From: a virus
Taxonomy: Duplodnaviria; Caudoviricetes
Length of the DNA: 64,000 nucleotides
Virus record (IMG/VR): IMGVR_UViG_3300037067_008637
Coordinates: 28,041-92,040 of that record
Strand: one strand, 5' to 3'
Made by a program: the position numbers and the translations under genes. Shown in pieces: positions 1 to 64,000 of this stretch; position 1 is the stretch's first letter; every line of letters starts with the position of its first letter. The notes beneath the pieces are model-generated. The model saw only the letters and a program-made list of their open reading frames with translations, was not told the origin of the DNA and searched no databases.

Positions 1-1103
1 TCATCCATATTTCTCAAATGAGGAGGAACATTGTCTTTCTTAAATCCACCAGGCCCTACCAAACTGCATTGCATCAAGGCAGCAAGTTCGCCAACTGGAT
101 TAACTGGAAAGTTGTAATGAATGATATGAGCAACATCATTCTTCCCATTTTTTGGAGTGGACGAATTGCAATTATCAATTAGAATGTTCTGAGGAATAGA
201 AAACTTATCCTTGTGGGTTTTCTTGATTGCTATGAGCATGTCATACATCTTACGGACCATTGGTGAAAGAATATACTCAGCTAGGCGTATCCTCTTTCTC
301 CTTACATCCGTATCAGATTTAGGACCTTCCCCAATAGCATAAAGAAGTTCCAACAGAATTGAATTAGTGTGAAAGAACTGTCTTGTAAAATGATCTACTT
401 CATATGCAGCCTTAATAGAGAAAAGAGTTCCTTCCCCTTTCCTATATTTTTCTGAAGGTTGATTCATGAAGAACTGACCCAAATATTCACAAGTCTGCTG
501 GTAATTCCTTGCTTGATCCCAATGAAATTCAGCACCTTCCATTATACGAACAATGTATTCATTATCCATATATGAAGGATGACTATCCAAGAACTCAGCA
601 ACTTCTTCCCGAGTGTGAACAGATGCTAACAATACATCAAATGGAACATCTTTATTAAAGACTTGAACATTGATGTTCCCATCTCGTCTATTCAAATCAA
701 CACTCATAGAAATTGAATTTGTTCTCAGTTTTAGCATCGAAGTGGTTTTCGATACTTCTCTGTATATTATTGGAAGATCATACAATTGGAAGATGGGGAC
801 TTTTAGAAATCCCCCAATGTAAAAGAATTGATCGTATACCAATGTTGGAACTTGTATTGGATACTCATGTTCTTTTCCATCAGGTGCAATCATTTTACAA
901 ACAATGATGCGAAATACACTCTTTTTCAAATCTTCTTTTTTCGTTGGTTTCTGTGAGGGTCTCCAAGAAGAACCTTGATACACCCATCCCTCAATCATTT
1001 GGACTGTTCCAAATATTTGATCAAGATGATATTGTATTGCATCAAGTGTCCATTCTTGCTTTCGTCTATTTAAGATATTGTCTCTTGTAAATCTAGGATC
1101 CAT
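1..1103 (-). CDS. rpoB: RNA polymerase beta subunit, N-terminal part (runs off window)
   Basis: Not in ORF track; manual translation from ATG at 1103 stays open to the window edge. Contains PTLVYDQFFYIGGFLKVPIFQL, DTDVRRKRIRL and NPVGELAALMQCSLVGPGGF, matching conserved RpoB blocks (GTFVINGTERV, DHLGNRRIR, NPLSE..LGPGGL). Confidence 0.85.
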   Translation of the reverse strand, partial: MDPRFTRDNILNRRKQEWTLDAIQYHLDQIFGTVQMIEGWVYQGSSWRPSQKPTKKEDLKKSVFRIIVCKMIAPDGKEHEYPIQVPTLVYDQFFYIGGFLKVPIFQLYDLPIIYREVSKTTSMLKLRTNSISMSVDLNRRDGNINVQVFNKDVPFDVLLASVHTREEVAEFLDSHPSYMDNEYIVRIMEGAEFHWDQARNYQQTCEYLGQFFMNQPSEKYRKGEGTLFSIKAAYEVDHFTRQFFHTNSILLELLYAIGEGPKSDTDVRRKRIRLAEYILSPMVRKMYDMLIAIKKTHKDKFSIPQNILIDNCNSSTPKNGKNDVAHIIHYNFPVNPVGELAALMQCSLVGPGGFKKDNVPPHLRNMD

Positions 1104-1117
1104 TGGTACTCCCTCAC

Positions 1118-3829
1118 TTAGTATCTGAACAGTGAAGTTAAAGCAGACGATTCATCTACTTCTTCCTCAATCAATCCAGTAATAAGCTTTTGTTTTAGAT
1201 TGCTAAATGCACACCCAAGAAGCCAAGATGATCTAGCAGGTACTTGTAGAATGCTTACATATTCAGGTTCTACAGTATTTCGTGCAGGAAGAAGTCTCCA
1301 CAATTTATTACCGTGCCACATCATTGATGCGGTGATGACTTCAAAATGAATATTTTTGATGTCACCATATTGTCCGAATACTTTGTAGATTCTTCTTACC
1401 AAGTCACCAGGTGTAGTTATATCTTCAGGACTATGAAACATCTTTTTGGCAATAGTCATTCCCGAAATGATATCATCATTGTCTCCAGATTTTCCACCGG
1501 ATGTAGATGCCGCACCTGAAATATGGAAGGTTCTTAATACTAATTGGGTTGCGCGTTCACCAATAGCTTGCGTCGCAATGATACCGATTTGATCTGAGTG
1601 TAATATCTTGTAAAGATTTCCGTAACAAGTTTTACAAACCCTGTTATTTTTACAATATATTGGACTTCTCAGTTTAACAATTTTGCCAACCATCTCACGA
1701 TAATTGTTATGAGTTACAAGAATCTTTTGGCCATTCCCTCCAACGATAAACCGCCACATTAAGGATTTTGCTACATTTGCATCAGCTACAAACAAATCTA
1801 ATGTATCGGTTGTACCACAGTCGTCTTCTTCTCCTAATTCCATATTGACTGTAGAATAGATTAATTGTCTGGTTAGATATCCTGTATCTCCAGTAGACAA
1901 TGCAGTGTCCAATAGTCCTTTTCTTGAACCCCAACAGCTATTGAAAAACTCAACGGGAGTTAATCCTGTTGTCAAACTTGATCTGATTAATGTTTCTCTT
2001 ACATGATTGTCTGCATCCGCTACATATCCTCTAGACAATACCATCTGTCTAGCCTGATCCCATGTCCCTCTTGCACCGGATTCAATAAAGATAGCAAACG
2101 GAAGTTCTTTAAGCCGTCCAACAATTGCCGGATCGCTTTTAAGAGTTTCCATATCTTCCTCTACATTTCCAGTTAGTTCATCTGCATATCGAATCAATTG
2201 TTCATCATACAGATCAAATAAGGACAATGTAAATCCTTCGATAGTCACCATACTAAATCCTAACGACTTAATCTTATCGAAGGTATCCATAACTTGTTTT
2301 GGCGGATAATTCAAACATATATCGTTCATTATAGATCTGAGTTTATTCTTTGTAACAGTTTCGTTTATTACTGGATATTCTGTCGGTAAACACATATTAA
2401 ATAAATATCTACCAAACGGAAGAACTGCTCCTTTATATACTCTTGTCTGCTCATCTTCTTGCTCTTTTGTTGCCGTGTAAATACCAAGAATGATATCTTG
2501 ATTTGGCTTTGGTACAGCTTCTAAATCCGTAGGAGATAAAAGATTTGCCCATATTCCCAAATTCTTTTTGGTATCTGCAATAGCTTCAGGTGTTATCGGA
2601 AAATACACAGCCATAGCATCCCCATCAAAGTCTGCATTATATGGAGAACAGATTAGAGGATGTATTTGAATTGTATTTCCTAGATGCACTTTAACCTTGA
2701 ACGCAAGTACGGATAGACGATGAAGAGTCGGTTGACGATTTAATACGCACACTTTGTCTGCACAAAATTCTTCAACTATATCAAAGAATTTCGGATCGCT
2801 ATTTTCAATACTCTCATCAATAAGTTTGATCGCTTGATTATAACGTTTGCAAACACGTTTATTGATGAAATGCGTGATTAGACATGGTTTAAGAATTTCT
2901 AAAACCATCCAATAGGGCAATCGGCATTCATCTAAATTGAGTGTTGGATCTGGAGAAATTACTGCTCTTCCTGAAAAGTCAACTCGTTTTCCCAAAATAT
3001 TGGAACGAATTAAACCCGTCTTTTTGCTCATACTTTCTAAGACGGAATCATACAGTTCTTGAACCAGCTTCTGTAAATATTTGAAATTGGTTTGATATAC
3101 TGCATCATTGTCTCTTACAGGAAATGGCAGATTCTTCAGTTCTGTGGAAATCTTAATAATCTTTTGATATCGTTTGTTGATATCATCAGATACATAATTG
3201 TCGCCGCGAAGTTTTCCACAAGGACGAAACTCTGGAGGAATGACTATGACATTCTGTATGGTTAATTGATCCCAGTGTTCATCTATGTAAGTCAACTCTG
3301 CTCTCGGCAGTATATTGGTATTCTCGTCACTTGCTTTTATCTTATCAATTTCTATCAAGTAACGAACATATGCGAGTACACCTTCTAGTCCTTCCAAATA
3401 TTCAATATTCGGATCAGGATTATCAACATCAACCAACTTAGCGAGATTTCCATCTTCATCAAAGAAATACTTAGCTTTGAATGATAGCATCTCCTGGATG
3501 ACTTTTCGTATCGTTGCTCTCTTGGATGCAACAAGATACAAAAACAACGGATTTAAAATAGGAAATGGCAGTTTGATTTTTCCAAACTGGCGCTTTCTCA
3601 TTTCAGCCGTCGTGATTTTAACGTTGCATACAGGGCATACAGGCTGTTCGTATCTTGGTCCTTTATAAGGATTTTTTGTACAGGCACAATGATAAGATTT
3701 TAGAGGCCCAAACAACTGTTGACTAAATAACCCCTCCTTCGCGAACTTTCGATTTTCAAAAGGTTTTGCAAATGTTATTTCCGGTAAATCATCACTTACG
3801 TTATCGACATTAACAAGATCAATTTTCAC
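1118..3829 (-). CDS. rpoC: RNA polymerase beta' subunit (compact, 903 aa)
   Basis: Catalytic YNADFDGDAM; GLFSQQLFGP plus N-terminal Zn cysteines; LGKRVDFSGRAVI; LNRQPTLHR; bridge helix RKGLLDTALSTGDTGYLTRQL; trigger loop IGERATQLVLRTFH. Confidence 0.97.
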   Translation of the reverse strand: MKIDLVNVDNVSDDLPEITFAKPFENRKFAKEGLFSQQLFGPLKSYHCACTKNPYKGPRYEQPVCPVCNVKITTAEMRKRQFGKIKLPFPILNPLFLYLVASKRATIRKVIQEMLSFKAKYFFDEDGNLAKLVDVDNPDPNIEYLEGLEGVLAYVRYLIEIDKIKASDENTNILPRAELTYIDEHWDQLTIQNVIVIPPEFRPCGKLRGDNYVSDDINKRYQKIIKISTELKNLPFPVRDNDAVYQTNFKYLQKLVQELYDSVLESMSKKTGLIRSNILGKRVDFSGRAVISPDPTLNLDECRLPYWMVLEILKPCLITHFINKRVCKRYNQAIKLIDESIENSDPKFFDIVEEFCADKVCVLNRQPTLHRLSVLAFKVKVHLGNTIQIHPLICSPYNADFDGDAMAVYFPITPEAIADTKKNLGIWANLLSPTDLEAVPKPNQDIILGIYTATKEQEDEQTRVYKGAVLPFGRYLFNMCLPTEYPVINETVTKNKLRSIMNDICLNYPPKQVMDTFDKIKSLGFSMVTIEGFTLSLFDLYDEQLIRYADELTGNVEEDMETLKSDPAIVGRLKELPFAIFIESGARGTWDQARQMVLSRGYVADADNHVRETLIRSSLTTGLTPVEFFNSCWGSRKGLLDTALSTGDTGYLTRQLIYSTVNMELGEEDDCGTTDTLDLFVADANVAKSLMWRFIVGGNGQKILVTHNNYREMVGKIVKLRSPIYCKNNRVCKTCYGNLYKILHSDQIGIIATQAIGERATQLVLRTFHISGAASTSGGKSGDNDDIISGMTIAKKMFHSPEDITTPGDLVRRIYKVFGQYGDIKNIHFEVITASMMWHGNKLWRLLPARNTVEPEYVSILQVPARSSWLLGCAFSNLKQKLITGLIEEEVDESSALTSLFRY

Positions 3830-3904
3830 TTGGAGTTCCTTTCCTCGATTTTAGAACGGTGGTTGATCACTGTTTTCACTTTGTCCTGTTGGACATTGGA
3901 AGCT

Positions 3905-4549
3905 TCAGCGTTCTACAGCTAAGAAAAGATTTCGTCTTCCAAACATCTCCACCTTTTCTTTATCAGTCATAAAAACATCACACGCGTTCTTGTATCTTTT
4001 ATTCATCATGTCTTCAACCTTATATTTTCCGAGAACTAAATATTTTCCGTCTTCTTCTTTCCGTACTAAAACGATATTAGTTCCGAACTCCCATCGTTTT
4101 AAAAGATCCTTAGATAATGCAATAACACCTTCTCTTACAACCATACCAGATGCCGCAATTGATGTGTATCCATCTTCATCTGCTGTATAGGCACTGGCAT
4201 CAACTGAAATCAATTCATATTTATCAGGTTCGATATATTCGTTTTTGAATTCTGTTACACACTCCATAGCATCTTTTACTAAGTGATTAACAACGGTAAA
4301 GGATTCTTTGTCAATAACAATAAGTCTACTTTGTGTTGCAATAAAGTTTAATAAATCATCATGATTTTCCATTTCTTTCTGTACGATTTCTACATGCGAT
4401 ATTTCTATCTGATTACTTATTGCTTGCAAAAACTTTCCAAGTGATGCCATTGAAAATACTCCAACCCACATGGAAATCAATAATAAGGTAATACCAATAA
4501 ACACATAGAAATCATATCTATTCAACTCGAATTTTTTACGAGACGACAT
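3905..4549 (-). CDS. Membrane-anchored 3D-domain (MltA-like) cell wall hydrolase
   Basis: N-terminal hydrophobic helix; ASAYT..ASG....GVIALS..FGT..VED...DVFM pattern of 3D domains. Confidence 0.7.
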   Translation of the reverse strand: MSSRKKFELNRYDFYVFIGITLLLISMWVGVFSMASLGKFLQAISNQIEISHVEIVQKEMENHDDLLNFIATQSRLIVIDKESFTVVNHLVKDAMECVTEFKNEYIEPDKYELISVDASAYTADEDGYTSIAASGMVVREGVIALSKDLLKRWEFGTNIVLVRKEEDGKYLVLGKYKVEDMMNKRYKNACDVFMTDKEKVEMFGRRNLFLAVER

Positions 4550-4602
4550 TCAAAACCTCCGTTATGTCATTCCCAAAATCCAAGTTGCCCGATTGCCAAT
4601 AC

Positions 4603-5148
4603 TCATTTAGAAGAATCAAGGACGGTGATGTCCGTTTCTACTAAATTGTCGATTGCCGATTGGACGAACTTTTGATCATCAGGCAATTCCTTTGTCCAAA
4701 TTTCCTCATTGATAATATCAATACTTTTACAAAATGTTTGATCATCAAATATATCATGTTCGTTCATTGCTTGATTTTCATATAGATAAACATCTAATAA
4801 ACTGGATGATTTCAATACAATAAAGATGTTGAGTTTTCTCTCATTGTATTGGTTGGATACAATCATGACTGTATCAAAAAATGTTTTCCGAAGAAATTGT
4901 GAAAGACAATCCTCCCGATATCTACTAAAAAAGAAGACACCATCTTTTTCAAGCGGAGCAAGAATTCCGCATAATGCATCTACATTTTCATGACTCATAA
5001 TGTCTTCTAAATTGTGAAACTCATTCCACAATTTACCGAACATCGGATGATATTCAGGCGGAATTTGCTCATATATCTTATTGAAATCATCGACGGCTTC
5101 CCACGCAGGTTTAAGCTTGATATAGAATTTGTCTACTAGACAACCCAT
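4603..5148 (-). CDS. Hypothetical protein
   Basis: 181 aa ORF, AAGGAG RBS upstream. Confidence 0.6.
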   Translation of the reverse strand: MGCLVDKFYIKLKPAWEAVDDFNKIYEQIPPEYHPMFGKLWNEFHNLEDIMSHENVDALCGILAPLEKDGVFFFSRYREDCLSQFLRKTFFDTVMIVSNQYNERKLNIFIVLKSSSLLDVYLYENQAMNEHDIFDDQTFCKSIDIINEEIWTKELPDDQKFVQSAIDNLVETDITVLDSSK

Positions 5149-5197
5149 TGTAAATACTCCTTACTGGTTGTTATTGTCAACAATCGATTTGCCCCAA

Positions 5198-5548
5198 TTA
5201 GGACGATATATCATGTTGTTTTTCCCATCTCCAAGCTTCAATTGGGTTTATTGATTTACTTTCAATGTCTGTTAGTGTTAGATTTAGGAGGGTACCTTTA
5301 ACTGGATCATCCATATATAGTTTGTGTGCCTTTATTATTTTACCGGCATAATAGCCATTAACAAATTCAAACAATTGAAGTATACAGATAATTGCAATCA
5401 AATCAAAGAACACATTTAAACCAAAGGAGAATCGAGACATACTACTTACAGTGTCTATGATGATTGCATCACCAACAAGCCATGAAGCAAATATGATTAT
5501 ACACTGCTGATAGAAGCATGTTTTATATTTTCTCCTCAGTATTTTCAT
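5198..5548 (-). CDS. Hypothetical membrane protein
   Basis: Two hydrophobic segments; overlaps the upstream gene. Confidence 0.55.
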   Translation of the reverse strand: MKILRRKYKTCFYQQCIIIFASWLVGDAIIIDTVSSMSRFSFGLNVFFDLIAIICILQLFEFVNGYYAGKIIKAHKLYMDDPVKGTLLNLTLTDIESKSINPIEAWRWEKQHDISS

Positions 5549-5780
5549 TCATGATGCCCTCCAACAATTTCAATTCAAAATGATTAAGTCCTTGAAGATC
5601 ATCAATACTGTATTCCGGAAATTTCATTTCTAATTGGACCAAATGATGTCTAGTCCATTCATTCATATCGTTTTCATATTGGTTTCTGATCAGTGCATCA
5701 TCCCTCTCATTCACTTTCTTTCGTATGAAAAATATTGATCCAATGATCAGAACCAAAGCAATAACAACAACCAGACTCAT
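5523..5780 (-). CDS. Small single-pass membrane protein
   Basis: N-terminal hydrophobic stretch; ATGA overlap with Gat-QueC stop. Confidence 0.55.
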   Translation of the reverse strand: MSLVVVIALVLIIGSIFFIRKKVNERDDALIRNQYENDMNEWTRHHLVQLEMKFPEYSIDDLQGLNHFELKLLEGIMNENTEEKI

Positions 5781-8773
5781 TTCCCAATCCTTTTTCTCAA
5801 GATTTCTTTATTCTTCTCTGGAATTTCAAGTCGGTTTATGATATTGAGAATGTCTAGAGTTTTAACATCCAAAGAAGGAGGTTCATACGCTACATAATTA
5901 CTATCATCTACAACATAATATGTCCTTCCATCTTCCAATCCAGCCATTTTACAGGACCAATAACTCAGCAAACCACTACCGCATGCAGGCTTTCCATCTT
6001 TGGAGCAATTAGCAGGAACAGATACACAACCACATACTTTACCATCGAGATTCTTTAATTCCTGCTGAATCATCATAGGTCGATCACATGATACTAAGAA
6101 TTTTTCAAGAGGCTTTAGAAATCCAAGCTGATTGAGAAGATGATATTGTTCTGTCTTTAGAATGTTACATAAACCATATAGGGGTTTGATGTGTAATCCA
6201 GCAATACTAAACTTAAAGAACTTTATTGCTGCATCTACAAACCGTTCGCAATTGTCCGGATATGAATTGTGGGTTAACAATTTATTAACAAAGAAATTAT
6301 TATTTGGTTCACAATAATAATTTATCATTTCCTGTTCACCATTAATAATCTCAATTCTCTCCAAATTCCATCCGTTTTGAAGGGAATATAAAAAATTAGT
6401 CACTCTAGATACAATCAGATTGGGATCATCTGTCTCAAGAATTGCCAAGTGATCCCACCCCATTTTTTTATATAATTGATGTCTGTTTTCAATTTCTTCT
6501 AAGGTGTGAAAATATCCAATTCCTCCATAGTATTCAACAATCTTTTTTTGTTCAATATTTATAAAATCCGGATTCATATGTTTCCCGCTACTAGTTATCC
6601 AGATTTGTCCATCTCCTACAAATCTAAGAGGAAGAGAATGAGATTCAAATAGTAAAATCAATTCTTTCTCTTTTTTATTGGGGCTTTCACATCCACAAAT
6701 TGATGGATTTATTTTTCCTTCCGCAATCATTTTTAATGTGGCTTGTCTACATTTTTCTCTTCCTTCTGGAGTTTGATTCCAATGAATACCTCCGTTAGCA
6801 ATCAGTCTTTCCTTATAAACCTGTTTCATTTTTTCGGAAAGAATTTGTTTTACATTTTCTCCTTCTTCTGAACTCCAAAAAATAGATAAACCATTTAGAA
6901 TTCGTCTTCTATATTCTTCGTCCTTCCAACATTTTTTAGATGAGATTTTTCTGTTTTCAGTATCTCCAGTTTGATGAGTTTTTCCACACCAACACGGAAT
7001 TGTATTACTACGAATATGTCCAAACATTGGATTTTTATCACCAAGAAACGCTTTCCTTATTTTTTCTTTAATTTCAGGAAGCATTTTCTTTCCAGTTCTC
7101 CACGAGGACAGTTTTTGTCTGGTTTCGGCAGACACAGAATGTCCCATTCTACATTTAGATCTTTTTTCAAAATCATATCCAGGAAACGCATTTCCTCTTT
7201 TAATGTTATCTTTCAGTTTACACTCTTTAATAGAATAGCACACATCACCAACAAATAATGCGTTCGCCTCCACCCAATTCTTTCCTTTTATAAAAAATGG
7301 ATGAGTACCTGAAACAAAAAGGATTTTTTCACTTTGTATGCATCCAGAATTATATGTGAAAGTCAATTTGTAAGTGTCTTGGTGATGATTATTAAACTTC
7401 TCCTTTATAATGCTTTTTTCCAATAATCCCTTGTCGATATTGAAAGACATTATTTCATCCCCAACATTTAAATCGTTCGGAAGGACTTCTTTTCCATCAT
7501 ATCTTAAAATCCTGTTGTTAATATGATTTACAATACATCCAGATTCTGTTAATTGAAGAAACCCCCCGGTAAGGTAAACGTCGTCGTATTGATTTGTCAT
7601 TATTAGAGATTCTGCTAAAGCACCCATATGTACAAGCATTAAATGATTACGGAAAGTAGTCCACGCGGCAGTCGTCTTCAATCCTTCTTCCGTTCCGGTT
7701 ATGATCTTTGCCTTAGGATCTGTCAGCATTCCAAAATCCAGTTTGGACATTGCGTCGCTAATATCAAATTCTCTTAACTCTATTCCAAGAGCCTTAGTAA
7801 CGTGCCCAATAGCCGCTCTTTCACAATCCTGTCCTCTGTGTCCATATTTAAAGTGAACAGCAATCGGATTCATTTCTGCTGCCTTCAATGTTGCTAGTGT
7901 TGTAGAACTATCCAATCCTCCGGAAGCTGCAACAAGGACACATTCTCTCTTCGGTTTTGTTTTATCTTTCTTGTACACATCATACGTCGACGTAATGTAT
8001 CTTGGTTCAAAGCTACTACCAGACACCATTCCACTATCCAAGTCAATACTAGTAATAGAATATTCCGGTACTCTATGAGCATAATAATCTTCCCAGAGAG
8101 CCATTGTATTCTTTTCTATCTTTTGTCCTTTAAGTAAAGATATGGTTTCCCAAATGGATTCTTCTGTAGATGCTGCAAAGAATCCCCAACCTCTCAAATA
8201 CCCGCAGTACAAAGGTGAATGGGTACAAACTAAGTACATGCAATTCTTCTGAGTATCTACTAAAACAAATGCGAAGCCACCAGAAAGATAGTTCATAGTA
8301 TCATTCATGTTTCGTCCGAACATAAGATAAGCGTGGATAATTGCTTCGCTATCAATGTCCGTTTGATATTCATATTCAAAACCAGATTCTTTTAATTCTT
8401 TCTGAATAATGGATGATACTGCACCATTGTGTACTAAATACAACCCATGCTCCCTGTTACATATTGGTTGGACATTTCTCTCTACGTTACTTACACCGCA
8501 TTCGGTTTCGGGAGCGGCTCTTGCATTGGATAGAATAACATCTCCTTTTTGAAAAACATCCATAGGATAAGACGGATGCGGCAAATTATGCAATATTGTG
8601 GTACATTCAGTTACATCACTTGTTTTGTAGCACACTCCGGGCTGGTGCTGCCCTCTAATAAGGACAGCACCAAACCCATCGGTACCACGTTTCAATGATT
8701 GAAGCCATGCTGATTTGATCACATGTTTAGAAATCGATGCTTCTCTCATGTAAAATGCGGTAATTCCACACAT
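5777..8773 (-). CDS. Class II glutamine amidotransferase-QueC fusion (Gat-QueC-like), intein-containing
   Basis: N-terminal MCGI nucleophile, RGTDG, HNG, TDIDSE (GATase II); ASGGLDS PP-loop, FKYGHR, FRN and SG/SYPD (QueC). Confidence 0.85.
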   Translation of the reverse strand: MCGITAFYMREASISKHVIKSAWLQSLKRGTDGFGAVLIRGQHQPGVCYKTSDVTECTTILHNLPHPSYPMDVFQKGDVILSNARAAPETECGVSNVERNVQPICNREHGLYLVHNGAVSSIIQKELKESGFEYEYQTDIDSEAIIHAYLMFGRNMNDTMNYLSGGFAFVLVDTQKNCMYLVCTHSPLYCGYLRGWGFFAASTEESIWETISLLKGQKIEKNTMALWEDYYAHRVPEYSITSIDLDSGMVSGSSFEPRYITSTYDVYKKDKTKPKRECVLVAASGGLDSSTTLATLKAAEMNPIAVHFKYGHRGQDCERAAIGHVTKALGIELREFDISDAMSKLDFGMLTDPKAKIITGTEEGLKTTAAWTTFRNHLMLVHMGALAESLIMTNQYDDVYLTGGFLQLTESGCIVNHINNRILRYDGKEVLPNDLNVGDEIMSFNIDKGLLEKSIIKEKFNNHHQDTYKLTFTYNSGCIQSEKILFVSGTHPFFIKGKNWVEANALFVGDVCYSIKECKLKDNIKRGNAFPGYDFEKRSKCRMGHSVSAETRQKLSSWRTGKKMLPEIKEKIRKAFLGDKNPMFGHIRSNTIPCWCGKTHQTGDTENRKISSKKCWKDEEYRRRILNGLSIFWSSEEGENVKQILSEKMKQVYKERLIANGGIHWNQTPEGREKCRQATLKMIAEGKINPSICGCESPNKKEKELILLFESHSLPLRFVGDGQIWITSSGKHMNPDFINIEQKKIVEYYGGIGYFHTLEEIENRHQLYKKMGWDHLAILETDDPNLIVSRVTNFLYSLQNGWNLERIEIINGEQEMINYYCEPNNNFFVNKLLTHNSYPDNCERFVDAAIKFFKFSIAGLHIKPLYGLCNILKTEQYHLLNQLGFLKPLEKFLVSCDRPMMIQQELKNLDGKVCGCVSVPANCSKDGKPACGSGLLSYWSCKMAGLEDGRTYYVVDDSNYVAYEPPSLDVKTLDILNIINRLEIPEKNKEILRKRIGK
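6266..7537 (-). mobile_element. Intein (424 aa) with NUMOD3-like motifs and a Vsr/DUF559-like endonuclease
   Basis: Begins at Cys (SG|CIVNH); block B SGTHPF; ends FFVNKLLTHN|S. Removal restores LTESGSYPD. Internal HSVSAETRQKLS/NPMFG motifs and PDF...IVEYYG..YFH. Confidence 0.85.
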
Positions 8774-9729
8774 TAATCATCCTCCAGTCTTTCGCCATCC
8801 TCAAATTGTCCTAAAGAAATTCCACAATCATCAGATTCAAGTTCACATCCTAATTCTCTTGCACCAATATTGAAATCAAACTGATCATCATCTTCCTCTT
8901 GTACAAACTCTTCTTCTTCCTCATATTCATCATCCGCATCTAATACTCTTCCTGTTTGTCGCTTACCGTTAAGGTGTTTGAAGATAGATTGTCTTTTAGG
9001 AGAACGCTCACGCTCACGCGTATATCCGCCGGATAACTCCATATGAGGATCAATTGAACCATTACACTGTCCCATCATAGCATATCGACTAATTAAATCC
9101 ATTTCCTCTTGAGAATCAACCCATCCGAACTGATTTGAAAATGCATATCTTTCTCCCCAAGATCCTCGAATGGGCTGCATTGTTCTTTCCGTAATTTTGT
9201 TTGATCCTACAATGTCAGTAGTTGAAAGCAATCCTTCATCCGCTGGTGTAAGCTTCAATCTAGCAAAGAAACCATAATTTCCAACAGGTAAAGTAGCAAT
9301 TGCCTTTACAATACTTCTATCTGTCCACAACAATGAAAATCTAAAATTAGCATTGATGTATCTCTCATCTGTTCCCGAGAAATTAGCGCATCCCGCAGGA
9401 TGTCTATGCAATACTGTATTAAACTGTAAACCGGGATCTTCTTTGTAATCAATATGTGCTGTAGAAACTTCTTGCTGCGGAATATAATATTCTTCCTCAA
9501 TTACAAAAGCTTCTGCATCTGCGTTCCAATTTGTCTTACAAAATATTGAAAACTCCGAAGTTTTGAATACATCATTTAGTCCATTCATGACTTTTCGGAT
9601 GAATGATGGAACAACGATTTTTAGTTCGTGCTTAATTACCAACGAGTTGGTAATGATTGTGTCCTTTCCATCTTTGGTTACTGTTGCCTTACCGCCTTTG
9701 ATTTCTTCTCCAGTATCTAGATCTTGCAT
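8773..9729 (-). CDS. JAB/MPN+ metalloprotease with long acidic tail
   Basis: Upstream EF, IPQQEVS and LHRHP....FSGTD JAMM motif; stop overlaps Gat-QueC ATG. Confidence 0.8.
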   Translation of the reverse strand: MQDLDTGEEIKGGKATVTKDGKDTIITNSLVIKHELKIVVPSFIRKVMNGLNDVFKTSEFSIFCKTNWNADAEAFVIEEEYYIPQQEVSTAHIDYKEDPGLQFNTVLHRHPAGCANFSGTDERYINANFRFSLLWTDRSIVKAIATLPVGNYGFFARLKLTPADEGLLSTTDIVGSNKITERTMQPIRGSWGERYAFSNQFGWVDSQEEMDLISRYAMMGQCNGSIDPHMELSGGYTRERERSPKRQSIFKHLNGKRQTGRVLDADDEYEEEEEFVQEEDDDQFDFNIGARELGCELESDDCGISLGQFEDGERLEDD

Positions 9730-10673
9730 CAGTCTAACTCCACATTTTCGTTGGTATTTGCCACTGGTAAATGTTTTTCAACTATGTTCAAAAAGTCTTG
9801 TTTTAGTATATCATCTGTGATTGTCTTTGCGCATTTATCTCCATCGTTTGTCATACGATCCAAAATGACACCTTTAAAGATGTATTCAAGAATATCCTCA
9901 ACATTAAAGGTAAGAGGATTATCAAGTATCCAACGATATTTACTTGGTTCAGATTGATATCTTTTTATATTGATTGCTCCAACTAATACAAGAAGAGCAG
10001 CCATTGATGCGGGAATGATATGAGACGGAGTAATTGTGTATCCCCCTCTCCCCATTACAGGATGATCCATTGGATTGAAATCAATCGTGATGCTTGAGCC
10101 ATTGTATGCAGCACGAATTATATAGATTTCTTTTTTGAATATTTTGTCAAGAAGATCATAATCATTGTAAAAATTATCTCGACAATCAATTACCAAAACA
10201 TCCTCGTTTGGGAGAAATGGATGGTGAACAGTGTGATACGTTTCACTTCCAATACCAAATCTCTCAGCAAACCTTGCATCAAAATACTGATTTAAAGGAA
10301 CAACTGTGAGTAAAGGATTTGACGTACAAAGCATACTTGTTAATGCAGATACTTTCAAATTTCCCACAGTTGAAATATCAAATGGCGTTCTATTGAGATT
10401 GGATATTTCAATCACATCTGGATCAACCAATATCAAATACTTCACTGCCTGTATACCAGCTATAAATGTTGCAACCCATGCACCAATTCCTCCGCATCCT
10501 AATATCATTACCTGCTCACACATTCTATTGGTACAACTAGATAGAACTGTTTGCACGTCATTGGCATCATCCGCATGATTTCTAGAAAACATTTCGTCAG
10601 ATATAGTACCTGCATTTTCATACGTATATGAATCCAATGACAATGTAATAAGACTGTTATTGTTCGCGTCCAT
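9729..10673 (-). CDS. ThiF/MoeB/E1-like adenylyltransferase
   Basis: ILGCGGIG, VDPDVIEISNLNR, VGNLKV, IDCRD motifs; TGATG overlap with the JAB start. Confidence 0.9.
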   Translation of the reverse strand: MDANNNSLITLSLDSYTYENAGTISDEMFSRNHADDANDVQTVLSSCTNRMCEQVMILGCGGIGAWVATFIAGIQAVKYLILVDPDVIEISNLNRTPFDISTVGNLKVSALTSMLCTSNPLLTVVPLNQYFDARFAERFGIGSETYHTVHHPFLPNEDVLVIDCRDNFYNDYDLLDKIFKKEIYIIRAAYNGSSITIDFNPMDHPVMGRGGYTITPSHIIPASMAALLVLVGAINIKRYQSEPSKYRWILDNPLTFNVEDILEYIFKGVILDRMTNDGDKCAKTITDDILKQDFLNIVEKHLPVANTNENVELD

Positions 10674-10707
10674 GTTTCAACCCTTCTTTGTGATCTACTG
10701 GAATTTT

Positions 10708-12159
10708 CTAATCTAATTCTACCCAATCTCTTCCAGTTTCTTTTGTAATGTTTCGTTTAGTATGATCCGCTTCAAATTTTCGAAGAGCATTCTTATATTG
10801 TGGACCTAATTGTTTAGGAGTAAAATCATTATTCAATCCCTTGTAGGAAGAATCAAAATTGATAATTTCTAATACTTCTTCAATCTGTCTAAAGAAATAT
10901 TCGATTACCTCAACAGAAATGTTTTGAGAATCCGATGTTGTGATTGTGTTCCATCTGGAGGTAAGATCATATCCTAAACATACACGGTGATCACTTCTAG
11001 ACACATTTGGATGATCTCCTTCACAATGAACTATGATTTCTCTTCCTGAAAATAACTTTGGATCTATAATCAATTTATCAACATGATATTTTCTGAATGC
11101 ATCTTCCAATATATAAAGAACACCATTTTGATAGCATTTTTCTGGAATGATTTTTACCTTTTTTACCCACACTTTTCCATAGTTTTTTTCATCCTTCAAA
11201 GAGAAACCACATTTTGCAATTCTGGAAAATACAGACATTCCTAATTGCATTCCTTGATTAAATGCATCTTTTTTCAAGCTATCAGAAGCATTTATAATTT
11301 GAATAAGAGCCTTCTTATAAAGGGTTCCTTGGTTCATAAGAAGGGAATAATGTATGCCACTAATATCTATTCCGCCTCGATTAAAATCTGCAACATCTCC
11401 CGCACACAACGATCTGAGTTGCTTATTTATCTCATTGATGATTGTTTTATTATCTAATAATGTCATTCTTCCTTCTGCCGCATTTCGCTCGATTTTTAGA
11501 AGGATGGATGTAATTAGATCTTTTCCCAATTCTGCTGGATTTTGTCCTTCATATACATCTTTTTGGAGAGATTGAAAATCAAAGATTTTCTTAATAATAG
11601 AACAGGTTTTCATTGCTCCAATCTGGTACCACAACGTAGCAATGGCCATTTCGTGAAAATATAAAATCCCATTAATCCCAATAAATGCAATCGGAACTTT
11701 AATATCATCCCCAGCAGTAAATACCGCAAACAACCATTTATTCAGGGCATTAGTAACTCTAAAAGACATCTGGGATGCCATGTTTTTGTACAACAAGAAT
11801 CTACTATTACTGGGAGCATCTACATACATTTCAACCGCTGTATACATATCATAACAATGCAGATAGTTTAGAGTTGAAAGTGTCGGAAGTTGCACAGACA
11901 CGATGCTCCGAAATATAGATGGTTGTCCTTGCACGTTTTGTGCATAATCATATAATGCTGTATCTATATTGCTGTATGTTGTAACAACAAATCTGCTTGA
12001 ATTTATTGGCAAACAGTTTGCAATAGCTTCAATTCTCAATGAAACAGCGTCATAATCATCATCCGAAAATTTTTGTAAATTTATAGTCCCTTCATTTTTC
12101 GAAGCATTCTTTTTTTGTTGATAAACAGATTGATCGATTTTAACGGACGTGATGCTCAT
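10708..12159 (-). CDS. Protein with C-terminal E2 (UBC)-like domain
   Basis: HPNVSRSDHRVCLG matches the E2 HPN..(I/V)CL signature (Cys codon 10978-10980); start set at the ATG 12159 behind AGGAG. Confidence 0.6.
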   Translation of the reverse strand: MSITSVKIDQSVYQQKKNASKNEGTINLQKFSDDDYDAVSLRIEAIANCLPINSSRFVVTTYSNIDTALYDYAQNVQGQPSIFRSIVSVQLPTLSTLNYLHCYDMYTAVEMYVDAPSNSRFLLYKNMASQMSFRVTNALNKWLFAVFTAGDDIKVPIAFIGINGILYFHEMAIATLWYQIGAMKTCSIIKKIFDFQSLQKDVYEGQNPAELGKDLITSILLKIERNAAEGRMTLLDNKTIINEINKQLRSLCAGDVADFNRGGIDISGIHYSLLMNQGTLYKKALIQIINASDSLKKDAFNQGMQLGMSVFSRIAKCGFSLKDEKNYGKVWVKKVKIIPEKCYQNGVLYILEDAFRKYHVDKLIIDPKLFSGREIIVHCEGDHPNVSRSDHRVCLGYDLTSRWNTITTSDSQNISVEVIEYFFRQIEEVLEIINFDSSYKGLNNDFTPKQLGPQYKNALRKFEADHTKRNITKETGRDWVELD

Positions 12160-12181
12160 TTTCATCTCCTGTTTTAATGGC

Positions 12182-12217
12182 AAGGGAGAGGACCCTGCTA
12201 TTAGGATCCTCTCCCTT
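12182..12217 (-). terminator. Strong intergenic hairpin (no U-tract)
   Basis: AAGGGAGAGGATCCT-AATAGC-AGGGTCCTCTCCCTT; 15 bp including one G-U pair on the minus strand. Confidence 0.55.
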
Positions 12218-12228
12218 AGTGACTTTGT

Positions 12229-12798
12229 TTATTGGCCGGCTTTGTTGTGTCTCTCAACCGCAACGAAGATCAGCACGGGATTGCAGTTAACGTTTTCAGG
12301 ATCTACAATTCGACCTACCGACAAATCGCGAAGTACGCAATTTTCAATCTGCGTAAGAGCACAATAGCTCTGAATCGCTCCCAAAATGTTTTCCGGAGAT
12401 TTGATGAGAATGTGCTTCTCTCCATTGATTACCAAAATGCGTTGAGTGCGAGTGATGTTGTGAACACTTGCATTCGGAAACACAACTCGGAAACCCTTGG
12501 ACGTTTCGGCAATATCATACCCACGACAATCAACCGGAATTTCAACAGAATTCGGATCAAATTCGGACACCGAATACTTCTCATGATTGGCAAGCACGTT
12601 TTCATCAAGAAGAGCATACCGCGTATACCGATCATCATTATTCTCTTCAATGGCACCAACTTCCACCAACGCTTCCAAAATTTCACCAAGCTTCTTCGTC
12701 TTCTTGGCATAACTCAACACCTGAGCAATCGCATTGCCCGTCAGCATTTCATCATTGTTAACAATTACATCGAGTACTTCTTGCTTCGTCAAAGACAT
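12229..12798 (-). CDS. Putative ubiquitin-like protein (winged-helix-like N-terminus, beta-grasp-like C-terminus ending KAG-Q)
   Basis: First gene of the E2/E1/JAB operon; last ~70 aa show a beta-beta-alpha-beta-beta-beta pattern; GGAGG RBS. Confidence 0.55.
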   Translation of the reverse strand: MSLTKQEVLDVIVNNDEMLTGNAIAQVLSYAKKTKKLGEILEALVEVGAIEENNDDRYTRYALLDENVLANHEKYSVSEFDPNSVEIPVDCRGYDIAETSKGFRVVFPNASVHNITRTQRILVINGEKHILIKSPENILGAIQSYCALTQIENCVLRDLSVGRIVDPENVNCNPVLIFVAVERHNKAGQ

Positions 12799-12827
12799 TA
12801 GAATTTCCTCCGAGTCATTAATTTTTT

Positions 12828-12868
12828 ATTGTCAAAGAACAACAGCCCACCCACAAGGATGGGTTGCT
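12828..12868 (-). promoter_or_regulatory. Hairpin plus boxA-like element in the operon leader
   Basis: Hairpin 12841-12868 followed by TGTTCTTTGACAAT (rrn boxA TGCTCTTTAACAAT, 2 differences). Confidence 0.4.
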
Positions 12869-12872
12869 TATA

Positions 12873-14084
12873 CAAGAGAAGCAGGAAAACCTCCTCCTTT
12901 AGGGGGAGGATGAACTGCTCTGAACTAGAAAATTGAGAACAAGTGAATAGGATAAAACTATATATAAGTTTATTCTTTTAACGATTGGAGAGATTATATG
13001 AAATTAATGAAGAGTTATACTGCTAGAATTGAAGGCAATGCCTGTAAATCTAGCAATCTGCTCTTCATTCTTTCCAAATTAAAAGAAATGTCCCAATACG
13101 TTTTCGAAGGCGGACCAGATTATTGGTTCGACTTCATGGCCATGTATCATGATTGTCGTAAACGTTATCCAGAATTAAACTCGAAAATACTGCAGAATTT
13201 TCTGCAACTTTATCGTCCTATTAAAGGACGAAAATTGCCCAAATCTGCAATTAAACCGATTATTGTTCTAGATCAAAATTTCAATTTGAAATTCAATGAA
13301 TGCTCTAAATATTCGAACTGGTGGTTACGATTCGGACGCCGAAATTATCCCTTGAGAGGAAAGAGAATCCTCTCTCGTATCAAGGACATATCAGGCGTTA
13401 CAGAATGCCGTATCTTTGTTCGAAACAATAAAGCATATTGCAAATTGACATATGCTGAAGAGGCTCCAGAAATAACATCAACTGATAATCCAGTTGGAAT
13501 CGATCTCAACACCAAGCGAATTGTTTCCTCTTCAAATAAAGTATACCATATAAAACGATGGTTTCATCGTAAGATGGAGAATAAGAAGAATCGTGGAAAG
13601 AACAATATTGATCAATTCACGAAACATACCATTCACCAGATCACGAATCAGATTATCGCGGATCTCGTCCGAACAGAATCAAAGGTTTTGATCCTGGAGG
13701 ACCTTAAGGATCTTCGAAAGTCTTCATCGAGAAAGAATGGAACTTCAAAAGGAAAAGAACTCAATTATCGAATAAATAATTGTTTTCCAACCGCGATGTT
13801 CCGACAAATTCTTTCTTATAAATGTTTAGAAAACGGAATCAAATTGGAATTCGTAGATCCTGCATACACCTCGAAAGCTTGCTCGCGATGCGGCTCGCAA
13901 GAGACGCTTCGAGAGACTCAATCGAGGTTTGAATGCACGTCTTGTGGATTTCAATTGGACGCCGATCTAAACGCTTCTAGAAACATTCTATTCCGGTATA
14001 CCGGAGAGAATGGCTCGCCAGTCGATCCGAGCCGGTTTTCCCAAGGGAAAGCCAAGCTGGTCCCTTTAGGGGCCAGTAGTTGAC
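12873..14084 (+). mobile_element. tnpB-only IS200/IS605-family element
   Basis: CC-TTTA-GG hairpins at both ends (12890-12909 and 14057-14076); right end AGTAGTTGAC; left boundary approximate. Confidence 0.65.
12998..14083 (+). CDS. tnpB: TnpB RNA-guided nuclease
   Basis: RuvC GIDLN, ILEDL, DADLNASRNI; TSKACSRCG/CTSCG zinc ribbon. Confidence 0.9.
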   Translation: MKLMKSYTARIEGNACKSSNLLFILSKLKEMSQYVFEGGPDYWFDFMAMYHDCRKRYPELNSKILQNFLQLYRPIKGRKLPKSAIKPIIVLDQNFNLKFNECSKYSNWWLRFGRRNYPLRGKRILSRIKDISGVTECRIFVRNNKAYCKLTYAEEAPEITSTDNPVGIDLNTKRIVSSSNKVYHIKRWFHRKMENKKNRGKNNIDQFTKHTIHQITNQIIADLVRTESKVLILEDLKDLRKSSSRKNGTSKGKELNYRINNCFPTAMFRQILSYKCLENGIKLEFVDPAYTSKACSRCGSQETLRETQSRFECTSCGFQLDADLNASRNILFRYTGENGSPVDPSRFSQGKAKLVPLGASS

Positions 14085-14096
14085 AGAATAGAGGGA

Positions 14097-15107
14097 TTAG
14101 TGTCTGGATGCAAATATCGTTGTCATCTGTTTTTGGATATAAGAGCGCATGTTCATATGGCAGCGCACATCATAATTCAAGTCCAAGCAATACGAGGCGA
14201 TCAATATTGCTACCAAGAAATTACGATGTTCAGGAGGAAGATTTTCCCAATAGGAATTGAAAATACCCTTCTCCGTTTTCTTTAGGCATTTCGCCAACTT
14301 ATCTGCATGAATATCAACATTGTGAGTAATACCCTTTAGAATGGTAGTACTTTCATTGTAGTGCTGTTGAATCTGAGTAAGATCCGCGGATACTGCACCA
14401 AGACTATGTGTAGTATGCGTGAACGTATGATTGCGATTCGTCAATGTGAAATAATCACGGAATCCAATACGATCGTTCCCGCTGTTTTGAAGTTTGATGT
14501 GAACAGCGAAATCAATACGAATCGACGCAGTTCCGTTGTATGTATTGGTAACACAAACATCTACATTAGAATTTGCATTACTTAATACATCAGAGCTTAC
14601 ACCACTGATAATTTCAAAGGCGAGCTTAGCTTCATCATCTCCTAATACATCAATCGGTGTAGTCGTTTTACCTGTTGCAGAAAGAATAAAAGGTGCACCA
14701 TGTACAATCGGTTCACCATCAAATTCCACCTGACGAGCCAATTCATCATAGAAAGGATTGACTTTAGCAACCACATATTCCTTCGAAAGCAATCCGCCTT
14801 TCAAAACTTGCCAAACAGGTTCTGGCTGCATTTCATCTTTATAGAATCCTGCAAATGCACCAGTCTGTTGCGCATCAGGCGTATAGATTTCTTCGAACCG
14901 ATAGGTATGCCGTCCAAATTCTGTAAACTCCACAGGAATATGAAGGCCGTTTTCCCCTATCTCATTCGCAAGAGGTTCCACCCAAGAAATCGTAGGAGCA
15001 GGAAGGGTGTTTTCTTGAAGCGTTTCAGGAACTTCTTCGAGCGTTAGGATTGTAGCCGTGTTTCCATCATTTACCAAAGCATCAAGGTTATCATTAGGTT
15101 CTGTCAT
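14097..15107 (-). CDS. Hypothetical protein, possibly DUF932-like
   Basis: 336 aa; VTNTYNGTAS resembles the NSHDG motif of DUF932 (weak). Confidence 0.45.
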   Translation of the reverse strand: MTEPNDNLDALVNDGNTATILTLEEVPETLQENTLPAPTISWVEPLANEIGENGLHIPVEFTEFGRHTYRFEEIYTPDAQQTGAFAGFYKDEMQPEPVWQVLKGGLLSKEYVVAKVNPFYDELARQVEFDGEPIVHGAPFILSATGKTTTPIDVLGDDEAKLAFEIISGVSSDVLSNANSNVDVCVTNTYNGTASIRIDFAVHIKLQNSGNDRIGFRDYFTLTNRNHTFTHTTHSLGAVSADLTQIQQHYNESTTILKGITHNVDIHADKLAKCLKKTEKGIFNSYWENLPPEHRNFLVAILIASYCLDLNYDVRCHMNMRSYIQKQMTTIFASRH

Positions 15108-15135
15108 TGATATTTCTCCTGAGTTGTGTAGGGCA

Positions 15136-15387
15136 TTACTTTGCCCATTTTTGCATCAATTGTTTTAACTTTCCGATTACTTCTTTATAGTGGGGATGAT
15201 CCTGCAAATACTGAGATAACTCTATGCAAAAAGATGAAATCGCTTGAGTACGCTCATTTGCAACCCCTTTTTGTGCTTTTCCCATTGGGCATGAATCATC
15301 CCATGGTGGTGGATGTATATGTCCACACCCACTGCATTGCCTTGAAGGAGGCATTTCCATTGGCATATCATAATCTCCTACAGTCAA
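15136..15387 (-). CDS. Small Cys/His metal-binding protein
   Basis: CSGCGHIH....C. Confidence 0.5.
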   Translation of the reverse strand: MTVGDYDMPMEMPPSRQCSGCGHIHPPPWDDSCPMGKAQKGVANERTQAISSFCIELSQYLQDHPHYKEVIGKLKQLMQKWAK

Positions 15388-15428
15388 TTGGTTAATTGTC
15401 TCATATTTGTCTCATATTGTTTTATCAA

Positions 15429-15815
15429 TTATTCATCAGCTTGGGCGGCACCACCCTCTGCGGGGGCATCTACATCCGCCAACACAACCGCATCCGCTTC
15501 ATTTTCGGGAATAACCGTTTCCGCTACCGGTTCATCTTCATCCGGTTCACCACTATCACCCAAATCGTTAATCGCATCAACAACAAACCGGGGTTTCTTC
15601 GTGAGGTAGGAGCTATCCCACTCAAGTACCGGCGTGCCACTATCATCTACCACAGCCTGAAGTTTTCCATTCTCATCAATCTTGCCAAAGTTATCATGCA
15701 CATGCTCAAGCGCCTGCTTTTGCGCCGATTCTGCATCACGAGCAATAACGTTCATCACCGTAATTTCACGACTGTAACTCTGGAACCCAACAACTACTTC
15801 ATACTTATTCGACAT
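15429..15815 (-). CDS. Acidic hypothetical protein
   Basis: 128 aa ORF with GGGAG RBS. Confidence 0.55.
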   Translation of the reverse strand: MSNKYEVVVGFQSYSREITVMNVIARDAESAQKQALEHVHDNFGKIDENGKLQAVVDDSGTPVLEWDSSYLTKKPRFVVDAINDLGDSGEPDEDEPVAETVIPENEADAVVLADVDAPAEGGAAQADE

Positions 15816-15872
15816 TTCATGTCTCCCGTTTTAATTTGAAACCCACCACAATGGTAAGTTTTTAACCAAGAT

Positions 15873-18242
15873 CTACATACAAAGCGATTCATCTGCTTCC
15901 AGAAATTCTCGTAATGTGTGTGATATCAGCACAACACAATGAGTATCTGAAAGACGTTTAACCATATCAATTGCTGCCGCAGTATTCTCTGGATCAAGAC
16001 TATCCAGTATTTCATCAAGTAACAATACATTCATCTTACAATCTTGAATCGTTTCCAACAAGTGTCTTAAACACAGAAGAACAATTATATCAGTCATTCT
16101 TCTTTCGCCTGCTGAAAGATCCTTTAGTTCAGACAGATTTTGTGTTTGTAGAACATCGATACTGAACTTGTTTCTACTTTCACCTGACTTCAATTGTTTC
16201 TGAGAACTAAATCTGACTTTTAGATTTGGTACCAATTGGCACAAATCTCTCGCACGTTCATTTAAGATAGGAACTGATTCGTCCAGAAGAATTGCTTTGA
16301 TTCCCACATCTGAGAATCCTTTCTTCCAGAACTTTAATATAACATTTTTACGATTTTGCCTGGCCATTTCCTCCTGTAATTGTTGTAATTGCTCTTGTTG
16401 TTCTTTACACTCTCTTTGTATATCTTTCTCTCGTTGGTACAATTCCTTTATCTCTATCTTATAACGAGAGTCTACTTCAGAGAGAGTTGCTTCAACTGAG
16501 GCAATCTCACGATCGGTTTGTGACATTTGTTCTACACAGTTATTGAACCGTTCAAGCTTCTCTTCATTCGACTGTATTTCAGGAACAACTTCTTTCAATC
16601 TGACTATCCACGTCATTGCAATACTCTGATTGTCTTCTTTAATCTTTTGAACTCTAATTGCCTTTTCAGATTGAATTTCTTCTTCTATTGCAGCATGCTC
16701 TTTACTTCGTTCCTTTTCTGCCGTTTCTATTTTTTGCCGTGCTTCTCCTTCCTCTGTTCTAGCTGCATTTAAAGATTCCACAAATTGATTTGCAGTATCT
16801 TTTCTCTTTTTGTCTATCTTCTGTTGTAATGCAGTTTTTTCTGTGTTGAACTTTTCTTCTAATTCCAAAAATTCATGGGTCAACTCTTTATATTGTTCAG
16901 AACACTCTTCTCTTTCTTTTTCAATTGTCACCAATTCTTTTTGCAGTTTATTAACTGTATCCTGACAATGTATTGAAAGCTTCTGAATTTTGAGTAACGC
17001 TTTTTCATCTTTCAACTCTTGTCCACACGCCGCGCACTCAGGATTTTCTTTCTCCAACGCTTTGTTGTATTTTACAGATTCTTTTGTAGCAGTATCTTCT
17101 TCTCGTAAAGCAGTTTTCAATCTCTCATTCAAAACTCTTAAACGAGATGATACTTGATCAATCTGTTCTTTCACTGGTTGAAGAGCCGCGGCTGATTCTT
17201 CTGTTTTCTTTTCTACAGCAATAGAAGCTTGCCGTTCAAGTTCTCCAAGAACTTCTGCTTTTCTTTTCTCGGCTTCTAATTTCTTGGACTGTGCTTCATG
17301 AAGAGACTTCTGAAGATTAAGCAATATTTCTTGATACTTATTTTCGACTTCTCTTCCTTTAGCTGTTCTTTCCAGGATCATTACACCGTCGAGATCTGAA
17401 ATCTGATTTCTATATGTTTCCCGTTGTGCTTCTATCTTTGCTTCCAATCCAGCTTTTTCATTTAGCAATTCTCTCAATTGTTTATCTGTTGTTACAGCAT
17501 CTTTATTATCAATTGATTTCAACTTATTTAGTTTAGCCTGTAGTGATTCCAAACGCTCCTGCAGAGACATAACAGTGTCATCATAACGCTGTTGTGCTTT
17601 ACACTTCTGTTCTTCAACATAGGTAATCTGAGAACGTTTTTCACTTACTACAGAATCAATCACATTACATTTATTTGCTAAGATTGAAATAGATGAATCC
17701 ACAAGTTTTGATGCATTTATAATACTTTCTGCATACTTGTCATACTCAGATAAGGATAGAACAGCATCGATGATTTCTTTTTGCCCACTGTGAGTAAGAT
17801 CCATAAAGTGATTCTGAACATATTGAGAAAATAGAAGACAATTCATAAATACATCTTTTGGCATAACCAAATTCTCAATAAGTTTCAACGTCTCTGCTTC
17901 TGTATTACATGAAATATCTATTTCATTCTTATATAGAAATCTGCGATTCTTAAATTTGTGGTGCTTCCTATGAGCAACTACTTTATAGTTGTTTTCTCCG
18001 TCACTCCAGGTAACAGAAACAACTGCATTTTTTCCGGATCTTCTCCTAACAATATCATCTCCACTTTGGCCATCCATGGTTTTATCATAGATCGCCCATG
18101 CCAAGGCAGAGAAAATAGTTGTTTTTCCTTTTCCGTTCCCGCCTGTTATTGATACAAAACGATTAGGCGTGAATGAAAATTCAAGTTCTTCATGACACCG
18201 AAAGTTTTGTAATGTGAGATCTTGAAATGTTAGTTCTCTCAT
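15873..18242 (-). CDS. sbcC: SbcC/Rad50/gp46-like ATPase
   Basis: Walker A GGNGKGKTT, coiled coils with CAAC zinc hook, LSAGE signature, LLLDE Walker B, ISH. Confidence 0.93.
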   Translation of the reverse strand: MRELTFQDLTLQNFRCHEELEFSFTPNRFVSITGGNGKGKTTIFSALAWAIYDKTMDGQSGDDIVRRRSGKNAVVSVTWSDGENNYKVVAHRKHHKFKNRRFLYKNEIDISCNTEAETLKLIENLVMPKDVFMNCLLFSQYVQNHFMDLTHSGQKEIIDAVLSLSEYDKYAESIINASKLVDSSISILANKCNVIDSVVSEKRSQITYVEEQKCKAQQRYDDTVMSLQERLESLQAKLNKLKSIDNKDAVTTDKQLRELLNEKAGLEAKIEAQRETYRNQISDLDGVMILERTAKGREVENKYQEILLNLQKSLHEAQSKKLEAEKRKAEVLGELERQASIAVEKKTEESAAALQPVKEQIDQVSSRLRVLNERLKTALREEDTATKESVKYNKALEKENPECAACGQELKDEKALLKIQKLSIHCQDTVNKLQKELVTIEKEREECSEQYKELTHEFLELEEKFNTEKTALQQKIDKKRKDTANQFVESLNAARTEEGEARQKIETAEKERSKEHAAIEEEIQSEKAIRVQKIKEDNQSIAMTWIVRLKEVVPEIQSNEEKLERFNNCVEQMSQTDREIASVEATLSEVDSRYKIEIKELYQREKDIQRECKEQQEQLQQLQEEMARQNRKNVILKFWKKGFSDVGIKAILLDESVPILNERARDLCQLVPNLKVRFSSQKQLKSGESRNKFSIDVLQTQNLSELKDLSAGERRMTDIIVLLCLRHLLETIQDCKMNVLLLDEILDSLDPENTAAAIDMVKRLSDTHCVVLISHTLREFLEADESLCM

Positions 18243-18255
18243 TCCCTCTCCGTTA

Positions 18256-18774
18256 TTATCTCAATTTTATAAGTTCGTGCTCCAAGCATCTTACCAAAGA
18301 TTGCTGTGTGTGAACAATCCATCTGGATGTATCAATCTTTTCCTCTTTAGAATAATATGCTTCCCATGGATGCATATCATTCGCTAAAGCAAAAAACTTA
18401 CTGAATTTGGATGAATCTGTGCAATTGTCCAAATCAAACATGAATTTTCTATCAATGCAATAAATTACAGGTTTCTTCAGGCCCATAGCATAGGACATTT
18501 CACACATTGTTCCAATGAAATGGGGATGAAATGCAAGTAGAATATCACATTCTTCTACTTCCTTAAAATCTCCTTCAAGAGTCTCTTTGAATTTCTGAGG
18601 TTTTAAGTCTGGATATCGTCTATCCAAAGTAGCATTTGGCGCAAATGTGGGAGGATCCATCCAACTTCCTGTGAACTCAACTTGAGATGTCCCCATAACT
18701 CTCTGTAAAAGATCCAATTGTGCTCTCACTAGAAACTGATTTTCATATCCGGATGCCGCGTAGATCTTAATCAT
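18256..18774 (-). CDS. Nucleoside 2-deoxyribosyltransferase-like protein
   Basis: KIYAAS, D...V..CDILLA, GTMCEMSYAMGLKKPV. Confidence 0.65.
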   Translation of the reverse strand: MIKIYAASGYENQFLVRAQLDLLQRVMGTSQVEFTGSWMDPPTFAPNATLDRRYPDLKPQKFKETLEGDFKEVEECDILLAFHPHFIGTMCEMSYAMGLKKPVIYCIDRKFMFDLDNCTDSSKFSKFFALANDMHPWEAYYSKEEKIDTSRWIVHTQQSLVRCLEHELIKLR

Positions 18775-19834
18775 AGTTCTCTCCTTCATGAGATATTGCT
18801 TCCATTCCAATTTCAAGATACTCGCTTCTTTCGTCTTCGGGAATGTTTTCGATTTCGAGAAGCTTTCTCATTTGTTCTTCGATTGTCATTCCAGTTGTAA
18901 TACCGCGCAACTCTTCTTCGGCTTCATAGATATCTACCAACTGGGCATGACTCTCTACCATGGAAGCAACTTCTTTAGGAACATTCGCTATTTTCTTCTT
19001 AACAATAATGTGATGTCCATCTTCTTTTGCTTTATTGAGAGCGTAAGCAAATTCCTCTAAATCAGTTTCTTCATCAAGAACGAGTTCTACATAACGCCGC
19101 CATCCGGTAGTCAAAATTGATTCTTCTGTCATCCTCTCAGAATCAATCACTATAAATCGTTTCTCTTCTCCAGATTCATCTCTGCGTATAGCAATTGGAG
19201 AACCTACATAATACAAAGTGGTTTCATCATTTGATATCATTTGTGGTTTATGATAATGCCCAAGAAACACTTTCTTGAATGGCCTTAGATCATTGATTGT
19301 GATTCCAGTACGAATTGAAATACCACTAGATAAACATCCTTCATTCAATCCGAAATGAGAAACTAATACAGTTACAGGATCTAAACCCTTTTCATATTCA
19401 CTTGATATCACATCATTGATGTTCTTGGAATGAGGAACAAAAAGAATGTGCCCGATTCTAGTAGGCTTCATAATAATAGTTACATTGTTACAAGGTTCAA
19501 GAAGTTGAATTGCACTTTCTTCTTCTTCAACTCTACCAGTAGTTGCATCATGATTTCCATGAACAATATAGAAATAAAGCCGATCCATATATTTCTCTAT
19601 TATTTGACGGAATAGAAGAAAAGCACGAACAGCCACAACTCCCTTTGTATCATTTAGATCTCCACCAATGACAATTGTGTCAATACCATTAGTCACGGCA
19701 TATTCACACATTTGATCAAAAGTATGGAGAATCTCCATCAACTTAACTGGAAGCCCTGTATCTGTATACTCCTTATCTGTCCATAATTTCAAATGCAAAT
19801 CCGCTGTAAATATGAATTTGTGATCTAATGGCAT
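18767..19834 (-). CDS. sbcD: SbcD/Mre11/gp47-like nuclease
   Basis: ADLH, GGDLND, GNHD, SH, GHYH phosphoesterase motifs next to SbcC. Confidence 0.92.
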   Translation of the reverse strand: MPLDHKFIFTADLHLKLWTDKEYTDTGLPVKLMEILHTFDQMCEYAVTNGIDTIVIGGDLNDTKGVVAVRAFLLFRQIIEKYMDRLYFYIVHGNHDATTGRVEEEESAIQLLEPCNNVTIIMKPTRIGHILFVPHSKNINDVISSEYEKGLDPVTVLVSHFGLNEGCLSSGISIRTGITINDLRPFKKVFLGHYHKPQMISNDETTLYYVGSPIAIRRDESGEEKRFIVIDSERMTEESILTTGWRRYVELVLDEETDLEEFAYALNKAKEDGHHIIVKKKIANVPKEVASMVESHAQLVDIYEAEEELRGITTGMTIEEQMRKLLEIENIPEDERSEYLEIGMEAISHEGENYD

Positions 19835-19863
19835 AATTTTCTCCTAATACTCTTTTGAAACTT

Positions 19864-20298
19864 TCATTCTTGATCGAGTTGCTGTATCACATCGCTTAGC
19901 AATTTGTCTTTTTGCGCTTCTTCAATTAACGGCAGAATTTCATCAGAAAATCTAGATATCACCGCATTGAGAAATTTATCTGAATATGAAAAGGTACTGT
20001 CGCTGAACCGAAAATACCCATTACTAGTTGAAGAGATAGATAACATTTTTTTCGGTGGTGAGGTTGATGTATTTATCACGTTCAATTCCTCATTGTTAGA
20101 AATTGTAACCGTAATAACATATTTCAGTTCAAACTCTTGTATGACTTGTTCTAGATTCTCTTTGAGTTTTTCTAATCTGACAAAAGATTTTGCCCTAATA
20201 TCTAAGCGAATCTTCTGTTTGGCCATTGTTTTTTGAATAATTCTTTCAGAAATCGTTAACTCTTCTTTATCATGATTGTTTTTGTTAAACCATCTCAT
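19864..20298 (-). CDS. Hypothetical protein
   Basis: ORF with AGGAG RBS. Confidence 0.55.
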   Translation of the reverse strand: MRWFNKNNHDKEELTISERIIQKTMAKQKIRLDIRAKSFVRLEKLKENLEQVIQEFELKYVITVTISNNEELNVINTSTSPPKKMLSISSTSNGYFRFSDSTFSYSDKFLNAVISRFSDEILPLIEEAQKDKLLSDVIQQLDQE

Positions 20299-20319
20299 AA
20301 TTTTCTCCTGTTTTCAGTT

Positions 20320-20634
20320 TCAAAACGGGGACGGTCCATCATCTTCTTCCCCATGCGTATGTTGTTGGGGAACCACACTATTTTCAGCCGCCTGATAGAA
20401 TTCGATTAATATTTGACGAAGATAATAACAGCAAGAGAGTGTTAAATCTATCATCATATAAACAACCAAATTCACCAAGCCATATAGCATTACTACAGTC
20501 GCACCTAGGAATGCCAATTTAGAATGTTCCATAAGTGAAAATGCTGAGAATATATAACCTGTAATGAAGATAGATGCATATATAAGGATCTTTGATCCAA
20601 CACTCTGTTTAACTTGCCCATTTTCATTTGCCAC
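20320..20634 (-). CDS. Hypothetical membrane protein
   Basis: Two hydrophobic segments. Confidence 0.55.
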   Translation of the reverse strand: MANENGQVKQSVGSKILIYASIFITGYIFSAFSLMEHSKLAFLGATVVMLYGLVNLVVYMMIDLTLSCCYYLRQILIEFYQAAENSVVPQQHTHGEEDDGPSPF

Positions 20635-20941
20635 TGTCTTCCATCTCCTTTTTATATAATTGGAATGATTCTATTTTTCGAATGATACTATCATTATCAT
20701 CCCTTGTAGTTAGATATCCAACGAAATTACTTGAATATGGATCACAATCCGCAAGTCTTAATGAATGAGGCATTGCAGTTAATCCGACTACTTCTTGATA
20801 ATGTTCAAGTCCGCCAGATGCTGTAATATCATACAGTGCCCAAACAAGAACATCCTGTATTAGAGGTTCACCATCCATTGGATCTATAAACAATGCTCTT
20901 GTTCCTGGCAATGCTTGTACTACTTGCTTTAGCGTCTTCAT
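20624..20941 (-). CDS. Hypothetical protein
   Basis: Translationally coupled ORF. Confidence 0.5.
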   Translation of the reverse strand: MKTLKQVVQALPGTRALFIDPMDGEPLIQDVLVWALYDITASGGLEHYQEVVGLTAMPHSLRLADCDPYSSNFVGYLTTRDDNDSIIRKIESFQLYKKEMEDSGK

Positions 20942-21375
20942 ATCTTTCCTACTTCAACAGCTATATTCTTAGAAGATGCTTTCATTTCCTTAGAATATAC
21001 TTCTGCTTTCTTATTAATGTTTTCAATTACTTGTCCAATAATTGCACCGGCTTGAACTCTTACATGTCTGGGCATAAATGTGATAGGTGAAAGAAGTCCG
21101 TACTTTCCTTTGTCTGAATCCTTTCCATTATCCGAAGATACTTCTCGACAAACAAGTTTCCAATCATTTTTCAATTTACAAAATCCAAACTTGTATTGCT
21201 TCTTATCAGGAGAACCGATTGTATCATTTGCCCAAGCAGTTACTCCTAAATTCATATTAGCCAATTTTTGTTCGATTTGTATAAATTCATTATTCAAAAC
21301 TTCACTATTTACTTGAAGATCCTCAGCGATCTTTTCCAATCGTTCCTTGCTATCTCCTAAACTAAATGAAAACAC
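20938..21375 (-). CDS. Hypothetical protein
   Basis: GTG start with AAGGAG RBS. Confidence 0.5.
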   Translation of the reverse strand: MFSFSLGDSKERLEKIAEDLQVNSEVLNNEFIQIEQKLANMNLGVTAWANDTIGSPDKKQYKFGFCKLKNDWKLVCREVSSDNGKDSDKGKYGLLSPITFMPRHVRVQAGAIIGQVIENINKKAEVYSKEMKASSKNIAVEVGKI

Positions 21376-21386
21376 TTGACTTCTCC

Positions 21387-22349
21387 TTATTCATCCTCCG
21401 AAGCAAGCTGCGCCGCGGAGCAAATTGTAACAGCGATCTCTCCGCCGTCTTCACCCTTAATTGGTACACTAGCATTCAATCGAATGACTACAGAGGGAAC
21501 ATCCTCACTACGTCTATGAAACACTTCCGACTGAATTTCTTCAACTTCACCGCACAAGAAATTAAGAAATGCTTGGATATTAAACGGAGCAATCAGATTG
21601 TTAATACTTGTGTCATCCAACTCATCATCCAATTCAGTCAACAGAATTTCAGTACTCTTTGTACTATCCAACGCCTGAATTTGAAAGCACGCCTTGTCTC
21701 CATTAAATAGAATTCTCAATACAGGAGACGCTAATACCTTAGCATAGGTGAGCAACCGAGAAAGAATGATCTTATCAAACTTGTAAGAAAACACTCGGCG
21801 AGAACTATCTAATGCAATTCGCGTATCCATCGACGTATCAGACATCCACTCATTATTCTGCTGAATGTACTCTTGAACTGGCATACTCAATTTGATCTTA
21901 GTAAGTGAATCCCTAAACACATATCCATCTGGACATATATCAAGAAACACATTTACACACTGTTTCTTAAATGGCTCAAGCAATTCCAATTTGGACTCAA
22001 GTCCACTAATCAACATACTAGCGTTGCCAAGAATCGGAGTAAGATCTGCAATAAATACCATAGACTTCTTATCATTTAATTGACAAATCTTTCCTTCTTT
22101 AATCGTCAGATCCGTACAACTTCCATTTCCTTTTACAATCTTCAAAATGGTTAAGAACGTGGAAAAACGTTCTTTATCAAGCGTGATTGTTCTGGTGTCA
22201 TTTGAATTAATAACGGTTTGAACAGGAACCAACTCTTCGGCTTCATATGTCGAAGTTTCTGCTGCATCTGGATCAAACATACTTTCATCAAACAGATTTT
22301 CAGAATCTTCCAATCCTACTAACTCATCAAGATTTTCATTGTCTGGCAT
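21387..22349 (-). CDS. Possible DNA sliding clamp (PCNA/gp45-like)
   Basis: Size, repeated helix-strand pattern (F..FL.IL...DL.I..GKI.Q.ND) and replication context; inference only. Confidence 0.4.
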   Translation of the reverse strand: MPDNENLDELVGLEDSENLFDESMFDPDAAETSTYEAEELVPVQTVINSNDTRTITLDKERFSTFLTILKIVKGNGSCTDLTIKEGKICQLNDKKSMVFIADLTPILGNASMLISGLESKLELLEPFKKQCVNVFLDICPDGYVFRDSLTKIKLSMPVQEYIQQNNEWMSDTSMDTRIALDSSRRVFSYKFDKIILSRLLTYAKVLASPVLRILFNGDKACFQIQALDSTKSTEILLTELDDELDDTSINNLIAPFNIQAFLNFLCGEVEEIQSEVFHRRSEDVPSVVIRLNASVPIKGEDGGEIAVTICSAAQLASEDE

Positions 22350-22364
22350 GTAATGTCTCCTCGG

Positions 22365-23099
22365 TTAATACCCAACTATATTCAGCAACCACACTGGTTT
22401 TTGATCATTGTCATATACTCTCTTTATATCATATCTTCCATTGAAAACTTTGTCAACATTTGTTAGAATCATTGATTCCAAAGGAAGCCATTCTTCCGCA
22501 CCTATTTTTCGCCAAGAAATATTTCTAATTTCAGATTGAGTTGCTGTTAATTGAATTGGAAGTTTTTCTCTAGAAATATGTTCGGCCGCAGATGCTTCTG
22601 CTTTAAGAATTTCAAGTACGGAAAGATATTCAGATGCAATATTGCAAAAATCTGAAATTTCCCCTTGGTTTAAATCACAAGTAGCAAACGCGGTATCGGT
22701 TTCCCACACAGAAATCCTACCAATGATTACACCAAGATACTCCAATGATTTACAAAACTTCTTCAATAGAAAATAACACATGTTTTCTGCAGTCGGATTA
22801 TCGGACACTGCATAAGCTCTATTACCTTTTAACCAACCCAACTTTACAACATCCAGATCCGATTGATTGTATATTAGAGCATGATCCCAATTTTCATCAA
22901 TCCATGTTCCAAGAGTTTTCTTAATTACACTGAAATCAACTAGACGTCCTACTGAATCTAATTTCGGTCCAAATGCAGTTACTTCAACCACATAGGAGTG
23001 GCCATGAATACTACTGCATCTTCCTTCATGCCCAACCAAACGATGGGCACACTCAAATTTAAGTTGTTTTGTACAAGATATTGTCATATTAGACATCAT
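22365..23099 (-). CDS. queD: 6-carboxytetrahydropterin synthase QueD with C-terminal extension
   Basis: FECAHRL, C..IHGHSY, VDFS, WDHA, NPTAEN, WET. Confidence 0.9.
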   Translation of the reverse strand: MMSNMTISCTKQLKFECAHRLVGHEGRCSSIHGHSYVVEVTAFGPKLDSVGRLVDFSVIKKTLGTWIDENWDHALIYNQSDLDVVKLGWLKGNRAYAVSDNPTAENMCYFLLKKFCKSLEYLGVIIGRISVWETDTAFATCDLNQGEISDFCNIASEYLSVLEILKAEASAAEHISREKLPIQLTATQSEIRNISWRKIGAEEWLPLESMILTNVDKVFNGRYDIKRVYDNDQKPVWLLNIVGY

Positions 23100-23111
23100 A
23101 ACATTACATCC

Positions 23112-24536
23112 TCATTTACCTTTGTGAACTTTGATTTCCCATCCTTTTGTTTCATAGAATTCCATACGCTTTAAAGCAGATCGCTCGAACCATGTACTAG
23201 GTGTTCTTGCTCCATCTATCCAAACATCCACAGAAGGACCGTCTGTATCAACTACATCAATTACAATTGGCTGGCTTTTCCCTTGTAATTCTCGTAAGAT
23301 TCTACCGACAGCTTGCTCTGGATTACTAGTAGGTGTAGCCATTACCAAAACATCCAAATCTTTCCGATTGTTACCATCTCGACATGCTCCATATGTCGAA
23401 AATACAACTTGTTTGGTTTTGAATGCTTCGGTTAAATCCCTAGTATCAGATAGAGCATCCACTTGCTTAAAATATTCTTTGACAATTGCGCCCGGTATAA
23501 AAATACCAACGTGCTCGGGAGGAAGATCGCATTCCTTTGCTAATCTCAATAGAGGTTTAATCTCTTTCCCAAGAACTAATACAACTCTTCCTGCTTTATA
23601 TGCTTTCACAATCCAAGTGGATAAGGTTGTATGATACTTATCACATTTCAATACCATCTTGTGATATCTGGCTAGACTGAAATTACCACCCCATGACAAA
23701 TATTGCCTATGCTTTTTGTAAATTCCAAATGGAAAATATACCATGTGAACAGCCGGATTAAGCAATTCGTTTTTCTCAGGGGGAAAGTAAGTTACTTCTC
23801 CTACATGCTTTACCAATATATCATTCATTCCGTCACTTCTAGAAGGCGTTGCACTTAATCCATATGTTCGTTTCGCATTCACAAACAATGAGGCTTTGGA
23901 AAATTTAGTGGGCCCAACGACTGCATGAATTTCATCTACCAGCATTATCCCAATTTTCGCCTTAGCTAATGTCTTTAAAAACTCCACATTTCTCTTCTTA
24001 ACGGCATTGGCTATAACATGAGGAGTAGATAGAATGATCTTCTTTTTCAAACATTCTTTATAATTGTCCGAACTCAATCTTCCTATATCTTCCTCTTTTA
24101 AATTGGTAAACTGAAGAAATTCTGCTTTCCATCCATCTTCAAGAAGCTTATCCTTGTGTGCAAATATAATTGCTCTCTTCTTTACAGTAGCAATCGTTGC
24201 AACAGCAATAACGGTTTTACCACTACCCGGTTCCAATCTCAATATTCCCTTAAGATTGTTTACTAGAAAATCAATTGATTTCTGTTGACGTTCATTTCTG
24301 GGAACTACTGTATGTTCTATCTCTATATCTTCACCTTCAGATGACTTATCTATTATCTCATCGTTTACTGGATAATATCGGGGAATAAGAATTCCCGTTT
24401 TGAGTTCCTCATAGAATACGAGATTCTCCGTGCCACCATCCCATGTGGAAACATAACGATTTAGATCCTGCTTAATCGCATCATATTCTGGATGATCATT
24501 AGGAACCATTATTCCGGAAGTTTTAACCAGCGACAT
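23112..24536 (-). CDS. Superfamily 2 helicase (UvsW/Res-like)
   Basis: PGSGKT, DEIH, SAT, QAVGRILR. Confidence 0.88.
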   Translation of the reverse strand: MSLVKTSGIMVPNDHPEYDAIKQDLNRYVSTWDGGTENLVFYEELKTGILIPRYYPVNDEIIDKSSEGEDIEIEHTVVPRNERQQKSIDFLVNNLKGILRLEPGSGKTVIAVATIATVKKRAIIFAHKDKLLEDGWKAEFLQFTNLKEEDIGRLSSDNYKECLKKKIILSTPHVIANAVKKRNVEFLKTLAKAKIGIMLVDEIHAVVGPTKFSKASLFVNAKRTYGLSATPSRSDGMNDILVKHVGEVTYFPPEKNELLNPAVHMVYFPFGIYKKHRQYLSWGGNFSLARYHKMVLKCDKYHTTLSTWIVKAYKAGRVVLVLGKEIKPLLRLAKECDLPPEHVGIFIPGAIVKEYFKQVDALSDTRDLTEAFKTKQVVFSTYGACRDGNNRKDLDVLVMATPTSNPEQAVGRILRELQGKSQPIVIDVVDTDGPSVDVWIDGARTPSTWFERSALKRMEFYETKGWEIKVHKGK

Positions 24537-24539
24537 ATA

Positions 24540-24920
24540 TTAGGTATCCATGCAACCAAAAACAATGTGAGGAGTTGAAGTAACAGAAGGAAGTAAATCG
24601 GTTAGGTGTTTTTTCCAACTGGATATTCCAGAAGGTATAACATCCGATTTATCTACAATACAATCATCTTGATTCATTACTCCAACACCAATAACAACAA
24701 AGCTTTCTCCACGAATCGCATATATACCTCTTGGAAGATCTGGAAGCATGAATCTTCCGTATTTGTCTTTTCTGTTTTCCCATTCTCCCTTAGAAGAAAT
24801 TCCTAATGCATTCCATATATCTGCCTGAGCATCATCCCATTTGTATATAGGAAGTTTCCATCCATATATGACAAAGGATGTAGAACTGCTATTGCTAACA
24901 AAACCTTGTCTGAATTTCAT
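24540..24920 (-). CDS. NSSS-motif family protein 1
   Basis: MKFRQGFVSNSSSTSF. Confidence 0.75.
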   Translation of the reverse strand: MKFRQGFVSNSSSTSFVIYGWKLPIYKWDDAQADIWNALGISSKGEWENRKDKYGRFMLPDLPRGIYAIRGESFVVIGVGVMNQDDCIVDKSDVIPSGISSWKKHLTDLLPSVTSTPHIVFGCMDT

Positions 24921-24931
24921 TTACAATCTCC

Positions 24932-25105
24932 TTAATAGTCAATTTCATCTATACGGTAATCTGTAACCGTCTGTGCTTCATCTATTGCGTCTAACAAATT
25001 ATCAGCTTCCAATTCTACATCACGCTGTTCTCTACTATGGTATGATACATAACTCACATGAAACAATCCGGTTTGATCGTCTAAATACACAGTTGCTGGT
25101 TTCAT
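24932..25105 (-). CDS. Small hypothetical protein (57 aa)
   Basis: Manual translation MKPATVYLDDQTG...; ATGA overlap with the topoisomerase stop; fills the gap exactly. Confidence 0.5.
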   Translation of the reverse strand: MKPATVYLDDQTGLFHVSYVSYHSREQRDVELEADNLLDAIDEAQTVTDYRIDEIDY

Positions 25106-26439
25106 AACTTAGCCAAAAGCTCCTTGTAACTGTCAGTTGTAACAGTATTGATATTTCCTAATTGTGTAGTGTAATCTGCAATCTTTTGTTTAGCATCTGT
25201 AATATCCGTATTTACAGTGAGCAGTTTACGAATTTTGTATTTGTCAACAACATCGCGAACTTGTTCTTCTTTTAGCTTAGCACAATTGGCTAACCCTACT
25301 ATTATTTTGTCCACATCAGGTATTGACAGAAATTTGGGAAGGTGGGGTTTAATTGCTGCAATAACGGATAGTTCATCTACAACATCTTGAGTTTCTTGAA
25401 TTTTTCGAGTCGCGTGGGCAGAAATAACTTTTTGATAAAACAGATAAGTATTCATTAACATATCATCGACACAAGTATTGACAATGTTGTCTTTTTCATC
25501 TACCACATAAATATCATACGTAATAGATCCTTGCAATCTATCTTCGACTGCTTCAACCAATTTGTCAAATATATCTTGTCGATTTCTTGCTCTGGATACT
25601 TCAAATCTTATCTTTGTTCCTACTGACGCACTCGACTCATCTAAGAAAGTAACGTCTCCCTTACTAATAAGATCCCATTGCTTGTATGTGTCAATTCGAT
25701 TAAACAGATTATCAAATGTAGTCTTTGGGGACCAACCATGAATATAAACACGGAAGTTTGTTTTGTCTACACTGTAAGTCCCCATTAGATCAACTTTACA
25801 TTTTCCAGGAGTAGTTAGTAAGGTTTTCAAAGTTTCCTTATCAGAGGTGATTGTACAACCCTGAATATTTGGAACAATGACTGGTTCCTTTTTCTTTTCT
25901 CCAAGAAGAAACAACAATCGAGTGATTAAGTCTGATAACTTATAATTTGGAATTTCTGTCTTGAATCCAAATCCAATCATGCTCATCCCATACATGAGAA
26001 ATAAACAAAATGGAATCATAGTAGGTAACACTACAGGCTCGGGATCCAATTCATCAGATTCCCAAGGAACATCCTTAATATATTTGAATGCCAATTCCTC
26101 AACAAAAGGATGCATCTTCAATCCTGTGTAGCGAGGAGCGGCGCAAGACATCGTGCATGAACCAATTCTAACACCCCAATTTCCTTTACCGACAATCAAA
26201 GCATTATGTACCAATAGTTCAGCAGTGCCTTGAATTGCTTCGGAATGTGGATGCCAATGTCCAATTACATATCCAAATATTTGAGCCGACTTTTTGAATT
26301 CACTTTTTGCAATGACATGTGTACCTAAAAGGATTCTTCTCCAAACAGGAACAAGTCCATCTAACATATGGGGAAACATTTTTCGGCGGCATACATAATC
26401 TCCATATGTTTTGTATAACTGAGGAATCAATGTTTGCAT
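25102..26439 (-). CDS. Type IIA topoisomerase subunit A (GyrA/ParC/gp52-like, no C-terminal domain)
   Basis: DGLVPVWRRIL, WHPHS, catalytic AAPRYT. Confidence 0.9.
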   Translation of the reverse strand: MQTLIPQLYKTYGDYVCRRKMFPHMLDGLVPVWRRILLGTHVIAKSEFKKSAQIFGYVIGHWHPHSEAIQGTAELLVHNALIVGKGNWGVRIGSCTMSCAAPRYTGLKMHPFVEELAFKYIKDVPWESDELDPEPVVLPTMIPFCLFLMYGMSMIGFGFKTEIPNYKLSDLITRLLFLLGEKKKEPVIVPNIQGCTITSDKETLKTLLTTPGKCKVDLMGTYSVDKTNFRVYIHGWSPKTTFDNLFNRIDTYKQWDLISKGDVTFLDESSASVGTKIRFEVSRARNRQDIFDKLVEAVEDRLQGSITYDIYVVDEKDNIVNTCVDDMLMNTYLFYQKVISAHATRKIQETQDVVDELSVIAAIKPHLPKFLSIPDVDKIIVGLANCAKLKEEQVRDVVDKYKIRKLLTVNTDITDAKQKIADYTTQLGNINTVTTDSYKELLAKL

Positions 26440-26455
26440 ATCACTTCCTTTTGTC

Positions 26456-28258
26456 TCAAGACAATGTCCATTCACCCATTACAAGTTGCTTTCTCGCTTC
26501 TGCGCTGGACATTAAATCAAAGAGTTTTTCTTTATGTTCTTCACACCATTGGACTTGAATCAATCTGCGGGTACTGTTATCCATGGCTACATATTTCAAA
26601 TCATTAGCATCAAACTCCCCAAGTCCTTTAAATCTCATTAAGGTATACTTAGAATTTCTGATGTCATCAATTTCTTTTTGTGTCCAAAGTGGTATGAATT
26701 TTTTATCTTTCTTGTACCCATACAACGGAGTGCTGCATACATACAATCGTCCTGCCTTAACCACAGGAGGCATTTTGTAAGCGAACAGTGTTATTAGTAG
26801 AGATGTAATCCAATGTCCTGCAGGATCCGCATCCGCTGCTAATATGATTTTACTATATCTTAGATTACGAACATCACACTGAGCTTCAATTCCACAACCG
26901 CATGCAATGATTATATCTTTCAATTCTTTATTTGTATGAAAATCCTTTTTGGTTATCGCATTGGGAATAACGCCTTGCAATCCAAGAATCGCGTGGACCT
27001 TTGGATCGCGAGCCATTACCAAATTGCCACCAGCAGAATCTCCTTCACAAATAATAAGCTCTCCACCTATCTCTGTACAATCGTGCAGTTTAGTCAGTGT
27101 TGTCATTCCTCTCTTTTTAGAAGAAGTACTTTTCACACCGACTAAAGACTTATTAGTAATTGCTGCTCTGTAATTATGAAATCTCTCTAAAAGCTCATCT
27201 AATTCTTCTTTGTGTTCTTTGAAATATGCTATCAATTTAGTTTTGAAACTATCTAACATAGCCAAATCAGATCTAGAAGAAAGACGATCTTTTACTTGTT
27301 CTGCAAATGCTGCTGATACGATTCTCAAATCAATATATAAACGAAGTCCGGTAAGAGAATCGTTTGCTTGAAATGTGAAACTTTTTCCGGCTGCATCTTG
27401 AAAGAATTCTCTAATTACTTTTAACACATGATTGATGTGAGCACCGGATTCCACACGGCAAAGATTGACAGTTGTAAAACATTTTTGAGACGCAGGAGGT
27501 TTATCATCCCATGCCACACGAATGTCATACCCTTCTTGCCCTTTGGTTTCTGTAAACTTTAACCAAGTAACGCCATTCCCGATGTAATTTAAAATCAAAT
27601 CATCTACGCTTCCTTCAATTACTCTATCCTCTCCATCTACTCGAAACACAACTTTGAGCTTAGGAAAGTTAGCGACAGCAATACGTAGGCGTTCCTCAAT
27701 TCGTTTGAGATCCACTTTTGTATCTGTGAAATATTTGGTAGACGGTTTGACTTCTATTTTTGTTGAGAACGGCTTCTTGTCTTTGTGAACTTCTTCTGTT
27801 CTGTCAATTGACCCATCATGCTTAAACATATACATTGCATGCTTATTATCTCGAAAGATATCAACATTCATATATTCGCTTAATGCATATACCGCACTCA
27901 ATCCAACTCCATGTAATCCTACAGCAATACCATATGCGTTATCTGAGCCTTTCTGAAATTTACCAGAAGTGAACAGTTTTGTGCAAGCCATGATAGGAGG
28001 ATCTTTATCGAGTGGAAGAGATTGATCAAATGGAAACCCGCGACCATTGTCTAATACCTTAAAATTCTTTTCTTTGGTGTCAACAAACACACCAACGATT
28101 GTAGCGAAATTGTTTTGAACTTCATCTAATGAATTATCCAATACTTCTTCAAGAAGTCTTGTTGCTGTTTCTGCATCTCCTACATACATTCCACTGTGTT
28201 TACGCAGATGATCAATTTCACTCATCTGCACAATTGATGACGCATCATAATGTGCCAT
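26456..28258 (-). CDS. Type IIA topoisomerase subunit B (GyrB/ParE-like)
   Basis: EVLDNSLDE, DNGRG, GLHGVG, EGDSA, DADP, RFKGLGE. Confidence 0.93.
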   Translation of the reverse strand: MAHYDASSIVQMSEIDHLRKHSGMYVGDAETATRLLEEVLDNSLDEVQNNFATIVGVFVDTKEKNFKVLDNGRGFPFDQSLPLDKDPPIMACTKLFTSGKFQKGSDNAYGIAVGLHGVGLSAVYALSEYMNVDIFRDNKHAMYMFKHDGSIDRTEEVHKDKKPFSTKIEVKPSTKYFTDTKVDLKRIEERLRIAVANFPKLKVVFRVDGEDRVIEGSVDDLILNYIGNGVTWLKFTETKGQEGYDIRVAWDDKPPASQKCFTTVNLCRVESGAHINHVLKVIREFFQDAAGKSFTFQANDSLTGLRLYIDLRIVSAAFAEQVKDRLSSRSDLAMLDSFKTKLIAYFKEHKEELDELLERFHNYRAAITNKSLVGVKSTSSKKRGMTTLTKLHDCTEIGGELIICEGDSAGGNLVMARDPKVHAILGLQGVIPNAITKKDFHTNKELKDIIIACGCGIEAQCDVRNLRYSKIILAADADPAGHWITSLLITLFAYKMPPVVKAGRLYVCSTPLYGYKKDKKFIPLWTQKEIDDIRNSKYTLMRFKGLGEFDANDLKYVAMDNSTRRLIQVQWCEEHKEKLFDLMSSAEARKQLVMGEWTLS

Positions 28259-28282
28259 AGATCCTCCTAGGCGGCGATGTGA

Positions 28283-28642
28283 CTACATAATTTCTTTGCA
28301 ATTATGATTTTGTAGTTTTTTGAAAAACTCTTCTTCCGATAAGTTACCATATTTCATTTCAGCTTTAGCTAAAATAACGATTAAATCCATTCCCGTTCTT
28401 TCTGTAAAACTTGTACAGGACCAATATCCAAATGGGCAACCATGTCCTAAAATATATTTGATTCCTAAACGAATTCTTTCCCATAGAGTACGACTTACCG
28501 GCAATTGAACTTCCATCCACAATCCTAATTCTTCGTCCTCTTGACTAGTATCATTCGGATTGTAGACAAATCTGATAACGTGTTCCGCACAATCGCAGAC
28601 ACAATCAACATAATATTTCTCAAATGGTTTTAATTGGCTCAT
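28283..28642 (-). CDS. Hypothetical protein
   Basis: ORF with CxC..H motif. Confidence 0.5.
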   Translation of the reverse strand: MSQLKPFEKYYVDCVCDCAEHVIRFVYNPNDTSQEDEELGLWMEVQLPVSRTLWERIRLGIKYILGHGCPFGYWSCTSFTERTGMDLIVILAKAEMKYGNLSEEEFFKKLQNHNCKEIM

Positions 28643-28664
28643 GTCTTTTCCTTAATTGTTTGTA

Positions 28665-29537
28665 TTATTCTTCACCCTGAAGAAATCCAAAATCCATATC
28701 TTCTGGATCCGTAATTGTCTGCACATCTGCTTTCTTCTGTGTTGCTTTCTCTGTTTTCTTTGGCGGCTCGGCAAGAACATCCTCAAATGGATCTTCTTCG
28801 GATGCCGGTTGTCTCTTTGTAGTTTTTTGGGTTGTCGAGGTTGATGCCACTGAAGACGAAAAATCTGCATCAACATCATTTAGAAAATCATCATCACTTT
28901 TCACTGTAGTTGGTGTTGACTGCCCTTGCGATTTGGGACCACCATTATTCGTCTTAGCTTCTCCATCATCCATAAAGGATTGTCTAATGGACTTCAATAC
29001 TCCATCATATAACATTTTGTGATAGGGAAGATTTGTGAAGGTATGCCTAACCATTTGCTTAAATAGTTCGAGCTCTCCATTCTCTGTCCTGAAGATATAG
29101 TTTTGAGCTTTACCTTGATGCAATATAGAAAAACGAAGAGTCTTTGGTTGTGTTGCAGTTTTGGATTTATCATCCACACAATCCAAAACCAACAACTTTC
29201 CATCACTCCTCATCAACGCTAAACGCTTCTTATACTTTTCATCTTTTGCATTGGGATCTTCAAATGTTCCATCCAATAGTTTATTCCAAGCACCCATGAT
29301 CTTAAAGCAATCATACGCACTAATGGATGATACCATTTGATTATCATAATCATATCTCTTCTCACCTTCTTTTGCAAATCCAGTAGATGCATCAGGAAAA
29401 GGTGGAGTCCAAAACAACTGAAGAGTACCCTTGGTAATGGAAAGAGTCATCCCGAAAGATGCCATTTTGGGTTTGTAAAAAGTCAACGAATCCATGTTGC
29501 CTTTTATTTTAGCGGCCAATTGATTAATATCAGTCAT
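28665..29537 (-). CDS. Possible single-stranded DNA-binding protein
   Basis: Folded N-terminus, low-complexity linker, acidic/aromatic C-terminal tail (DMDFGF); replication context. Confidence 0.35.
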   Translation of the reverse strand: MTDINQLAAKIKGNMDSLTFYKPKMASFGMTLSITKGTLQLFWTPPFPDASTGFAKEGEKRYDYDNQMVSSISAYDCFKIMGAWNKLLDGTFEDPNAKDEKYKKRLALMRSDGKLLVLDCVDDKSKTATQPKTLRFSILHQGKAQNYIFRTENGELELFKQMVRHTFTNLPYHKMLYDGVLKSIRQSFMDDGEAKTNNGGPKSQGQSTPTTVKSDDDFLNDVDADFSSSVASTSTTQKTTKRQPASEEDPFEDVLAEPPKKTEKATQKKADVQTITDPEDMDFGFLQGEE

Positions 29538-29847
29538 CTGTAATCACCTCGTTTTTATAAGACTTTTTGTCAATAGCTGTTTCATACCCCATCAAGTTAT
29601 CCTTTCTGATACGATCCAAAAAATCCTTTTGATCTACTAGTTCAAATGTCTTTTTGAAAACATTAACCATCCACGTTAAATCCTCTATTAGAGGATCATC
29701 TTGAAGAACCACATAGAAAATACCTGTATGATCTTCCTCTTCTGGATGATAGACTTTTAGATCAAAATGAAAATCCTTTAGATGTTTCAGAAAGGATTCA
29801 AACTTGATGAGTCTTACTGCATCATAACATGTAGGATGTTTAAGCAT
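29530..29847 (-). CDS. Hypothetical protein
   Basis: Coupled ORF. Confidence 0.5.
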   Translation of the reverse strand: MLKHPTCYDAVRLIKFESFLKHLKDFHFDLKVYHPEEEDHTGIFYVVLQDDPLIEDLTWMVNVFKKTFELVDQKDFLDRIRKDNLMGYETAIDKKSYKNEVITDD

Positions 29848-29854
29848 GTGACTA

Positions 29855-30181
29855 CTATCCTACAATTTGGCCCCCACCCAATTGGAGACGCGGGCGATGT
29901 TCAGAAGGAAGTTGCTTACCCTTCTGTACAGACTTTCCATCGCTTTCAAGAGCGTGCCCTAAAGTAATCTGGCCTTTGTTCAAATCGACAGTGCTATCCT
30001 TAATCTTTTCCAAACCTGTCCGATTCATCGTCTCGACAATCGAAGTCGGAATATCGGGAAGCGTGACGTCAATTGTTTTGTTGTTAAGAATTGCCAACCG
30101 AACAACCAAATCATCCCCGACTACTTCATAATTCTTCAACTTGCCTTCGATCTTATTTGTCACCGCTAAAATTGTAAACAT
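29855..30181 (-). CDS. Hypothetical protein
   Basis: ATG at 30181 behind GGAGG. Confidence 0.55.
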   Translation of the reverse strand: MFTILAVTNKIEGKLKNYEVVGDDLVVRLAILNNKTIDVTLPDIPTSIVETMNRTGLEKIKDSTVDLNKGQITLGHALESDGKSVQKGKQLPSEHRPRLQLGGGQIVG

Positions 30182-30298
30182 GGTATACCTCCGTTTACTA
30201 GTGAGAGTGATCGAACGATTTGAAAAGACACAGCGTCTTTCTATACATCTTCTTTCACTCATTCATGCAACAATCATTCATTCAGAAGTTGCATATAT

Positions 30299-30736
30299 TT
30301 ATTCTTCTGGGGATTCCTCATTTTTCAAACGAAGAAACTCTATATATTTTTCGAGTCGAACACATGCTGTTAATATATCTCCATAAAACAAATACTCCAA
30401 AGATTTGTATACATCCGTATCCTCTGGAATACCCCAATCATCTGCTACTTCAGATACATGAAACGTATTGTTATCCAGTTTGGCCGCAATTGATTCCCTA
30501 AAACTTTTGTTCTTCCAAACCATCCAACGTTTCATATACCAAACGGCTTTTTCGAGATCCTCAATTGGTTTACCCTTGTCCTTATATCGGGCGATATACT
30601 TAACTGAGTTAGCCAAATGAAACGGTAAATCCCATTCCTCTAATACCTCAATTACTTCGAATCTCCCTTTGATATAATGTCTCGGGCTGTTTATCATCTT
30701 ATTAACGGTTTCAACTAATACTGTGTTTTTCGCCAT
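30299..30736 (-). CDS. DUF3310-family phage protein
   Basis: INSPRHY, EVIE, N.VKYIAR...K....EDLEKAVWY. Confidence 0.8.
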   Translation of the reverse strand: MAKNTVLVETVNKMINSPRHYIKGRFEVIEVLEEWDLPFHLANSVKYIARYKDKGKPIEDLEKAVWYMKRWMVWKNKSFRESIAAKLDNNTFHVSEVADDWGIPEDTDVYKSLEYLFYGDILTACVRLEKYIEFLRLKNEESPEE

Positions 30737-30803
30737 TGTTGATTCTCCCTCTTTTGCGGTTTTGAATTTGTCCGCAAATATGGTGAAACAATCAGCAGCT
30801 GAA

Positions 30804-32114
30804 GTGAACTACTGGTCCCTAAAGGAACCAGCTTCCTGCGTTGCCGCAATACTATCCGAAAAATCGGAATGATTCTCCAAATAGGCCTGTCCCAGGCAAA
30901 GTATGTTTTTGGCCGCATTGACATCTCTATCTTCAACATAACCGCAACTGCAACTCATAGTTCGATCAGAAAGCGGCATAGTGTGCAACTTTCCGCAATT
31001 GTTACACATTTTGCTGGTATTATATGGATTGACTTCTATGATTCGGTTGCTCTTGTATTTTAAGAACGATATCAATTGACCCAAACACGAATTTCTCAAT
31101 TCTCTATTTAATCCGGTTATTTCACTTTCTGACATTTTCTTCAATTGAAGATTTTCAATAACAATTGTATCAAATTTTTGAGAAAGGTTATAAGAAACCT
31201 TATGCAAAAAATCCGATTGTTTTCGGCTCTTTGCATCATACAATTTATTGATCGTCTTAGAAAGAAAACGCCATTTTCTTGAGTATTTTTTACATTTCTT
31301 GTCTCTCCTTGATTTCAGTTGATTGATTTGTTTATCAAAATATTTTGCATGATTTTTGTTCTTAATGATTTCACCATCAGATGTTGCAACAATATTAGTG
31401 ATACCGAGATCAATGCCAATAATTGAATTACTTGTTTCTACGGATTTCTTTTCACCCTCGGACGTGATACAAATATACCATTTATCGTCTTTCGTTGTGA
31501 TGTATAATTGTTTGATAGTTCCTTGTATTTCTCTGTGCTTAGAAATCTTAATTGATCCATATTTCGGAACTTTTACGTGATTATCCAAAATCTTGAAATG
31601 AAGTGATTGTGGATAGCAAATTCCAAAGAATTCTCTGCAGGATCTGAATCTTGGATAACCTTCTGGTTTTCCATCTTTACGAAGATCCAATTCCTCTTTG
31701 GAATTCCTAAGGAGATCATGAAATTTGTCGAAAGCTTTTTGCAATCTTAATGGAACTTGTTGCAACACCTGACTATGAATCTCCAAAAGAGATGGATCAT
31801 CTTGTTTTAATGAAACCAATTCCTGTTGCTGATCATATCTAGTAATTTCATAATCACCTGTTAGATTTCTTTGTTCTAAGAAATAATTGTACAATCGATT
31901 AAGACGATTGGCGTGAGTCCAAAGCTTCCTTATCTGATCCTGTGTAGGATAAGCTCTGAACTTATAAGTAATCATTCGTCTTTCGAAATCCTTTTTGTTT
32001 TCAATATATTCCTTTAGAATCATTATATTGTAAGTTTGTTCTGCTTATTTCAAATGGGTTTATATATGAAAATTATTCGTCACCTACTGCCTAAAGGCAG
32101 AGGATTTCTTCTTG
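30804..32114 (-). mobile_element. tnpB-only IS200/IS605-family element
   Basis: Left hairpin CTGCC-TTTA-GGCAG; right end AAGCTGGTTCCTTTAGGGACCAGTAGTTCAC; left boundary approximate. Confidence 0.65.
30809..32023 (-). CDS. tnpB: TnpB RNA-guided nuclease
   Basis: YKFRAYPT, GIDLG, VIENL, TSKMCNNCG, DRDVNAAKNI. Confidence 0.93.
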   Translation of the reverse strand: MILKEYIENKKDFERRMITYKFRAYPTQDQIRKLWTHANRLNRLYNYFLEQRNLTGDYEITRYDQQQELVSLKQDDPSLLEIHSQVLQQVPLRLQKAFDKFHDLLRNSKEELDLRKDGKPEGYPRFRSCREFFGICYPQSLHFKILDNHVKVPKYGSIKISKHREIQGTIKQLYITTKDDKWYICITSEGEKKSVETSNSIIGIDLGITNIVATSDGEIIKNKNHAKYFDKQINQLKSRRDKKCKKYSRKWRFLSKTINKLYDAKSRKQSDFLHKVSYNLSQKFDTIVIENLQLKKMSESEITGLNRELRNSCLGQLISFLKYKSNRIIEVNPYNTSKMCNNCGKLHTMPLSDRTMSCSCGYVEDRDVNAAKNILCLGQAYLENHSDFSDSIAATQEAGSFRDQ

Positions 32115-32117
32115 AGG

Positions 32118-32501
32118 TTAATTATCTGAGATTGATCCGAACATATATTTAGGAGCACCATATTCGGTAGTGGGAACAGGAAGAAGTTGGTTGACGCGTC
32201 TTTTCCAATCAGGAAATGTCTCGGCTAATCTATCGGGAACTGTGTCGTATCCGTCACTTCCCACGCATCCAACTCCTACAATCAAAGTTTCATACCCAAC
32301 AGCAGTTGTGATTCCTTTAGGAAGCTTATAATTGACTAATTCTACATTGCTCCACCATTTATCACACCATTCATCCCTGCCAATACCCAAAAATTCCCAA
32401 AATGCTGCATCATCCTCATAATCCCTGACATTCAATTCCCATCCACAAATTACAAAAGAAGTGGAACTAGAATTTGATACGAAACCACAACGAATTTTCA
32501 T
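32118..32501 (-). CDS. NSSS-motif family protein 2
   Basis: MKIRCGFVSNSSSTSF. Confidence 0.75.
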   Translation of the reverse strand: MKIRCGFVSNSSSTSFVICGWELNVRDYEDDAAFWEFLGIGRDEWCDKWWSNVELVNYKLPKGITTAVGYETLIVGVGCVGSDGYDTVPDRLAETFPDWKRRVNQLLPVPTTEYGAPKYMFGSISDN

Positions 32502-32514
32502 TTCTTTGTCTCCT

Positions 32515-32886
32515 TTAGCATGGATATGTTCCAGTGAACAAATGAGGAGGTCCTACCAATCCAAAGTGTTCTCCCCAAGGCATAAGTTGATTAATCCAGT
32601 CAGAAATATCTATATCTGATTCATCCAATCCGCCTTCGTCCTCACCAGTGATTGTTCTTCCAAAGAACATTCCGATTTCATTAATATGTCTAACTGATCC
32701 AAAACTCTTTCCTTCCTTGGAAGAGATCATATCAATAGAATCGCATTCTTCACATCCTAGAGTTACACAATCGTCGCAAATAAACTTCTGACAAACTTCT
32801 TTCGGATCAGTTTCCTTCAATTTCCATCCAAGGAAAACAAAAGAACTACTAGAAGAATTTGATACAAATCCCGTTCTAATTTTCAT
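32515..32886 (-). CDS. NSSS-motif family protein 3
   Basis: MKIRTGFVSNSSSSSF (start reset to the motif Met). Confidence 0.75.
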   Translation of the reverse strand: MKIRTGFVSNSSSSSFVFLGWKLKETDPKEVCQKFICDDCVTLGCEECDSIDMISSKEGKSFGSVRHINEIGMFFGRTITGEDEGGLDESDIDISDWINQLMPWGEHFGLVGPPHLFTGTYPC

Positions 32887-33277
32887 CTCCACATCTCCTA
32901 CTATAACCATTCAACCGAATTGCAATATCCTCTAATGAGGTGAAGCATTCTCCGCCATTTCTCTTCACCATTTCCCCAACTTGTTTCAAACTCTTAATTT
33001 GAAAAGGGGAAAAGCCATCTTCTAAATAGCAAAAAAGACATTTGTTTGGACGCTTATTACTATCGTCTATCACTTCAGCAATACTATAGACACCCGTCAT
33101 TTCAGATGTGATAACATACAAACAAAAATCACATGATGCTCTCTGCCTAAGCTCTTCAATCATAAATTCTGGAGTCCAATCATCCACAACAGGATTGAAA
33201 TAATCAATCTCTAACATAGGGATGAGTTTTTCTCTCCAAGTGCTATTATTGCATGTTCCGCCCAAAAATACTTTCAT
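32876..33277 (-). CDS. Nucleoside 2-deoxyribosyltransferase-like domain protein
   Basis: KVFLGGTCN.STWR, YFNPVVDDW, SIAE. Confidence 0.7.
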   Translation of the reverse strand: MKVFLGGTCNNSTWREKLIPMLEIDYFNPVVDDWTPEFMIEELRQRASCDFCLYVITSEMTGVYSIAEVIDDSNKRPNKCLFCYLEDGFSPFQIKSLKQVGEMVKRNGGECFTSLEDIAIRLNGYSRRCGDEN

Positions 33278-33286
33278 GAATCCTCC

Positions 33287-33667
33287 TTAACCCAAAGCAT
33301 CTAATATATACACTCTTGGTTCTTTATTTTCAATCTCCTCATCAATTCCTAATTTCTCTGTAGGAGTAAGCCAACTTTGCCAATCCCTCAAAGGTTCTCC
33401 ATCATCAGAAGAATCAGATACACCTATATAGTTTCCGATATAGAAACAATCATCCTCGTTACAAAATCCTAAGTTCTTTTCATAAAGAACATCACAAATT
33501 GCTCCAGTAATATTATTATCGGACATACCAGGATCAAGCGTTTCTCCACATAACTTGGTGAATAATGCCCGCAAGGATTCTGTATCTTTTGGCATTGGAT
33601 ACTTCCATCCACAAACCAAGAAGGATGATGTGGAACTATTACTTACAAAACCTGTTCGAATTTTCAT
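33287..33667 (-). CDS. NSSS-motif family protein 4
   Basis: MKIRTGFVSNSSTSSF. Confidence 0.75.
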   Translation of the reverse strand: MKIRTGFVSNSSTSSFLVCGWKYPMPKDTESLRALFTKLCGETLDPGMSDNNITGAICDVLYEKNLGFCNEDDCFYIGNYIGVSDSSDDGEPLRDWQSWLTPTEKLGIDEEIENKEPRVYILDALG

Positions 33668-33668
33668 A

Positions 33669-34046
33669 TCAGTCGTGCCACGCATCTTGATGAAAAGACG
33701 GTTTAACATCTTCTGATAGTCCCAATAACTTCCTAATTTTTTCCGCTTCTTCAGCCATATGTGAAGGATCCGTATTACCGGAAATTTTCACACCAAGGTA
33801 AACACCATCACAATAAGGAGGTTTCTCAGTCATATCACTGTAACCCAAATCATCTTCAAACCAACCCTCAAGTTCTTCTCCATCACAATCATCCGCAATA
33901 TTTGCGTTAGGATCAATCACTTTGATAAAATTGATTTTTCCCATTCTCTCTGCAATGGCATTGATTTCCTCTTCCTCGAAATACCAGCCATAGATACAAA
34001 AAGACGATGTAGAACTATTGCTTACAAACCCTTGTCTGATTTTCAT
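33669..34046 (-). CDS. NSSS-motif family protein 5
   Basis: MKIRQGFVSNSSTSSF. Confidence 0.75.
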   Translation of the reverse strand: MKIRQGFVSNSSTSSFCIYGWYFEEEEINAIAERMGKINFIKVIDPNANIADDCDGEELEGWFEDDLGYSDMTEKPPYCDGVYLGVKISGNTDPSHMAEEAEKIRKLLGLSEDVKPSFHQDAWHD

Positions 34047-34058
34047 TTGCCTTCTCCT

Positions 34059-34469
34059 TTAGAATGAATCCCCATGTACAATGATTTCGCAACCGTAAAC
34101 TTCAACCTGTTCTGTTCCTACTGACGCAATTGCTGATTCAATTTCATTACCATTATCTGTGGCTGCATTACAACGCAAAAGAATCTTACCATTCGCAAAA
34201 GCATTTTTTGCACTGTCTAATTGCTCATCATATTCTCGTTCAAATGATTTTCTTTTCTGTTCATCCATCTCATCACTCCAATAATCACTGAACAACCAAT
34301 CATAAAACTCTTTATATGTTTTGAATGTTGTTTCATCCGAATCACGAAGATCCACAACAGGAATTTCCAGTGTTACCGAAATGACAGCATCACCCATATG
34401 AAGAGGATCAACGGCAACAACGAAACTGGTGGATGAACTGTTGCTTACGAATCCGATACGAAGTTTCAT
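34059..34469 (-). CDS. NSSS-motif family protein 6
   Basis: MKLRIGFVSNSSSTSF. Confidence 0.75.
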   Translation of the reverse strand: MKLRIGFVSNSSSTSFVVAVDPLHMGDAVISVTLEIPVVDLRDSDETTFKTYKEFYDWLFSDYWSDEMDEQKRKSFEREYDEQLDSAKNAFANGKILLRCNAATDNGNEIESAIASVGTEQVEVYGCEIIVHGDSF

Positions 34470-34477
34470 AATTCCTC

Positions 34478-34780
34478 CTAAGAACCCACAAGGTTAGTTA
34501 TATTTTCATCTGGAACCCCAATTTCATGCAAAAATTCCACCAGGGGAAAATTGTCTATACAAGTGAAACATTGGAAGAAATCTTCTCCCTCTTTGATATC
34601 CCATTTGACATTACATTTGGGTTTTCCCAACCATGGATGTGTTCTCTCCCAACCGGGAATCAACTTATAGAACTTGTCATGGTTTCTCACCTTATTCATC
34701 TGTGCTTCTGACAATCCTGTTTTCAAGAGAGTGAAACTACAGGATGAACTATTACTGACAAAACCAATTCTCACTTTCAT
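34478..34780 (-). CDS. NSSS-motif family protein 7
   Basis: MKVRIGFVSNSSSCSF. Confidence 0.75.
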   Translation of the reverse strand: MKVRIGFVSNSSSCSFTLLKTGLSEAQMNKVRNHDKFYKLIPGWERTHPWLGKPKCNVKWDIKEGEDFFQCFTCIDNFPLVEFLHEIGVPDENITNLVGS

Positions 34781-34792
34781 AACTGTTTCCTT

Positions 34793-35185
34793 TCACCTCA
34801 AAGATTCCCATTCTTTCCATTTCCAATTATTTCGTTTTCCTCCATCTCTCAATTCATAATCAAATATTTTCCCCAACATATCACCTTGTTCGTCTCCGAA
34901 AATCCACGCACAACTCATTCCCGGAAGAATTGTATAAATCCTTTTGTTCTTCTGAAAACGGTTCTCTGCATCAATAACCATTATTTTGTAAGCATCCCCC
35001 AAAGATTTTTCATCATATGTGGATGCTCCATGATTGATATCTCCATACTTGTCAATATAACTTATCAATCTCTCTCTACCAACATCCCGTACAAAATCAA
35101 CAAGCGTTCTCGAAATCTTTGCGTTGTTTTGTATCATAAAGGACGTTGATGAACTATTGCTCACGAATCCAATACGAATTTTCAT
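34793..35185 (-). CDS. NSSS-motif family protein 8
   Basis: MKIRIGFVSNSSSTSF. Confidence 0.75.
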   Translation of the reverse strand: MKIRIGFVSNSSSTSFMIQNNAKISRTLVDFVRDVGRERLISYIDKYGDINHGASTYDEKSLGDAYKIMVIDAENRFQKNKRIYTILPGMSCAWIFGDEQGDMLGKIFDYELRDGGKRNNWKWKEWESLR

Positions 35186-35643
35186 GGCACATTCCCCACC
35201 TGTGGTTCATCATGATACACCACATATTTGATGTCACATGATTTTCCTTCTATTCTTGCTTTCCATCTCCTGTAATCACTGACTAGAAGATCAATACTTT
35301 CCGGCCGATATAAAATATCAGGATCAATATTATTCTCCAAATAGACAGCCATCTCTAAAGCCACGATTTTTTTCTCATCTTTGTCCCAGATTCCACTATG
35401 AGCTGTGACAAATGAAATAGAATGATGACTTGGATATTTTCCTACATGTTCCGTATGAAATCCACTAATAATTCCTTTTGCTTCTCTTGCAGAAATAAGA
35501 TTTCCGATTTCTTCCAGAGAGATTTCAATATCAATCACCTGTCCTGAGTTTCTTTCATCATTGACTGTAATTATGAAAAAATCATCCCTTTTATTTGACG
35601 AGACTCTACTAAGCCTCACACCAACTTCTGTCACGTGTCCCAT
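35182..35643 (-). CDS. Hypothetical protein
   Basis: ORF with AAGGAG RBS. Confidence 0.55.
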   Translation of the reverse strand: MGHVTEVGVRLSRVSSNKRDDFFIITVNDERNSGQVIDIEISLEEIGNLISAREAKGIISGFHTEHVGKYPSHHSISFVTAHSGIWDKDEKKIVALEMAVYLENNIDPDILYRPESIDLLVSDYRRWKARIEGKSCDIKYVVYHDEPQVGNVP

Positions 35644-35667
35644 TATATATCTCCTTATTCATATTAC

Positions 35668-35704
35668 TGAGGGATGATATCCAATAATTAGATACCATCC
35701 CTCA
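35668..35704 (-). terminator. Intergenic hairpin after the ligase gene
   Basis: TGAGGGATGGTATC-9 nt-GATATCATCCCTCA; 14 bp with one G-U pair on the minus strand. Confidence 0.55.
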
Positions 35705-35712
35705 ATATCTTC

Positions 35713-37695
35713 TTATATTACAACCATTTCAATAAACTCACTTTCACTAATTACAGTCACTCCGAAGCTATTTGCTTTGTCAAGTTTGCTTCCAGCTTTC
35801 TCTCCTGCAATCAAATAACTGAGATTCTTGCTAACACCGCTGGATACTGTTCCACCATGTTGTTTGATCAATTCTTGAATTTCAGTTCTCTTGAAATTCG
35901 CAAGTGTACCTGTAACACAAAAGGATTTTCCATCCAATACATTATCCACCATAGTATTCACCTCATCTTTAGTTGTCATTTTCAAACCGATTTGTTTGAA
36001 TTGATCTATCATTTGTACTGTTTCTGGCAGTCTTAAATAATTGAAGATGCTCCTAGCAATAATTTCTCCGATTCCTTCAAGCTCCGAGAACTGTTCCTCT
36101 GTAGCATTCATTATATTATCAATGTTCTCAAATTCATTCGCTAACAGTTCTGAAATTGTACGGCCAGTATTAGGAATTTGCAATCCTGCAAGAACACGAT
36201 AGAATGGTTTAGTCTTAGATTTTTGAATAGACTCTACAATTTTCTTTGCAGATTTTACACCCATTCTATCCAACGTCTGTAAGTCTTCTACTTTCAGGGT
36301 ATACAAATCAGGAGCAGTACGGATCATACCAGCATCGATCAATTGATCAATTATAGCTGGACCAACACCATCAATGTCCATGATACTTTTCTCGGTAAAA
36401 TACTTGACTCTAGCTTTTACACGAGCAGGACATTGTTCATTCGAGCAATAAACAAACGGAGAATCTGTAGGAATAATGACTACACTATTGCATATCGGGC
36501 AATTGTTAGGAGGAGTTACGGGAAGAGATCCTTCTTGACGTTTGGATCTATCAACCCCAGCGACATACGGAATAATTTCTCCTGCCTTCTCCACAAGGAC
36601 ACTATCTCCAATTCGCAAGTCCAATATACTAATCATGTCATAATTATGGAGAGAGGCCCGTTTAACAACAGTACCTGCAAGTTCTACAGGTTCTAGTTCT
36701 GCAACTGGTGTAAGTACACCCATCTTACCTACTTGATTTGTTATACTAAGAAGCTTAGTAGTCACTTGCTCCGCTCTATATTTGTATGCCGCAATCCATT
36801 TTGGATATTTGGCTGTTCCTCCAAGTTCCTCATATTGACTAAAATTATTAACTTTCAGAACAACGCCATCTGTTGGATATGCCCAATGCTTTCTATCTAC
36901 TTGCCACGCGTCGAGAACTTCCTTCACATCCTCTTCCGTCATAATGATTGCATAGTTATTTTGAACTTGGAATCCCCAATCTTTAAGTAAATCCAATGCT
37001 CCTTTCTGAGTATACAAACAATGGTTTCTTAACAAATCCACAGTTTCAATTATCGAATATGCAAAGAAATGTAATGGAGTTTCTCTGGACTTAGCAGCAT
37101 CTTTTCGTTTCATTGCACCTGCTGCCGCGTTACGAGGATTGGCAAGAACTTTCTCACCCATTTTCAATTTCATTAGATTAATCGCCTGAAATTCTTCAAA
37201 TTTCATATACACTTCACCGCGAACTTCAACTGTAATTGCTTCATTCAATTGAAGAGGAATATCCAAAATGTTTACCGCGTTGTGAGTGACATCCTCCCCA
37301 ACACTACCATCTCCTCTTGTAATTGCTTTGACTAATACGCCATCTTCATATCGAACCGCTAGAGACATTCCATCAATCTTCGGTTCTGCCACAATTATAT
37401 CACTTTTCTTGATAAACGCAAATGCCTCATCCATTGAAAAAAGATTTTCGATACTAAGCATTGGAGCATCATGAACAACCTGTTGAAATTCTCCGATGAT
37501 GTCATTACCAACACGACGGGAAGGACTGTATGGAAGAATCCATTCAGGATGTTCTTTTTCGCATTCTTTCAATGCTTTGTATAATCTATCGTACTGCTCA
37601 TCAGAGATTATAGGAGAATGTTCTTTGTAATATATGTCACAATGATAATTTAGTTCTCTAACTAAGTCGTGATAAATTTGTTGGGTATTATCCAT
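35713..37695 (-). CDS. ligA: NAD-dependent DNA ligase
   Basis: EPKIDG, TRGDG, EVRGE, NPRNAAAG, DGVVLK, zinc finger, HhH and BRCT domains. Confidence 0.97.
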   Translation of the reverse strand: MDNTQQIYHDLVRELNYHCDIYYKEHSPIISDEQYDRLYKALKECEKEHPEWILPYSPSRRVGNDIIGEFQQVVHDAPMLSIENLFSMDEAFAFIKKSDIIVAEPKIDGMSLAVRYEDGVLVKAITRGDGSVGEDVTHNAVNILDIPLQLNEAITVEVRGEVYMKFEEFQAINLMKLKMGEKVLANPRNAAAGAMKRKDAAKSRETPLHFFAYSIIETVDLLRNHCLYTQKGALDLLKDWGFQVQNNYAIIMTEEDVKEVLDAWQVDRKHWAYPTDGVVLKVNNFSQYEELGGTAKYPKWIAAYKYRAEQVTTKLLSITNQVGKMGVLTPVAELEPVELAGTVVKRASLHNYDMISILDLRIGDSVLVEKAGEIIPYVAGVDRSKRQEGSLPVTPPNNCPICNSVVIIPTDSPFVYCSNEQCPARVKARVKYFTEKSIMDIDGVGPAIIDQLIDAGMIRTAPDLYTLKVEDLQTLDRMGVKSAKKIVESIQKSKTKPFYRVLAGLQIPNTGRTISELLANEFENIDNIMNATEEQFSELEGIGEIIARSIFNYLRLPETVQMIDQFKQIGLKMTTKDEVNTMVDNVLDGKSFCVTGTLANFKRTEIQELIKQHGGTVSSGVSKNLSYLIAGEKAGSKLDKANSFGVTVISESEFIEMVVI

Positions 37696-38305
37696 TTTTC
37701 AAATCCTCTATAATTACCGGATAATTTGTTTCAAACCATTCTTCTACTCCAGCCATAACAGATATGATTTGGGGATGTGCAGCAGAATTAAACCTTCGTA
37801 ATGTCAAGATGTGTCTCCACTCTCTAAAATTGCAAGTTACAACAATTTCCGTCTTTAAACAAGTGGGAAGGACGGAACGAGCAATTTGAGGGGAACATCC
37901 CAAATCTAAAAGACTCATGTATTCCTTTTCGGCTGACAAACATGCATCTATCCAATGCTGTCGTTGTTCTTCATCCAATCCTGGAGGTTCGATTACAGAG
38001 ATTTCTCGTCCAAATTTCTCTTTTCCATAATTGCAATATCTGGTACTCTCTTGCCCATAACTTGCAACTCTATGTCTGACAGTTTCGTGGGATATACCAC
38101 GATCCATTATGAAGCGGAATGAAGCAACCGCATGCTCGATCATTGCTTCATGCCCTCTCTGTATAAGCATCCTCACAAATTTCTCAGCCGTCTCTTCTGT
38201 AATCTTGTCCTCGGATTTATAACAGGTTCTTCCTGCTTGTTCTATTGCAGCTAGAGCATCCGGAGTGGACCAAAGATGTACAACACTTTCTTTGACAATT
38301 TTCAC
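37688..38305 (-). CDS. thyX: Flavin-dependent thymidylate synthase
   Basis: RHRVASYGQESTRY, ARSVLP; GTG start behind AGGAGG. Confidence 0.95.
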   Translation of the reverse strand: MKIVKESVVHLWSTPDALAAIEQAGRTCYKSEDKITEETAEKFVRMLIQRGHEAMIEHAVASFRFIMDRGISHETVRHRVASYGQESTRYCNYGKEKFGREISVIEPPGLDEEQRQHWIDACLSAEKEYMSLLDLGCSPQIARSVLPTCLKTEIVVTCNFREWRHILTLRRFNSAAHPQIISVMAGVEEWFETNYPVIIEDLKNG

Positions 38306-38315
38306 AATATTCCTC

Positions 38316-38837
38316 CTAATGATGAGATATTTGCATTCCATCCCATCGATTGAACGTTCCACCGTGTTCTAACTCCGCATTAAGATCCCCTTCATTGTCA
38401 CTATATTCAAAGAACAAAATGAATTTTCCTAAATGTTTTTGAATCCACTTATCTGCTAATTCCCCAAATACTTCGGATCTTATTGCACTTTGTTTATCAC
38501 ACCATTTGTTGTATTCTACTTGATATAGTGCCTCAGTAGCATAATGGTTACGGTTGGGAGAAGTATTCCATCCAACAGATTTGAGTCTTGGATCATTTTC
38601 GGCTTCATACAAATATCCTGCTTCAAATTCTTTTTTTATTTTCTTCACTAATTCATTGTAAAATGCAGAATCCGGTTGAAGTCTTATATGATATTGCGAA
38701 GTGATATCATTGAATACTACACTGGCTTTTTCTACTCCCAATGATTTTTTTAGATCCTCATATGTAGGAATTGTATCAAAGGGAACCATGAAACTTGAAG
38801 AACTACTATTACTTACAAATCCCATTCTGATTTTCAT
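38316..38837 (-). CDS. NSSS-motif family protein 9
   Basis: MKIRMGFVSNSSSSSF. Confidence 0.75.
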   Translation of the reverse strand: MKIRMGFVSNSSSSSFMVPFDTIPTYEDLKKSLGVEKASVVFNDITSQYHIRLQPDSAFYNELVKKIKKEFEAGYLYEAENDPRLKSVGWNTSPNRNHYATEALYQVEYNKWCDKQSAIRSEVFGELADKWIQKHLGKFILFFEYSDNEGDLNAELEHGGTFNRWDGMQISHH

Positions 38838-38857
38838 ATTAATCATCCTTATTTTGG

Positions 38858-38895
38858 AAGGGACTAGTATCGTTAAGAATAGATACTAGTCCCTT
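38858..38895 (-). terminator. Perfect 14-bp intergenic hairpin
   Basis: AAGGGACTAGTATC-10 nt-GATACTAGTCCCTT. Confidence 0.55.
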
Positions 38896-38902
38896 ATTTC
38901 TT

Positions 38903-39397
38903 CTACAACTCAGAAACTTTTCTAATCAGTTCCTGTTTAAGTTCAGAAATATCCGCCTCTCCAACTGTTATATCTCGTTGAATCTCCTCTAATTTGGATT
39001 TCAACTCACTCAGTTGATTTTCCATTCTCTCCAATTCACTGAGCTTATTTTTTATATCCTGAATCTCGTCATCTTCATCTTGAACTCCAACAACGACAGA
39101 TGTTGCATTCATAAAATCAGCAGACAGATCCTTTTTATATACACCAATCTTTAGAGGTTCAACTACATGATTGCCCTGTGAAACTAGTCCCGTAATATGA
39201 TCTACATCTTTCTTTATCTTCTTAATATATCGAAGATATCGACTTTTGAATGCCGCATATGCCGGAGCATTTTTTGTATGCTTGACTAGCTTATTATAGA
39301 TATATTCATAATCTTTACCTTCTTCCCGAAGAAGAAACGCCTTCTCTAAAATAACCGGCCACATATCTAGTTGCTTACCCATTTTGATTTTCTCCAT
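38903..39397 (-). CDS. Hypothetical coiled-coil protein
   Basis: C-terminal heptad repeats. Confidence 0.5.
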   Translation of the reverse strand: MEKIKMGKQLDMWPVILEKAFLLREEGKDYEYIYNKLVKHTKNAPAYAAFKSRYLRYIKKIKKDVDHITGLVSQGNHVVEPLKIGVYKKDLSADFMNATSVVVGVQDEDDEIQDIKNKLSELERMENQLSELKSKLEEIQRDITVGEADISELKQELIRKVSEL

Positions 39398-39803
39398 AAT
39401 GCTTTTCGCTGTGGCTATGGTGATTTTGAGGATCTACATCATCAACTACAAAAGCAACGGCGGTTACTTTTGGTCCCCAATTTTTCTCACCATATACTTC
39501 ATCCAATTGAGCAACAAGTCCATCGAACGTTCTACAATCTGGATCGTGCTCAAATGCTGTTAGATATTCCACTTGATATTGCCAATGTTTAATATCCAAC
39601 AATTCCGTCATAAATACTCGGGCATTGTTAATTACAGTACCAGCAGGATCTAACATTAGAATGGTATCTCCTGGATTCAATACTTCTTTCCATTTTGATC
39701 CATTTCTAAACGTGACATTGATTCCCTTCCTAAAGTGGGAAGAGTTAAAAATCATTTTATGATCCTGCATACCTTTTGCTTCTGCTGCTTTACAGAGTGG
39801 CAT
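39375..39803 (-). CDS. Hypothetical protein, possibly ASCH/PUA-like
   Basis: G..VTFR....PGD.I pattern (weak). Confidence 0.45.
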   Translation of the reverse strand: MPLCKAAEAKGMQDHKMIFNSSHFRKGINVTFRNGSKWKEVLNPGDTILMLDPAGTVINNARVFMTELLDIKHWQYQVEYLTAFEHDPDCRTFDGLVAQLDEVYGEKNWGPKVTAVAFVVDDVDPQNHHSHSEKHYGENQNG

Positions 39804-39853
39804 ATCATATCTCCTTAATTGTGTCGAGAGTTTTCCTCTCTATTTTTGAAGCA

Positions 39854-40141
39854 CTATTCTTCTGATTGTTTTCCGGATCTCGCTGCCAATACAGCTTTTC
39901 CAGTTTTTTCCATAATGTCTAAACGAGTATAATAGTCAGGAAGTTCTTCAAGATGTGCCGCAACAATTTTGCCTGTTTTATACGGGCAATCCCCCGTTAC
40001 ATTCCATTTAGGATATCTTGTCCCATGTTCCAACTCAACAGAAATTCCTTTCCTAAATTCTTCAATCTCAAACTTCTTCCAATCAACTCCAATTCTGTCT
40101 CCAATTTCTTTAGCTTCTGGAGTAGTGAATTCTTTTCTCAT
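39854..40141 (-). CDS. DUF5661-like protein
   Basis: FRKGISVELEH...AHLEELPDYYTRL. Confidence 0.7.
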   Translation of the reverse strand: MRKEFTTPEAKEIGDRIGVDWKKFEIEEFRKGISVELEHGTRYPKWNVTGDCPYKTGKIVAAHLEELPDYYTRLDIMEKTGKAVLAARSGKQSEE

Positions 40142-40181
40142 CGTTGTATCCTCATTGGTTGCAATTGCAATTTTTCCTCAT

Positions 40182-41249
40182 CTAGATATCATATATTGGG
40201 CAATGAAAGTTACCAGTTAATTTTCTAGCAATCATCTTATTACGCCACTTGACAATCACACCGGAATACCAAACATCTACCAGAAAATCATTACAATTAA
40301 CTACATCAATTCCATCTATGAAATCATCATGAGCTTTCTCACAGAAACTACAAGGAAAGTATTTACCGTCCACATTGATATAAGACGAGAACATTCCAAA
40401 CGATTCACAGGGTTCAATACAATACATGTCCATAGGAGTAGCTGCACCAGAAGACAAATACCAAGGAGAAGAACAACTATCAAACCCAATAGCTACTTTC
40501 TTTTCTTGGGCATGTTCTACTAACTTACGCCATTCCTCTGTATCTCTGAGAGGTGTTTGAGTGTTGCGTTCACCTTTGGGCTTTAGCAACAAGAACACAA
40601 TGGCATTCAGCTTGACAAGCCTTGGATCGGTTGTTGCATCATCGATAGTCTTATGGCATTGAGCTAACTTCTCAACCGAAAGAATTTGGTGAATATTTAC
40701 CTGCTTCATTCCACGATTGGTAAGTTCCTGAATTGCATCATAACAAATATCCCCATAATTACTAACCGCAATTGCACCACAAAGCTCCGCAAACTGATCA
40801 AACTCCTCTGCCGTAGCTTTTCCATTAATAGTAATGTTCGGCGCTACATTTGGATTGTAATCATTTTCTCGACAATAACGCATGATCCTAAACAAATCTT
40901 CGTTTGCAGAAACATCTCCAATTCCAAATGCAATCTGACTAACAGTCAGAGGAAGCTTATGGAATATCTGTTTGAATGTTTCAAACGACATATTTGTTCC
41001 TACTGATGTGTTTGTCTTATAGCATTCCCGGCAGGGTTTACCATAAGGACCAGAGCACACCGTACTTATCTCCATATCACAAATCTCTGGGCCATAAGGA
41101 GAAAACAGAGGATCATCCTTTTTGTTTACTCCCCAACGAACAAAAAATCCAGTCTTCTCATCCATGATCCAATTGTATGTATCCGACTTAAACATTTTCT
41201 TTCCATCAATACTTTGCACATGTTCATTAGCTACTTGCATGTTAATCAT
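40182..41249 (-). CDS. Radical SAM protein with SPASM/Twitch-type C-terminus
   Basis: CSGPYGKPCRECY (CX7CX2C); C-terminal CES...YINVDGKYFPCSFC and CP. Confidence 0.85.
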   Translation of the reverse strand: MINMQVANEHVQSIDGKKMFKSDTYNWIMDEKTGFFVRWGVNKKDDPLFSPYGPEICDMEISTVCSGPYGKPCRECYKTNTSVGTNMSFETFKQIFHKLPLTVSQIAFGIGDVSANEDLFRIMRYCRENDYNPNVAPNITINGKATAEEFDQFAELCGAIAVSNYGDICYDAIQELTNRGMKQVNIHQILSVEKLAQCHKTIDDATTDPRLVKLNAIVFLLLKPKGERNTQTPLRDTEEWRKLVEHAQEKKVAIGFDSCSSPWYLSSGAATPMDMYCIEPCESFGMFSSYINVDGKYFPCSFCEKAHDDFIDGIDVVNCNDFLVDVWYSGVIVKWRNKMIARKLTGNFHCPIYDI

Positions 41250-41291
41250 TTTAATTTTCTTTCTTGTTTTTCAACAGTTGTTTTTTCGTAC

Positions 41292-42156
41292 TTATCCAAA
41301 AATTCTTTCCGGTAGAGTTTTTCCAAACCAAGTAAACCCCGACGCTTGCTTGTGTCCACCTCCACCAAAACTTGCACACAACTCGGATACATCAATGCCT
41401 TTTTTATCTGTATACATGCTGAATTTCCAATCAGTTCCATTGAAATAAAAACTCAGCATTATATCATACTTATCAGAATCCCAAACACTTTCAAATGTCA
41501 ACGAACTTACAAGTGCTCTATTTAGAGCAATACATTTATACTTTCCATCAAGAGTACATTCGAATGATGTTCTGCACGCCATTTTATCAGAATTCTCAAC
41601 ATACTTCTGGATGATCTTTCCATCTTGTATAAGTTCTTTTATACGAGGAACATCATTTGCTATAAGCTTTTGCCAAATACCAGAATCTATTCCTGTATAT
41701 TTTGAATCTAATCCATAATGAAATGGTTTTGTATCCTCGTCATGATTCCAAATATCATAATTTGATACTAACTGAATTCCCCCATGGAACTTCTCCATCG
41801 TGTCCTATTGGAACCCCAAACCATTTATATGTCAGATAGCAGGCGGCGTGATTCGTTAATCTATAACCGATTGGCTCAAACTTCGCATTTTCTGCTTCTT
41901 TTATTTTAGAAAGATGATGATCAATCCAAATCATATGGCAACGGTGATTCAAATCTTGCATCTCATTCCAAGCAAACGAAATGTCCAAAATATACACAGT
42001 AGAGCCATTTGGAATACCATCAAAATCATATGGGTCATCATGATTATATCCAACCATCATTGGTTCTATGCTCCGCTTCCTTAAAAAGTGTTGGCAAATT
42101 GCTCCGGACAATCTTCCATCATGATCTGCTTTGTGATAAAATACATATGTTTTCAT
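41292..42156 (-). pseudogene. DHH/DHHA1 phosphoesterase split by a one-base frameshift
   Basis: YH.ADHDG, ILD and WIDHH in the 5' ORF; YDIW and GGGGHKQASGF in the 3' ORF; removing one G of the G5 run (41779-41783) fuses them. Confidence 0.8.
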
Positions 42157-42433
42157 TTGTTTCCTCTTTGACTTTCTCGAAAGAACATTCATCTTTTTTT
42201 CTTTCTTCTGCTCTAGTAACAGTACACATCATCGTTGGGATAATTGGTTGAGGAGAAATCATCACTTTGTATCTTATCGATCCTGTAAGATGATATTGTT
42301 TGACATAATCATATGCAACCTTCTTACAGTCTCCAAAGCAAACATCTCCCACTAGTTTTATCACTTCTATAGTTACTGGTGTTCCGGATGATGTATCAAT
42401 AATTGGAATTACAAAATAATCGGATTCATTCAT
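42119..42433 (-). CDS. Hypothetical protein
   Basis: Coupled ORF. Confidence 0.45.
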   Translation of the reverse strand: MNESDYFVIPIIDTSSGTPVTIEVIKLVGDVCFGDCKKVAYDYVKQYHLTGSIRYKVMISPQPIIPTMMCTVTRAEERKKDECSFEKVKEETNENICILSQSRS

Positions 42434-42777
42434 AACTCATCATCCTCCGGAGAAATATGAAGATTGAAATGATCAACACATTCGTCCTCTCCAATTTCAT
42501 TTAGAATTTTAGGTATTCCATAATAATCTACAGCATCACTTAAATCGATATAGGATAGAGCTTCTTTTACTCCATATTCATCTACAACATCTTGAACGGA
42601 AACATATTCAACGGCACAATCCATAGTAATCATTTCCCTTCGTTCTGCTTCTTCATTAAACCATTCATCTTTATCAAAAACTTTTTCAACAAGTTTTTCA
42701 CAAAGATCTGGATTATCCGATACAATATCTTCAATGTCATCTTCCAATGCTGTTATTATATCACCATTCTCATACAT
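42430..42777 (-). CDS. Acidic hypothetical protein
   Basis: Short internal repeat V(D/E)(E/Y)YG. Confidence 0.5.
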   Translation of the reverse strand: MYENGDIITALEDDIEDIVSDNPDLCEKLVEKVFDKDEWFNEEAERREMITMDCAVEYVSVQDVVDEYGVKEALSYIDLSDAVDYYGIPKILNEIGEDECVDHFNLHISPEDDEL

Positions 42778-43007
42778 ATCAAGTAACTCAGAAAATTTCC
42801 AAAAGGATGATATTTTTCATCTGTTATTTCAGATAAAAGCGTATCTTCTCCGATCATCTCTATTAAATCTTCTGTGTCTATTGACTGAAGAATTTCTTGG
42901 AATTGTTCTCTAGTAACTGCTATTCCCATCTCTTTATCAATGATTATATCATCTGCTGATATTTTCTGTGGTGGTTCATTCTTCTTTTGTGAGTTTTCCA
43001 TTTTCAA
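42756..43007 (-). CDS. Hypothetical protein
   Basis: ORF in a dense gene run. Confidence 0.4.
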   Translation of the reverse strand: MKMENSQKKNEPPQKISADDIIIDKEMGIAVTREQFQEILQSIDTEDLIEMIGEDTLLSEITDEKYHPFGNFLSYLICMRMVI

Positions 43008-43011
43008 TTCC

Positions 43012-43221
43012 TTAGGATATGGAGTTGATTCGATTAACGAGTTCTTCCATCCATTCTAAAAATTCTGTTGCATGTTCATCTTTGATAAACTGTGCCATTG
43101 GTGTAATTACACCATCCTTTTTCCTATACAATGATACTTTTTTTCTGTCTGGAAGTTTTGCAAATCCATATCGAATTTCTTCCCCATGCTTCTTTATCTC
43201 TATACCTTGAAATTCTTTCAT
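43012..43221 (-). CDS. Hypothetical protein
   Basis: ORF in a dense gene run. Confidence 0.45.
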   Translation of the reverse strand: MKEFQGIEIKKHGEEIRYGFAKLPDRKKVSLYRKKDGVITPMAQFIKDEHATEFLEWMEELVNRINSIS

Positions 43222-43222
43222 G

Positions 43223-43453
43223 TTATGAAATCTTTCTATAATCTTTTAGGAAATTCATTCCGGATTGACAACTGTACCCTTTGAGAATGTTTTTCAATAT
43301 GGTTGAAATGCACGATGGACACAAATCAATCTCTTGAACAATTGTTTCCATTCCACCTGCTCCATCAGGTTTTCTATCTGTATCTACTTGGAACGTCCTG
43401 CAATGTTGATCAATCATTCCACAATTATCACATTTGATCTGAGTTACTTTCAT
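43223..43453 (-). CDS. Small zinc-finger protein
   Basis: CDNC ... DLCPSC. Confidence 0.55.
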   Translation of the reverse strand: MKVTQIKCDNCGMIDQHCRTFQVDTDRKPDGAGGMETIVQEIDLCPSCISTILKNILKGYSCQSGMNFLKDYRKIS

Positions 43454-44141
43454 CTATCGCAATCCTTTCTAATTGATATCTGTTTGTCATTGCTTCTATT
43501 TTTAGATACCAGGCTCTTCCATCTCGGGTGACGTGTGTATTTCTTTTTGGCCCCCAATAATCCTCTACTTCCATATAATAACCTGCAAGCGTTTTGGTCC
43601 AAATTGATTGATGAGGATCTTGTATACAATTGAATATTTCAGTATGTGCATCAATCAAAAACTTTTGAAAACAAAGAGGATTGGACTGATCAATATCAGA
43701 CGGTGCCGCTTTAGCATTAATTGCTTTGAAGACTTCTTCAAAATCAGGAACAATTATATGCATCTTGCAAAAGGATCGTGATATTTCATACAGAAAATAA
43801 AACAGCTCATATAATCTATCATATGGGATGTGTTCCATTACTCTTTCTGCATAGATAAAATCAATATCTCTGGAAGGATAACTGGATACAAAATCAAAAA
43901 TGTTATCTGGACATAAAATCACATGTGATTCTTCTTCAATGGACTTTCTATAATCCTCACTATATTTTGCATAGGATGAATCTACACAAATGATTGGATC
44001 ATATGATTGCCCAGCACTTTCTGTTGGTCCTGGAATTCTGATAGTTTTCTCTTGTTGTGTATGGGCTTTTTCAAATTGAACATCATTAAAATTCACCCAT
44101 TTACACCAATCTTTTCCCGCCCCTAACACTAAAACCGCCAT
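43428..44141 (-). CDS. Class I SAM methyltransferase-like protein
   Basis: VLVLGAG, DFIYAERVMEHIP, IIVPD. Confidence 0.6.
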   Translation of the reverse strand: MAVLVLGAGKDWCKWVNFNDVQFEKAHTQQEKTIRIPGPTESAGQSYDPIICVDSSYAKYSEDYRKSIEEESHVILCPDNIFDFVSSYPSRDIDFIYAERVMEHIPYDRLYELFYFLYEISRSFCKMHIIVPDFEEVFKAINAKAAPSDIDQSNPLCFQKFLIDAHTEIFNCIQDPHQSIWTKTLAGYYMEVEDYWGPKRNTHVTRDGRAWYLKIEAMTNRYQLERIAIDESNSDQM

Positions 44142-44586
44142 GGTGTTTCTCCCATATCTCTACTTCAATAGGTAGATCATTTAGTTTTTCTTTCATCAAA
44201 TCCACTACAGTATTTCTCTCCAATCCTCCAAGGCCTGCACCCAATACAGGAAATGCAATCCTCTTAATATTCCATGATTCATATTTTGCAACAAAATCAT
44301 TTAATCCTTCCTCGACATATTCAAGACGACTAGGATTCTTCCAATGATTTTTCGTAGGAAAAAAGAGTATGGACGGAGATCTAAAGAATGGATCTCTGTA
44401 CAGGATCACATTTCCTGTACGATACTTTTTTTGTTTCATATCTAACCAATACAAATTTTCACACCACGAATATTTTTCTTTAAACTGTTTTGCGAGTCCT
44501 GCACCCATGACTCCAACACAGTTTACGGGGTTCACAAGAACATCTGCTCTGCTTGTGAATATATCCCCTTCATGAATTATTACCAT
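44101..44586 (-). CDS. Macrodomain ADP-ribosylhydrolase (DarG-like)
   Basis: GDIF, VNPVNCVGVMGAGLA, FPTKNHW, FPVLGAGLGGL. Confidence 0.88.
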   Translation of the reverse strand: MVIIHEGDIFTSRADVLVNPVNCVGVMGAGLAKQFKEKYSWCENLYWLDMKQKKYRTGNVILYRDPFFRSPSILFFPTKNHWKNPSRLEYVEEGLNDFVAKYESWNIKRIAFPVLGAGLGGLERNTVVDLMKEKLNDLPIEVEIWEKHHGGFSVRGGKRLV

Positions 44587-45062
44587 TTTTTTGCTTTCAG
44601 TTCCTCGATGATATTTAAAATCATCTGCATCGTATCATGATGTAATTGCATTCGATTGAAATTCTTATCTAGCCATTTCCAATTATTTGGATCAGGCCAA
44701 TGTCCTTCGTATGCTCGACTTGCACCCAACCAATCTGCAACCATTTCTCTGACTGCCCACTCCGGCATAGGTACCGGTTCGTTCTCTCTCCAATTTGTAT
44801 CTTCCAATGATTTGCAATGCAACGTCCTTGGAACCCAATATTCCCAATGATGCCTGTGTGTATTTTGATGAGCCAACCATACAAAAGCAAACTTTTTAGG
44901 TGCATCTTTTTTTCCGAAGAATTGCTTATTGTAATGATATAGATTATATGGAAGAAGTTTGGACCAATCATGAATAATTAAACTCCACAACGGAGCTTTT
45001 GTAGAAAACCCTGCAATAAAAACGAACCATTTATGTTTCAATGTTAAAAGAAAATACTTCAA
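44580..45062 (-). CDS. HD-like (DUF5662-type) protein
   Basis: HK..V, HDWSK, H...HRHHWEYW, EMVADW. Confidence 0.65.
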   Translation of the reverse strand: MKYFLLTLKHKWFVFIAGFSTKAPLWSLIIHDWSKLLPYNLYHYNKQFFGKKDAPKKFAFVWLAHQNTHRHHWEYWVPRTLHCKSLEDTNWRENEPVPMPEWAVREMVADWLGASRAYEGHWPDPNNWKWLDKNFNRMQLHHDTMQMILNIIEELKAKKW

Positions 45063-45063
45063 C

Positions 45064-45285
45064 TTAATTCTCCTTCACGAAGATCAATTTACCATCCGAA
45101 ATATTCAAACTATATCCCTTATATGAAAATCCGTCAGATATAATTTCTTCGAAATGATATTCAGGCATCTTATCACTTGTTCCAATATTCAAGGACTCAG
45201 GTGGAATATTCTCTTCCAATATTCGATCTACACACATTTTGAGAAGAACAATTGCTTCTCCCCTGATATCTCGTTCAAAAGCCAT
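45064..45285 (-). CDS. Hypothetical protein
   Basis: AGGAG RBS. Confidence 0.45.
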   Translation of the reverse strand: MAFERDIRGEAIVLLKMCVDRILEENIPPESLNIGTSDKMPEYHFEEIISDGFSYKGYSLNISDGKLIFVKEN

Positions 45286-45294
45286 TTGTTTCTC

Positions 45295-45621
45295 CTAGAC
45301 GGGAGATTCTGTCATCATTCCCGGCGTTTCTTGTACTAATTGCGTCAACTTGTCTGCAACAAAAGCGTGTGAATCTGTGATAAAATACGTTCCATTTTTG
45401 TATATTCCTATCTGAACTGCAAGCAATCCGGATAGTTTAAATTGTACTGTATGAAAAACTAGAAAATCATTCAATTCTTCTACTTCATCTGCTATGGAAG
45501 TGATGACGTATTCATCTACTGGAAATTCTCTTTTTAAGAAAGTAAACACTCGCATACAACGATATGCTGCAAGTCCATCAAATAATCCGGTTATCCCCGG
45601 TAAACGTCTATCATCTTTCAT
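45295..45621 (-). CDS. Hypothetical protein
   Basis: GAGGTG RBS. Confidence 0.45.
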   Translation of the reverse strand: MKDDRRLPGITGLFDGLAAYRCMRVFTFLKREFPVDEYVITSIADEVEELNDFLVFHTVQFKLSGLLAVQIGIYKNGTYFITDSHAFVADKLTQLVQETPGMMTESPV

Positions 45622-45632
45622 AGCAAATCACC

Positions 45633-46154
45633 TCAGTGTTGATTCTGATACAAATCCTCAAGTATTTTCAACGATCCATCCTGTTCTAACTTGATTCTGA
45701 AAAATTCTCCTATCGTTGGATGCGTTGGAGATTTTATCAAAGTCATTCCTGCTTCTCTCGGTATCCTATTTCTCTTGTGCGTATTGCATTCAGCACAACT
45801 AGTTACAACATTTTCAAATTCGTCTTTTCCTCCACGAGAACGAGGAATTACATGATCAATTGTTGGATGGCCTTTGACATTTTTCCCACAGTACATGCAA
45901 CTATATCTATCTCGAGTGAAAACATTTCTCTTGCAATATCTCAATGATCGTTTGTAGATACTTCTGATTGTTTTTATGAGGCGAAGTATTCGTGGAATCA
46001 AAAATGGTTGTTTACCATTTGCGCTATTGATGGACAGATACTGATCTCCAAACGGTTCAACAACTCCACGCATTAGAAGGTTCACCGCTTTTCTCCACGA
46101 AATCGTATCGTACGGCATATAATTTCCATTCAGAAGTATCACATTATCTCTCAT
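45633..46154 (-). CDS. HNH endonuclease
   Basis: RDRYSCMYCG, TIDHVIPRSRGG, NVVTSCAECN. Confidence 0.9.
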   Translation of the reverse strand: MRDNVILLNGNYMPYDTISWRKAVNLLMRGVVEPFGDQYLSINSANGKQPFLIPRILRLIKTIRSIYKRSLRYCKRNVFTRDRYSCMYCGKNVKGHPTIDHVIPRSRGGKDEFENVVTSCAECNTHKRNRIPREAGMTLIKSPTHPTIGEFFRIKLEQDGSLKILEDLYQNQH

Positions 46155-46214
46155 TGTGTTCACCTCACCGCTAGGATCTCCTTGTTCCGTAGTTGACAAT
46201 TTTTCCTTTTGAGG

Positions 46215-46541
46215 TTAGATGTGCTCAAATATCTCTTCAATTGAACCCCATCCTTCATCATTTTCTTTCCCAACTCTCAAATCAATATTTTGGATAAAGT
46301 CTGAAATTCGTATACGAAAGAAAACCAATTGAGGAGGAACAGTCATGCACACACCGCTCAAACAAATTTCATCTTCTAATGTATTGATGCCACTCAACAA
46401 TGTAGGAAGACTTTCTAAGGAACCAGAACGAACAATCCATGGCACTTTATCATTCATCATACTAGCAGGATACATCCCATCGACATACAAAAAATGATTT
46501 GGTTTCAATGTTTCAGACGGATCGAATCGTTCTTCATCCAT
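46215..46541 (-). CDS. Hypothetical protein
   Basis: ORF overlapping the end of HPRT. Confidence 0.45.
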   Translation of the reverse strand: MDEERFDPSETLKPNHFLYVDGMYPASMMNDKVPWIVRSGSLESLPTLLSGINTLEDEICLSGVCMTVPPQLVFFRIRISDFIQNIDLRVGKENDEGWGSIEEIFEHI

Positions 46542-47077
46542 TTGTATATCCCCCGAAGGTTACGATACTTCTCATCGTAATCCATTCCGTATCCTACTAA
46601 GAAATCATTTTCCGTTACTGCGCCAATTAATGTCGGATAAACTTCAGGATATCCTACAGCTTTTGGATTCTGCTTGAATACTGCTACAGAATAAACAAGT
46701 GATAATGGTTTTCTGTGCCTAAGATTGTTATCGATGATATTAAACGTTCTTCCCGAATCATATACATCATCAATAACTATAACATGCTTTCCTTTGATAT
46801 CTTTATCCTTTAAACCATGCATGTCAATATCTACATATTGAGATGATTCTATTGCTCCATGATAACTAAATGTTTGAATATAATGTATAGTTATTGGATG
46901 AGTAACATAGGATAACAAATCTTTGGACCACGGAACACCACCTTTCAAAACAACAAGACACACAATTCCATCCTTGTATTCTTTTGTATTATTAATCTCG
47001 GACGCAACTCTTTTTGCATGTATTTGTAAAATTTGGTGAGAAATAAGCAATTCCATAAAAGATATTTCCTTTTGCAA
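46505..47077 (-). CDS. hpt: Hypoxanthine(-guanine) phosphoribosyltransferase
   Basis: VLKGG, VIVIDDVYDSGRT PRPP loop, FLVGYGMDY...YRNL. Confidence 0.9.
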   Translation of the reverse strand: MQKEISFMELLISHQILQIHAKRVASEINNTKEYKDGIVCLVVLKGGVPWSKDLLSYVTHPITIHYIQTFSYHGAIESSQYVDIDMHGLKDKDIKGKHVIVIDDVYDSGRTFNIIDNNLRHRKPLSLVYSVAVFKQNPKAVGYPEVYPTLIGAVTENDFLVGYGMDYDEKYRNLRGIYKWMKNDSIRLKH

Positions 47078-47078
47078 A

Positions 47079-47453
47079 TTAATGCAACCACTTCAACAAT
47101 TTGACGGATTTTGCAAGAACTGTTCCATCCGGTAAATCGTCTCTTTTGTCATATTTGTTTTTGGACCAAAATAAGTGAATCCCGCGACTTGGAACGTATT
47201 CACATTCATATAGTCGGATGTTTCTTCTGTTACAGTCATTCCCATAACTACAAGAAAATTTGTAGAGGAATGTTCGTGCCGATAATTTATCTTCAAATAC
47301 TGCCAAAGGACCCATCCCTATCCTAGGAAACACCCAGGATTGAAAATAATATCTAATTGATCCCTTGAATCCAAGATATTTCAATTTAAACGTCAACGAA
47401 TATAATTTGTGCCCAGATTCGTAAACGATTTTGTATCCTATTTTTGTTTTCAT
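47079..47453 (-). CDS. Hypothetical protein
   Basis: Basic 124 aa ORF. Confidence 0.45.
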   Translation of the reverse strand: MKTKIGYKIVYESGHKLYSLTFKLKYLGFKGSIRYYFQSWVFPRIGMGPLAVFEDKLSARTFLYKFSCSYGNDCNRRNIRLYECEYVPSRGIHLFWSKNKYDKRDDLPDGTVLAKSVKLLKWLH

Positions 47454-47517
47454 TATGATAGTCCTTTTTGTTGTTTTTGATTTCTTGAATATTGGGATGA
47501 TGCTGCTTCGATTTCAA

Positions 47518-48342
47518 CTATTCTCTAACTCTCGTTCCGCAATTGCCACACCAACGAGCCTTAGTAGTTTTCCCGCACGTTGGACATTTCATCTTCACTG
47601 TTACAGGCTCCTCAATCCTCCCGCATTCTTCACTGCTGGCACCTACAAGCTTGAGTACAATAACATGCTTCTCCTGCTCAAGATTGCCCACATGAACCTT
47701 GTAGAAATTTTGGGAGGAATCACCACCTTGCACGGTTATTCCGTCCTGATTTTGAGAAGACTGAAAGATGGCTGTAGAAGAGTTGCCTCCTCCATCCATC
47801 ATTATATTGTCTCCAGACGAACATAACGTGGAAGATCCATATGTAATTTCATATGGAAACTGAAACCGATTCTTCCAATAGTCCGTTGGCCAATTCCAAT
47901 CATGCGGATAGTGGTGATAATGGTGTTCTTCTGTTATCTTAATCTGAGGCGTATAGAACTCAACAGATTCATATTGATATTCAATCCGAACAATCCCATC
48001 ATCAATTCTATCACCACGATGCTCACTAATCTCTTGGGTCTTTTCAATGAACTTGAATTTGTATCCTTTGGTTCTTCCATCAATGAATCTTTCTAAATCA
48101 CACGACTCATTGGGACCGATTACCAAAGACTCTCCCACGCTAACTCCATCAATTGTTATACTAACAACTGATCGTTTCGAACTTAGATTCTTCATGTAGA
48201 TAGAATATTCAGTTCCGAATGGAATATGAACACAACCATCTTTTGTTTCCCGAAGAATCTGCCCGAGTTTGGTACCACTGTTTACCTTAATAGCCGCTAC
48301 AAATTGTTCGCTGTATACCATAACGATTCCTTTCAGACTCAC
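47518..48342 (-). CDS. Hypothetical protein with C-terminal zinc ribbon
   Basis: CPTCG...CGNCG. Confidence 0.55.
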   Translation of the reverse strand: MSLKGIVMVYSEQFVAAIKVNSGTKLGQILRETKDGCVHIPFGTEYSIYMKNLSSKRSVVSITIDGVSVGESLVIGPNESCDLERFIDGRTKGYKFKFIEKTQEISEHRGDRIDDGIVRIEYQYESVEFYTPQIKITEEHHYHHYPHDWNWPTDYWKNRFQFPYEITYGSSTLCSSGDNIMMDGGGNSSTAIFQSSQNQDGITVQGGDSSQNFYKVHVGNLEQEKHVIVLKLVGASSEECGRIEEPVTVKMKCPTCGKTTKARWCGNCGTRVRE

Positions 48343-48400
48343 CGTCTAAGAGTCTTCATTTTTAAAGACGGTAGTTCAGCAGCATCATCCCAAAAATTGT

Positions 48401-48766
48401 TTAGTCGACATCATCCATATCGAAACAAACTGTCAGTTCTTTTGTCGGTCCGGCATTTGAGGAAGTTATTGTAAATTCAAATGTTGTAGTAATTCCATTT
48501 ACTGTCATCTTTGGTACAGAAACTTTATCAATATCCGGTAGCATAGCCAACGCAATACACAAGTCATTTCTAAATTGATTTACATTAAATTCCTTGGTTG
48601 GCATTTTCTCTTCACAATACCGATTAGTAAATTGAACTGTCCACATTTGCATCACTTCTGCAAATACACATTCCGTTGTATCATCTATAGGTAATGGTTG
48701 GTAATGTTCACCCAATCGATTCATCATAGATGCATTATCAATTAGCCAGTTCAACCATTTCCACAT
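48401..48766 (-). CDS. Hypothetical protein
   Basis: GGAGG RBS. Confidence 0.45.
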   Translation of the reverse strand: MWKWLNWLIDNASMMNRLGEHYQPLPIDDTTECVFAEVMQMWTVQFTNRYCEEKMPTKEFNVNQFRNDLCIALAMLPDIDKVSVPKMTVNGITTTFEFTITSSNAGPTKELTVCFDMDDVD

Positions 48767-48783
48767 ACGATTTGCCCTCCAAG

Positions 48784-49956
48784 TTATTCAGGAAGAGTGA
48801 TCGAATACCTATCAGGTCCTATCTTTTCCTTTTTCTGATCACGAAGATTTACAGGCAATCTCCAAGTGATTCCATGTCTAGGATGCACACCATGTATCCA
48901 TTGATACGGTTCAGAATAAGAAGAGAATCTTTCATACAAGAAAGGAGTAGTTGCAACCCACGAGCCATTAATGATCGTCTCGCCATTCAGATCCTGCATC
49001 ATAGTACTCTTATGAAAATGTCCAAAAACATAATACTGTACTGTTTTTCCTATGGAACTATTTAGTGCTGTTAATCTGCGTGTTTTCCGTTCTATTCCAT
49101 ACCACGGAAGAGAATTGTAGGATAGAATATCGTCTCCATGAAAGATTGAAAATCCATAACCGTTAATGTCAACATTGTAACTGTAACAATCCGGAATCAT
49201 AATTTGCAGATTTGTTATTTCCTTTGTCAACATCCGCATAGTTTCAAACACCAAATAATCCCAATTGTTTCTAGCACCTTCATAGTCTTTCTTTATGGAT
49301 CTTCTTCCATGGTTACCAGGCAAACACAAGATGTTAATTTGGCGGAAAAAAGGAGCTAAGTCCCGAATCATAAGAGCATTCATTTCTCCAACAGCTATGG
49401 AGTTTCTAAACATGTTCCTATAAAAACTTTTCGGTTCCGCTCCATGAATTTCTCCAGATACGTGGTCCCCATAAAATAGCATCCATAATACAGGAAAGCT
49501 TCGGGAAACCATATTTCTAGTAAAGTCTAATGTAGTTTCTACATACTTTTCCGCTCGACACAACGCAACTGTCAAATTGTAATTTTCAGTGCCTCCTACA
49601 TGGGAAGGAATTACTACTTGATCCGCATGCTGATCCGAAATATGCATTACTAAATGCTCAACATTTTCAGCTTCTTGGTTTTTCGAAACATCAATAATAG
49701 AAGGTAACGGGGAGATGGGTGTAATAAAATCCTTCATCTCGTCCGTTAACAATTCCAAAATTGAATTGTCTCGATAGGACAATTTTAGTTTTCGTTTTAG
49801 CTGTGCTATCTCTTCCTGTTTAGCTTGTAGCTTTCTTTCTAAATCTGTTACTCGTCCGTCTGGTCCGCTCGATTCTGGCATGGAAAAATCTCCTGTTATG
49901 TTCAAACTCGAACAACTTTGTAGTTTTTCCACAACTTGTGTGGGAGGATCACACAC
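48784..49956 (-). CDS. Calcineurin-like metallophosphoesterase
   Basis: SDQH, GD, GNHGR, HGD, GHFH; true start may be 49880. Confidence 0.8.
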   Translation of the reverse strand: MCDPPTQVVEKLQSCSSLNITGDFSMPESSGPDGRVTDLERKLQAKQEEIAQLKRKLKLSYRDNSILELLTDEMKDFITPISPLPSIIDVSKNQEAENVEHLVMHISDQHADQVVIPSHVGGTENYNLTVALCRAEKYVETTLDFTRNMVSRSFPVLWMLFYGDHVSGEIHGAEPKSFYRNMFRNSIAVGEMNALMIRDLAPFFRQINILCLPGNHGRRSIKKDYEGARNNWDYLVFETMRMLTKEITNLQIMIPDCYSYNVDINGYGFSIFHGDDILSYNSLPWYGIERKTRRLTALNSSIGKTVQYYVFGHFHKSTMMQDLNGETIINGSWVATTPFLYERFSSYSEPYQWIHGVHPRHGITWRLPVNLRDQKKEKIGPDRYSITLPE

Positions 49957-50011
49957 TTTTGCAACTCCTACGTGAAATTTGTTTCGCTGTTATTGTAGAG
50001 GTACGTATTTG

Positions 50012-51052
50012 TCATATCTTTCCGAACCATTTCAATTTCAATGAATCGAGTTTTCCAGATTTCTGTAACTTCAAAATTGACAAGCTAATCTTTTCTCGTA
50101 GTGGAGATCCTTGAGGTGTAACTATTCCGTAATCCTGTTTATAGAAAATATCTCCGACTAACATCATATTCTTTCTATCTTTGACAGCATTAAAAACGAA
50201 CGGAGCATCAAAAATAATTGCATCCAGTTTTTTAGCATCAAACAATTCAAGCAAGTCATCTGATTCATCACATTCTATATATTGAGCATTCAAAAAGCTT
50301 TTGACTTCTCCGCTTGTTGTTCCTTTGACAATCCCTATGGATTTTCCTTCTAAGTCAGAGATGGACTGAGTCTTCGGAAGAGATAATTGCATTTTGAAAG
50401 AACTGACTTCACCTACCACATTTGCAGCAATTCCCAATCCAATAAGCGTTAAAACAAATACGCCGATTCTTCCTGTCCATCTTCTCGCGACATAGTCTCC
50501 GTATCCTATTGTAGTAATAGTAATCCATACGTACCACATCGCAACAAAAATCCCTGGAAAATATGGATCATCTATATTACCAGATTCTTCCGGATTATCT
50601 TTCCCTTTCTCACAGAGCCATACAAGATGAGCAGCAATTATAATGACAATGAGTAGAAAACCAATACTCTTCCAAATTCCTGAATTGATCAGTATCATTG
50701 AAATTACAGATGGTGTTTCTTCCGTTCGAGCACCTATTAACAATCCTGAATTCATATATGGAGTTGAAAAATCAAACAGCTTTTCTCTATCTTCTGTAAG
50801 AGATACTCCCCCTATTAACAGATTTGCTCCTTGCTTTTCAAAATCAAATCTCTCAGGATTGGAAAGTTTTTTGTATGAAATATTCCAATTGTTATCCTCC
50901 CCAATCATATTCATAAGCTCTACATCGAAACCTTCCAATTGATTAGTTTCTTGAAATATCATTGGACGAAAGGCAGAATAACCAACAACGACATCTTCAG
51001 TAGGAACAGCCATACAAAAACTGGCAATTATCATGAACCCTAGTTGACACAT
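50012..51052 (-). CDS. GluR0-like ligand-gated potassium channel
   Basis: Amino-acid-binding lobes (GFDVEL, DREKLFDFSTPY; VKGTTS, DAIIFD, YGI) split by TM-pore-TM with TITTIGYGD filter. Confidence 0.88.
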   Translation of the reverse strand: MCQLGFMIIASFCMAVPTEDVVVGYSAFRPMIFQETNQLEGFDVELMNMIGEDNNWNISYKKLSNPERFDFEKQGANLLIGGVSLTEDREKLFDFSTPYMNSGLLIGARTEETPSVISMILINSGIWKSIGFLLIVIIIAAHLVWLCEKGKDNPEESGNIDDPYFPGIFVAMWYVWITITTIGYGDYVARRWTGRIGVFVLTLIGLGIAANVVGEVSSFKMQLSLPKTQSISDLEGKSIGIVKGTTSGEVKSFLNAQYIECDESDDLLELFDAKKLDAIIFDAPFVFNAVKDRKNMMLVGDIFYKQDYGIVTPQGSPLREKISLSILKLQKSGKLDSLKLKWFGKI

Positions 51053-51145
51053 ATTTTCACCTTCTTTCTTAAAATTTTGGGCAAAAAAGAATTGATGCTA
51101 AGCATCATAACCACATTAGTTAATATATATAGTCTGACGTGGACA

Positions 51146-51184
51146 AAGGGGAGGAACATTCAAATCATGAACATTCCTCCCCTT
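51146..51184 (-). terminator. Intergenic hairpin after pspA
   Basis: AAGGGGAGGAATGTTCA-TGATT-TGAATGTTCCTCCCCTT; 17 bp with two G-U pairs on the minus strand. Confidence 0.55.
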
Positions 51185-51203
51185 CAATATCATAGAAACT
51201 GAA

Positions 51204-51872
51204 TTACTTCTTCTCATCCGCCATCAATGCTTCAAGTTCTGCATCAACATCTCCTGCACCAGCATCATACTTTTCTGCAAGAGTCTGAGGAGCGCAATCC
51301 ATACCCGCAAGTTCTTCATGTGCTTCCGCAGTTGCTTCCGCTTCTTCAACTTCTGCTTCCAAATCATCCAAAACACTCAATGCGTCCGAACCACCAAAAC
51401 CTTCCGCAGTCTTCGCCATTGCTGCCCGCATATCAGCAGCATCTTTACGTGCCGCCAAAGTTGCGAGATTTGAATCGGCGTTTCGAACCTTTCGAGTCTG
51501 CATTTCCCGTTGCGCAAGCAATTGCTTATACAGATTATCATTCTGCGCAATCTGAGATTCCAAAACAGTGATTCGCTTCTGAAGAGCAGCTTTTTCTTCC
51601 AAAGCACTTCGGGCGTCATCCCTGTTACCAGCTTGAGCAGCCTTCTTGGAAACGGAATCCATCTTATCCCGATTAAGTTCGAGTTCATTCAAATCCCGTT
51701 TCATCTTGTTGGTTTGTGCCCGCATCGCAGCAATCTTTTCGGTAAACTCGGAAAGTTGCTTCTTTGCATCTTCGATGGCATACTTACCATCTCTTCGAGT
51801 ATCAGCCAAAGCTTTCTCGGCAGTGTCAGCTTGTTGGTGAACGATGTTTTGCAATTTCTTCCAAATTGACAT
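51204..51872 (-). CDS. PspA/IM30 family protein
   Basis: 222 aa coiled coil; MSIWKKL amphipathic start; AAQAGNRDDARSAL; DVDAELEAL end. Confidence 0.8.
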   Translation of the reverse strand: MSIWKKLQNIVHQQADTAEKALADTRRDGKYAIEDAKKQLSEFTEKIAAMRAQTNKMKRDLNELELNRDKMDSVSKKAAQAGNRDDARSALEEKAALQKRITVLESQIAQNDNLYKQLLAQREMQTRKVRNADSNLATLAARKDAADMRAAMAKTAEGFGGSDALSVLDDLEAEVEEAEATAEAHEELAGMDCAPQTLAEKYDAGAGDVDAELEALMADEKK

Positions 51873-51897
51873 TTTGTATTCTCCCTATATTTTTGAA

Positions 51898-52383
51898 TTA
51901 CAGATTGATTCCCACATTGCTATTAACAATTTCACGAATAACTGGAGCACAGTGAACAAGTGCCGTCTTTAGAGCATCTAGTTCCTTAACCAATTCCTCA
52001 ACTGACAAATCACCAAGAGGAATCGAATCAATGAGAACAACAGGAATAGTTGCTGTATCCAACACTTCAAACGAAGCATCATCTACTGCCGTGATTATTC
52101 CAAATGCAAACGGACTAATTCTGGTATTGTAGTCAAGGAGCATTGGAAGAATCTCATCCATACCCCAACTAATTTTCCCTAGAGATGAAACAAAATAGAC
52201 AAAATTCATTCTATTCATCTCATTGATGTTGATTGTGACTTGCCCTTTTTCAGTAATGTTGCAACGTAGAATTTCTCCATCCAATTCACATTTGTAATTC
52301 AATTCATGAAGGGCGTCAAACGCATCTTTCAAATTTTCAATCATTCTACAATCCTTTTTGTTTTCAACCGAGTACATCAACAT
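51898..52383 (-). CDS. YjfI/DUF2170-like protein
   Basis: LL..N...PFAFGI pattern; adjacent to the PspA gene. Confidence 0.4.
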   Translation of the reverse strand: MLMYSVENKKDCRMIENLKDAFDALHELNYKCELDGEILRCNITEKGQVTININEMNRMNFVYFVSSLGKISWGMDEILPMLLDYNTRISPFAFGIITAVDDASFEVLDTATIPVVLIDSIPLGDLSVEELVKELDALKTALVHCAPVIREIVNSNVGINL

Positions 52384-53044
52384 CAGACAATCTGATGCTA
52401 CAACCTAATAGCACGGAAACGAATCCACCGGAGTCCAACAATTTTCCATCCGTTTTCAAGAAAGATTCTTCAATCACAAGCATTCTCGGATTTTGAATTT
52501 CAGATTCTGTGCTGTATTCTGTAATCATATAAGCTCCCGCTAATTGCTCTGGAAGAATTAATCCGAACATTATGCCAGGATCTTTCATTTTGAATTCAGC
52601 ACATACTTCTTTTTCACCTTCTTGAATTGGAGGAACTGCTGGATATATTGCATAATCAAGATCGCATGGTTTCCAATCATCCTTTTCAGGAGCATCAAAT
52701 AACCATTTGATATCTTCTGCTATTAATCGTTCTCTTGTCATAACAGAAGTTGCGCCCATAGGATAATAAAACAACCCAATGTCATCCGAATCGATTTTTT
52801 CTCCGAGGATTCTTCTAACATACAACAGAATTGATTCATTCTTCGTATTCGTTAAACCAAGCAACGTCCACCTAATTGGAAGAGATTTTCTAAAAGTAGA
52901 GTCATACGCTGTTATAGATCTTTTCCAATTTACTTCGTATTCATCCGACGTAACTCCTTGTCCGGATTCCATACTAGAAAGAATTGCTTGTTCATCTGAA
53001 AATCTAATAATCACGCCTACTTTTACAGTTGTCAAATCATCCAT
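52364..53044 (-). CDS. YjfK/DUF2491-like protein
   Basis: C-terminal LVIEE...VSVLLGCSIRLSDVDVL; operon context. Confidence 0.35.
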   Translation of the reverse strand: MDDLTTVKVGVIIRFSDEQAILSSMESGQGVTSDEYEVNWKRSITAYDSTFRKSLPIRWTLLGLTNTKNESILLYVRRILGEKIDSDDIGLFYYPMGATSVMTRERLIAEDIKWLFDAPEKDDWKPCDLDYAIYPAVPPIQEGEKEVCAEFKMKDPGIMFGLILPEQLAGAYMITEYSTESEIQNPRMLVIEESFLKTDGKLLDSGGFVSVLLGCSIRLSDVDVLG

Positions 53045-53050
53045 TTTTGA

Positions 53051-53878
53051 TCACCCAATCTTTGTCTTATCCCAAAAACACCACAACAAACCAACAACAA
53101 CACAAACAGCTATGAAAACAATAAAAATAGCTAGAACCGGAGACTTATAAGGAACTGGTTCTCCCACGTAATACCCTTGCTGAGTCATCAATTTATCTTG
53201 GTGATCATTACTGGCCATGGATGCTACACTATACAAAATGAACAGATTGGTGATGGGATCCATATACCCATATCCGCCACCTGCTTGATTGTAACTGATT
53301 GTAACATCTTTTCCACCAATAGATTGCTTCTCTGGAATATAACTAGGACGAGCTGCAGGTTGACTAGCAAAGGTGCTTGGATACTTGGTATCTGCTGTCT
53401 TCTTAAAAGTTTCGACTGCTTCTGCCCTCGTCTTAAACGCTGTTCCATTTGTAGTTGCCGCTTTATACGCAGCCTGATCTGCTTTCTTTTCAGTTGACGT
53501 CATCTTGGTAGGAGTTCTCTTCCCGTTTAAAGCACCACCTTTGGTAACTTCTTGAGCAGCAATTGCTTTCTGACTTGGTGCTTTTGGTGCCGCCGGTTTG
53601 GCTGCAGGAGCAGACTTCGATCCCCATCCACTACTGCTTTTGCTTGGAGAGGATTTAGGAGAGGAAGAGGACTTAGAACCCCAACCTCCACCGGAAGATC
53701 TCCCACTAGAAAATCCACCACCCCGAGAACCTCCACTACTTCCACCTTTTGCCAAAATAAACGAATGATCAGTATTTGATATCACATTCTTTTCAATGAT
53801 GCTGGAGAATGCAGTCGTATTTGGAAACATTCCGAACATCAATACTAACGCACAGATGACTACAAAATACCGTTTCAT
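53051..53878 (-). CDS. Exported Gly/Ser-rich membrane-anchored protein
   Basis: Signal peptide, GS-rich tract, C-terminal TM helix. Confidence 0.6.
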   Translation of the reverse strand: MKRYFVVICALVLMFGMFPNTTAFSSIIEKNVISNTDHSFILAKGGSSGGSRGGGFSSGRSSGGGWGSKSSSSPKSSPSKSSSGWGSKSAPAAKPAAPKAPSQKAIAAQEVTKGGALNGKRTPTKMTSTEKKADQAAYKAATTNGTAFKTRAEAVETFKKTADTKYPSTFASQPAARPSYIPEKQSIGGKDVTISYNQAGGGYGYMDPITNLFILYSVASMASNDHQDKLMTQQGYYVGEPVPYKSPVLAIFIVFIAVCVVVGLLWCFWDKTKIG

Positions 53879-53918
53879 TTTTGAATTTCCTTTTTTGTAA
53901 AGTTTTGTTAAGTTTCAG

Positions 53919-54413
53919 TTATCCAAAATCAACTTCAAAATGTTTTTCTCTATGTTTTACAGTATGTCGTTCTTTTCTTTTTCTCGCTTCGTTTGCTTTG
54001 AAATCTTCTTTTAGTAAAGAATACCGGCGATCTCTGGATTTTCCTCCCAACGCATCATACGCATCAACTGCATCCAATATCGCAGTCCATGTTAATTTGT
54101 TATGGGATTTGAAAATATGATTGAACATCGCCTTTAGAGAACCTTTTTTTCTAAACTTGTTAAGTACAAATACGGTAGTAAGTTCTGCAGATTCTACACC
54201 TTTTCGATTGCAGATATAGAATACAATTACTCCGATAGGCTTTACTCCATCATATGAAAAAACATAGGTTTCTCCATTTGGTTCCAAAGTAAAATCCCAA
54301 GCAGCATTGTATAAGTCCTTACTAGCAGCGGCTAATACTCTTTTTTCTCGTGGAGGAAGAGTCCTACAATCATAAAATTTTCTGCAACGAATTACCATGA
54401 TCTTGACCCTCAT
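53919..54413 (-). CDS. GNAT-like acetyltransferase
   Basis: VFVLNKFRKKG motif A-like sequence. Confidence 0.45.
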   Translation of the reverse strand: MRVKIMVIRCRKFYDCRTLPPREKRVLAAASKDLYNAAWDFTLEPNGETYVFSYDGVKPIGVIVFYICNRKGVESAELTTVFVLNKFRKKGSLKAMFNHIFKSHNKLTWTAILDAVDAYDALGGKSRDRRYSLLKEDFKANEARKRKERHTVKHREKHFEVDFG

Positions 54414-54422
54414 ATTGAATTG

Positions 54423-54731
54423 TTATACGTTCAATTGTTTGTCCTCCAACAGTTGTGAATTCTTTTTCTTGTTCAATCTTGAATAATAGATGATTTGCCC
54501 AAGCCAAATTGTATTGGCAGTGACGACACCAATTCCTCCAATCCAACTTACTATCTGGGAAAGATGCTGATAATAATATAGATTCCAATATCCCCAAGAA
54601 GCGAAGAACGCTATGGGTAACCAATGAACGCCCTTGATACACTTATCGATGAACAATTTTCGGATGCTAAAACATATCGCGATTCCTCCGAATAATTCAT
54701 ATAACCCGTTGATACAATCCTGCCATTGCAT
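54423..54731 (-). CDS. Small three-helix membrane protein (PQ-loop/SemiSWEET-like)
   Basis: Three hydrophobic helices; K.IKGV..W..WNLYY. Confidence 0.45.
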   Translation of the reverse strand: MQWQDCINGLYELFGGIAICFSIRKLFIDKCIKGVHWLPIAFFASWGYWNLYYYQHLSQIVSWIGGIGVVTANTIWLGQIIYYSRLNKKKNSQLLEDKQLNV

Positions 54732-54741
54732 ATGGTTTCTC

Positions 54742-55143
54742 CTACGGAATTAATTTGATCTTTACAGCGAAATCTCTATCTGTCATATCTGAAATAAATA
54801 TATCCCAGGATTTGTATAAGATTAATTCGGTTTCTGAAATTCTAGGATCAAAAGACACCGTCCAAGAGAAACTGAATATTGGCATAATGTTTTGTAACTT
54901 GGGAACATCACTTATAGAATGGAAAAATGCCGCATGAATAGGATTAGCGATTATTATATGTGCGAATCCCACATTCGAGCTATATCTTGTCTGTTGCTCT
55001 CCTACAATAAATGCACGATGCAATTTGGTATAAACCTCACTGGAAGCAGATATTAACACGTTGAGAATTGTTTTATTGTATTCCCCTCTTGGTCCCGGAT
55101 ATCCTTTTGGGGGAGTCAAATTGAAACTGTGCTCTTGTATCAT
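54742..55143 (-). CDS. Hypothetical protein
   Basis: ORF in a dense gene run. Confidence 0.45.
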   Translation of the reverse strand: MIQEHSFNLTPPKGYPGPRGEYNKTILNVLISASSEVYTKLHRAFIVGEQQTRYSSNVGFAHIIIANPIHAAFFHSISDVPKLQNIMPIFSFSWTVSFDPRISETELILYKSWDIFISDMTDRDFAVKIKLIP

Positions 55144-55147
55144 TTTT

Positions 55148-55507
55148 TTATTCCTTCATTTTATCGATTTTTGCCTGTGCATCTTCTTTCGTTTTGTAAA
55201 TATCCTTAGGGATTATCAATTGCGGTTGATTTCCAATTTTGTATGAAATGTGTCCTTTGGAATCCGTATATCGCTCTTTGACAATACAAGGGCCGATAAT
55301 TTTATAAACGACGGAAGATTTGTATCTGACCACATATCCATCTCCGCCACAGTTCTCACACGTTACGTCGAAAGAACTACCGTCTTTTCCGTCAATCTCA
55401 AAATATCTAGATCCTGCACAAACTGGGCAGGTTTCTTCAGTCCTCTTACTAGTCGAATTTTTGTTGATAAGAAATACTCTCTCCCCTACATCATATACTC
55501 TGTCCAT
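55148..55507 (-). CDS. DnaJ-type zinc finger protein
   Basis: CPVCAG and CENCGGDG. Confidence 0.55.
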   Translation of the reverse strand: MDRVYDVGERVFLINKNSTSKRTEETCPVCAGSRYFEIDGKDGSSFDVTCENCGGDGYVVRYKSSVVYKIIGPCIVKERYTDSKGHISYKIGNQPQLIIPKDIYKTKEDAQAKIDKMKE

Positions 55508-55745
55508 AATTTCAGTCCTTCTATCTTGCAGGTGATTCCATGAATTGACGGCAACAATAAGCCGAGCAAAAATCATAGTTCTTCGTTTGCCCATTACAAC
55601 GATCAACAGAATTAACAGTCATACTAATCCATCCTGGAAAACCACTATTTCCAAATTTTTCAGGATTAAAACTTTCTTCTTTTTTGCATTGATCACAAAT
55701 TCTCAGTTCAAGTTTTTGTTTCATTTCTGTATCCTTTTTATTGAT

Positions 55746-55830
55746 TGGAGGAAGGTGAGGGATTCGAACCCCCAAGCCCGAAGGCGTCTGCTTTCGAAGC
55801 AGATGGATTAGCCAATTATCCTAACCTTCC
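55746..55830 (-). tRNA. tRNA-Ser(CGA)
   Basis: GGAAGGT/ACCTTCC acceptor, TCTGC-TTCGAAA-GCAGA anticodon arm, long variable arm, TTCGAAT loop, encoded CCA. Confidence 0.9.
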
Positions 55831-56148
55831 GTAATCAGATTGATATCCAAATATTTTGATATTTCTTTTCTTGCTTTCTCTCGATAATCTTCAACGACGC
55901 AAACAGGACAAGTGCAAGGCAAATTAACACAATCTCCACAATGCTTAGGAGCAGTTTCCAGTCCTGCTACCCAACCATCATATGCACGTTTAGCATCTTC
56001 AAATGTTGTAAAATCTCTAGTTGCATCCTGTGGATTTCCTTCAATTTCAAACGATGCATCCACAAGAATGTCGTCCAGATATACTAACACTGCGGCAATT
56101 TCATCAAGAGACGATGGATCTTTAAAATTATTCATTTCTTTTCCTATC

Positions 56149-56484
56149 TTAGTTGAAAAAGGTTCTCTCGAACATTTGTGGTTTTGGCAGATTGTTTTCT
56201 GCGGCACACTTATCCAACAAGCTCATGTCCAATTCTGATGGATCAGAACATTTATAATCTCTCCAATCTTCATCCTCATTCATATTGTGATCAATATCAG
56301 TCTCAACAGTTCCAACTCCAATAATATCATCGTCATCCCCACCGTACGTCTCAACGAATGGTAGATTTGCTTTTCTAAAAATCTCATAGTATCTACCATA
56401 TTCTTCCCCATCATCAAACGAATATCCATATATGCAAAAACTAGTAGCAGATGAATTGGATACAAACCCTTGTCTGATTTTCAT
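56149..56484 (-). CDS. NSSS-motif family protein 10
   Basis: MKIRQGFVSNSSATSF. Confidence 0.75.
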   Translation of the reverse strand: MKIRQGFVSNSSATSFCIYGYSFDDGEEYGRYYEIFRKANLPFVETYGGDDDDIIGVGTVETDIDHNMNEDEDWRDYKCSDPSELDMSLLDKCAAENNLPKPQMFERTFFN

Positions 56485-56726
56485 TATATTTTTTTCCTTA
56501 TAGCTGGATCCCAATGATCATATACTGGAAGAGAAACTTTATGACAATCACAGTTTCTCCAATCTAATGGAAGATGTATTCCAGGACCTCGTTCCATATA
56601 CATATTATGTTTTTCTAACCAAGATTTTCCAAAAGAGGCCCTATTGACTTGTTGATCGGTTAAGATAAATTCACCTTTTTCATTAAACAACATATTGGAA
56701 CCTTTCATTGAAAGATTAATTTTGAA

Positions 56727-56809
56727 TGGCGGAAGAGACAGGACTTGAACCTGCAAGGCCGAAGCCGGTAGAATAGCAATCTACTGCCTTACCATTAGAC
56801 TACTCTTCC
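56727..56809 (-). tRNA. tRNA-Ser(GCT)
   Basis: GGAAGAG/CTCTTCC, GTAGA-TTGCTAT-TCTAC, variable arm, GCCA end. Confidence 0.9.
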
Positions 56810-56815
56810 ATTTCT

Positions 56816-57172
56816 TCACAATATGAATCTTGGGATTTCTTTTACAGAATAATCCGTTAGATTCAAAACATCTATCAATTCATTGAACACATCCATTGGT
56901 TTAGTATTACCACAAGTGAATATGTCCATAGCAATTAATCCTAAATCTGCATAACTATGAGCAGAACAATGACTCTCATCCAACAATATTACTAGAGCAA
57001 AACCTGGGGGACTATTATGCCCCAAATGATATCTTGCTTGAGACAATACTGTAGCCCCCGCGTGTTCAACCGCAGCAACTAACACTTTCAAAAATCTTCC
57101 GTCATCTAAACATATATCTTCTGGAACATTTTTGAAATCTACAATCAAATGGGTACCTTTTGCCTTTTCCAA
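56816..57172 (-). CDS. speD: S-adenosylmethionine decarboxylase proenzyme
   Basis: GTHLIVD, LLDESHCSAHSY self-cleavage motif, DIFTCG. Confidence 0.9.
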   Translation of the reverse strand: MEKAKGTHLIVDFKNVPEDICLDDGRFLKVLVAAVEHAGATVLSQARYHLGHNSPPGFALVILLDESHCSAHSYADLGLIAMDIFTCGNTKPMDVFNELIDVLNLTDYSVKEIPRFIL

Positions 57173-57513
57173 CTCATATAACCTCCCAGGACAGTCATGT
57201 CCGATTTTTGATTGACAAAGCTAGTACGCATATTTTGCTTTGGCAGATCAGATCTTGTTAGTTGAGCATTTCGCTCGTATGTATTATTTGTTCAGATCTT
57301 CAATTGATCATTTCTTGTTACATTTTTTGACTTTCCAGGCATCTACAATCAAACCTTTTCCCAATTCAAAAAAGGTATCTCCACCAGCAGCTTGTATGAT
57401 GCTCTTGACTTTCTCTTTGGTGAAGTCAACAAATACATTCTTTTTGGGTTTGACTGTATCCCCGACTTTGATTGATTTGTCATAGGTTTGCATGATGTCA
57501 CCTTTTTTGAGTT

Positions 57514-57588
57514 TGGCGCTTCGTAGGGGAATTGAACCCCTGTTTATGGATCGACAATCCATTGTTCTTGCCACTGAACTAACGAAGC
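57514..57588 (-). tRNA. tRNA-Asp(GTC)
   Basis: GCTTCGT/ACGAAGC, ATGGA-TTGTCGA-TCCAT, GCCA end. Confidence 0.9.
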
Positions 57589-57591
57589 AAT

Positions 57592-57678
57592 TGGTACCGG
57601 AGAAGAGATTTGAACTCTCACTACCCTACTGGGTATCTGCTTTTGAGACAGACGTGTCAGCCATTGCACCACTCCGGC
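57592..57678 (-). tRNA. tRNA-Leu(CAA)
   Basis: GCCGGAG/CTCCGGT, TCTGT-CTCAAAA-GCAGA, variable arm, ACCA end. Confidence 0.9.
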
Positions 57679-57884
57679 AATGTTGAAAAACCATTGCAAT
57701 CAAAGGATTGACTGGATGATTTGGCGGATGATCCTTGATTGCTGCTTGCAATATTTTCGCAATTTCTTCTTTCGTCACTTTGTTTTTCCTCTTGATGCTG
57801 GTTTGAAATGATGAGCATGAAGGATCTCACGAATCGTTCCTGATTGTTACTTACAGATGGGATTCGAACCCATAGTTACCAAGT

Positions 57885-59003
57885 TCATAAAAGAACATAT
57901 AATTGCTCTACAGGAACTTTGGCTTGGCAACCGGCACCATAGGGTCCGGTAAGAAATCGATTCAGAATATTTCTTGCGGCATTAACATCCGCATTGGCAG
58001 TATAACCACAAGACTGACAAAGAAATATCCCTTGTGACTTTCGGTTTCTTTTATCGATTAGGTTGCAGACTGGGCAAGTTATGGATGTATTAAAGGGGCT
58101 GACGCTTGCGTAAGAAACACGGTTTCTTTCGCAAGCGAACTTCAACCTCTGCATCCAATAAGCTTGATTCCAATTACCGATAACGGATCTCATAGACTTG
58201 TGAAGTCTCTTAGATTTCTTGGTATTTTTCGAAATGCCTTTGAGATTCTCAAAGACAATTAATGAGCCATGCTTTACGACTTCTTTGGCAGTCAAGGAAA
58301 TGTAGGACTTTAAGTCGACTCTGGCTCGTTTTTGACCCTTAGAACCGTTCTTGCACCGTTTGATTCTCTGAATCTTGGATTCCAATTCAGTTCCTAAATG
58401 TTCACCAGTTGAAAGAGCCGCCAGAGATTTGATTCCAGTATCGATTCCGATGCAGGAATCAAATGGTAACTTTGGACCGGTTTCTATCTCGAATGAAAAC
58501 TGAACATGATTTCTTAGAATTTGGACCGTTGTACAGAGTTTCCCTTCTTCCATTAATTGATTAAAATGTTTATGTCGTCTGATTGGAATGTCAAATATGA
58601 TCTGGTTTCCGATAGATTGAAGGTGTAACCAATTGTCGAACTCTTTAGTGTTTTTTGGTAATTCAAAGAGAGCAATTGATTTTGAGAGAATCATTCGATT
58701 TCCGAAATGGGCCGGTTTAATTGGCTCCTCTTCGGCTTCCTCCGCTTGCGCTTTGGCAGCAGAAATCATATCAATTGCTTCTCGGGCCGAATTTTGAATC
58801 ATTCTTTGTGAAAACCAAGTGGACTCTTTCACCAAATTTAGAACGCCCTTTAGCAGATCTATCTTTTTAGGAGTATTCTCCCAAAACAGATCGATAAAAA
58901 GATTGACAACTTTAGTATATTCTGCCCGAATAACTTCCAGTTGTTCTCTTTTTTCTGAAGTCATATACTTCAGATTGCATTTGGATGATCTAATGATTTT
59001 CAT
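57885..59003 (-). CDS. tnpB: TnpB RNA-guided nuclease (third lineage)
   Basis: GIDTG, VFENL, TSITCPVC/CQSCG, NADVNAARNI; no CCTTTAGG end hairpins. Confidence 0.9.
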   Translation of the reverse strand: MKIIRSSKCNLKYMTSEKREQLEVIRAEYTKVVNLFIDLFWENTPKKIDLLKGVLNLVKESTWFSQRMIQNSAREAIDMISAAKAQAEEAEEEPIKPAHFGNRMILSKSIALFELPKNTKEFDNWLHLQSIGNQIIFDIPIRRHKHFNQLMEEGKLCTTVQILRNHVQFSFEIETGPKLPFDSCIGIDTGIKSLAALSTGEHLGTELESKIQRIKRCKNGSKGQKRARVDLKSYISLTAKEVVKHGSLIVFENLKGISKNTKKSKRLHKSMRSVIGNWNQAYWMQRLKFACERNRVSYASVSPFNTSITCPVCNLIDKRNRKSQGIFLCQSCGYTANADVNAARNILNRFLTGPYGAGCQAKVPVEQLYVLL

Positions 59004-59107
59004 AACGAATATTCAACTTCTCCCTTGGGTTATAATTTATTCTCCTAGGATTTTTAGAATTTCATACATTCAATTATGAAAGGATTGTTTCTATTCAATA
59101 CAATGAT

Positions 59108-59484
59108 TGGCTTACGGGCCGGGAGTCGAACCCACCACACCGTCGTGTGTCCACCGAGGATATTCTCCGCTACACCAAATTGTATTCTATCCACATTCTC
59201 TCATCAAAAAATCTATAATCGTCTCTCCGATTTGTCACGCCTTCAGAACTGTCTCTTCTCCCCGACAATTCATCTCGAATATCTCAGTCTTCCCCTCACG
59301 AGAAAAACCGCATGATATCGTAGTTTGTCTATTCACATTTAGTCGGCGTTCACTTGTTGCTTTTCCAAATAGGCCTGGATCTTATAGTCAACCTGCTTCC
59401 TATAAGAGTTCCGATTCTTGTTTTATCTGCATTGAGCAGAGGCGCCTTGCTGCGCCACAGACAGGCGGAATAAGATCTTATCCT
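59108..59484 (-). ncRNA. Candidate structured RNA with tRNA-like 3' end
   Basis: ~375 nt without a minus-strand ORF of 60 aa or more; ends GGGTTCGACTCCCGGCCCGTAAGCCA; several hairpins. Confidence 0.4.
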
Positions 59485-59862
59485 CTACTCAGTTGGATTC
59501 GTTCCTAAACCAACTAGTACAGGAATCATCGGAAATAGTTCATCCTTTACCATATCGAGCAGATAAGGAATAATGCAATCATCTGTTTCTTCATCATTAT
59601 TTAGTTCATCCAAAGATGAATATTCCTCTAAGACAATCCCGAGAAACTTAGCCAAAGCATCATCATCCGACTCAATTGCTTCAATCTGCTGCAAAATTCC
59701 CTTATAGGCACAAACTGCATATTTCGCAACTCCCCATCTGAGCATATTTTCGACTTGCTCGTCCGGTTCAAAATTGAGAACATCTGCATCCTGATCAAGC
59801 AATGCTTGTTGGCTTTCGATCAGTCCATTAATTGCATCAATTAGTTGCTGCTTCTTAACCAT
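59485..59862 (-). CDS. Acidic hypothetical protein
   Basis: AGGAG RBS. Confidence 0.5.
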   Translation of the reverse strand: MVKKQQLIDAINGLIESQQALLDQDADVLNFEPDEQVENMLRWGVAKYAVCAYKGILQQIEAIESDDDALAKFLGIVLEEYSSLDELNNDEETDDCIIPYLLDMVKDELFPMIPVLVGLGTNPTE

Positions 59863-59897
59863 TTTAGATTTCTCCTGTAAGTGTACTAGTTAAATAA

Positions 59898-59974
59898 TGG
59901 AGCGGATAGTGGGATTCGAACCCACGAAAAAACTAGAATGGAAATCTAGCGCCTTACCACTGGGCCATATCCGC
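59898..59974 (-). tRNA. tRNA-Gly(TCC)
   Basis: GCGGATA/TATCCGC, CTAGA-TTTCCAT-TCTAG, TCCA end. Confidence 0.9.
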
Positions 59975-60012
59975 CATGAATTTACAATTTATTCACATTC
60001 GGCTTGAAACAA

Positions 60013-60234
60013 TCACTTTCCGTGTCGAATTACTTCTCTTAGTTCTTCAATATCTCGTTTACATTCTTTTCTATATCTTAACCTTTTCAATCTATTTTCA
60101 TCTACTTCATCAATAGGTTCTGAATGTTTGTTATGTTTTATTCCGAATGTGCCTACACAAATACCAGAAATGAAAACCAATAACACAATGAATATTCCTA
60201 TTCCAGCAATACTAACTATCATAGATACCTCCAT
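60013..60234 (-). CDS. Small membrane protein
   Basis: N-terminal hydrophobic helix. Confidence 0.5.
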   Translation of the reverse strand: MEVSMIVSIAGIGIFIVLLVFISGICVGTFGIKHNKHSEPIDEVDENRLKRLRYRKECKRDIEELREVIRHGK

Positions 60235-60247
60235 GATTGATCATAAT

Positions 60248-60324
60248 TGGAGTCTGGGATGGGATTTGAACCCATGATGAACAGTTTTGCAGACTGTCGC
60301 CTTACCGGACTTGGCTACCCAGAC
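60248..60324 (-). tRNA. tRNA-Cys(GCA)
   Basis: GTCTGGG/CCCAGAC, ACAGT-CTGCAAA-ACTGT, TCCA end. Confidence 0.9.
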
Positions 60325-60350
60325 ATGAAAGTTTTTCCTGGAGAGATGTA

Positions 60351-60614
60351 TCAGTCATCCCATTCGACAACATCGGGATTCACTCCAATAGCATCAAGAA
60401 ACTTTGACATTGGAAAATTATTCATAATGGTGTATCCTCCAATCGTCAGAGCATCTTCTCGAATATTGTATGCATCCTCTCGAGAATAAAGAACTTCATC
60501 CATGCGAATATTATGAGTTCGAATCATATCTATTTGTTGTGGAGTCAACTTCTCTTTCTCAATCACAAAACTACTTGAACTTGAATTGGATACAAATCCA
60601 TTACGAATTTTCAT
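60351..60614 (-). CDS. NSSS-motif family protein 11
   Basis: MKIRNGFVSNSSSSSF. Confidence 0.75.
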   Translation of the reverse strand: MKIRNGFVSNSSSSSFVIEKEKLTPQQIDMIRTHNIRMDEVLYSREDAYNIREDALTIGGYTIMNNFPMSKFLDAIGVNPDVVEWDD

Positions 60615-60623
60615 AACGATCTC

Positions 60624-60800
60624 CTAATAGATTTTTTCACCGTCCCAGTCACTACTATAGTCATCATCCCCTGCGATTCGTTCGAGGCAAGATGAATGAA
60701 CAGTTCCTAACCTTGTTGCTGTTTCGTATTCTTCACCTTCTTTGATAATCTTTTGACAATGGCCACACCTCATTCCATATGGAGTTTTTGTCATTACCAT
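60624..60800 (-). CDS. Small zinc-finger protein (58 aa)
   Basis: Manual translation: CGHC...HSSC; TAATG overlap with the RNase H stop. Confidence 0.5.
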   Translation of the reverse strand: MVMTKTPYGMRCGHCQKIIKEGEEYETATRLGTVHSSCLERIAGDDDYSSDWDGEKIY

Positions 60801-61243
60801 TATTTGATCCTTTTAATTGCTTCGGTTGCTAATACATCACATCTTTCATTATAAGGATGTCCTGTATGACCCGCAACCCAATGCCAATTAATTGTATGTT
60901 TTTGAGCTACTTCATCTAACTTCTTCCACAACTCTTGATTTTTGACAGGACCGGAAGAAGTTTTCCACCCATTCTTCTTCCACTTATGAATCCAAGTCTT
61001 CATTCCGTCCATAACATATTTGGAATCAACCCACATTTCAACAATGCAGCTTTCTTTTAATGCGGATAATGCAGCAATTGCGGCGGATAGTTCCATTCGA
61101 TTATTAGTCGATTCTTTTTCACCACCTGATAGTTCTCTGGTGTGGCCATTATATTCAAAGACGACTCCCCATCCGCCTACTCCAGGATTTGGATCACATC
61201 CTCCATCTGAATAGATTGTGACTTTTTTGAGATTGTCTCCCAT
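60800..61243 (-). CDS. rnhA: Ribonuclease HI
   Basis: YSDGGC..NPG, TNNRMEL, DSKY, VKNQELW, GHTG...NERCD. Confidence 0.95.
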   Translation of the reverse strand: MGDNLKKVTIYSDGGCDPNPGVGGWGVVFEYNGHTRELSGGEKESTNNRMELSAAIAALSALKESCIVEMWVDSKYVMDGMKTWIHKWKKNGWKTSSGPVKNQELWKKLDEVAQKHTINWHWVAGHTGHPYNERCDVLATEAIKRIK

Positions 61244-61252
61244 ATCATGCCC

Positions 61253-61567
61253 TCATATTTCCGTCCCGTATTTCTTAATCAATTTTGCAAGAGTTGCTTT
61301 TTCCACCGTTTCTTTTTTGATTCTTCTCGTTTCTGATCTTTTATTGGATATATCTATTCTTTTGCTATATTCCTCATCTGTTTCTTCTCTTTGACATCCT
61401 AAAGATAACCATATCTCGGAGGAAGAAGCCGAGACAATAATAGATGTGTCCCCATATTCTCGAGAGATTTCGTTAATCCGTTGTCGAATATCATTAACTG
61501 TCATCCTCCCCTCCGAAAATATGATACATACCTCTCTCACTGGATCCATAACTATTCTTCTTTTCAT
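61253..61567 (-). CDS. Hypothetical protein
   Basis: ORF in a dense gene run. Confidence 0.45.
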   Translation of the reverse strand: MKRRIVMDPVREVCIIFSEGRMTVNDIRQRINEISREYGDTSIIVSASSSEIWLSLGCQREETDEEYSKRIDISNKRSETRRIKKETVEKATLAKLIKKYGTEI

Positions 61568-61916
61568 TTATCTAGATCCTTGTAATGTGAAGCAATTGGA
61601 GCATCCCATACAGCATGTATGATTTCAAGGTCAATTCTTTCTTCATCACTCATATTTGCATATTCAATGTTGTCAACCAACTCCTCTTCAGGAGTTTTTT
61701 CTTTCATCACCAATCACCTTCTCCATTATCTCGTTCGATATATTCAAGACGTGCCTCCAATTCATTCATACGAGATTCCAATGCAGCCAATCGTTTGTCG
61801 TATTCTAATTTGAGATCATCCAAATATTGGAATAATTCTGGATGTTCACGTCTAAGACGTGCTTCAAGATTATCTCTTCCTGGCATGTTATTACTCCATT
61901 TTGTGAGTTTTTGAAA

Positions 61917-62000
61917 TGGCGGAGGATGAGGGACTCGAACCCCCAAGCCCGAAGGCGCCTGTCTTCAAAGCAGGTGCATTACCAATTATGCTAATCCTCC
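61917..62000 (-). tRNA. tRNA-Ser(TGA)
   Basis: GGAGGAT/ATCCTCC, CCTGC-TTTGAAG-ACAGG (C-A mismatch), variable arm, GCCA end. Confidence 0.88.
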
Positions 62001-62013
62001 GCAATATAGTTGT

Positions 62014-62592
62014 TTATCCGTTTCGATATCCGGTAGACAAGGAAGAATACATTCGAGAAGCACTTCTTGCACCCGCAGGAGTTGCATCAAAAGAGCAAGT
62101 ATTACAACCCTTGATTCCCAGTGATCCGCCTACAGCAAATGCGTCCTGATTTGCTCCAAGATAGATAAATTCCCAAGAGTATTTCTCCTGTTGATGTTTT
62201 ATCATTTCCTTAATCTGTTCTGAATTGTATTCGGTACTTTGATTTTCATACCCATCTGTTAGAATAACAACAATCACCTTATCCGGACGCAACGCTTCAT
62301 CCGTCTTTGCCAATCGTTCTCCAACAGTTGTAACTGTCTTACCAATAGCATCCAACAAAGCCGTCCATCCTCTTGGAACAAACACAGTTGCATCCAAAGG
62401 GGGAACATCCTGAATGTTGATATTGTCATGGACTATTTCATATTTGTCATCAAACAATACAAGGGTTAGAGATGCTTCACCCTTAATGGCTTTCTGCTCA
62501 TCCAGAAAGGTGTTAAACCCACCAATGGAATCCATCCGAATAGATTCCATAGATCCAGAACGATCCAAAATACAAATAACTTCTGCTTTCAT
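62014..62592 (-). CDS. von Willebrand factor A domain protein
   Basis: ILDRSGSM MIDAS, TALLDAIG, ILTDGYEN. Confidence 0.88.
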   Translation of the reverse strand: MKAEVICILDRSGSMESIRMDSIGGFNTFLDEQKAIKGEASLTLVLFDDKYEIVHDNINIQDVPPLDATVFVPRGWTALLDAIGKTVTTVGERLAKTDEALRPDKVIVVILTDGYENQSTEYNSEQIKEMIKHQQEKYSWEFIYLGANQDAFAVGGSLGIKGCNTCSFDATPAGARSASRMYSSLSTGYRNG

Positions 62593-62607
62593 TGTTACCT
62601 TCTCCTT

Positions 62608-62987
62608 TTAGACAAATTGTTGATCTGCGTGATCTGAAATATAACTAAATCTATCATACCATTCCCGAGCATTATTCATTGCTCTCTGTACCATAGGATT
62701 AGGTGCATCATCCTCCACATTTCGAATCATGTGATGCATTGACATACTATCCAAACAATCATTTAAGGATTCTTCAATGTTCAACTTCTCAAGCTCGCCA
62801 TCCAAATTCTTTTTTCCAAACATATCAATCAACTCGTCAATCTTGAGTTGAGTTGCATCACATTCCTGCGTCCATCTTGCAACAGGTTCCGGATGTTTCG
62901 AAGCTTTAAGATTCTTAGATTGTATATTGAGATTGCGGAGATGCCTTCTATATGCACATACTGATTTCTTGGTTAATACTTGATTCA
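62608..62987 (-). CDS. Hypothetical protein
   Basis: ORF downstream of RtcB; start uncertain. Confidence 0.45.
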
Positions 62988-62993
62988 TTTTCG

Positions 62994-64000
62994 TCACCCT
63001 ACTTTCTTCTTTTTCTTTTCCCATGGTTTTTGTCCACCGATACCTTTGACATTGATAACAGGTTTGATCCAATCTAACACATCAATAACCAAACCTTTCT
63101 GCCTTGCAATAACCAATTCCAAATCCTTGTAAGCATCTGGCGCTTCATCCAACAATGATTTATCTGTGGATGATATAATTCCTTTCATCTGCTTCTCGAA
63201 TCGTTCTTGATCAATTACCTCTTTAGCTTTCTTTCTGCTCATTTTTCGTCCTGCACCATGAGATGCGGAACACAAATATTCTTTGTTACCAAGTCCTCTG
63301 GTTAGAACTACACCATTTGACATATTACCGGGAATCACACCAAGGACGCCTTCTTCTGCTGGAGTTGCACCTTTTCTGTGCAAGATTCCATCCGGAAGAA
63401 TTTCTGCATGATTATGATTCTCATTAACCATATCGGTTCTAATGAATTTATCACATTCATCTTTTGAAAACCCAATGATTCTCAAAACTGATTGTAACAT
63501 CCTCTTTCTGTTTTCAAGAGCATATACAAGCATAAAATTCATATCAGTAAGATACTCTTGCCCATATTGAGAATCAATATGATAAAACCCAGGAGGAAGA
63601 TCTGTATCAACCACCTTAGATCTTTTCATATGAAACTCCCCAACTGAATGTCCTGGATTTCTAGAACCACTATGAATGGTAATACACAGAGTATTTGTTT
63701 GATTGTAGCCCAACTCTAGAAAATGATTTCCACCTCCTAGTGTACCAATTTGCATTCCTAATTTCGAATTGACTTTGTCTTTAAGTGTTTTGTCTCCAGA
63801 AGCATTAATGAATTCCAAATATTCTTGCTTCTCTGGATTTTCTCTTCCTTCTCCAGCAGGAATGGATGACAAGATTTTTTCGTATATGGATTGTAATTGG
63901 TTTTGTGAGAACTCCGAAATACTTAATTTTGTATCAACAAACCCCATTCCGCAACCTGTATCGTATCCCACGTATGAAGGAGATATCACTCCATCTAACA
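62994..64000 (-). CDS. rtcB: RtcB RNA ligase (N-terminus outside window)
   Basis: GYDTGCGM, GTLGGGNHFLE, HSGSR, NHNH, HRKGAT, SHGAGR. Confidence 0.95.
   Translation of the reverse strand, partial: LDGVISPSYVGYDTGCGMGFVDTKLSISEFSQNQLQSIYEKILSSIPAGEGRENPEKQEYLEFINASGDKTLKDKVNSKLGMQIGTLGGGNHFLELGYNQTNTLCITIHSGSRNPGHSVGEFHMKRSKVVDTDLPPGFYHIDSQYGQEYLTDMNFMLVYALENRKRMLQSVLRIIGFSKDECDKFIRTDMVNENHNHAEILPDGILHRKGATPAEEGVLGVIPGNMSNGVVLTRGLGNKEYLCSASHGAGRKMSRKKAKEVIDQERFEKQMKGIISSTDKSLLDEAPDAYKDLELVIARQKGLVIDVLDWIKPVINVKGIGGQKPWEKKKKKVG

Follow-up and report, generated by a model that had tools for sequence, protein, structure and literature searches.

A predicted virus-encoded cassette for ubiquitin-like conjugation in the DNA replication module of large phages

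The cassette and its setting

On the minus strand of the window (the whole stretch of 64,000 nucleotides of viral DNA analysed here) four consecutive co-oriented genes occupy positions 8773-12798, where the original prediction had placed them. They encode a tag precursor, an E2-like protein, a ThiF-type E1 and a JAMM/JAB peptidase; sequence and predicted structures support their reading as a putative kit of an uncultured large phage for ubiquitin-style tagging, with tag, E2, E1 and trimming protease. The features are as follows.

12229..12798, minus strand: tag precursor (pro-Ubl), 189 aa
12181..12218, minus strand: 16-bp hairpin between the tag gene and the E2 gene (by MFE and z against shuffles)
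10708..12159, minus strand: E2-like conjugating enzyme, 483 aa from the ATG at 12159
9729..10673, minus strand: minimal ThiF/MoeB-type E1 adenylating enzyme, 314 aa (Pfam ThiF)
8773..9729, minus strand: JAMM/JAB metallopeptidase, 318 aa (catalytic motif)
5777..8773, minus strand: neighbouring Gat-QueC of the 7-deazaguanine pathway (Pfam GATase_6/7 and QueC)

The E1 stop overlaps the JAB start in a TGATG, as had been claimed. In the window the start of Gat-QueC overlaps the JAB stop in turn, and Gat-QueC is probably co-transcribed with the cassette. Its reading frame is split by a 424-aa intein at 6266-7537 that carries a homing endonuclease (Pfam PT-HINT and NUMOD3), extends from Cys413 to His-Asn836 and is followed by Ser. 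Another 7-deazaguanine gene, QueD, lies at 22365-23099. The window also contains a multisubunit RNAP, SbcCD, topo II and 7 tRNAs, and one strand carries nearly all of its genes; this content bears out the proposal that the virus itself owns the machinery.

The cassette recurs in independent metagenomic and viral contigs. The order Ubl-E2-E1-JAB is kept in every locus with enough flank, while the flanking genes change; the joint recurrence of the four genes in independent contigs, with no more than 20-43% identity, indicates more than a chance association. The tag and the E2 diverge faster than their neighbours (25-33% identity versus 53-63% for Gat-QueC and RNAP beta'). All contexts are DNA-metabolism modules of large phages. 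Rather than being a sporadic add-on, the cassette forms a core block, syntenic across a deep phage clade, within the DNA replication/recombination module. Gat-QueC adjoins the cassette or lies near it in five loci (L003, L008, L010, L011 and L014) and is not beside it in four others (L012, L013, L015 and L016), which rules it out as an obligate partner.

In IMG/VR, four loci were found, and only with the alignment-based scan; single-protein scans were empty. GenBank phages gave no match to the cassette by blastn or to the E2 by tblastn, and generic ThiF/MoeB matches only to the E1 by tblastn. The representative genomes of 185,579 species, searched with close patterns only, contained no relative of the cassette, which leaves room for distant cellular relatives. 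We found no published description of this cassette.

The hairpin at 12181-12218 has an MFE of -28.8 kcal/mol (z -4.69), and none of 200 shuffles was as stable; z reaches -4 or below in just 3 of the 18 comparable gaps of the window. Hairpins stand at the same place in all seven other loci (z about -3.5 to -7.6), thus in 8/8 with the window; their sequences are unrelated between loci, and several are followed by a T-run. We presume that the hairpin is probably an attenuator or partial terminator setting a high ratio of tag to enzymes.

The tag precursor and the E2-like protein

The 189-aa translation of 12229-12798 ends in ERHNKAGQ, as previously noted, i.e., in H-N-K-A-G188 followed by Gln189 (codon 12232-12234). 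N-K-A is invariant among 24 tag relatives, with G or A as the next residue and 0-18 further residues behind it (no tail, Q, QK, F, LTV, K, 14 aa or 18 aa), and H184 is nearly so, its place being taken by Y in L014 and by V in L013. A variable tail behind an invariant N-K-A-G/A marks the tag as a processed Ubl precursor, and the same pattern backs the predicted trimming of Gln189 by the JAB. Ala-Ala, an unusual ending for a Ubl, is found in half of the family.

In the AF2 model (pLDDT 80 overall and 80-90 in the C-terminal domain) residues 1-65 (12604-12798) form a winged-helix domain followed by a low-complexity linker, residues 95-116 form three strands, and residues 118-188 (12235-12447) form a beta-grasp-like domain. 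For the N-terminal domain the matches are winged-helix proteins (VIA Z 9.4, 68 aligned residues, rmsd 2.7; Foldseek probability about 1.0); these searches used the whole-protein model, and both match lists were taken up by this domain. The family profile gave weak winged-helix matches only against PDB, all ESM Atlas structure matches for the C-terminal domain had TM below 0.5, and the tag has no PADLOC match. DSSP assigns to the C-terminal domain strands 120-124 and 128-132, helix 135-149, strands 154-158 and 163-164, a 3-10 helix at 167-169 and strand 176-183. The predicted topology of residues 120-183 thus matches the b-b-a-b-b-3/10-b order of ubiquitin and supports a beta-grasp-like C-terminal domain. 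The Ubl assignment is supported by this order in a confident model together with the conserved ending and variable tails.

The E2-like reading frame is open up to a TTG at 12183 (10708-12183, 491 aa). An AGGAG site stands six bases ahead of the ATG at 12159, which is likely the true start and gives the 483-aa protein proposed earlier. The catalytic Cys is residue 394 counted from this ATG and 402 in ORF numbering. The UBC-like domain covers 10813-11271, with the HPN at 11005-11013 and the catalytic Cys codon at 10978-10980; the predicted HPNV-x6-VCLG motif is present. An exhaustive HMMER search gave at least 65 sequence clusters of relatives; a word-indexed homologue search with the E2 returned the self match only. 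H391, C402, G404, N442 and S445 are invariant in 65 sequences, with P392 and N393 nearly so.

The family profile matched eukaryote-type UBC E2s only in PDB, and weakly (best E 0.038, range to about 1); the HPN, Cys and N-x-D-S segments align with UBE2C in these matches. The AF2 model has pLDDT above 90 at residues 300-450. Residues 305-457 match many E2 structures by VIA at modest scores obtained with the whole-protein model (Z 5.0-5.6, 115-128 aligned), and the top Foldseek match of the whole-protein model in PDB is an E2 (probability 0.90, E 0.056). In BFVD the model has weak matches only, to unnamed viral proteins of 373-522 aa and to giant-virus E2s. Pfam UQ_con is touched by 2 of the 65 relatives (E about 2e-4), and none of the 65 matches the Prok-E2 Pfam families; the window protein has no Pfam match, its UQ_con similarity being below thresholds, and no PADLOC match. 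The E2 assignment is supported by the invariant H, Cys and N/S, the UBC-only profile matches and the predicted UBC fold, although all scores are modest.

The likeness to E2s of the eukaryote/archaeon type (UQ_con; UBE2C, UbcH5-type) extends to the HPN, a Cys about 10 residues on and an N-x-D-S loop after the next helix, as well as to the predicted fold. The phage protein differs from them in an HPN-Cys spacing longer by one residue, in a large N-terminal extension, and in being encoded in an operon with a ThiF-sized E1 and no RING E3. The N-terminal region of about 300 aa, which has no usable ESM Atlas match, is presumed to be the substrate selector.

The adenylating enzyme and the peptidase

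The E1 assignment is firm (Pfam ThiF, E 1.8e-18, 67 bits at a cutoff of 28.1). Its relatives in PDB are Uba4, MoeB, MccB and ThiF, with MoeB, ThiF and Uba4 the closest; its best defence-library matches (PADLOC) are Cap2 models, over the Rossmann part only. Invariant in six relatives are GxGGIG, SNLNRT with the arginine finger, K107, DCRD, Y190, Y212 and S217. The sole invariant Cys sits in the DCRD nucleotide motif, and the E1 has neither a crossover-loop Cys nor CxxC zinc sites. The missing catalytic Cys in the crossover loop rules out a canonical E1 of the Uba1/Uba5/BilD/Cap2 type and makes the classical E1 thioester step unlikely, so a classical cascade should not be assumed. In the E1/E2 cascade originally proposed, the assignments of E1 and E2 stand, and the correction concerns the thioester step on the E1. 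A PRTRC cassette was also considered and rejected: none of the four proteins has a PRTRC model among its NCBIfam matches at E <= 0.1.

The catalytic residues of the JAB are Glu59 (9553-9555) and H108-x-H110-x7-S118-x2-D121 (9367-9408), the latter reading in the window as HRH, seven residues and SGTD. E59, H108, H110, S118 and D121 are invariant in seven relatives; the C-terminal tail is variable and acidic. This motif sustains the JAB assignment, though the match to Pfam Prok-JAB falls below threshold (E 1.2e-3, 19.2 bits, cutoff 25); three of seven members give weak matches to the same family, and the PADLOC JAB model matches at E 5e-3. No JAB structure is found among the PDB matches of the family profile.

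Proposed reaction and other readings

Judging from sequence and structure models, we consider it likely that the cassette is a virus-owned, E3-independent ubiquitin-like conjugation system of a clade of large phages. The JAB would remove Gln189 and expose Gly188, which the E1 would adenylate; the E2 Cys would then attack the adenylate directly or, less likely, receive the tag via an oxyester on an invariant Tyr or Ser of the E1, as is the case in Bub. The N-terminal region of the E2 would pick lysines on target proteins, and the JAB could also reverse the mark. With the conserved hairpin behind its gene, the tag would be made in excess of the enzymes, and attachment would also bring the winged-helix domain onto the target. 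CBASS is a documented precedent for E1/E2 conjugation with Gly or Ala as the C-terminal acceptor residue (PMC10097602), and Bub for an E1 lacking the Cys (PMC11601596).

Since the cassette is a core block of the replication/recombination module, action on DNA-associated proteins of the host or phage during infection is to be expected, rather than that of a mobile defence island. Host takeover, counter-defence and exclusion of competing phages, as suggested originally, are hypothetical roles. It is tempting to go further and propose a clade-wide core infection function in which an E2 nearer in sequence to the eukaryote-type UBC than to the described prokaryotic E2s works with no E1 thioester, and the tag delivers its winged-helix domain covalently to chromatin, replication or repair proteins of the host or phage; we put this forward as a tentative and rather doubtful extension.

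Among the known bacterial systems, the Bil operons (BilABCD, types I and II; bacterial ISG15-like and anti-phage) likewise have separate Ubl, E2, JAB and E1 proteins and no E3, their E2 is presumed to choose targets itself, and their Ubls can carry extra N-terminal domains, as does the phage tag (PMC11601603). The shared gene content, and a fast divergence of E2 and tag that would fit an arms race, allow the cassette to be read as a Bil-like anti-phage or superinfection-exclusion system taken from the host as phage cargo, which would tag structural proteins of competitors. We find this improbable: the cassette is virus-owned, with the order Ubl-E2-E1-JAB, and syntenic in the replication module over a deep clade instead of sporadic, and it has no relative in the cellular genomes searched with close patterns. 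The phage E1 is a single 314-aa adenylation domain lacking the catalytic Cys, whereas the Bil E1 is IAD-AAD-CYS (PMC11601596); this and the lack of PADLOC matches for tag and E2 rule out Bil membership. The phage E2 also differs in its N-terminal extension and eukaryote-style HPN motif, and the phage tag in its winged-helix head and A-G or A-A end.

Bub (6E/DUF6527) is similar in its minimal homodimer-type E1, with an invariant Tyr and no Cys in the crossover loop, and in a JAB peptidase that exposes the Ubl C-terminus, as proposed for the phage (PMC11601596). However, the Bub E2 uses Ser and oxyester intermediates, and the phage cassette is phage-encoded and has no Ubl-E2, JAB-E1 or E2-E1 fusions. 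Bub membership is ruled out by the Cys-type E2 and by the lack of a DUF6527 serine protease, none being present among the called neighbours of the cassette loci. In type II CBASS, the E1/E2 chemistry of Cap2 (E1-E2) acts on a C-terminal Gly or Ala that the JAB Cap3 can expose and remove (PMC10097602). In contrast, the phage has E1 and E2 in separate genes, a dedicated Ubl-like substrate and no E1 Cys; the missing E1-E2 fusion, and the lack of a CD-NTase (neither it nor an effector occurs in the neighbours examined in the window and loci), rule out membership.

A still less probable reading is a sulfur-carrier pathway (ThiS/MoaD/CysO-like), in which the adenylated tag would become a thiocarboxylate donor for a thio-modified nucleotide, tRNA or DNA base and the JAB would only mature the carrier. 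The closest relatives of the E1 and its missing catalytic Cys are consistent with it, as are the Ubl, JAB and E1 sets described in sulfur assimilation (PMC1779556) and the location beside a PP-loop enzyme, Gat-QueC, and 7-deazaguanine genes such as QueD. It does not account for an E2 with invariant HPN, Cys and N-x-D-S that is always present, nor for the large winged-helix domain on the tag; in many relatives Ala-Ala stands where known carriers have a terminal Gly-Gly, and the Ala-Ala group has no Gat-QueC beside the cassette. Among those neighbours that the domain searches covered, a part of the total, there is no rhodanese or cysteine desulfurase.

The products of Gat-QueC (amide or amidine) are poor acyl acceptors, which, together with the inconstant Gat-QueC link and the lysine-directing N-x-D-S loop of protein-modifying E2s that the phage E2 keeps, argues against a non-protein acceptor. 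Such an acceptor (an amine on hypermodified 7-deazaguanine in phage DNA, a lipid or a small molecule, giving a covalent protein-DNA or protein-metabolite adduct) would fit the overlap with Gat-QueC and its proximity in five loci, the nucleic-acid-binding type of domain on the tag and the non-protein targets raised for CBASS conjugation (PMC10097602), and is the least probable of the readings considered.

The preferred reading, a virus-owned conjugation system, is of interest because ubiquitin-like conjugation in the phage-bacterium conflict is so far known from the host side only (CBASS, Bil and probably Bub), and such kits have been characterised to date in bacteria only, as anti-phage defences. 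A conserved, syntenic and complete kit in a phage clade would show that bacterial viruses also write a ubiquitin-like mark. If the core function with winged-helix delivery is true, it would be a new mode of viral takeover and a viral reservoir bearing on the spread of HPN-type E2s before or alongside eukaryotes. As a compact four-protein system, the cassette is open to reconstitution. Mechanistically, it would be informative in its pairing of a Cys-less E1 and a Cys-type, eukaryote-like HPN E2, in an E3-independent E2 with a built-in adaptor region, and in a tag with a winged-helix domain that tolerates Ala at the C-terminus. Trypsin is expected to leave Ala-Gly (in the sister group, Ala-Ala) on modified lysines, a diagnostic remnant that would make target discovery straightforward.

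The cassette genes and their arrangement

The window comes from a large uncultured phage. The original prediction of four successive genes at 8773-12798 agrees with the window sequence, which contains all four in the following order of transcription:

12229-12798, minus strand: tag (pro-Ubl) gene, product of 189 aa with the C-terminus ...ERHNKAGQ
minus strand: E2-like gene, product of 483 or 491 aa with HPNV-x6-VCLG
minus strand: E1 gene, ThiF protein of 314 aa
minus strand: JAB gene, product of 318 aa with HRH-x7-SGTD

The E1 stop was said to share TGATG with the JAB start, which is indeed the case, and the start of the Gat-QueC gene overlaps the JAB stop. The E2 gene most likely begins with the ATG at 12159 (483 aa), as judged by AGGAG six bases before it; its residues are numbered below from the TTG at 12183 (491 aa).

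The tag and E2 genes are separated by a gap of 45 bases that contains a perfect 16-bp hairpin (12181-12218; -28.8 kcal/mol, z -4.69), a degree of structure found in only 3 of 18 comparable gaps of the window. In seven other loci this gap likewise contains hairpins, unrelated in sequence and with 12-16 paired bases (z about -3.5 to -7.6); several of these precede a T-run and resemble intrinsic terminators. The hairpin fits a putative attenuation after the tag gene, which would provide the consumable tag in larger amounts than the enzymes.

A motif scan of all loci fetched as relatives (L001-L017, metagenomic or viral) demonstrated that the order Ubl-E2-E1-JAB is kept wherever the flank is long enough: in the window and the near-identical L001 and L002, in L011, in L012 (same phage as L009), and in L013, L014, L015 and L016. 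Short contigs carry partial sets, as expected. The more distant viral contig L017 (45 kb) has E1-E2-JAB, and about 0.9 kb upstream of its E1 it encodes a 97-aa protein with the C-terminus ...PKKG; its positions 2577-2972 are tandem-repeat DNA that reads (MALA)n in one frame and (GDGSG)n in another. Identity to the window proteins across the loci is 20-37% for the tag, 27-33% for E2, 26-42% for E1 and 31-43% for JAB, compared to 48-56% for Gat-QueC and 63% for RNAP beta'. The flanking genes vary: SbcCD is upstream of the cassette in the window and downstream in the Ala-Ala group (a sister subgroup defined by its tag end); Gat-QueC comes after JAB in five loci but does not adjoin the cassette in four; and a protein with a Major Vault Protein (MVP) shoulder is inserted between JAB and Gat-QueC in L011. 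The four cassette genes are thus the unit. Contigs bearing it reach 58-254 kb and include phage replication genes. No relatives were found in GenBank phages or, by close patterns, in species-representative genomes.

Assignment of the four proteins

The E2-like protein has no credible match in Pfam, PHROGs, NCBIfam or PADLOC, and a word-indexed search returned only the protein itself. The sole hit, an NCBIfam match at E 0.043 with 13.6 bits (cutoff 224), was judged spurious. The exhaustive HMMER search gave 65 cluster representatives, five of them at E <1e-30. In their alignment H391, C402, G404, N442 and S445 are invariant and P392, N393, E435 and D444 almost so, with the consensus G-x-HPNVS-x4-VC-x-G ... 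L-x-INFDSAY. When the family profile was compared to all PDB sequences, the best 60 of 86 matches (E up to 10) were all ubiquitin-conjugating enzymes (best E 0.038), with UBE2C aligned across the HPN, Cys and LL-x-x-N-x-DS segments. In Pfam, two of the relatives touch UQ_con and none matches any Prok-E2 family. In the AlphaFold model built on the family alignment, pLDDT exceeds 90 across residues 300-450; this part aligns with about 20 distinct E2 structures (Z 5.0-5.6, 115-128 residues), and the top Foldseek match in the PDB is an E2 (probability 0.90). That these scores are modest is due to the model being a multi-domain protein of 491 residues, but the motifs, the profile and the predicted fold agree. 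Structure comparison of the model found no recognisable fold in the N-terminal ~300 residues.

E1 matches Pfam ThiF at 67 bits (E 1.8e-18), and its closest solved structures are Uba4, MoeB, MccB and ThiF. Six relatives from independent loci share the nucleotide-binding glycines, SNLNRT, Lys107 and DCRD. The cysteine of DCRD is the only invariant one, and the same comparison revealed no CxxC pairs. By its sequence, E1 is a minimal adenylating enzyme that lacks the customary thioester cysteine. The presumptive crossover-loop region includes the invariant residues Tyr190, Tyr212 and Ser217; Bub operons offer a precedent for an E1 that has an invariant Tyr but no Cys (PMC11601596).

Family matches of JAB are weak (Prok-JAB 19.2 bits; PADLOC JAB E 5e-3). 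All seven relatives compared, at 27-37% identity, nevertheless keep its Glu59 and H108-x-H110-x7-S118-x2-D121. The C-terminal tails are acidic and variable, with zinc ribbons in one relative.

Tag relatives were gathered from one close relative, then from genes upstream of E2 relatives, and by a profile search, which brought them to 19. N-K-A is invariant in them and H184 is near-invariant, with Y in its place in L014 and V in L013; the residue after N-K-A is Gly in the window's subgroup and Ala in the sister subgroup. Beyond it there is nothing, Q, QK, F, LTV, K, 14 residues or 18 residues. A fixed end followed by a dispensable variable tail makes the tag look like a peptidase-trimmed precursor. 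Both Gly and Ala are documented as the conjugated end in CBASS (PMC10097602). The tag model (pLDDT 80) starts with a winged helix (VIA Z 9.4), and profile matches are to winged helices of the RPA32C, Z-alpha and Hop2 types. A low-complexity linker that varies in length comes next, then three short strands. The C-terminal domain of the model consists of:

120-124 and 128-132: strands
135-149: helix
154-158 and 163-164: strands
167-169: 3-10 turn
176-183: strand, followed by the tail

In the model, this order and the approximate spacing are those of ubiquitin; the support for the predicted fold is thus its topology rather than a structural match.

Proposed mechanism and alternatives

We believe that the cassette is probably an E3-independent conjugation cascade. 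JAB would trim the tag, E1 would adenylate it and pass it directly to the E2 Cys, the N-terminal region of E2 would choose the target, and JAB would reverse the mark. A Bil-like cargo serving exclusion is an improbable alternative; the cassette does not have the defining features of Bil, nor those of Bub, type II CBASS or PRTRC. A sulfur-carrier pathway, to be considered for an E1 with the structural neighbours named earlier, seems still less probable to us. A non-protein acceptor tied to 7-deazaguanine chemistry is the least plausible proposal, Gat-QueC being next to the cassette in some loci and apart from it in others. A full-text literature search found no phage-encoded E1-E2-JAB-Ubl set; it is absent from the jumbo-phage reviews PMC7824862 and PMC13282480 and from the 2006 survey of prokaryotic ubiquitin-like systems (PMC1779556).

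Gene neighbourhood and minor observations

Nearly all genes of the window are on the minus strand. They include a multisubunit-RNAP beta'-like protein, SbcC, SbcD, topoisomerase II, a helicase and NAD ligase, as well as the following:

5777-8773, minus strand: Gat-QueC with an intein of 424 aa (6266-7537)
22365-23099: QueD (PTPS)
55746-62000: seven tRNA genes
62994-63989: RtcB RNA ligase
12998-14083, plus strand; 30809-32023 and 57885-59003, minus strand: three TnpB (Cas12f1-like TNB) genes

Gat-QueC, QueD, RtcB and the tRNA genes point to a phage with putative 7-deazaguanine modification and tRNA repair functions. The intein begins with Cys, ends with His-Asn before Ser, and contains a homing endonuclease of the NUMOD3/HNH type; it is absent from the Gat-QueC relatives in other loci (559-573 aa versus 998 aa in the window).

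The TnpB gene at 12998-14083 is the sole large plus-strand gene in the cassette neighbourhood. It separates the tag gene from a 336-aa gene (14097-15107), the counterpart of which immediately precedes the tag gene in L011 and L014; since it splits this pair, it looks like a recent insertion. The protein inserted in L011 (4869-7445, 858 aa) has Major Vault Protein shoulder and Vault_3 domains.

The window E2 and E1 both end in V-E-L-D (10708-10722 and 9732-9746), which may be a shared docking motif. The E2 C-terminus W-x-E-L-[D/E] is found again in most close relatives (L003, L011 and, in the form W-I-V-L-E, L006); that of L010 is W-T-E-I-S.

Some relatives have another, short ThiF-like gene a few kb downstream of the cassette: L008 (5073-5732, 219 aa) and, as a weak match, L009 (9423-9929, 168 aa). 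An open frame in L014 (11781-12494), truncated at the end of the locus, contains HPN twice, with ...YYCLGD after the second copy; situated 3.6 kb downstream of the cassette, it may be another E2-like gene of the HPN type.

Follow-up and report, generated by a model that had tools for sequence, protein, structure and literature searches.

The locus studied here raises the question of why a single phage places almost the same 16 residues at the very start of eleven small proteins that otherwise differ widely, and which partner, if any, reads this shared start. The window, i.e., the whole 64,000-nucleotide stretch of DNA that was analysed (positions 28,041–92,040 of virus record IMGVR_UViG_3300037067_008637), was scanned in six frames with a 20-residue HMM of this sequence, hereafter called the tag. 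All 11 copies scored 39.6–47.4 bits, and the best non-tag frame scored 6.5 bits, which indicates that the window holds exactly 11 copies and that chance is no explanation. Each copy is a minus-strand open reading frame (ORF) that opens at residue 1 with MK[IFLV]RxGFVSNSS[STA]xSF, and M1, K2, R4, G6, F7, V8, S9, N10, S11, S12, S15, and F16 are identical in 11/11. Both AGY and TCN codons are present at each tag serine position, and the third-position identity over the 16 tag codons is 51% versus a residue identity of 85%. It is hence the peptide, and not the DNA, that is under selection.

Eleven Tagged Proteins

All genes described below lie on the minus strand. Tagged protein 1 (24540–24920; 126 aa, pI 6.7, 44.1 bits) is of the GW type; its tag, MKFRQGFVSNSSSTSF, opens the protein at residue 1, and AAGGAG lies upstream of it. 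Its body falls into one BLAST cluster with that of tagged protein 2 (32118–32501; 127 aa, pI 4.6, 42.4 bits), which is also of the GW type and is the last gene of a seven-copy array at 32.1–35.2 kb. Tagged proteins 3 (32515–32886; 123 aa, pI 4.5, 41.2 bits) and 4 (33287–33667; 126 aa, pI 4.2, 42.9 bits) are GW-type proteins with singleton bodies, and the one untagged ORF that breaks the array (133 aa, 32876–33277) lies between them. Tagged protein 5 (33669–34046; 125 aa, pI 4.4) is of the YGW type; among the short body families it falls in the largest, and the body-only HMM of cluster 1 matches it (E 1.9e-5). It is followed by tagged protein 6 (34059–34469; 136 aa, pI 4.3, 42.5 bits), again with a singleton body, tagged protein 7 (34478–34780; 100 aa, pI 6.8, 41.7 bits), and the array's first gene, tagged protein 8 (34793–35185; 130 aa, 41.0 bits), which is the sole basic copy (pI 9.0) and whose body belongs to a 13-member cluster. 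Outside the array, tagged protein 10 (56149–56484; 111 aa, pI 4.2, 47.4 bits) is of the YGY type, and tagged protein 11 (60351–60614; 87 aa, pI 4.7, 44.8 bits) is, like tagged protein 7, of the NFP...FL..IGV type; the bodies of these last two NFP-type proteins share one 26-member BLAST cluster.

Tagged protein 9 (38316–38837; 173 aa, pI 5.7) is a member of phrog_7397, which it matches at E 3.3e-11 with residues 1–173 on profile positions 1–170 of 170. In the remaining ten copies, this match is confined to profile positions 1–18 to 1–38. Hypothetical proteins of 22 T4-like phages are approximately 30% identical to tagged protein 9, and its phrog_7397 type is also present in RB16, RB43, and KP15-like phages; D147, E157, H158, and H173 are invariant in its subfamily. 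This phage family is of unknown function, has no recorded function or partner, and covers just one of many tagged body families.

A preliminary description had proposed 11 small, mostly acidic tagged proteins, seven of them within 32.1–35.2 kb, with at least two body subtypes and with selection acting on the peptide rather than on a DNA repeat. All of this held: the pI is below 5 in 7/11 copies and below 7 in 10/11, residues 19–21 read [YCL]G[WY] in six of the 11, and copies 7 and 11 form one cluster. Its label "paralogues" overstates the kinship, because the 11 bodies with the tag removed fall into 9 BLAST clusters.

Body Diversity and Spread of the Tag

The same diversity was observed beyond the window. 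A collection of 386 unique tagged proteins gave 101 BLAST body clusters, 63 of which are singletons, and profile–profile comparison of the bodies exceeded a probability of 50% in just 2/171 pairs. The proteins range from 69 to 300 aa overall (87–173 aa in the window), some have Cys-rich zinc-ribbon-like bodies, and no tagged body matched a sulfatase family. The tag begins at residue 1 with an ATG or GTG start in 355/359 cases. Its strict placement and the diversity of the bodies behind it are shown by these data, and we describe it as a portable N-terminal handle. A profile search (E ≤ 1e-3) found it on approximately 24,380 protein clusters, defined at 50% identity. It is present without change in phages from widely separated lineages and also occurs on contigs from bacterial and archaeal genome bins and in bacterial STAND-NTPase operons without capsid genes. 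The tagged genes sit in early-type, non-structural regions.

Predicted Structure of the Tagged Proteins

AlphaFold models were evaluated for two copies of different body families. The 173-aa copy (38316–38837) was modelled with a pLDDT of 89, falling below 50 for residues 1–6, and with a strand at residues 13–20; the 125-aa copy (33669–34046) gave a pLDDT of 77.6, with residues 1–12 as coil and a strand at residues 13–24. In both, residues 1–12 form a low-confidence coil and residue 13 opens the first strand, so that for these two proteins the models predict a loose free arm (residues 1–12) ahead of a core strand (residues 13–20). Part of the tag conservation could be structural, since residues 13–16 are predicted to lie inside that strand. 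Both models also share a β1–helices–β2–helix–β3 order, in which β1 is formed by residues 13–20. An acidic D[DEN][DE]G loop recurs near the C-terminus in several clusters (58 sequences vs. 13.5 in shuffles), without enrichment when counted per cluster (17 vs. 12.1 ± 2.9).

A Radical-SAM Enzyme Accompanies the Tag

The conserved partner of the tag is a radical-SAM/SPASM-type enzyme of 355 aa encoded at 40182–41249. At 16 of 17 enzyme-anchored viral loci, 1–8 tagged genes lie within 10 kb, co-oriented with the enzyme gene and mostly just downstream of it; the 17th record holds 12 variant tags elsewhere, so that tags are present in 17/17. When the search was anchored on the tag, the enzyme was found within 10 kb at 41/63 loci and elsewhere in the record in 15 of the remaining 22. 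All of those remaining records with at least 90% completeness (8/8) hold the enzyme, and the seven records without it are fragments, 2–38% complete. The E. coli phages RB16 and RB43 are among the near-complete carriers, and RB16-, RB43-, and KP15-type phages keep tag and enzyme approximately 20 kb apart. All five tested cellular genomes with tags also hold the enzyme. Tag and enzyme hence co-occur near-obligately, with 1–15 diverse tagged partners per enzyme in a genome, and no other gene was found to travel with the tag.

The radical-SAM enzyme had been listed beforehand as one candidate partner, and this held across phages and cellular genomes. The ubiquitin-like E1 of the window, also proposed, failed, as it is present in only 1/10 near-complete tag-bearing genomes, and T4-like carriers such as RB16 are not known to have a multisubunit RNA polymerase; for these reasons, the radical-SAM enzyme alone qualifies among the listed partners.

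Canonical radical-SAM enzymes bind their 4Fe-4S cluster through a CX3CX2C motif. The window's enzyme meets the three-cysteine criterion of the class, but with an unusual CX7CX2C spacing (C65-x7-C73-x2-C76) that is conserved at 98–100% in 120 homologues. Four C-terminal cysteines (C259, C281, C300, and C350) are conserved to the same degree. A SPASM domain has a seven-cysteine motif and a twitch domain four, and from these invariant residues we infer an arrangement that looks twitch-like rather than full SPASM. The enzyme's own scores for PF04055 (Radical_SAM, 13.9 bits) and PF13186 (SPASM, 11.9 bits) are under the cut-offs of 29.5 and 21.5 bits. More than 2,050 homologues were found and many carry PF04055 or PF13186, the former being present in many that are approximately 50% identical to the window's enzyme. 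In the bacterial sister enzymes, the motif takes the canonical form CDKGCxFC, the PF04055 score is 51.7–53.7 bits, and PF13186 is passed too. The nearest curated families are peptide- or protein-modifying radical-SAM/SPASM enzymes, all far under their cut-offs; one homologue is labelled AslB by its source, and the sole solved relative by sequence is the related dehydrogenase BtrN, whose match (E 0.05) is not significant. The search for a RiPP recognition element was negative (no PqqD-like match at E ≤ 5), and no conserved protease or exporter was found beside the tag arrays.

Concerted Variation of Tag and Enzyme

In a complete 321-kb record, 12/12 tags lack K2 and have D in place of G6, and D6 is found in 4/4 tags of a second viral record. 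The bodies under these D6 tags are homologous to canonical-tag bodies elsewhere (E 1.7e-16 and 2.5e-6). Tag variants thus change in concert genome-wide, following the genome and not the body family. The enzymes of the two D6 viral records form one clade with a support of 100. Enzyme residue Q183, which is invariant where viral tags have G6, is replaced by H in both of them; in four alphaproteobacterial enzymes that go with D6 tags, the replacement is K. This charge-compensating covariation amounts to two independent events only. Position 6 is also K, N, S, or A in single tag copies.

The preliminary view of the tag as a common handle on diversified cargo is supported by the 101 clusters, the N-terminal position, the conserved partner, and the concerted variants, with the limit that only residues 1–12 are predicted to be free and that cleavage, modification, and binding are not shown. 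It would have been refuted if all copies formed one ordinary domain, with the motif as a buried core strand and without a conserved partner. This is not the case, as the partner exists and the bodies are not one domain, though residues 13–20 do form the first core β-strand in both models.

Proposed Function and Alternative Explanations

The explanation we favour, with moderate confidence and without binding, mass-shift, or cleavage data, is that the enzyme at 40182–41249 reads and probably modifies the tag arm. Residues 1–12 (MKxRxGFVSNSS) would project freely in front of the first β-strand of each otherwise unrelated small protein, forming an arm that the phage's own radical-SAM/SPASM-type enzyme would bind and, most probably, alter by a radical-mediated change on a residue within the invariant segment F7–S13. 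Binding, covalent modification, and its chemistry are all inferred. A single enzyme may in this way serve as the maturase of an entire set of early phage proteins, most of them acidic. Their biological role is inferred to be host takeover or counter-defence, because of the early-gene setting and of a sister form in bacterial Avs2-like operons.

Some observations stand against this explanation. Identity between the enzymes drops to 27–31%, yet the tag hardly changes, and this constancy exceeds the need of a simple co-evolving docking site. The window's enzyme is under the Pfam thresholds, and no tag lies within 20 kb of the distant enzyme homologue LR756500.1.

The alternative that retains the same partner assumes that the tag merely docks the small proteins on the enzyme as adaptors, and that their bodies are interchangeable specificity subunits, not substrates, through which a single catalytic subunit would reach different host or phage targets (proteins, nucleic acids, or metabolites). 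This alternative accounts equally well for the co-occurrence and co-variation data; the 1–15 diverse partners per enzyme in a genome also speak for it, and the small accessory protein of the published KpAvs2 operon binds the STAND sensor (PMC11564622). We nevertheless consider it unlikely, since the conserved S9, N10, S11, S12, S13, and S15 are small and polar, which is more suggestive of a reaction site than of a surface for docking, and no target was identified. Known radical-SAM/SPASM enzymes also act on the peptide that bears their recognition sequence. Less credible still is that the proteins form one very divergent superfamily with the motif as its conserved first strand and turn, the radical-SAM gene being a neighbour through shared genomic-island ancestry and no functional partner. 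The common strand order of the two models and the recurring acidic loop (58 sequences vs. 13.5 shuffled) speak for this. Against it, residues 1–12, the most conserved part, are unpacked in both models, the bodies span 69–300 aa and include zinc-ribbon-like ones, profile–profile comparison shows nearly no relation among them, and the loop is not enriched per cluster. Moreover, the enzyme is kept at approximately 20 kb from the tags and in 8/8 near-complete genomes, and tag variants go with the genome.

It is comparably improbable, though no virion data are available, that the tag directs its proteins to capsid packaging, export, or degradation and is read by some other machine. A short, invariant, strictly N-terminal sequence on diverse small proteins does follow the logic of known sorting leaders. 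However, no single sorting machine is common to diverse phages, bacterial and archaeal bins, and capsid-less STAND operons, the tagged genes lie in early-type, non-structural regions, the tag is neither hydrophobic nor equipped with a Glu-type cleavage site, and the enzyme is the sole gene found travelling with it. A nucleic-acid element, in which the conserved 48 bases would work as DNA or mRNA (e.g., in recombination or as an enhancer of translation), with an incidental peptide, has in its favour the location at the extreme 5′ end of each gene. The codon data (third positions 51% vs. residues 85%, AGY and TCN at all serine positions) and the retention of the peptide across thousands of clusters differing in composition practically rule it out. 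Together, the tag and the radical-SAM enzyme point to an undescribed protein-tagging or modification system; a literature search found no paper describing the pair.

Comparison with Known Systems

The capsid targeting sequence of the T4 internal proteins (IPI–III and Alt) is likewise a short conserved N-terminus on hypervariable small phage proteins. That sequence is MKTYQEFIAE-like and ends in a Glu site at which the prohead protease removes it. It was rejected as a match, as the tag has no Glu, shows no similarity, and is also found in bacterial operons without capsid genes; its range extends well beyond T4-like phages, and a radical-SAM enzyme accompanies it. A glycyl-radical enzyme/activase pair was also rejected: R4-x-G6-F7 resembles RVxG[FY], the loop whose invariant glycine bears the radical in such enzymes, but G6 is replaced by D in 12/12, 4/4, and 4/4 tags of three record sets. 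The anSME/AslB/AtsB enzymes are likewise radical-SAM/SPASM proteins, and the residue that they modify is a Ser (or Cys) within a short motif close to the N-terminus of a complete sulfatase protein. The clients here are not sulfatases and share no fold, and an anSME–sulfatase pair was dismissed, as MKxRxGFVSNSSSxSF lacks (C/S)-x-(P/A)-x-R and no body belongs to a sulfatase family; for anSME, no NCBIfam or Pfam model reached its threshold on the enzyme.

The bacterial sister form joins small accessory proteins and a radical-SAM protein to an Avs2-like STAND NTPase (PADLOC Avs2, E 1.1e-15), and its loci adjoin restriction-modification genes. This parts list is that of KpAvs2-Avap1-Avap2 of Klebsiella pneumoniae, in which the radical-SAM protein Avap1, whose role is unknown, is required against some phages and Avap2 binds the KpAvs2 STAND sensor (Bechon et al. 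2024, PMC11564622). The identity of the two systems is not established. The N-terminal domain at the sister loci is SMEK, not Mrr, and PF19902 (DUF6375), which defines Avap2, was undetected in the tagged bacterial proteins and in the neighbour of the tagged protein at these loci; the window itself has no STAND gene.

RiPP maturases such as MftC, PqqE, and SkfB resemble the phage system in that one enzyme serves many genes with a near-invariant N-terminal recognition sequence followed by divergent sequence, and in the radical-SAM/SPASM group itself, as the best curated matches of the enzyme are peptide maturases, all sub-threshold. RiPP precursors are short leader-plus-core peptides that usually come with an RRE/PqqD-like domain, a protease, or an exporter. 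A RiPP precursor–maturase assignment was not accepted, with clients of 87–173 aa in the window, no PqqD-like match, and no conserved protease or exporter. The phage clients are 69–300-aa proteins of more than 100 unrelated body families, both modelled ones being predicted to fold, and not short peptides. Conservation among them is limited to 16 residues at the extreme N-terminus, without an RRE, protease, or exporter found. The enzyme has CX7CX2C instead of CX3CX2C, and the setting is that of phage early regions. As an example of "one enzyme, many substrates", the prochlorosin enzyme ProcM can be set beside the arrangement proposed here.

The N-Terminal Tag and Its Bodies

A six-frame search of the window located eleven minus-strand open reading frames (ORFs) that begin with MK[IFLV]RxGFVSNSS[STA]xSF, a 16-residue sequence referred to here as the tag, the remainder of each protein being its body. 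A 20-residue model of the tag gave 39.6–47.4 bits for these eleven copies versus 6.5 bits for the next-ranking frame of the window, which indicates that there are exactly eleven copies and that chance is no explanation. Twelve of the 16 positions are invariant across them, and a Shine-Dalgarno-like sequence precedes most copies. Both AGY and TCN codons were found at every serine position of the tag, and identity was 51% at third codon positions versus 85% for residues; selection therefore acts on the peptide. This had been claimed in the preliminary description from the two serine codon types and held, as did its claims of mostly acidic proteins (pI below 5 in 7 of the 11 copies) and of a body subtype containing NFP...FL..IGV, both copies of which were joined in one BLAST cluster. 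Without the tag, the eleven bodies formed nine such clusters, another of which joins the copies at 24540–24920 and 32118–32501. Seven copies form an array at 32.1–35.2 kb, which is broken between copies 3 and 4 (numbered by coordinate) by an untagged ORF of 133 aa starting with MKVFLGG (32876–33277). A scan of 31.8–41.6 kb for promoters and terminators gave no excess over shuffled sequences.

All genes of the window lie on the minus strand. Those near the tagged copies encode topoisomerase II subunits, a helicase, an NAD-dependent ligase, ThyX, DHH/DHHA1 proteins, two TnpB-like proteins and a GluR0-type channel, and no close relative was detected among GenBank phages by megablast. The source is concluded to be a large uncultured phage, in which the tagged genes sit in a replication or early-type region. 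The two TnpB/Cas12f-like genes, with matches to OrfB_IS605 and the Cas12f1-like TNB domain, are located immediately downstream of the seven-gene array (30809–32023) and between tagged copies 10 and 11 (57885–59003); they might help the tagged genes to spread, which is no more than a possibility.

For the ten copies scanned, no Pfam match was obtained, and PHROGs assigned them to phrog_7397, a family of unknown function, which aligned over the full length of the 173-aa copy (38316–38837) and only over positions 1–18 to 1–38 in the other nine. No family for tagged proteins was found in Pfam, PADLOC or NCBIfam, for those tested in each. Searching a word index with the 11-sequence alignment gave 126 proteins; the same start recurs in nearly all of them, ahead of bodies that differ greatly and are in some cases Cys-rich. 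A profile search of 1.84 billion representatives gave 24,380 proteins when the limit was E ≤ 1e-3, of which 1,941 passed 1e-10. From the fetched loci and search matches, 386 unique tagged proteins were gathered, which range from 69 to 300 aa; the start codon (ATG or GTG) lies precisely six codons before F7 of the tag in 355 of 359 tagged proteins. The 386 bodies fell into 101 BLAST clusters (63 singletons), and among 19 body clusters with at least 4 members, profile–profile probability exceeded 50% in only 2 of 171 pairs. The tag is therefore the sole element common to all of these proteins.

A second universal motif, the acidic loop D[DEN][DE]G, was considered and rejected; it is enriched by sequence count (58 versus 13.5), but counting by cluster showed no enrichment (17 versus 12.1 ± 2.9). 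The profile search also returned database proteins with two tags (P0244–P0251), one at residue 7 and the second at residues 38–183, which could be neighbouring genes fused via a missed or recoded stop, or genuine tandem-tag proteins. In the 173-aa subfamily (phrog_7397, including RB16p111), the alignment exhibited invariant C-terminal residues D147, E157-H158 and H173, lying within SDNEG...LEHGG...ISxH. As inferred from sequence alone, they resemble a metal-binding or catalytic site, and it is conceivable that this body is itself an enzyme.

Predicted Conformation of the Tag

AlphaFold2 models were obtained for two tagged proteins of different body families. The 173-aa copy, modeled with 26 relatives, gave a mean pLDDT of 89, falling below 50 for residues 1–6 and to a block mean of 45 for residues 1–10, and its first strand comprises residues 13–20. 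The 125-aa copy, modeled with 83 sequences, gave a mean pLDDT of 77.6 and a block mean of 50 for residues 1–10; residues 1–12 are coil and the first strand comprises residues 13–24. The two models agree in the order of elements after the first strand: helices, strand 2, a helix and strand 3. No solved fold was matched by either: the best E value of Foldseek against the PDB was 0.59, and VIA-align (wide) gave best Z scores of 3.2 for the 125-aa model and 5.1, for a helical stretch only, for the 173-aa model. The coil and the first strand starting from residue 13 in the two models thus describe a tag whose first 12 residues are a free arm leading into the first core strand. The tag is hence predicted, on two models, not to be simply a buried strand.

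A Radical-SAM Enzyme Accompanies the Tag

The 355-aa ORF at 40182–41249 (minus strand), referred to here as the enzyme, has weak Pfam scores of its own (Radical_SAM, E 0.064; SPASM, E 0.29), and PF04055 and/or PF13186 are present in many of its more than 2,050 homologues. Residues C65, C73 and C76 (CX7CX2C) together with C259, C281, C300 and C350 are kept at 98–100% in 120 homologues. The nearest NCBIfam models, all far below cut-off, are peptide- or cofactor-maturing radical-SAM/SPASM enzymes, and the sole solved relative detected by sequence is BtrN (E 0.05). Just upstream of this gene, DHH and DHHA1 domains lie on two adjoining, overlapping ORFs (41292–42192), which represent a phosphoesterase that is either split or frameshifted.

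When IMG/VR loci were anchored on the enzyme, 16 of 17 contained 1–8 tagged ORFs within 10 kb, which share its strand and for the most part lie closely downstream of it, and the 17th record carries 12 variant tags located elsewhere. Anchoring on the tag placed the enzyme within 10 kb in 41 of 63 loci, some of which are near-identical pairs. The enzyme was found elsewhere in 15 of the 22 remaining records, including all 8 that are at least 90% complete, and the 7 without it are fragments (2–38% complete). Among GenBank phages, 172 of 50,697 records encode the enzyme, including RB16, RB43, KP15, KP27, Miro and many Klebsiella, Enterobacter, Cronobacter and Citrobacter phages. Exactly two tagged proteins, approximately 20 kb from the enzyme, were found in each of RB16, RB43, KP15 and one related record; the RB16 set (tagged proteins RB16p106 and RB16p111, and enzyme RB16p156) lies entirely in an early-type minus-strand region. 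Of the partners proposed in the preliminary description, the radical-SAM protein held on co-occurrence, but the E1 of the window's ubiquitin-like operon failed and was rejected, since just 1 of 10 near-complete records with tags contains it. A 462-kb uncultured phage (L109, LR756500.1) encodes a distant enzyme homologue (30% identity, long branch of 1.29) whose flanks, 20 kb each way, contain no recognisable tag; this homologue has either a different substrate class or a strongly diverged tag.

The tag also varies in concert within a genome. In a complete 321-kb record, 12 of 12 tags read M[IFLV]RxDFVSNSSSxS[FYH], lacking K2 and having D in place of G6, and D6 was found in 4 of 4 tags of a second record. 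Bodies of two families under the D6 tags of the 321-kb record are homologous to canonical-tag bodies of other genomes (E 1.7e-16 and 2.5e-6); the variant therefore follows the genome rather than the body. In a 60-row tree, the enzymes from the two D6 records group as one clade (SH-aLRT 100, stem 0.54). Enzyme residue Q183, in a conserved QVNIH strand, is invariant with G6 viral tags and is H in the two D6 viral enzymes. Its position is occupied by K in four alphaproteobacterial plasmid enzymes, whose tags read MK[IL]K[ML]DFVSNSSSTSF, and by S, V or I in bacterial enzymes with G6 tags. These changes constitute two independent charge-compensating events, suggesting a tag–enzyme contact that is unproven. 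A search for further D6-type systems with the enzyme of one fetched record, L016, recovered L016 alone. A glycyl radical at G6, by likeness of R-x-G-F to RVxG[FY], was rejected, since tags with D6, K6, N6, S6 and A6 exist.

A Bacterial Form in Avs2-like Operons

The tag is rare in cellular genomes; a search of 185,579 of them gave 91 pattern matches, and 17 loci were confirmed. Metagenome bins contributed phage-like arrays to these loci, reaching 14 tags in 8 kb; the densest was seen on a 26-kb contig (L083), with the enzyme on another contig of the same bin. A 178-kb contig of a Flagellimonas marina assembly (L082/L102) encodes tagged proteins of 170 and 155 aa with the enzyme approximately 20 kb off, a layout as in RB16, and its enzyme is nearly identical to that of RB16 in the tree; it is likely a T4-like phage genome inside the bacterial assembly.

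Other cellular loci are a conserved operon encoding an Avs2-like STAND NTPase whose N-domain is SMEK, a single tagged protein (131–137 aa) immediately preceded by a protein of approximately 120 aa, and a radical-SAM/SPASM enzyme with a canonical CX3CX2C and 27–31% identity to the phage enzyme. The hosts are Verrucomicrobiota, Acidobacteriota and plasmids of Rhizobium, Rhodobacter and Agrobacterium, cultured strains of the last three being among the carriers, and an enzyme homologue was present in 5 of 5 tag-carrying cellular genomes tested. The ~120-aa protein and the tagged body have EFL..(A/M)G(V/I) in common (L089:7612-8004, L099:6649-7011, L114:5646-6011 and L116:5646-6011), and the former could be an untagged paralogue of the latter.

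This parts list is similar to that of the KpAvs2-Avap1-Avap2 defence operon of Klebsiella pneumoniae, in which the radical-SAM protein Avap1 is required against some phages in a role that is unknown (PMC11564622). PF19902 (DUF6375), which defines Avap2, was not detected in 5 viral records, in the bacterial tagged proteins and their neighbours, in the nearest homologues of that tagged body or in Atlas look-alikes; it gave no match in 401 sampled genomes, where the controls gave no match either. That Avap2 carries the tag is possible and has not been shown.

Interpretation

We lean, by a modest margin, toward the reading that the enzyme recognises the free N-terminal arm and most probably modifies it, one enzyme thus serving a library of unrelated early proteins. 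Both the binding and the modification are inferred, the latter being judged most probable because of the enzyme class and the invariant small polar residues of the tag. Possible chemistries include Ser oxidation of the anSME/BtrN type, an F7-x-S9 cyclophane-type cross-link and epimerisation.

An alternative in which the tag docks as an adaptor and the body selects targets appears unlikely. A purely structural motif and a sorting signal are each regarded as very unlikely, both being weakened by the loose arm, the linkage to the enzyme over distance and the bacterial operons. An RNA or DNA element is effectively ruled out by the codon data and can be all but excluded.

A bolder extension of the modification reading is that phages possess a general, undescribed post-translational code based on a reactive N-terminal handle, which would also be used by bacterial Avs2-like operons; we consider this reading clearly less likely than not. 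One radical-SAM enzyme would convert a Ser or Asn of the exposed 12-residue arm into a new chemical group, for which a formylglycine-type aldehyde and an F7-S9 cyclophane-type cross-link are candidates. Each genome would have dozens of unrelated early proteins altered in this way, from at least 24,000 client clusters overall, and the immune operons would apply the same enzyme–tag pair to their own accessory protein. If true, a library of small binding proteins would acquire covalent effector function from a natural "aldehyde tag" or a comparable reactive handle.

Should the tag prove to be modified by the enzyme, the pair would constitute a very large viral protein-modification system whose chemistry, substrate logic and role are undescribed; its clients would number approximately 24,000 clusters (50% identity) and span many phage lineages. 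The pair could explain the unassigned radical-SAM accessory gene of Avs2-type immune operons, and a 16-residue tag with one small enzyme is a possible tool for site-specific protein labelling. The system is open to direct test in RB16 and RB43, classical E. coli phages, and in common Klebsiella, Enterobacter and Cronobacter phages, with one enzyme and two tagged proteins each. The literature searched contained no publication with "FVSNSSS" or a role for the phage enzyme, and nothing relevant on radical SAM in RB43/RB16/KP15-type phages or on phage SPASM enzymes. The known kind that this system most resembles is the radical-SAM maturase acting on leader-bearing substrates, from which it is set apart by being viral and by having, as putative clients, folded proteins with many different folds.
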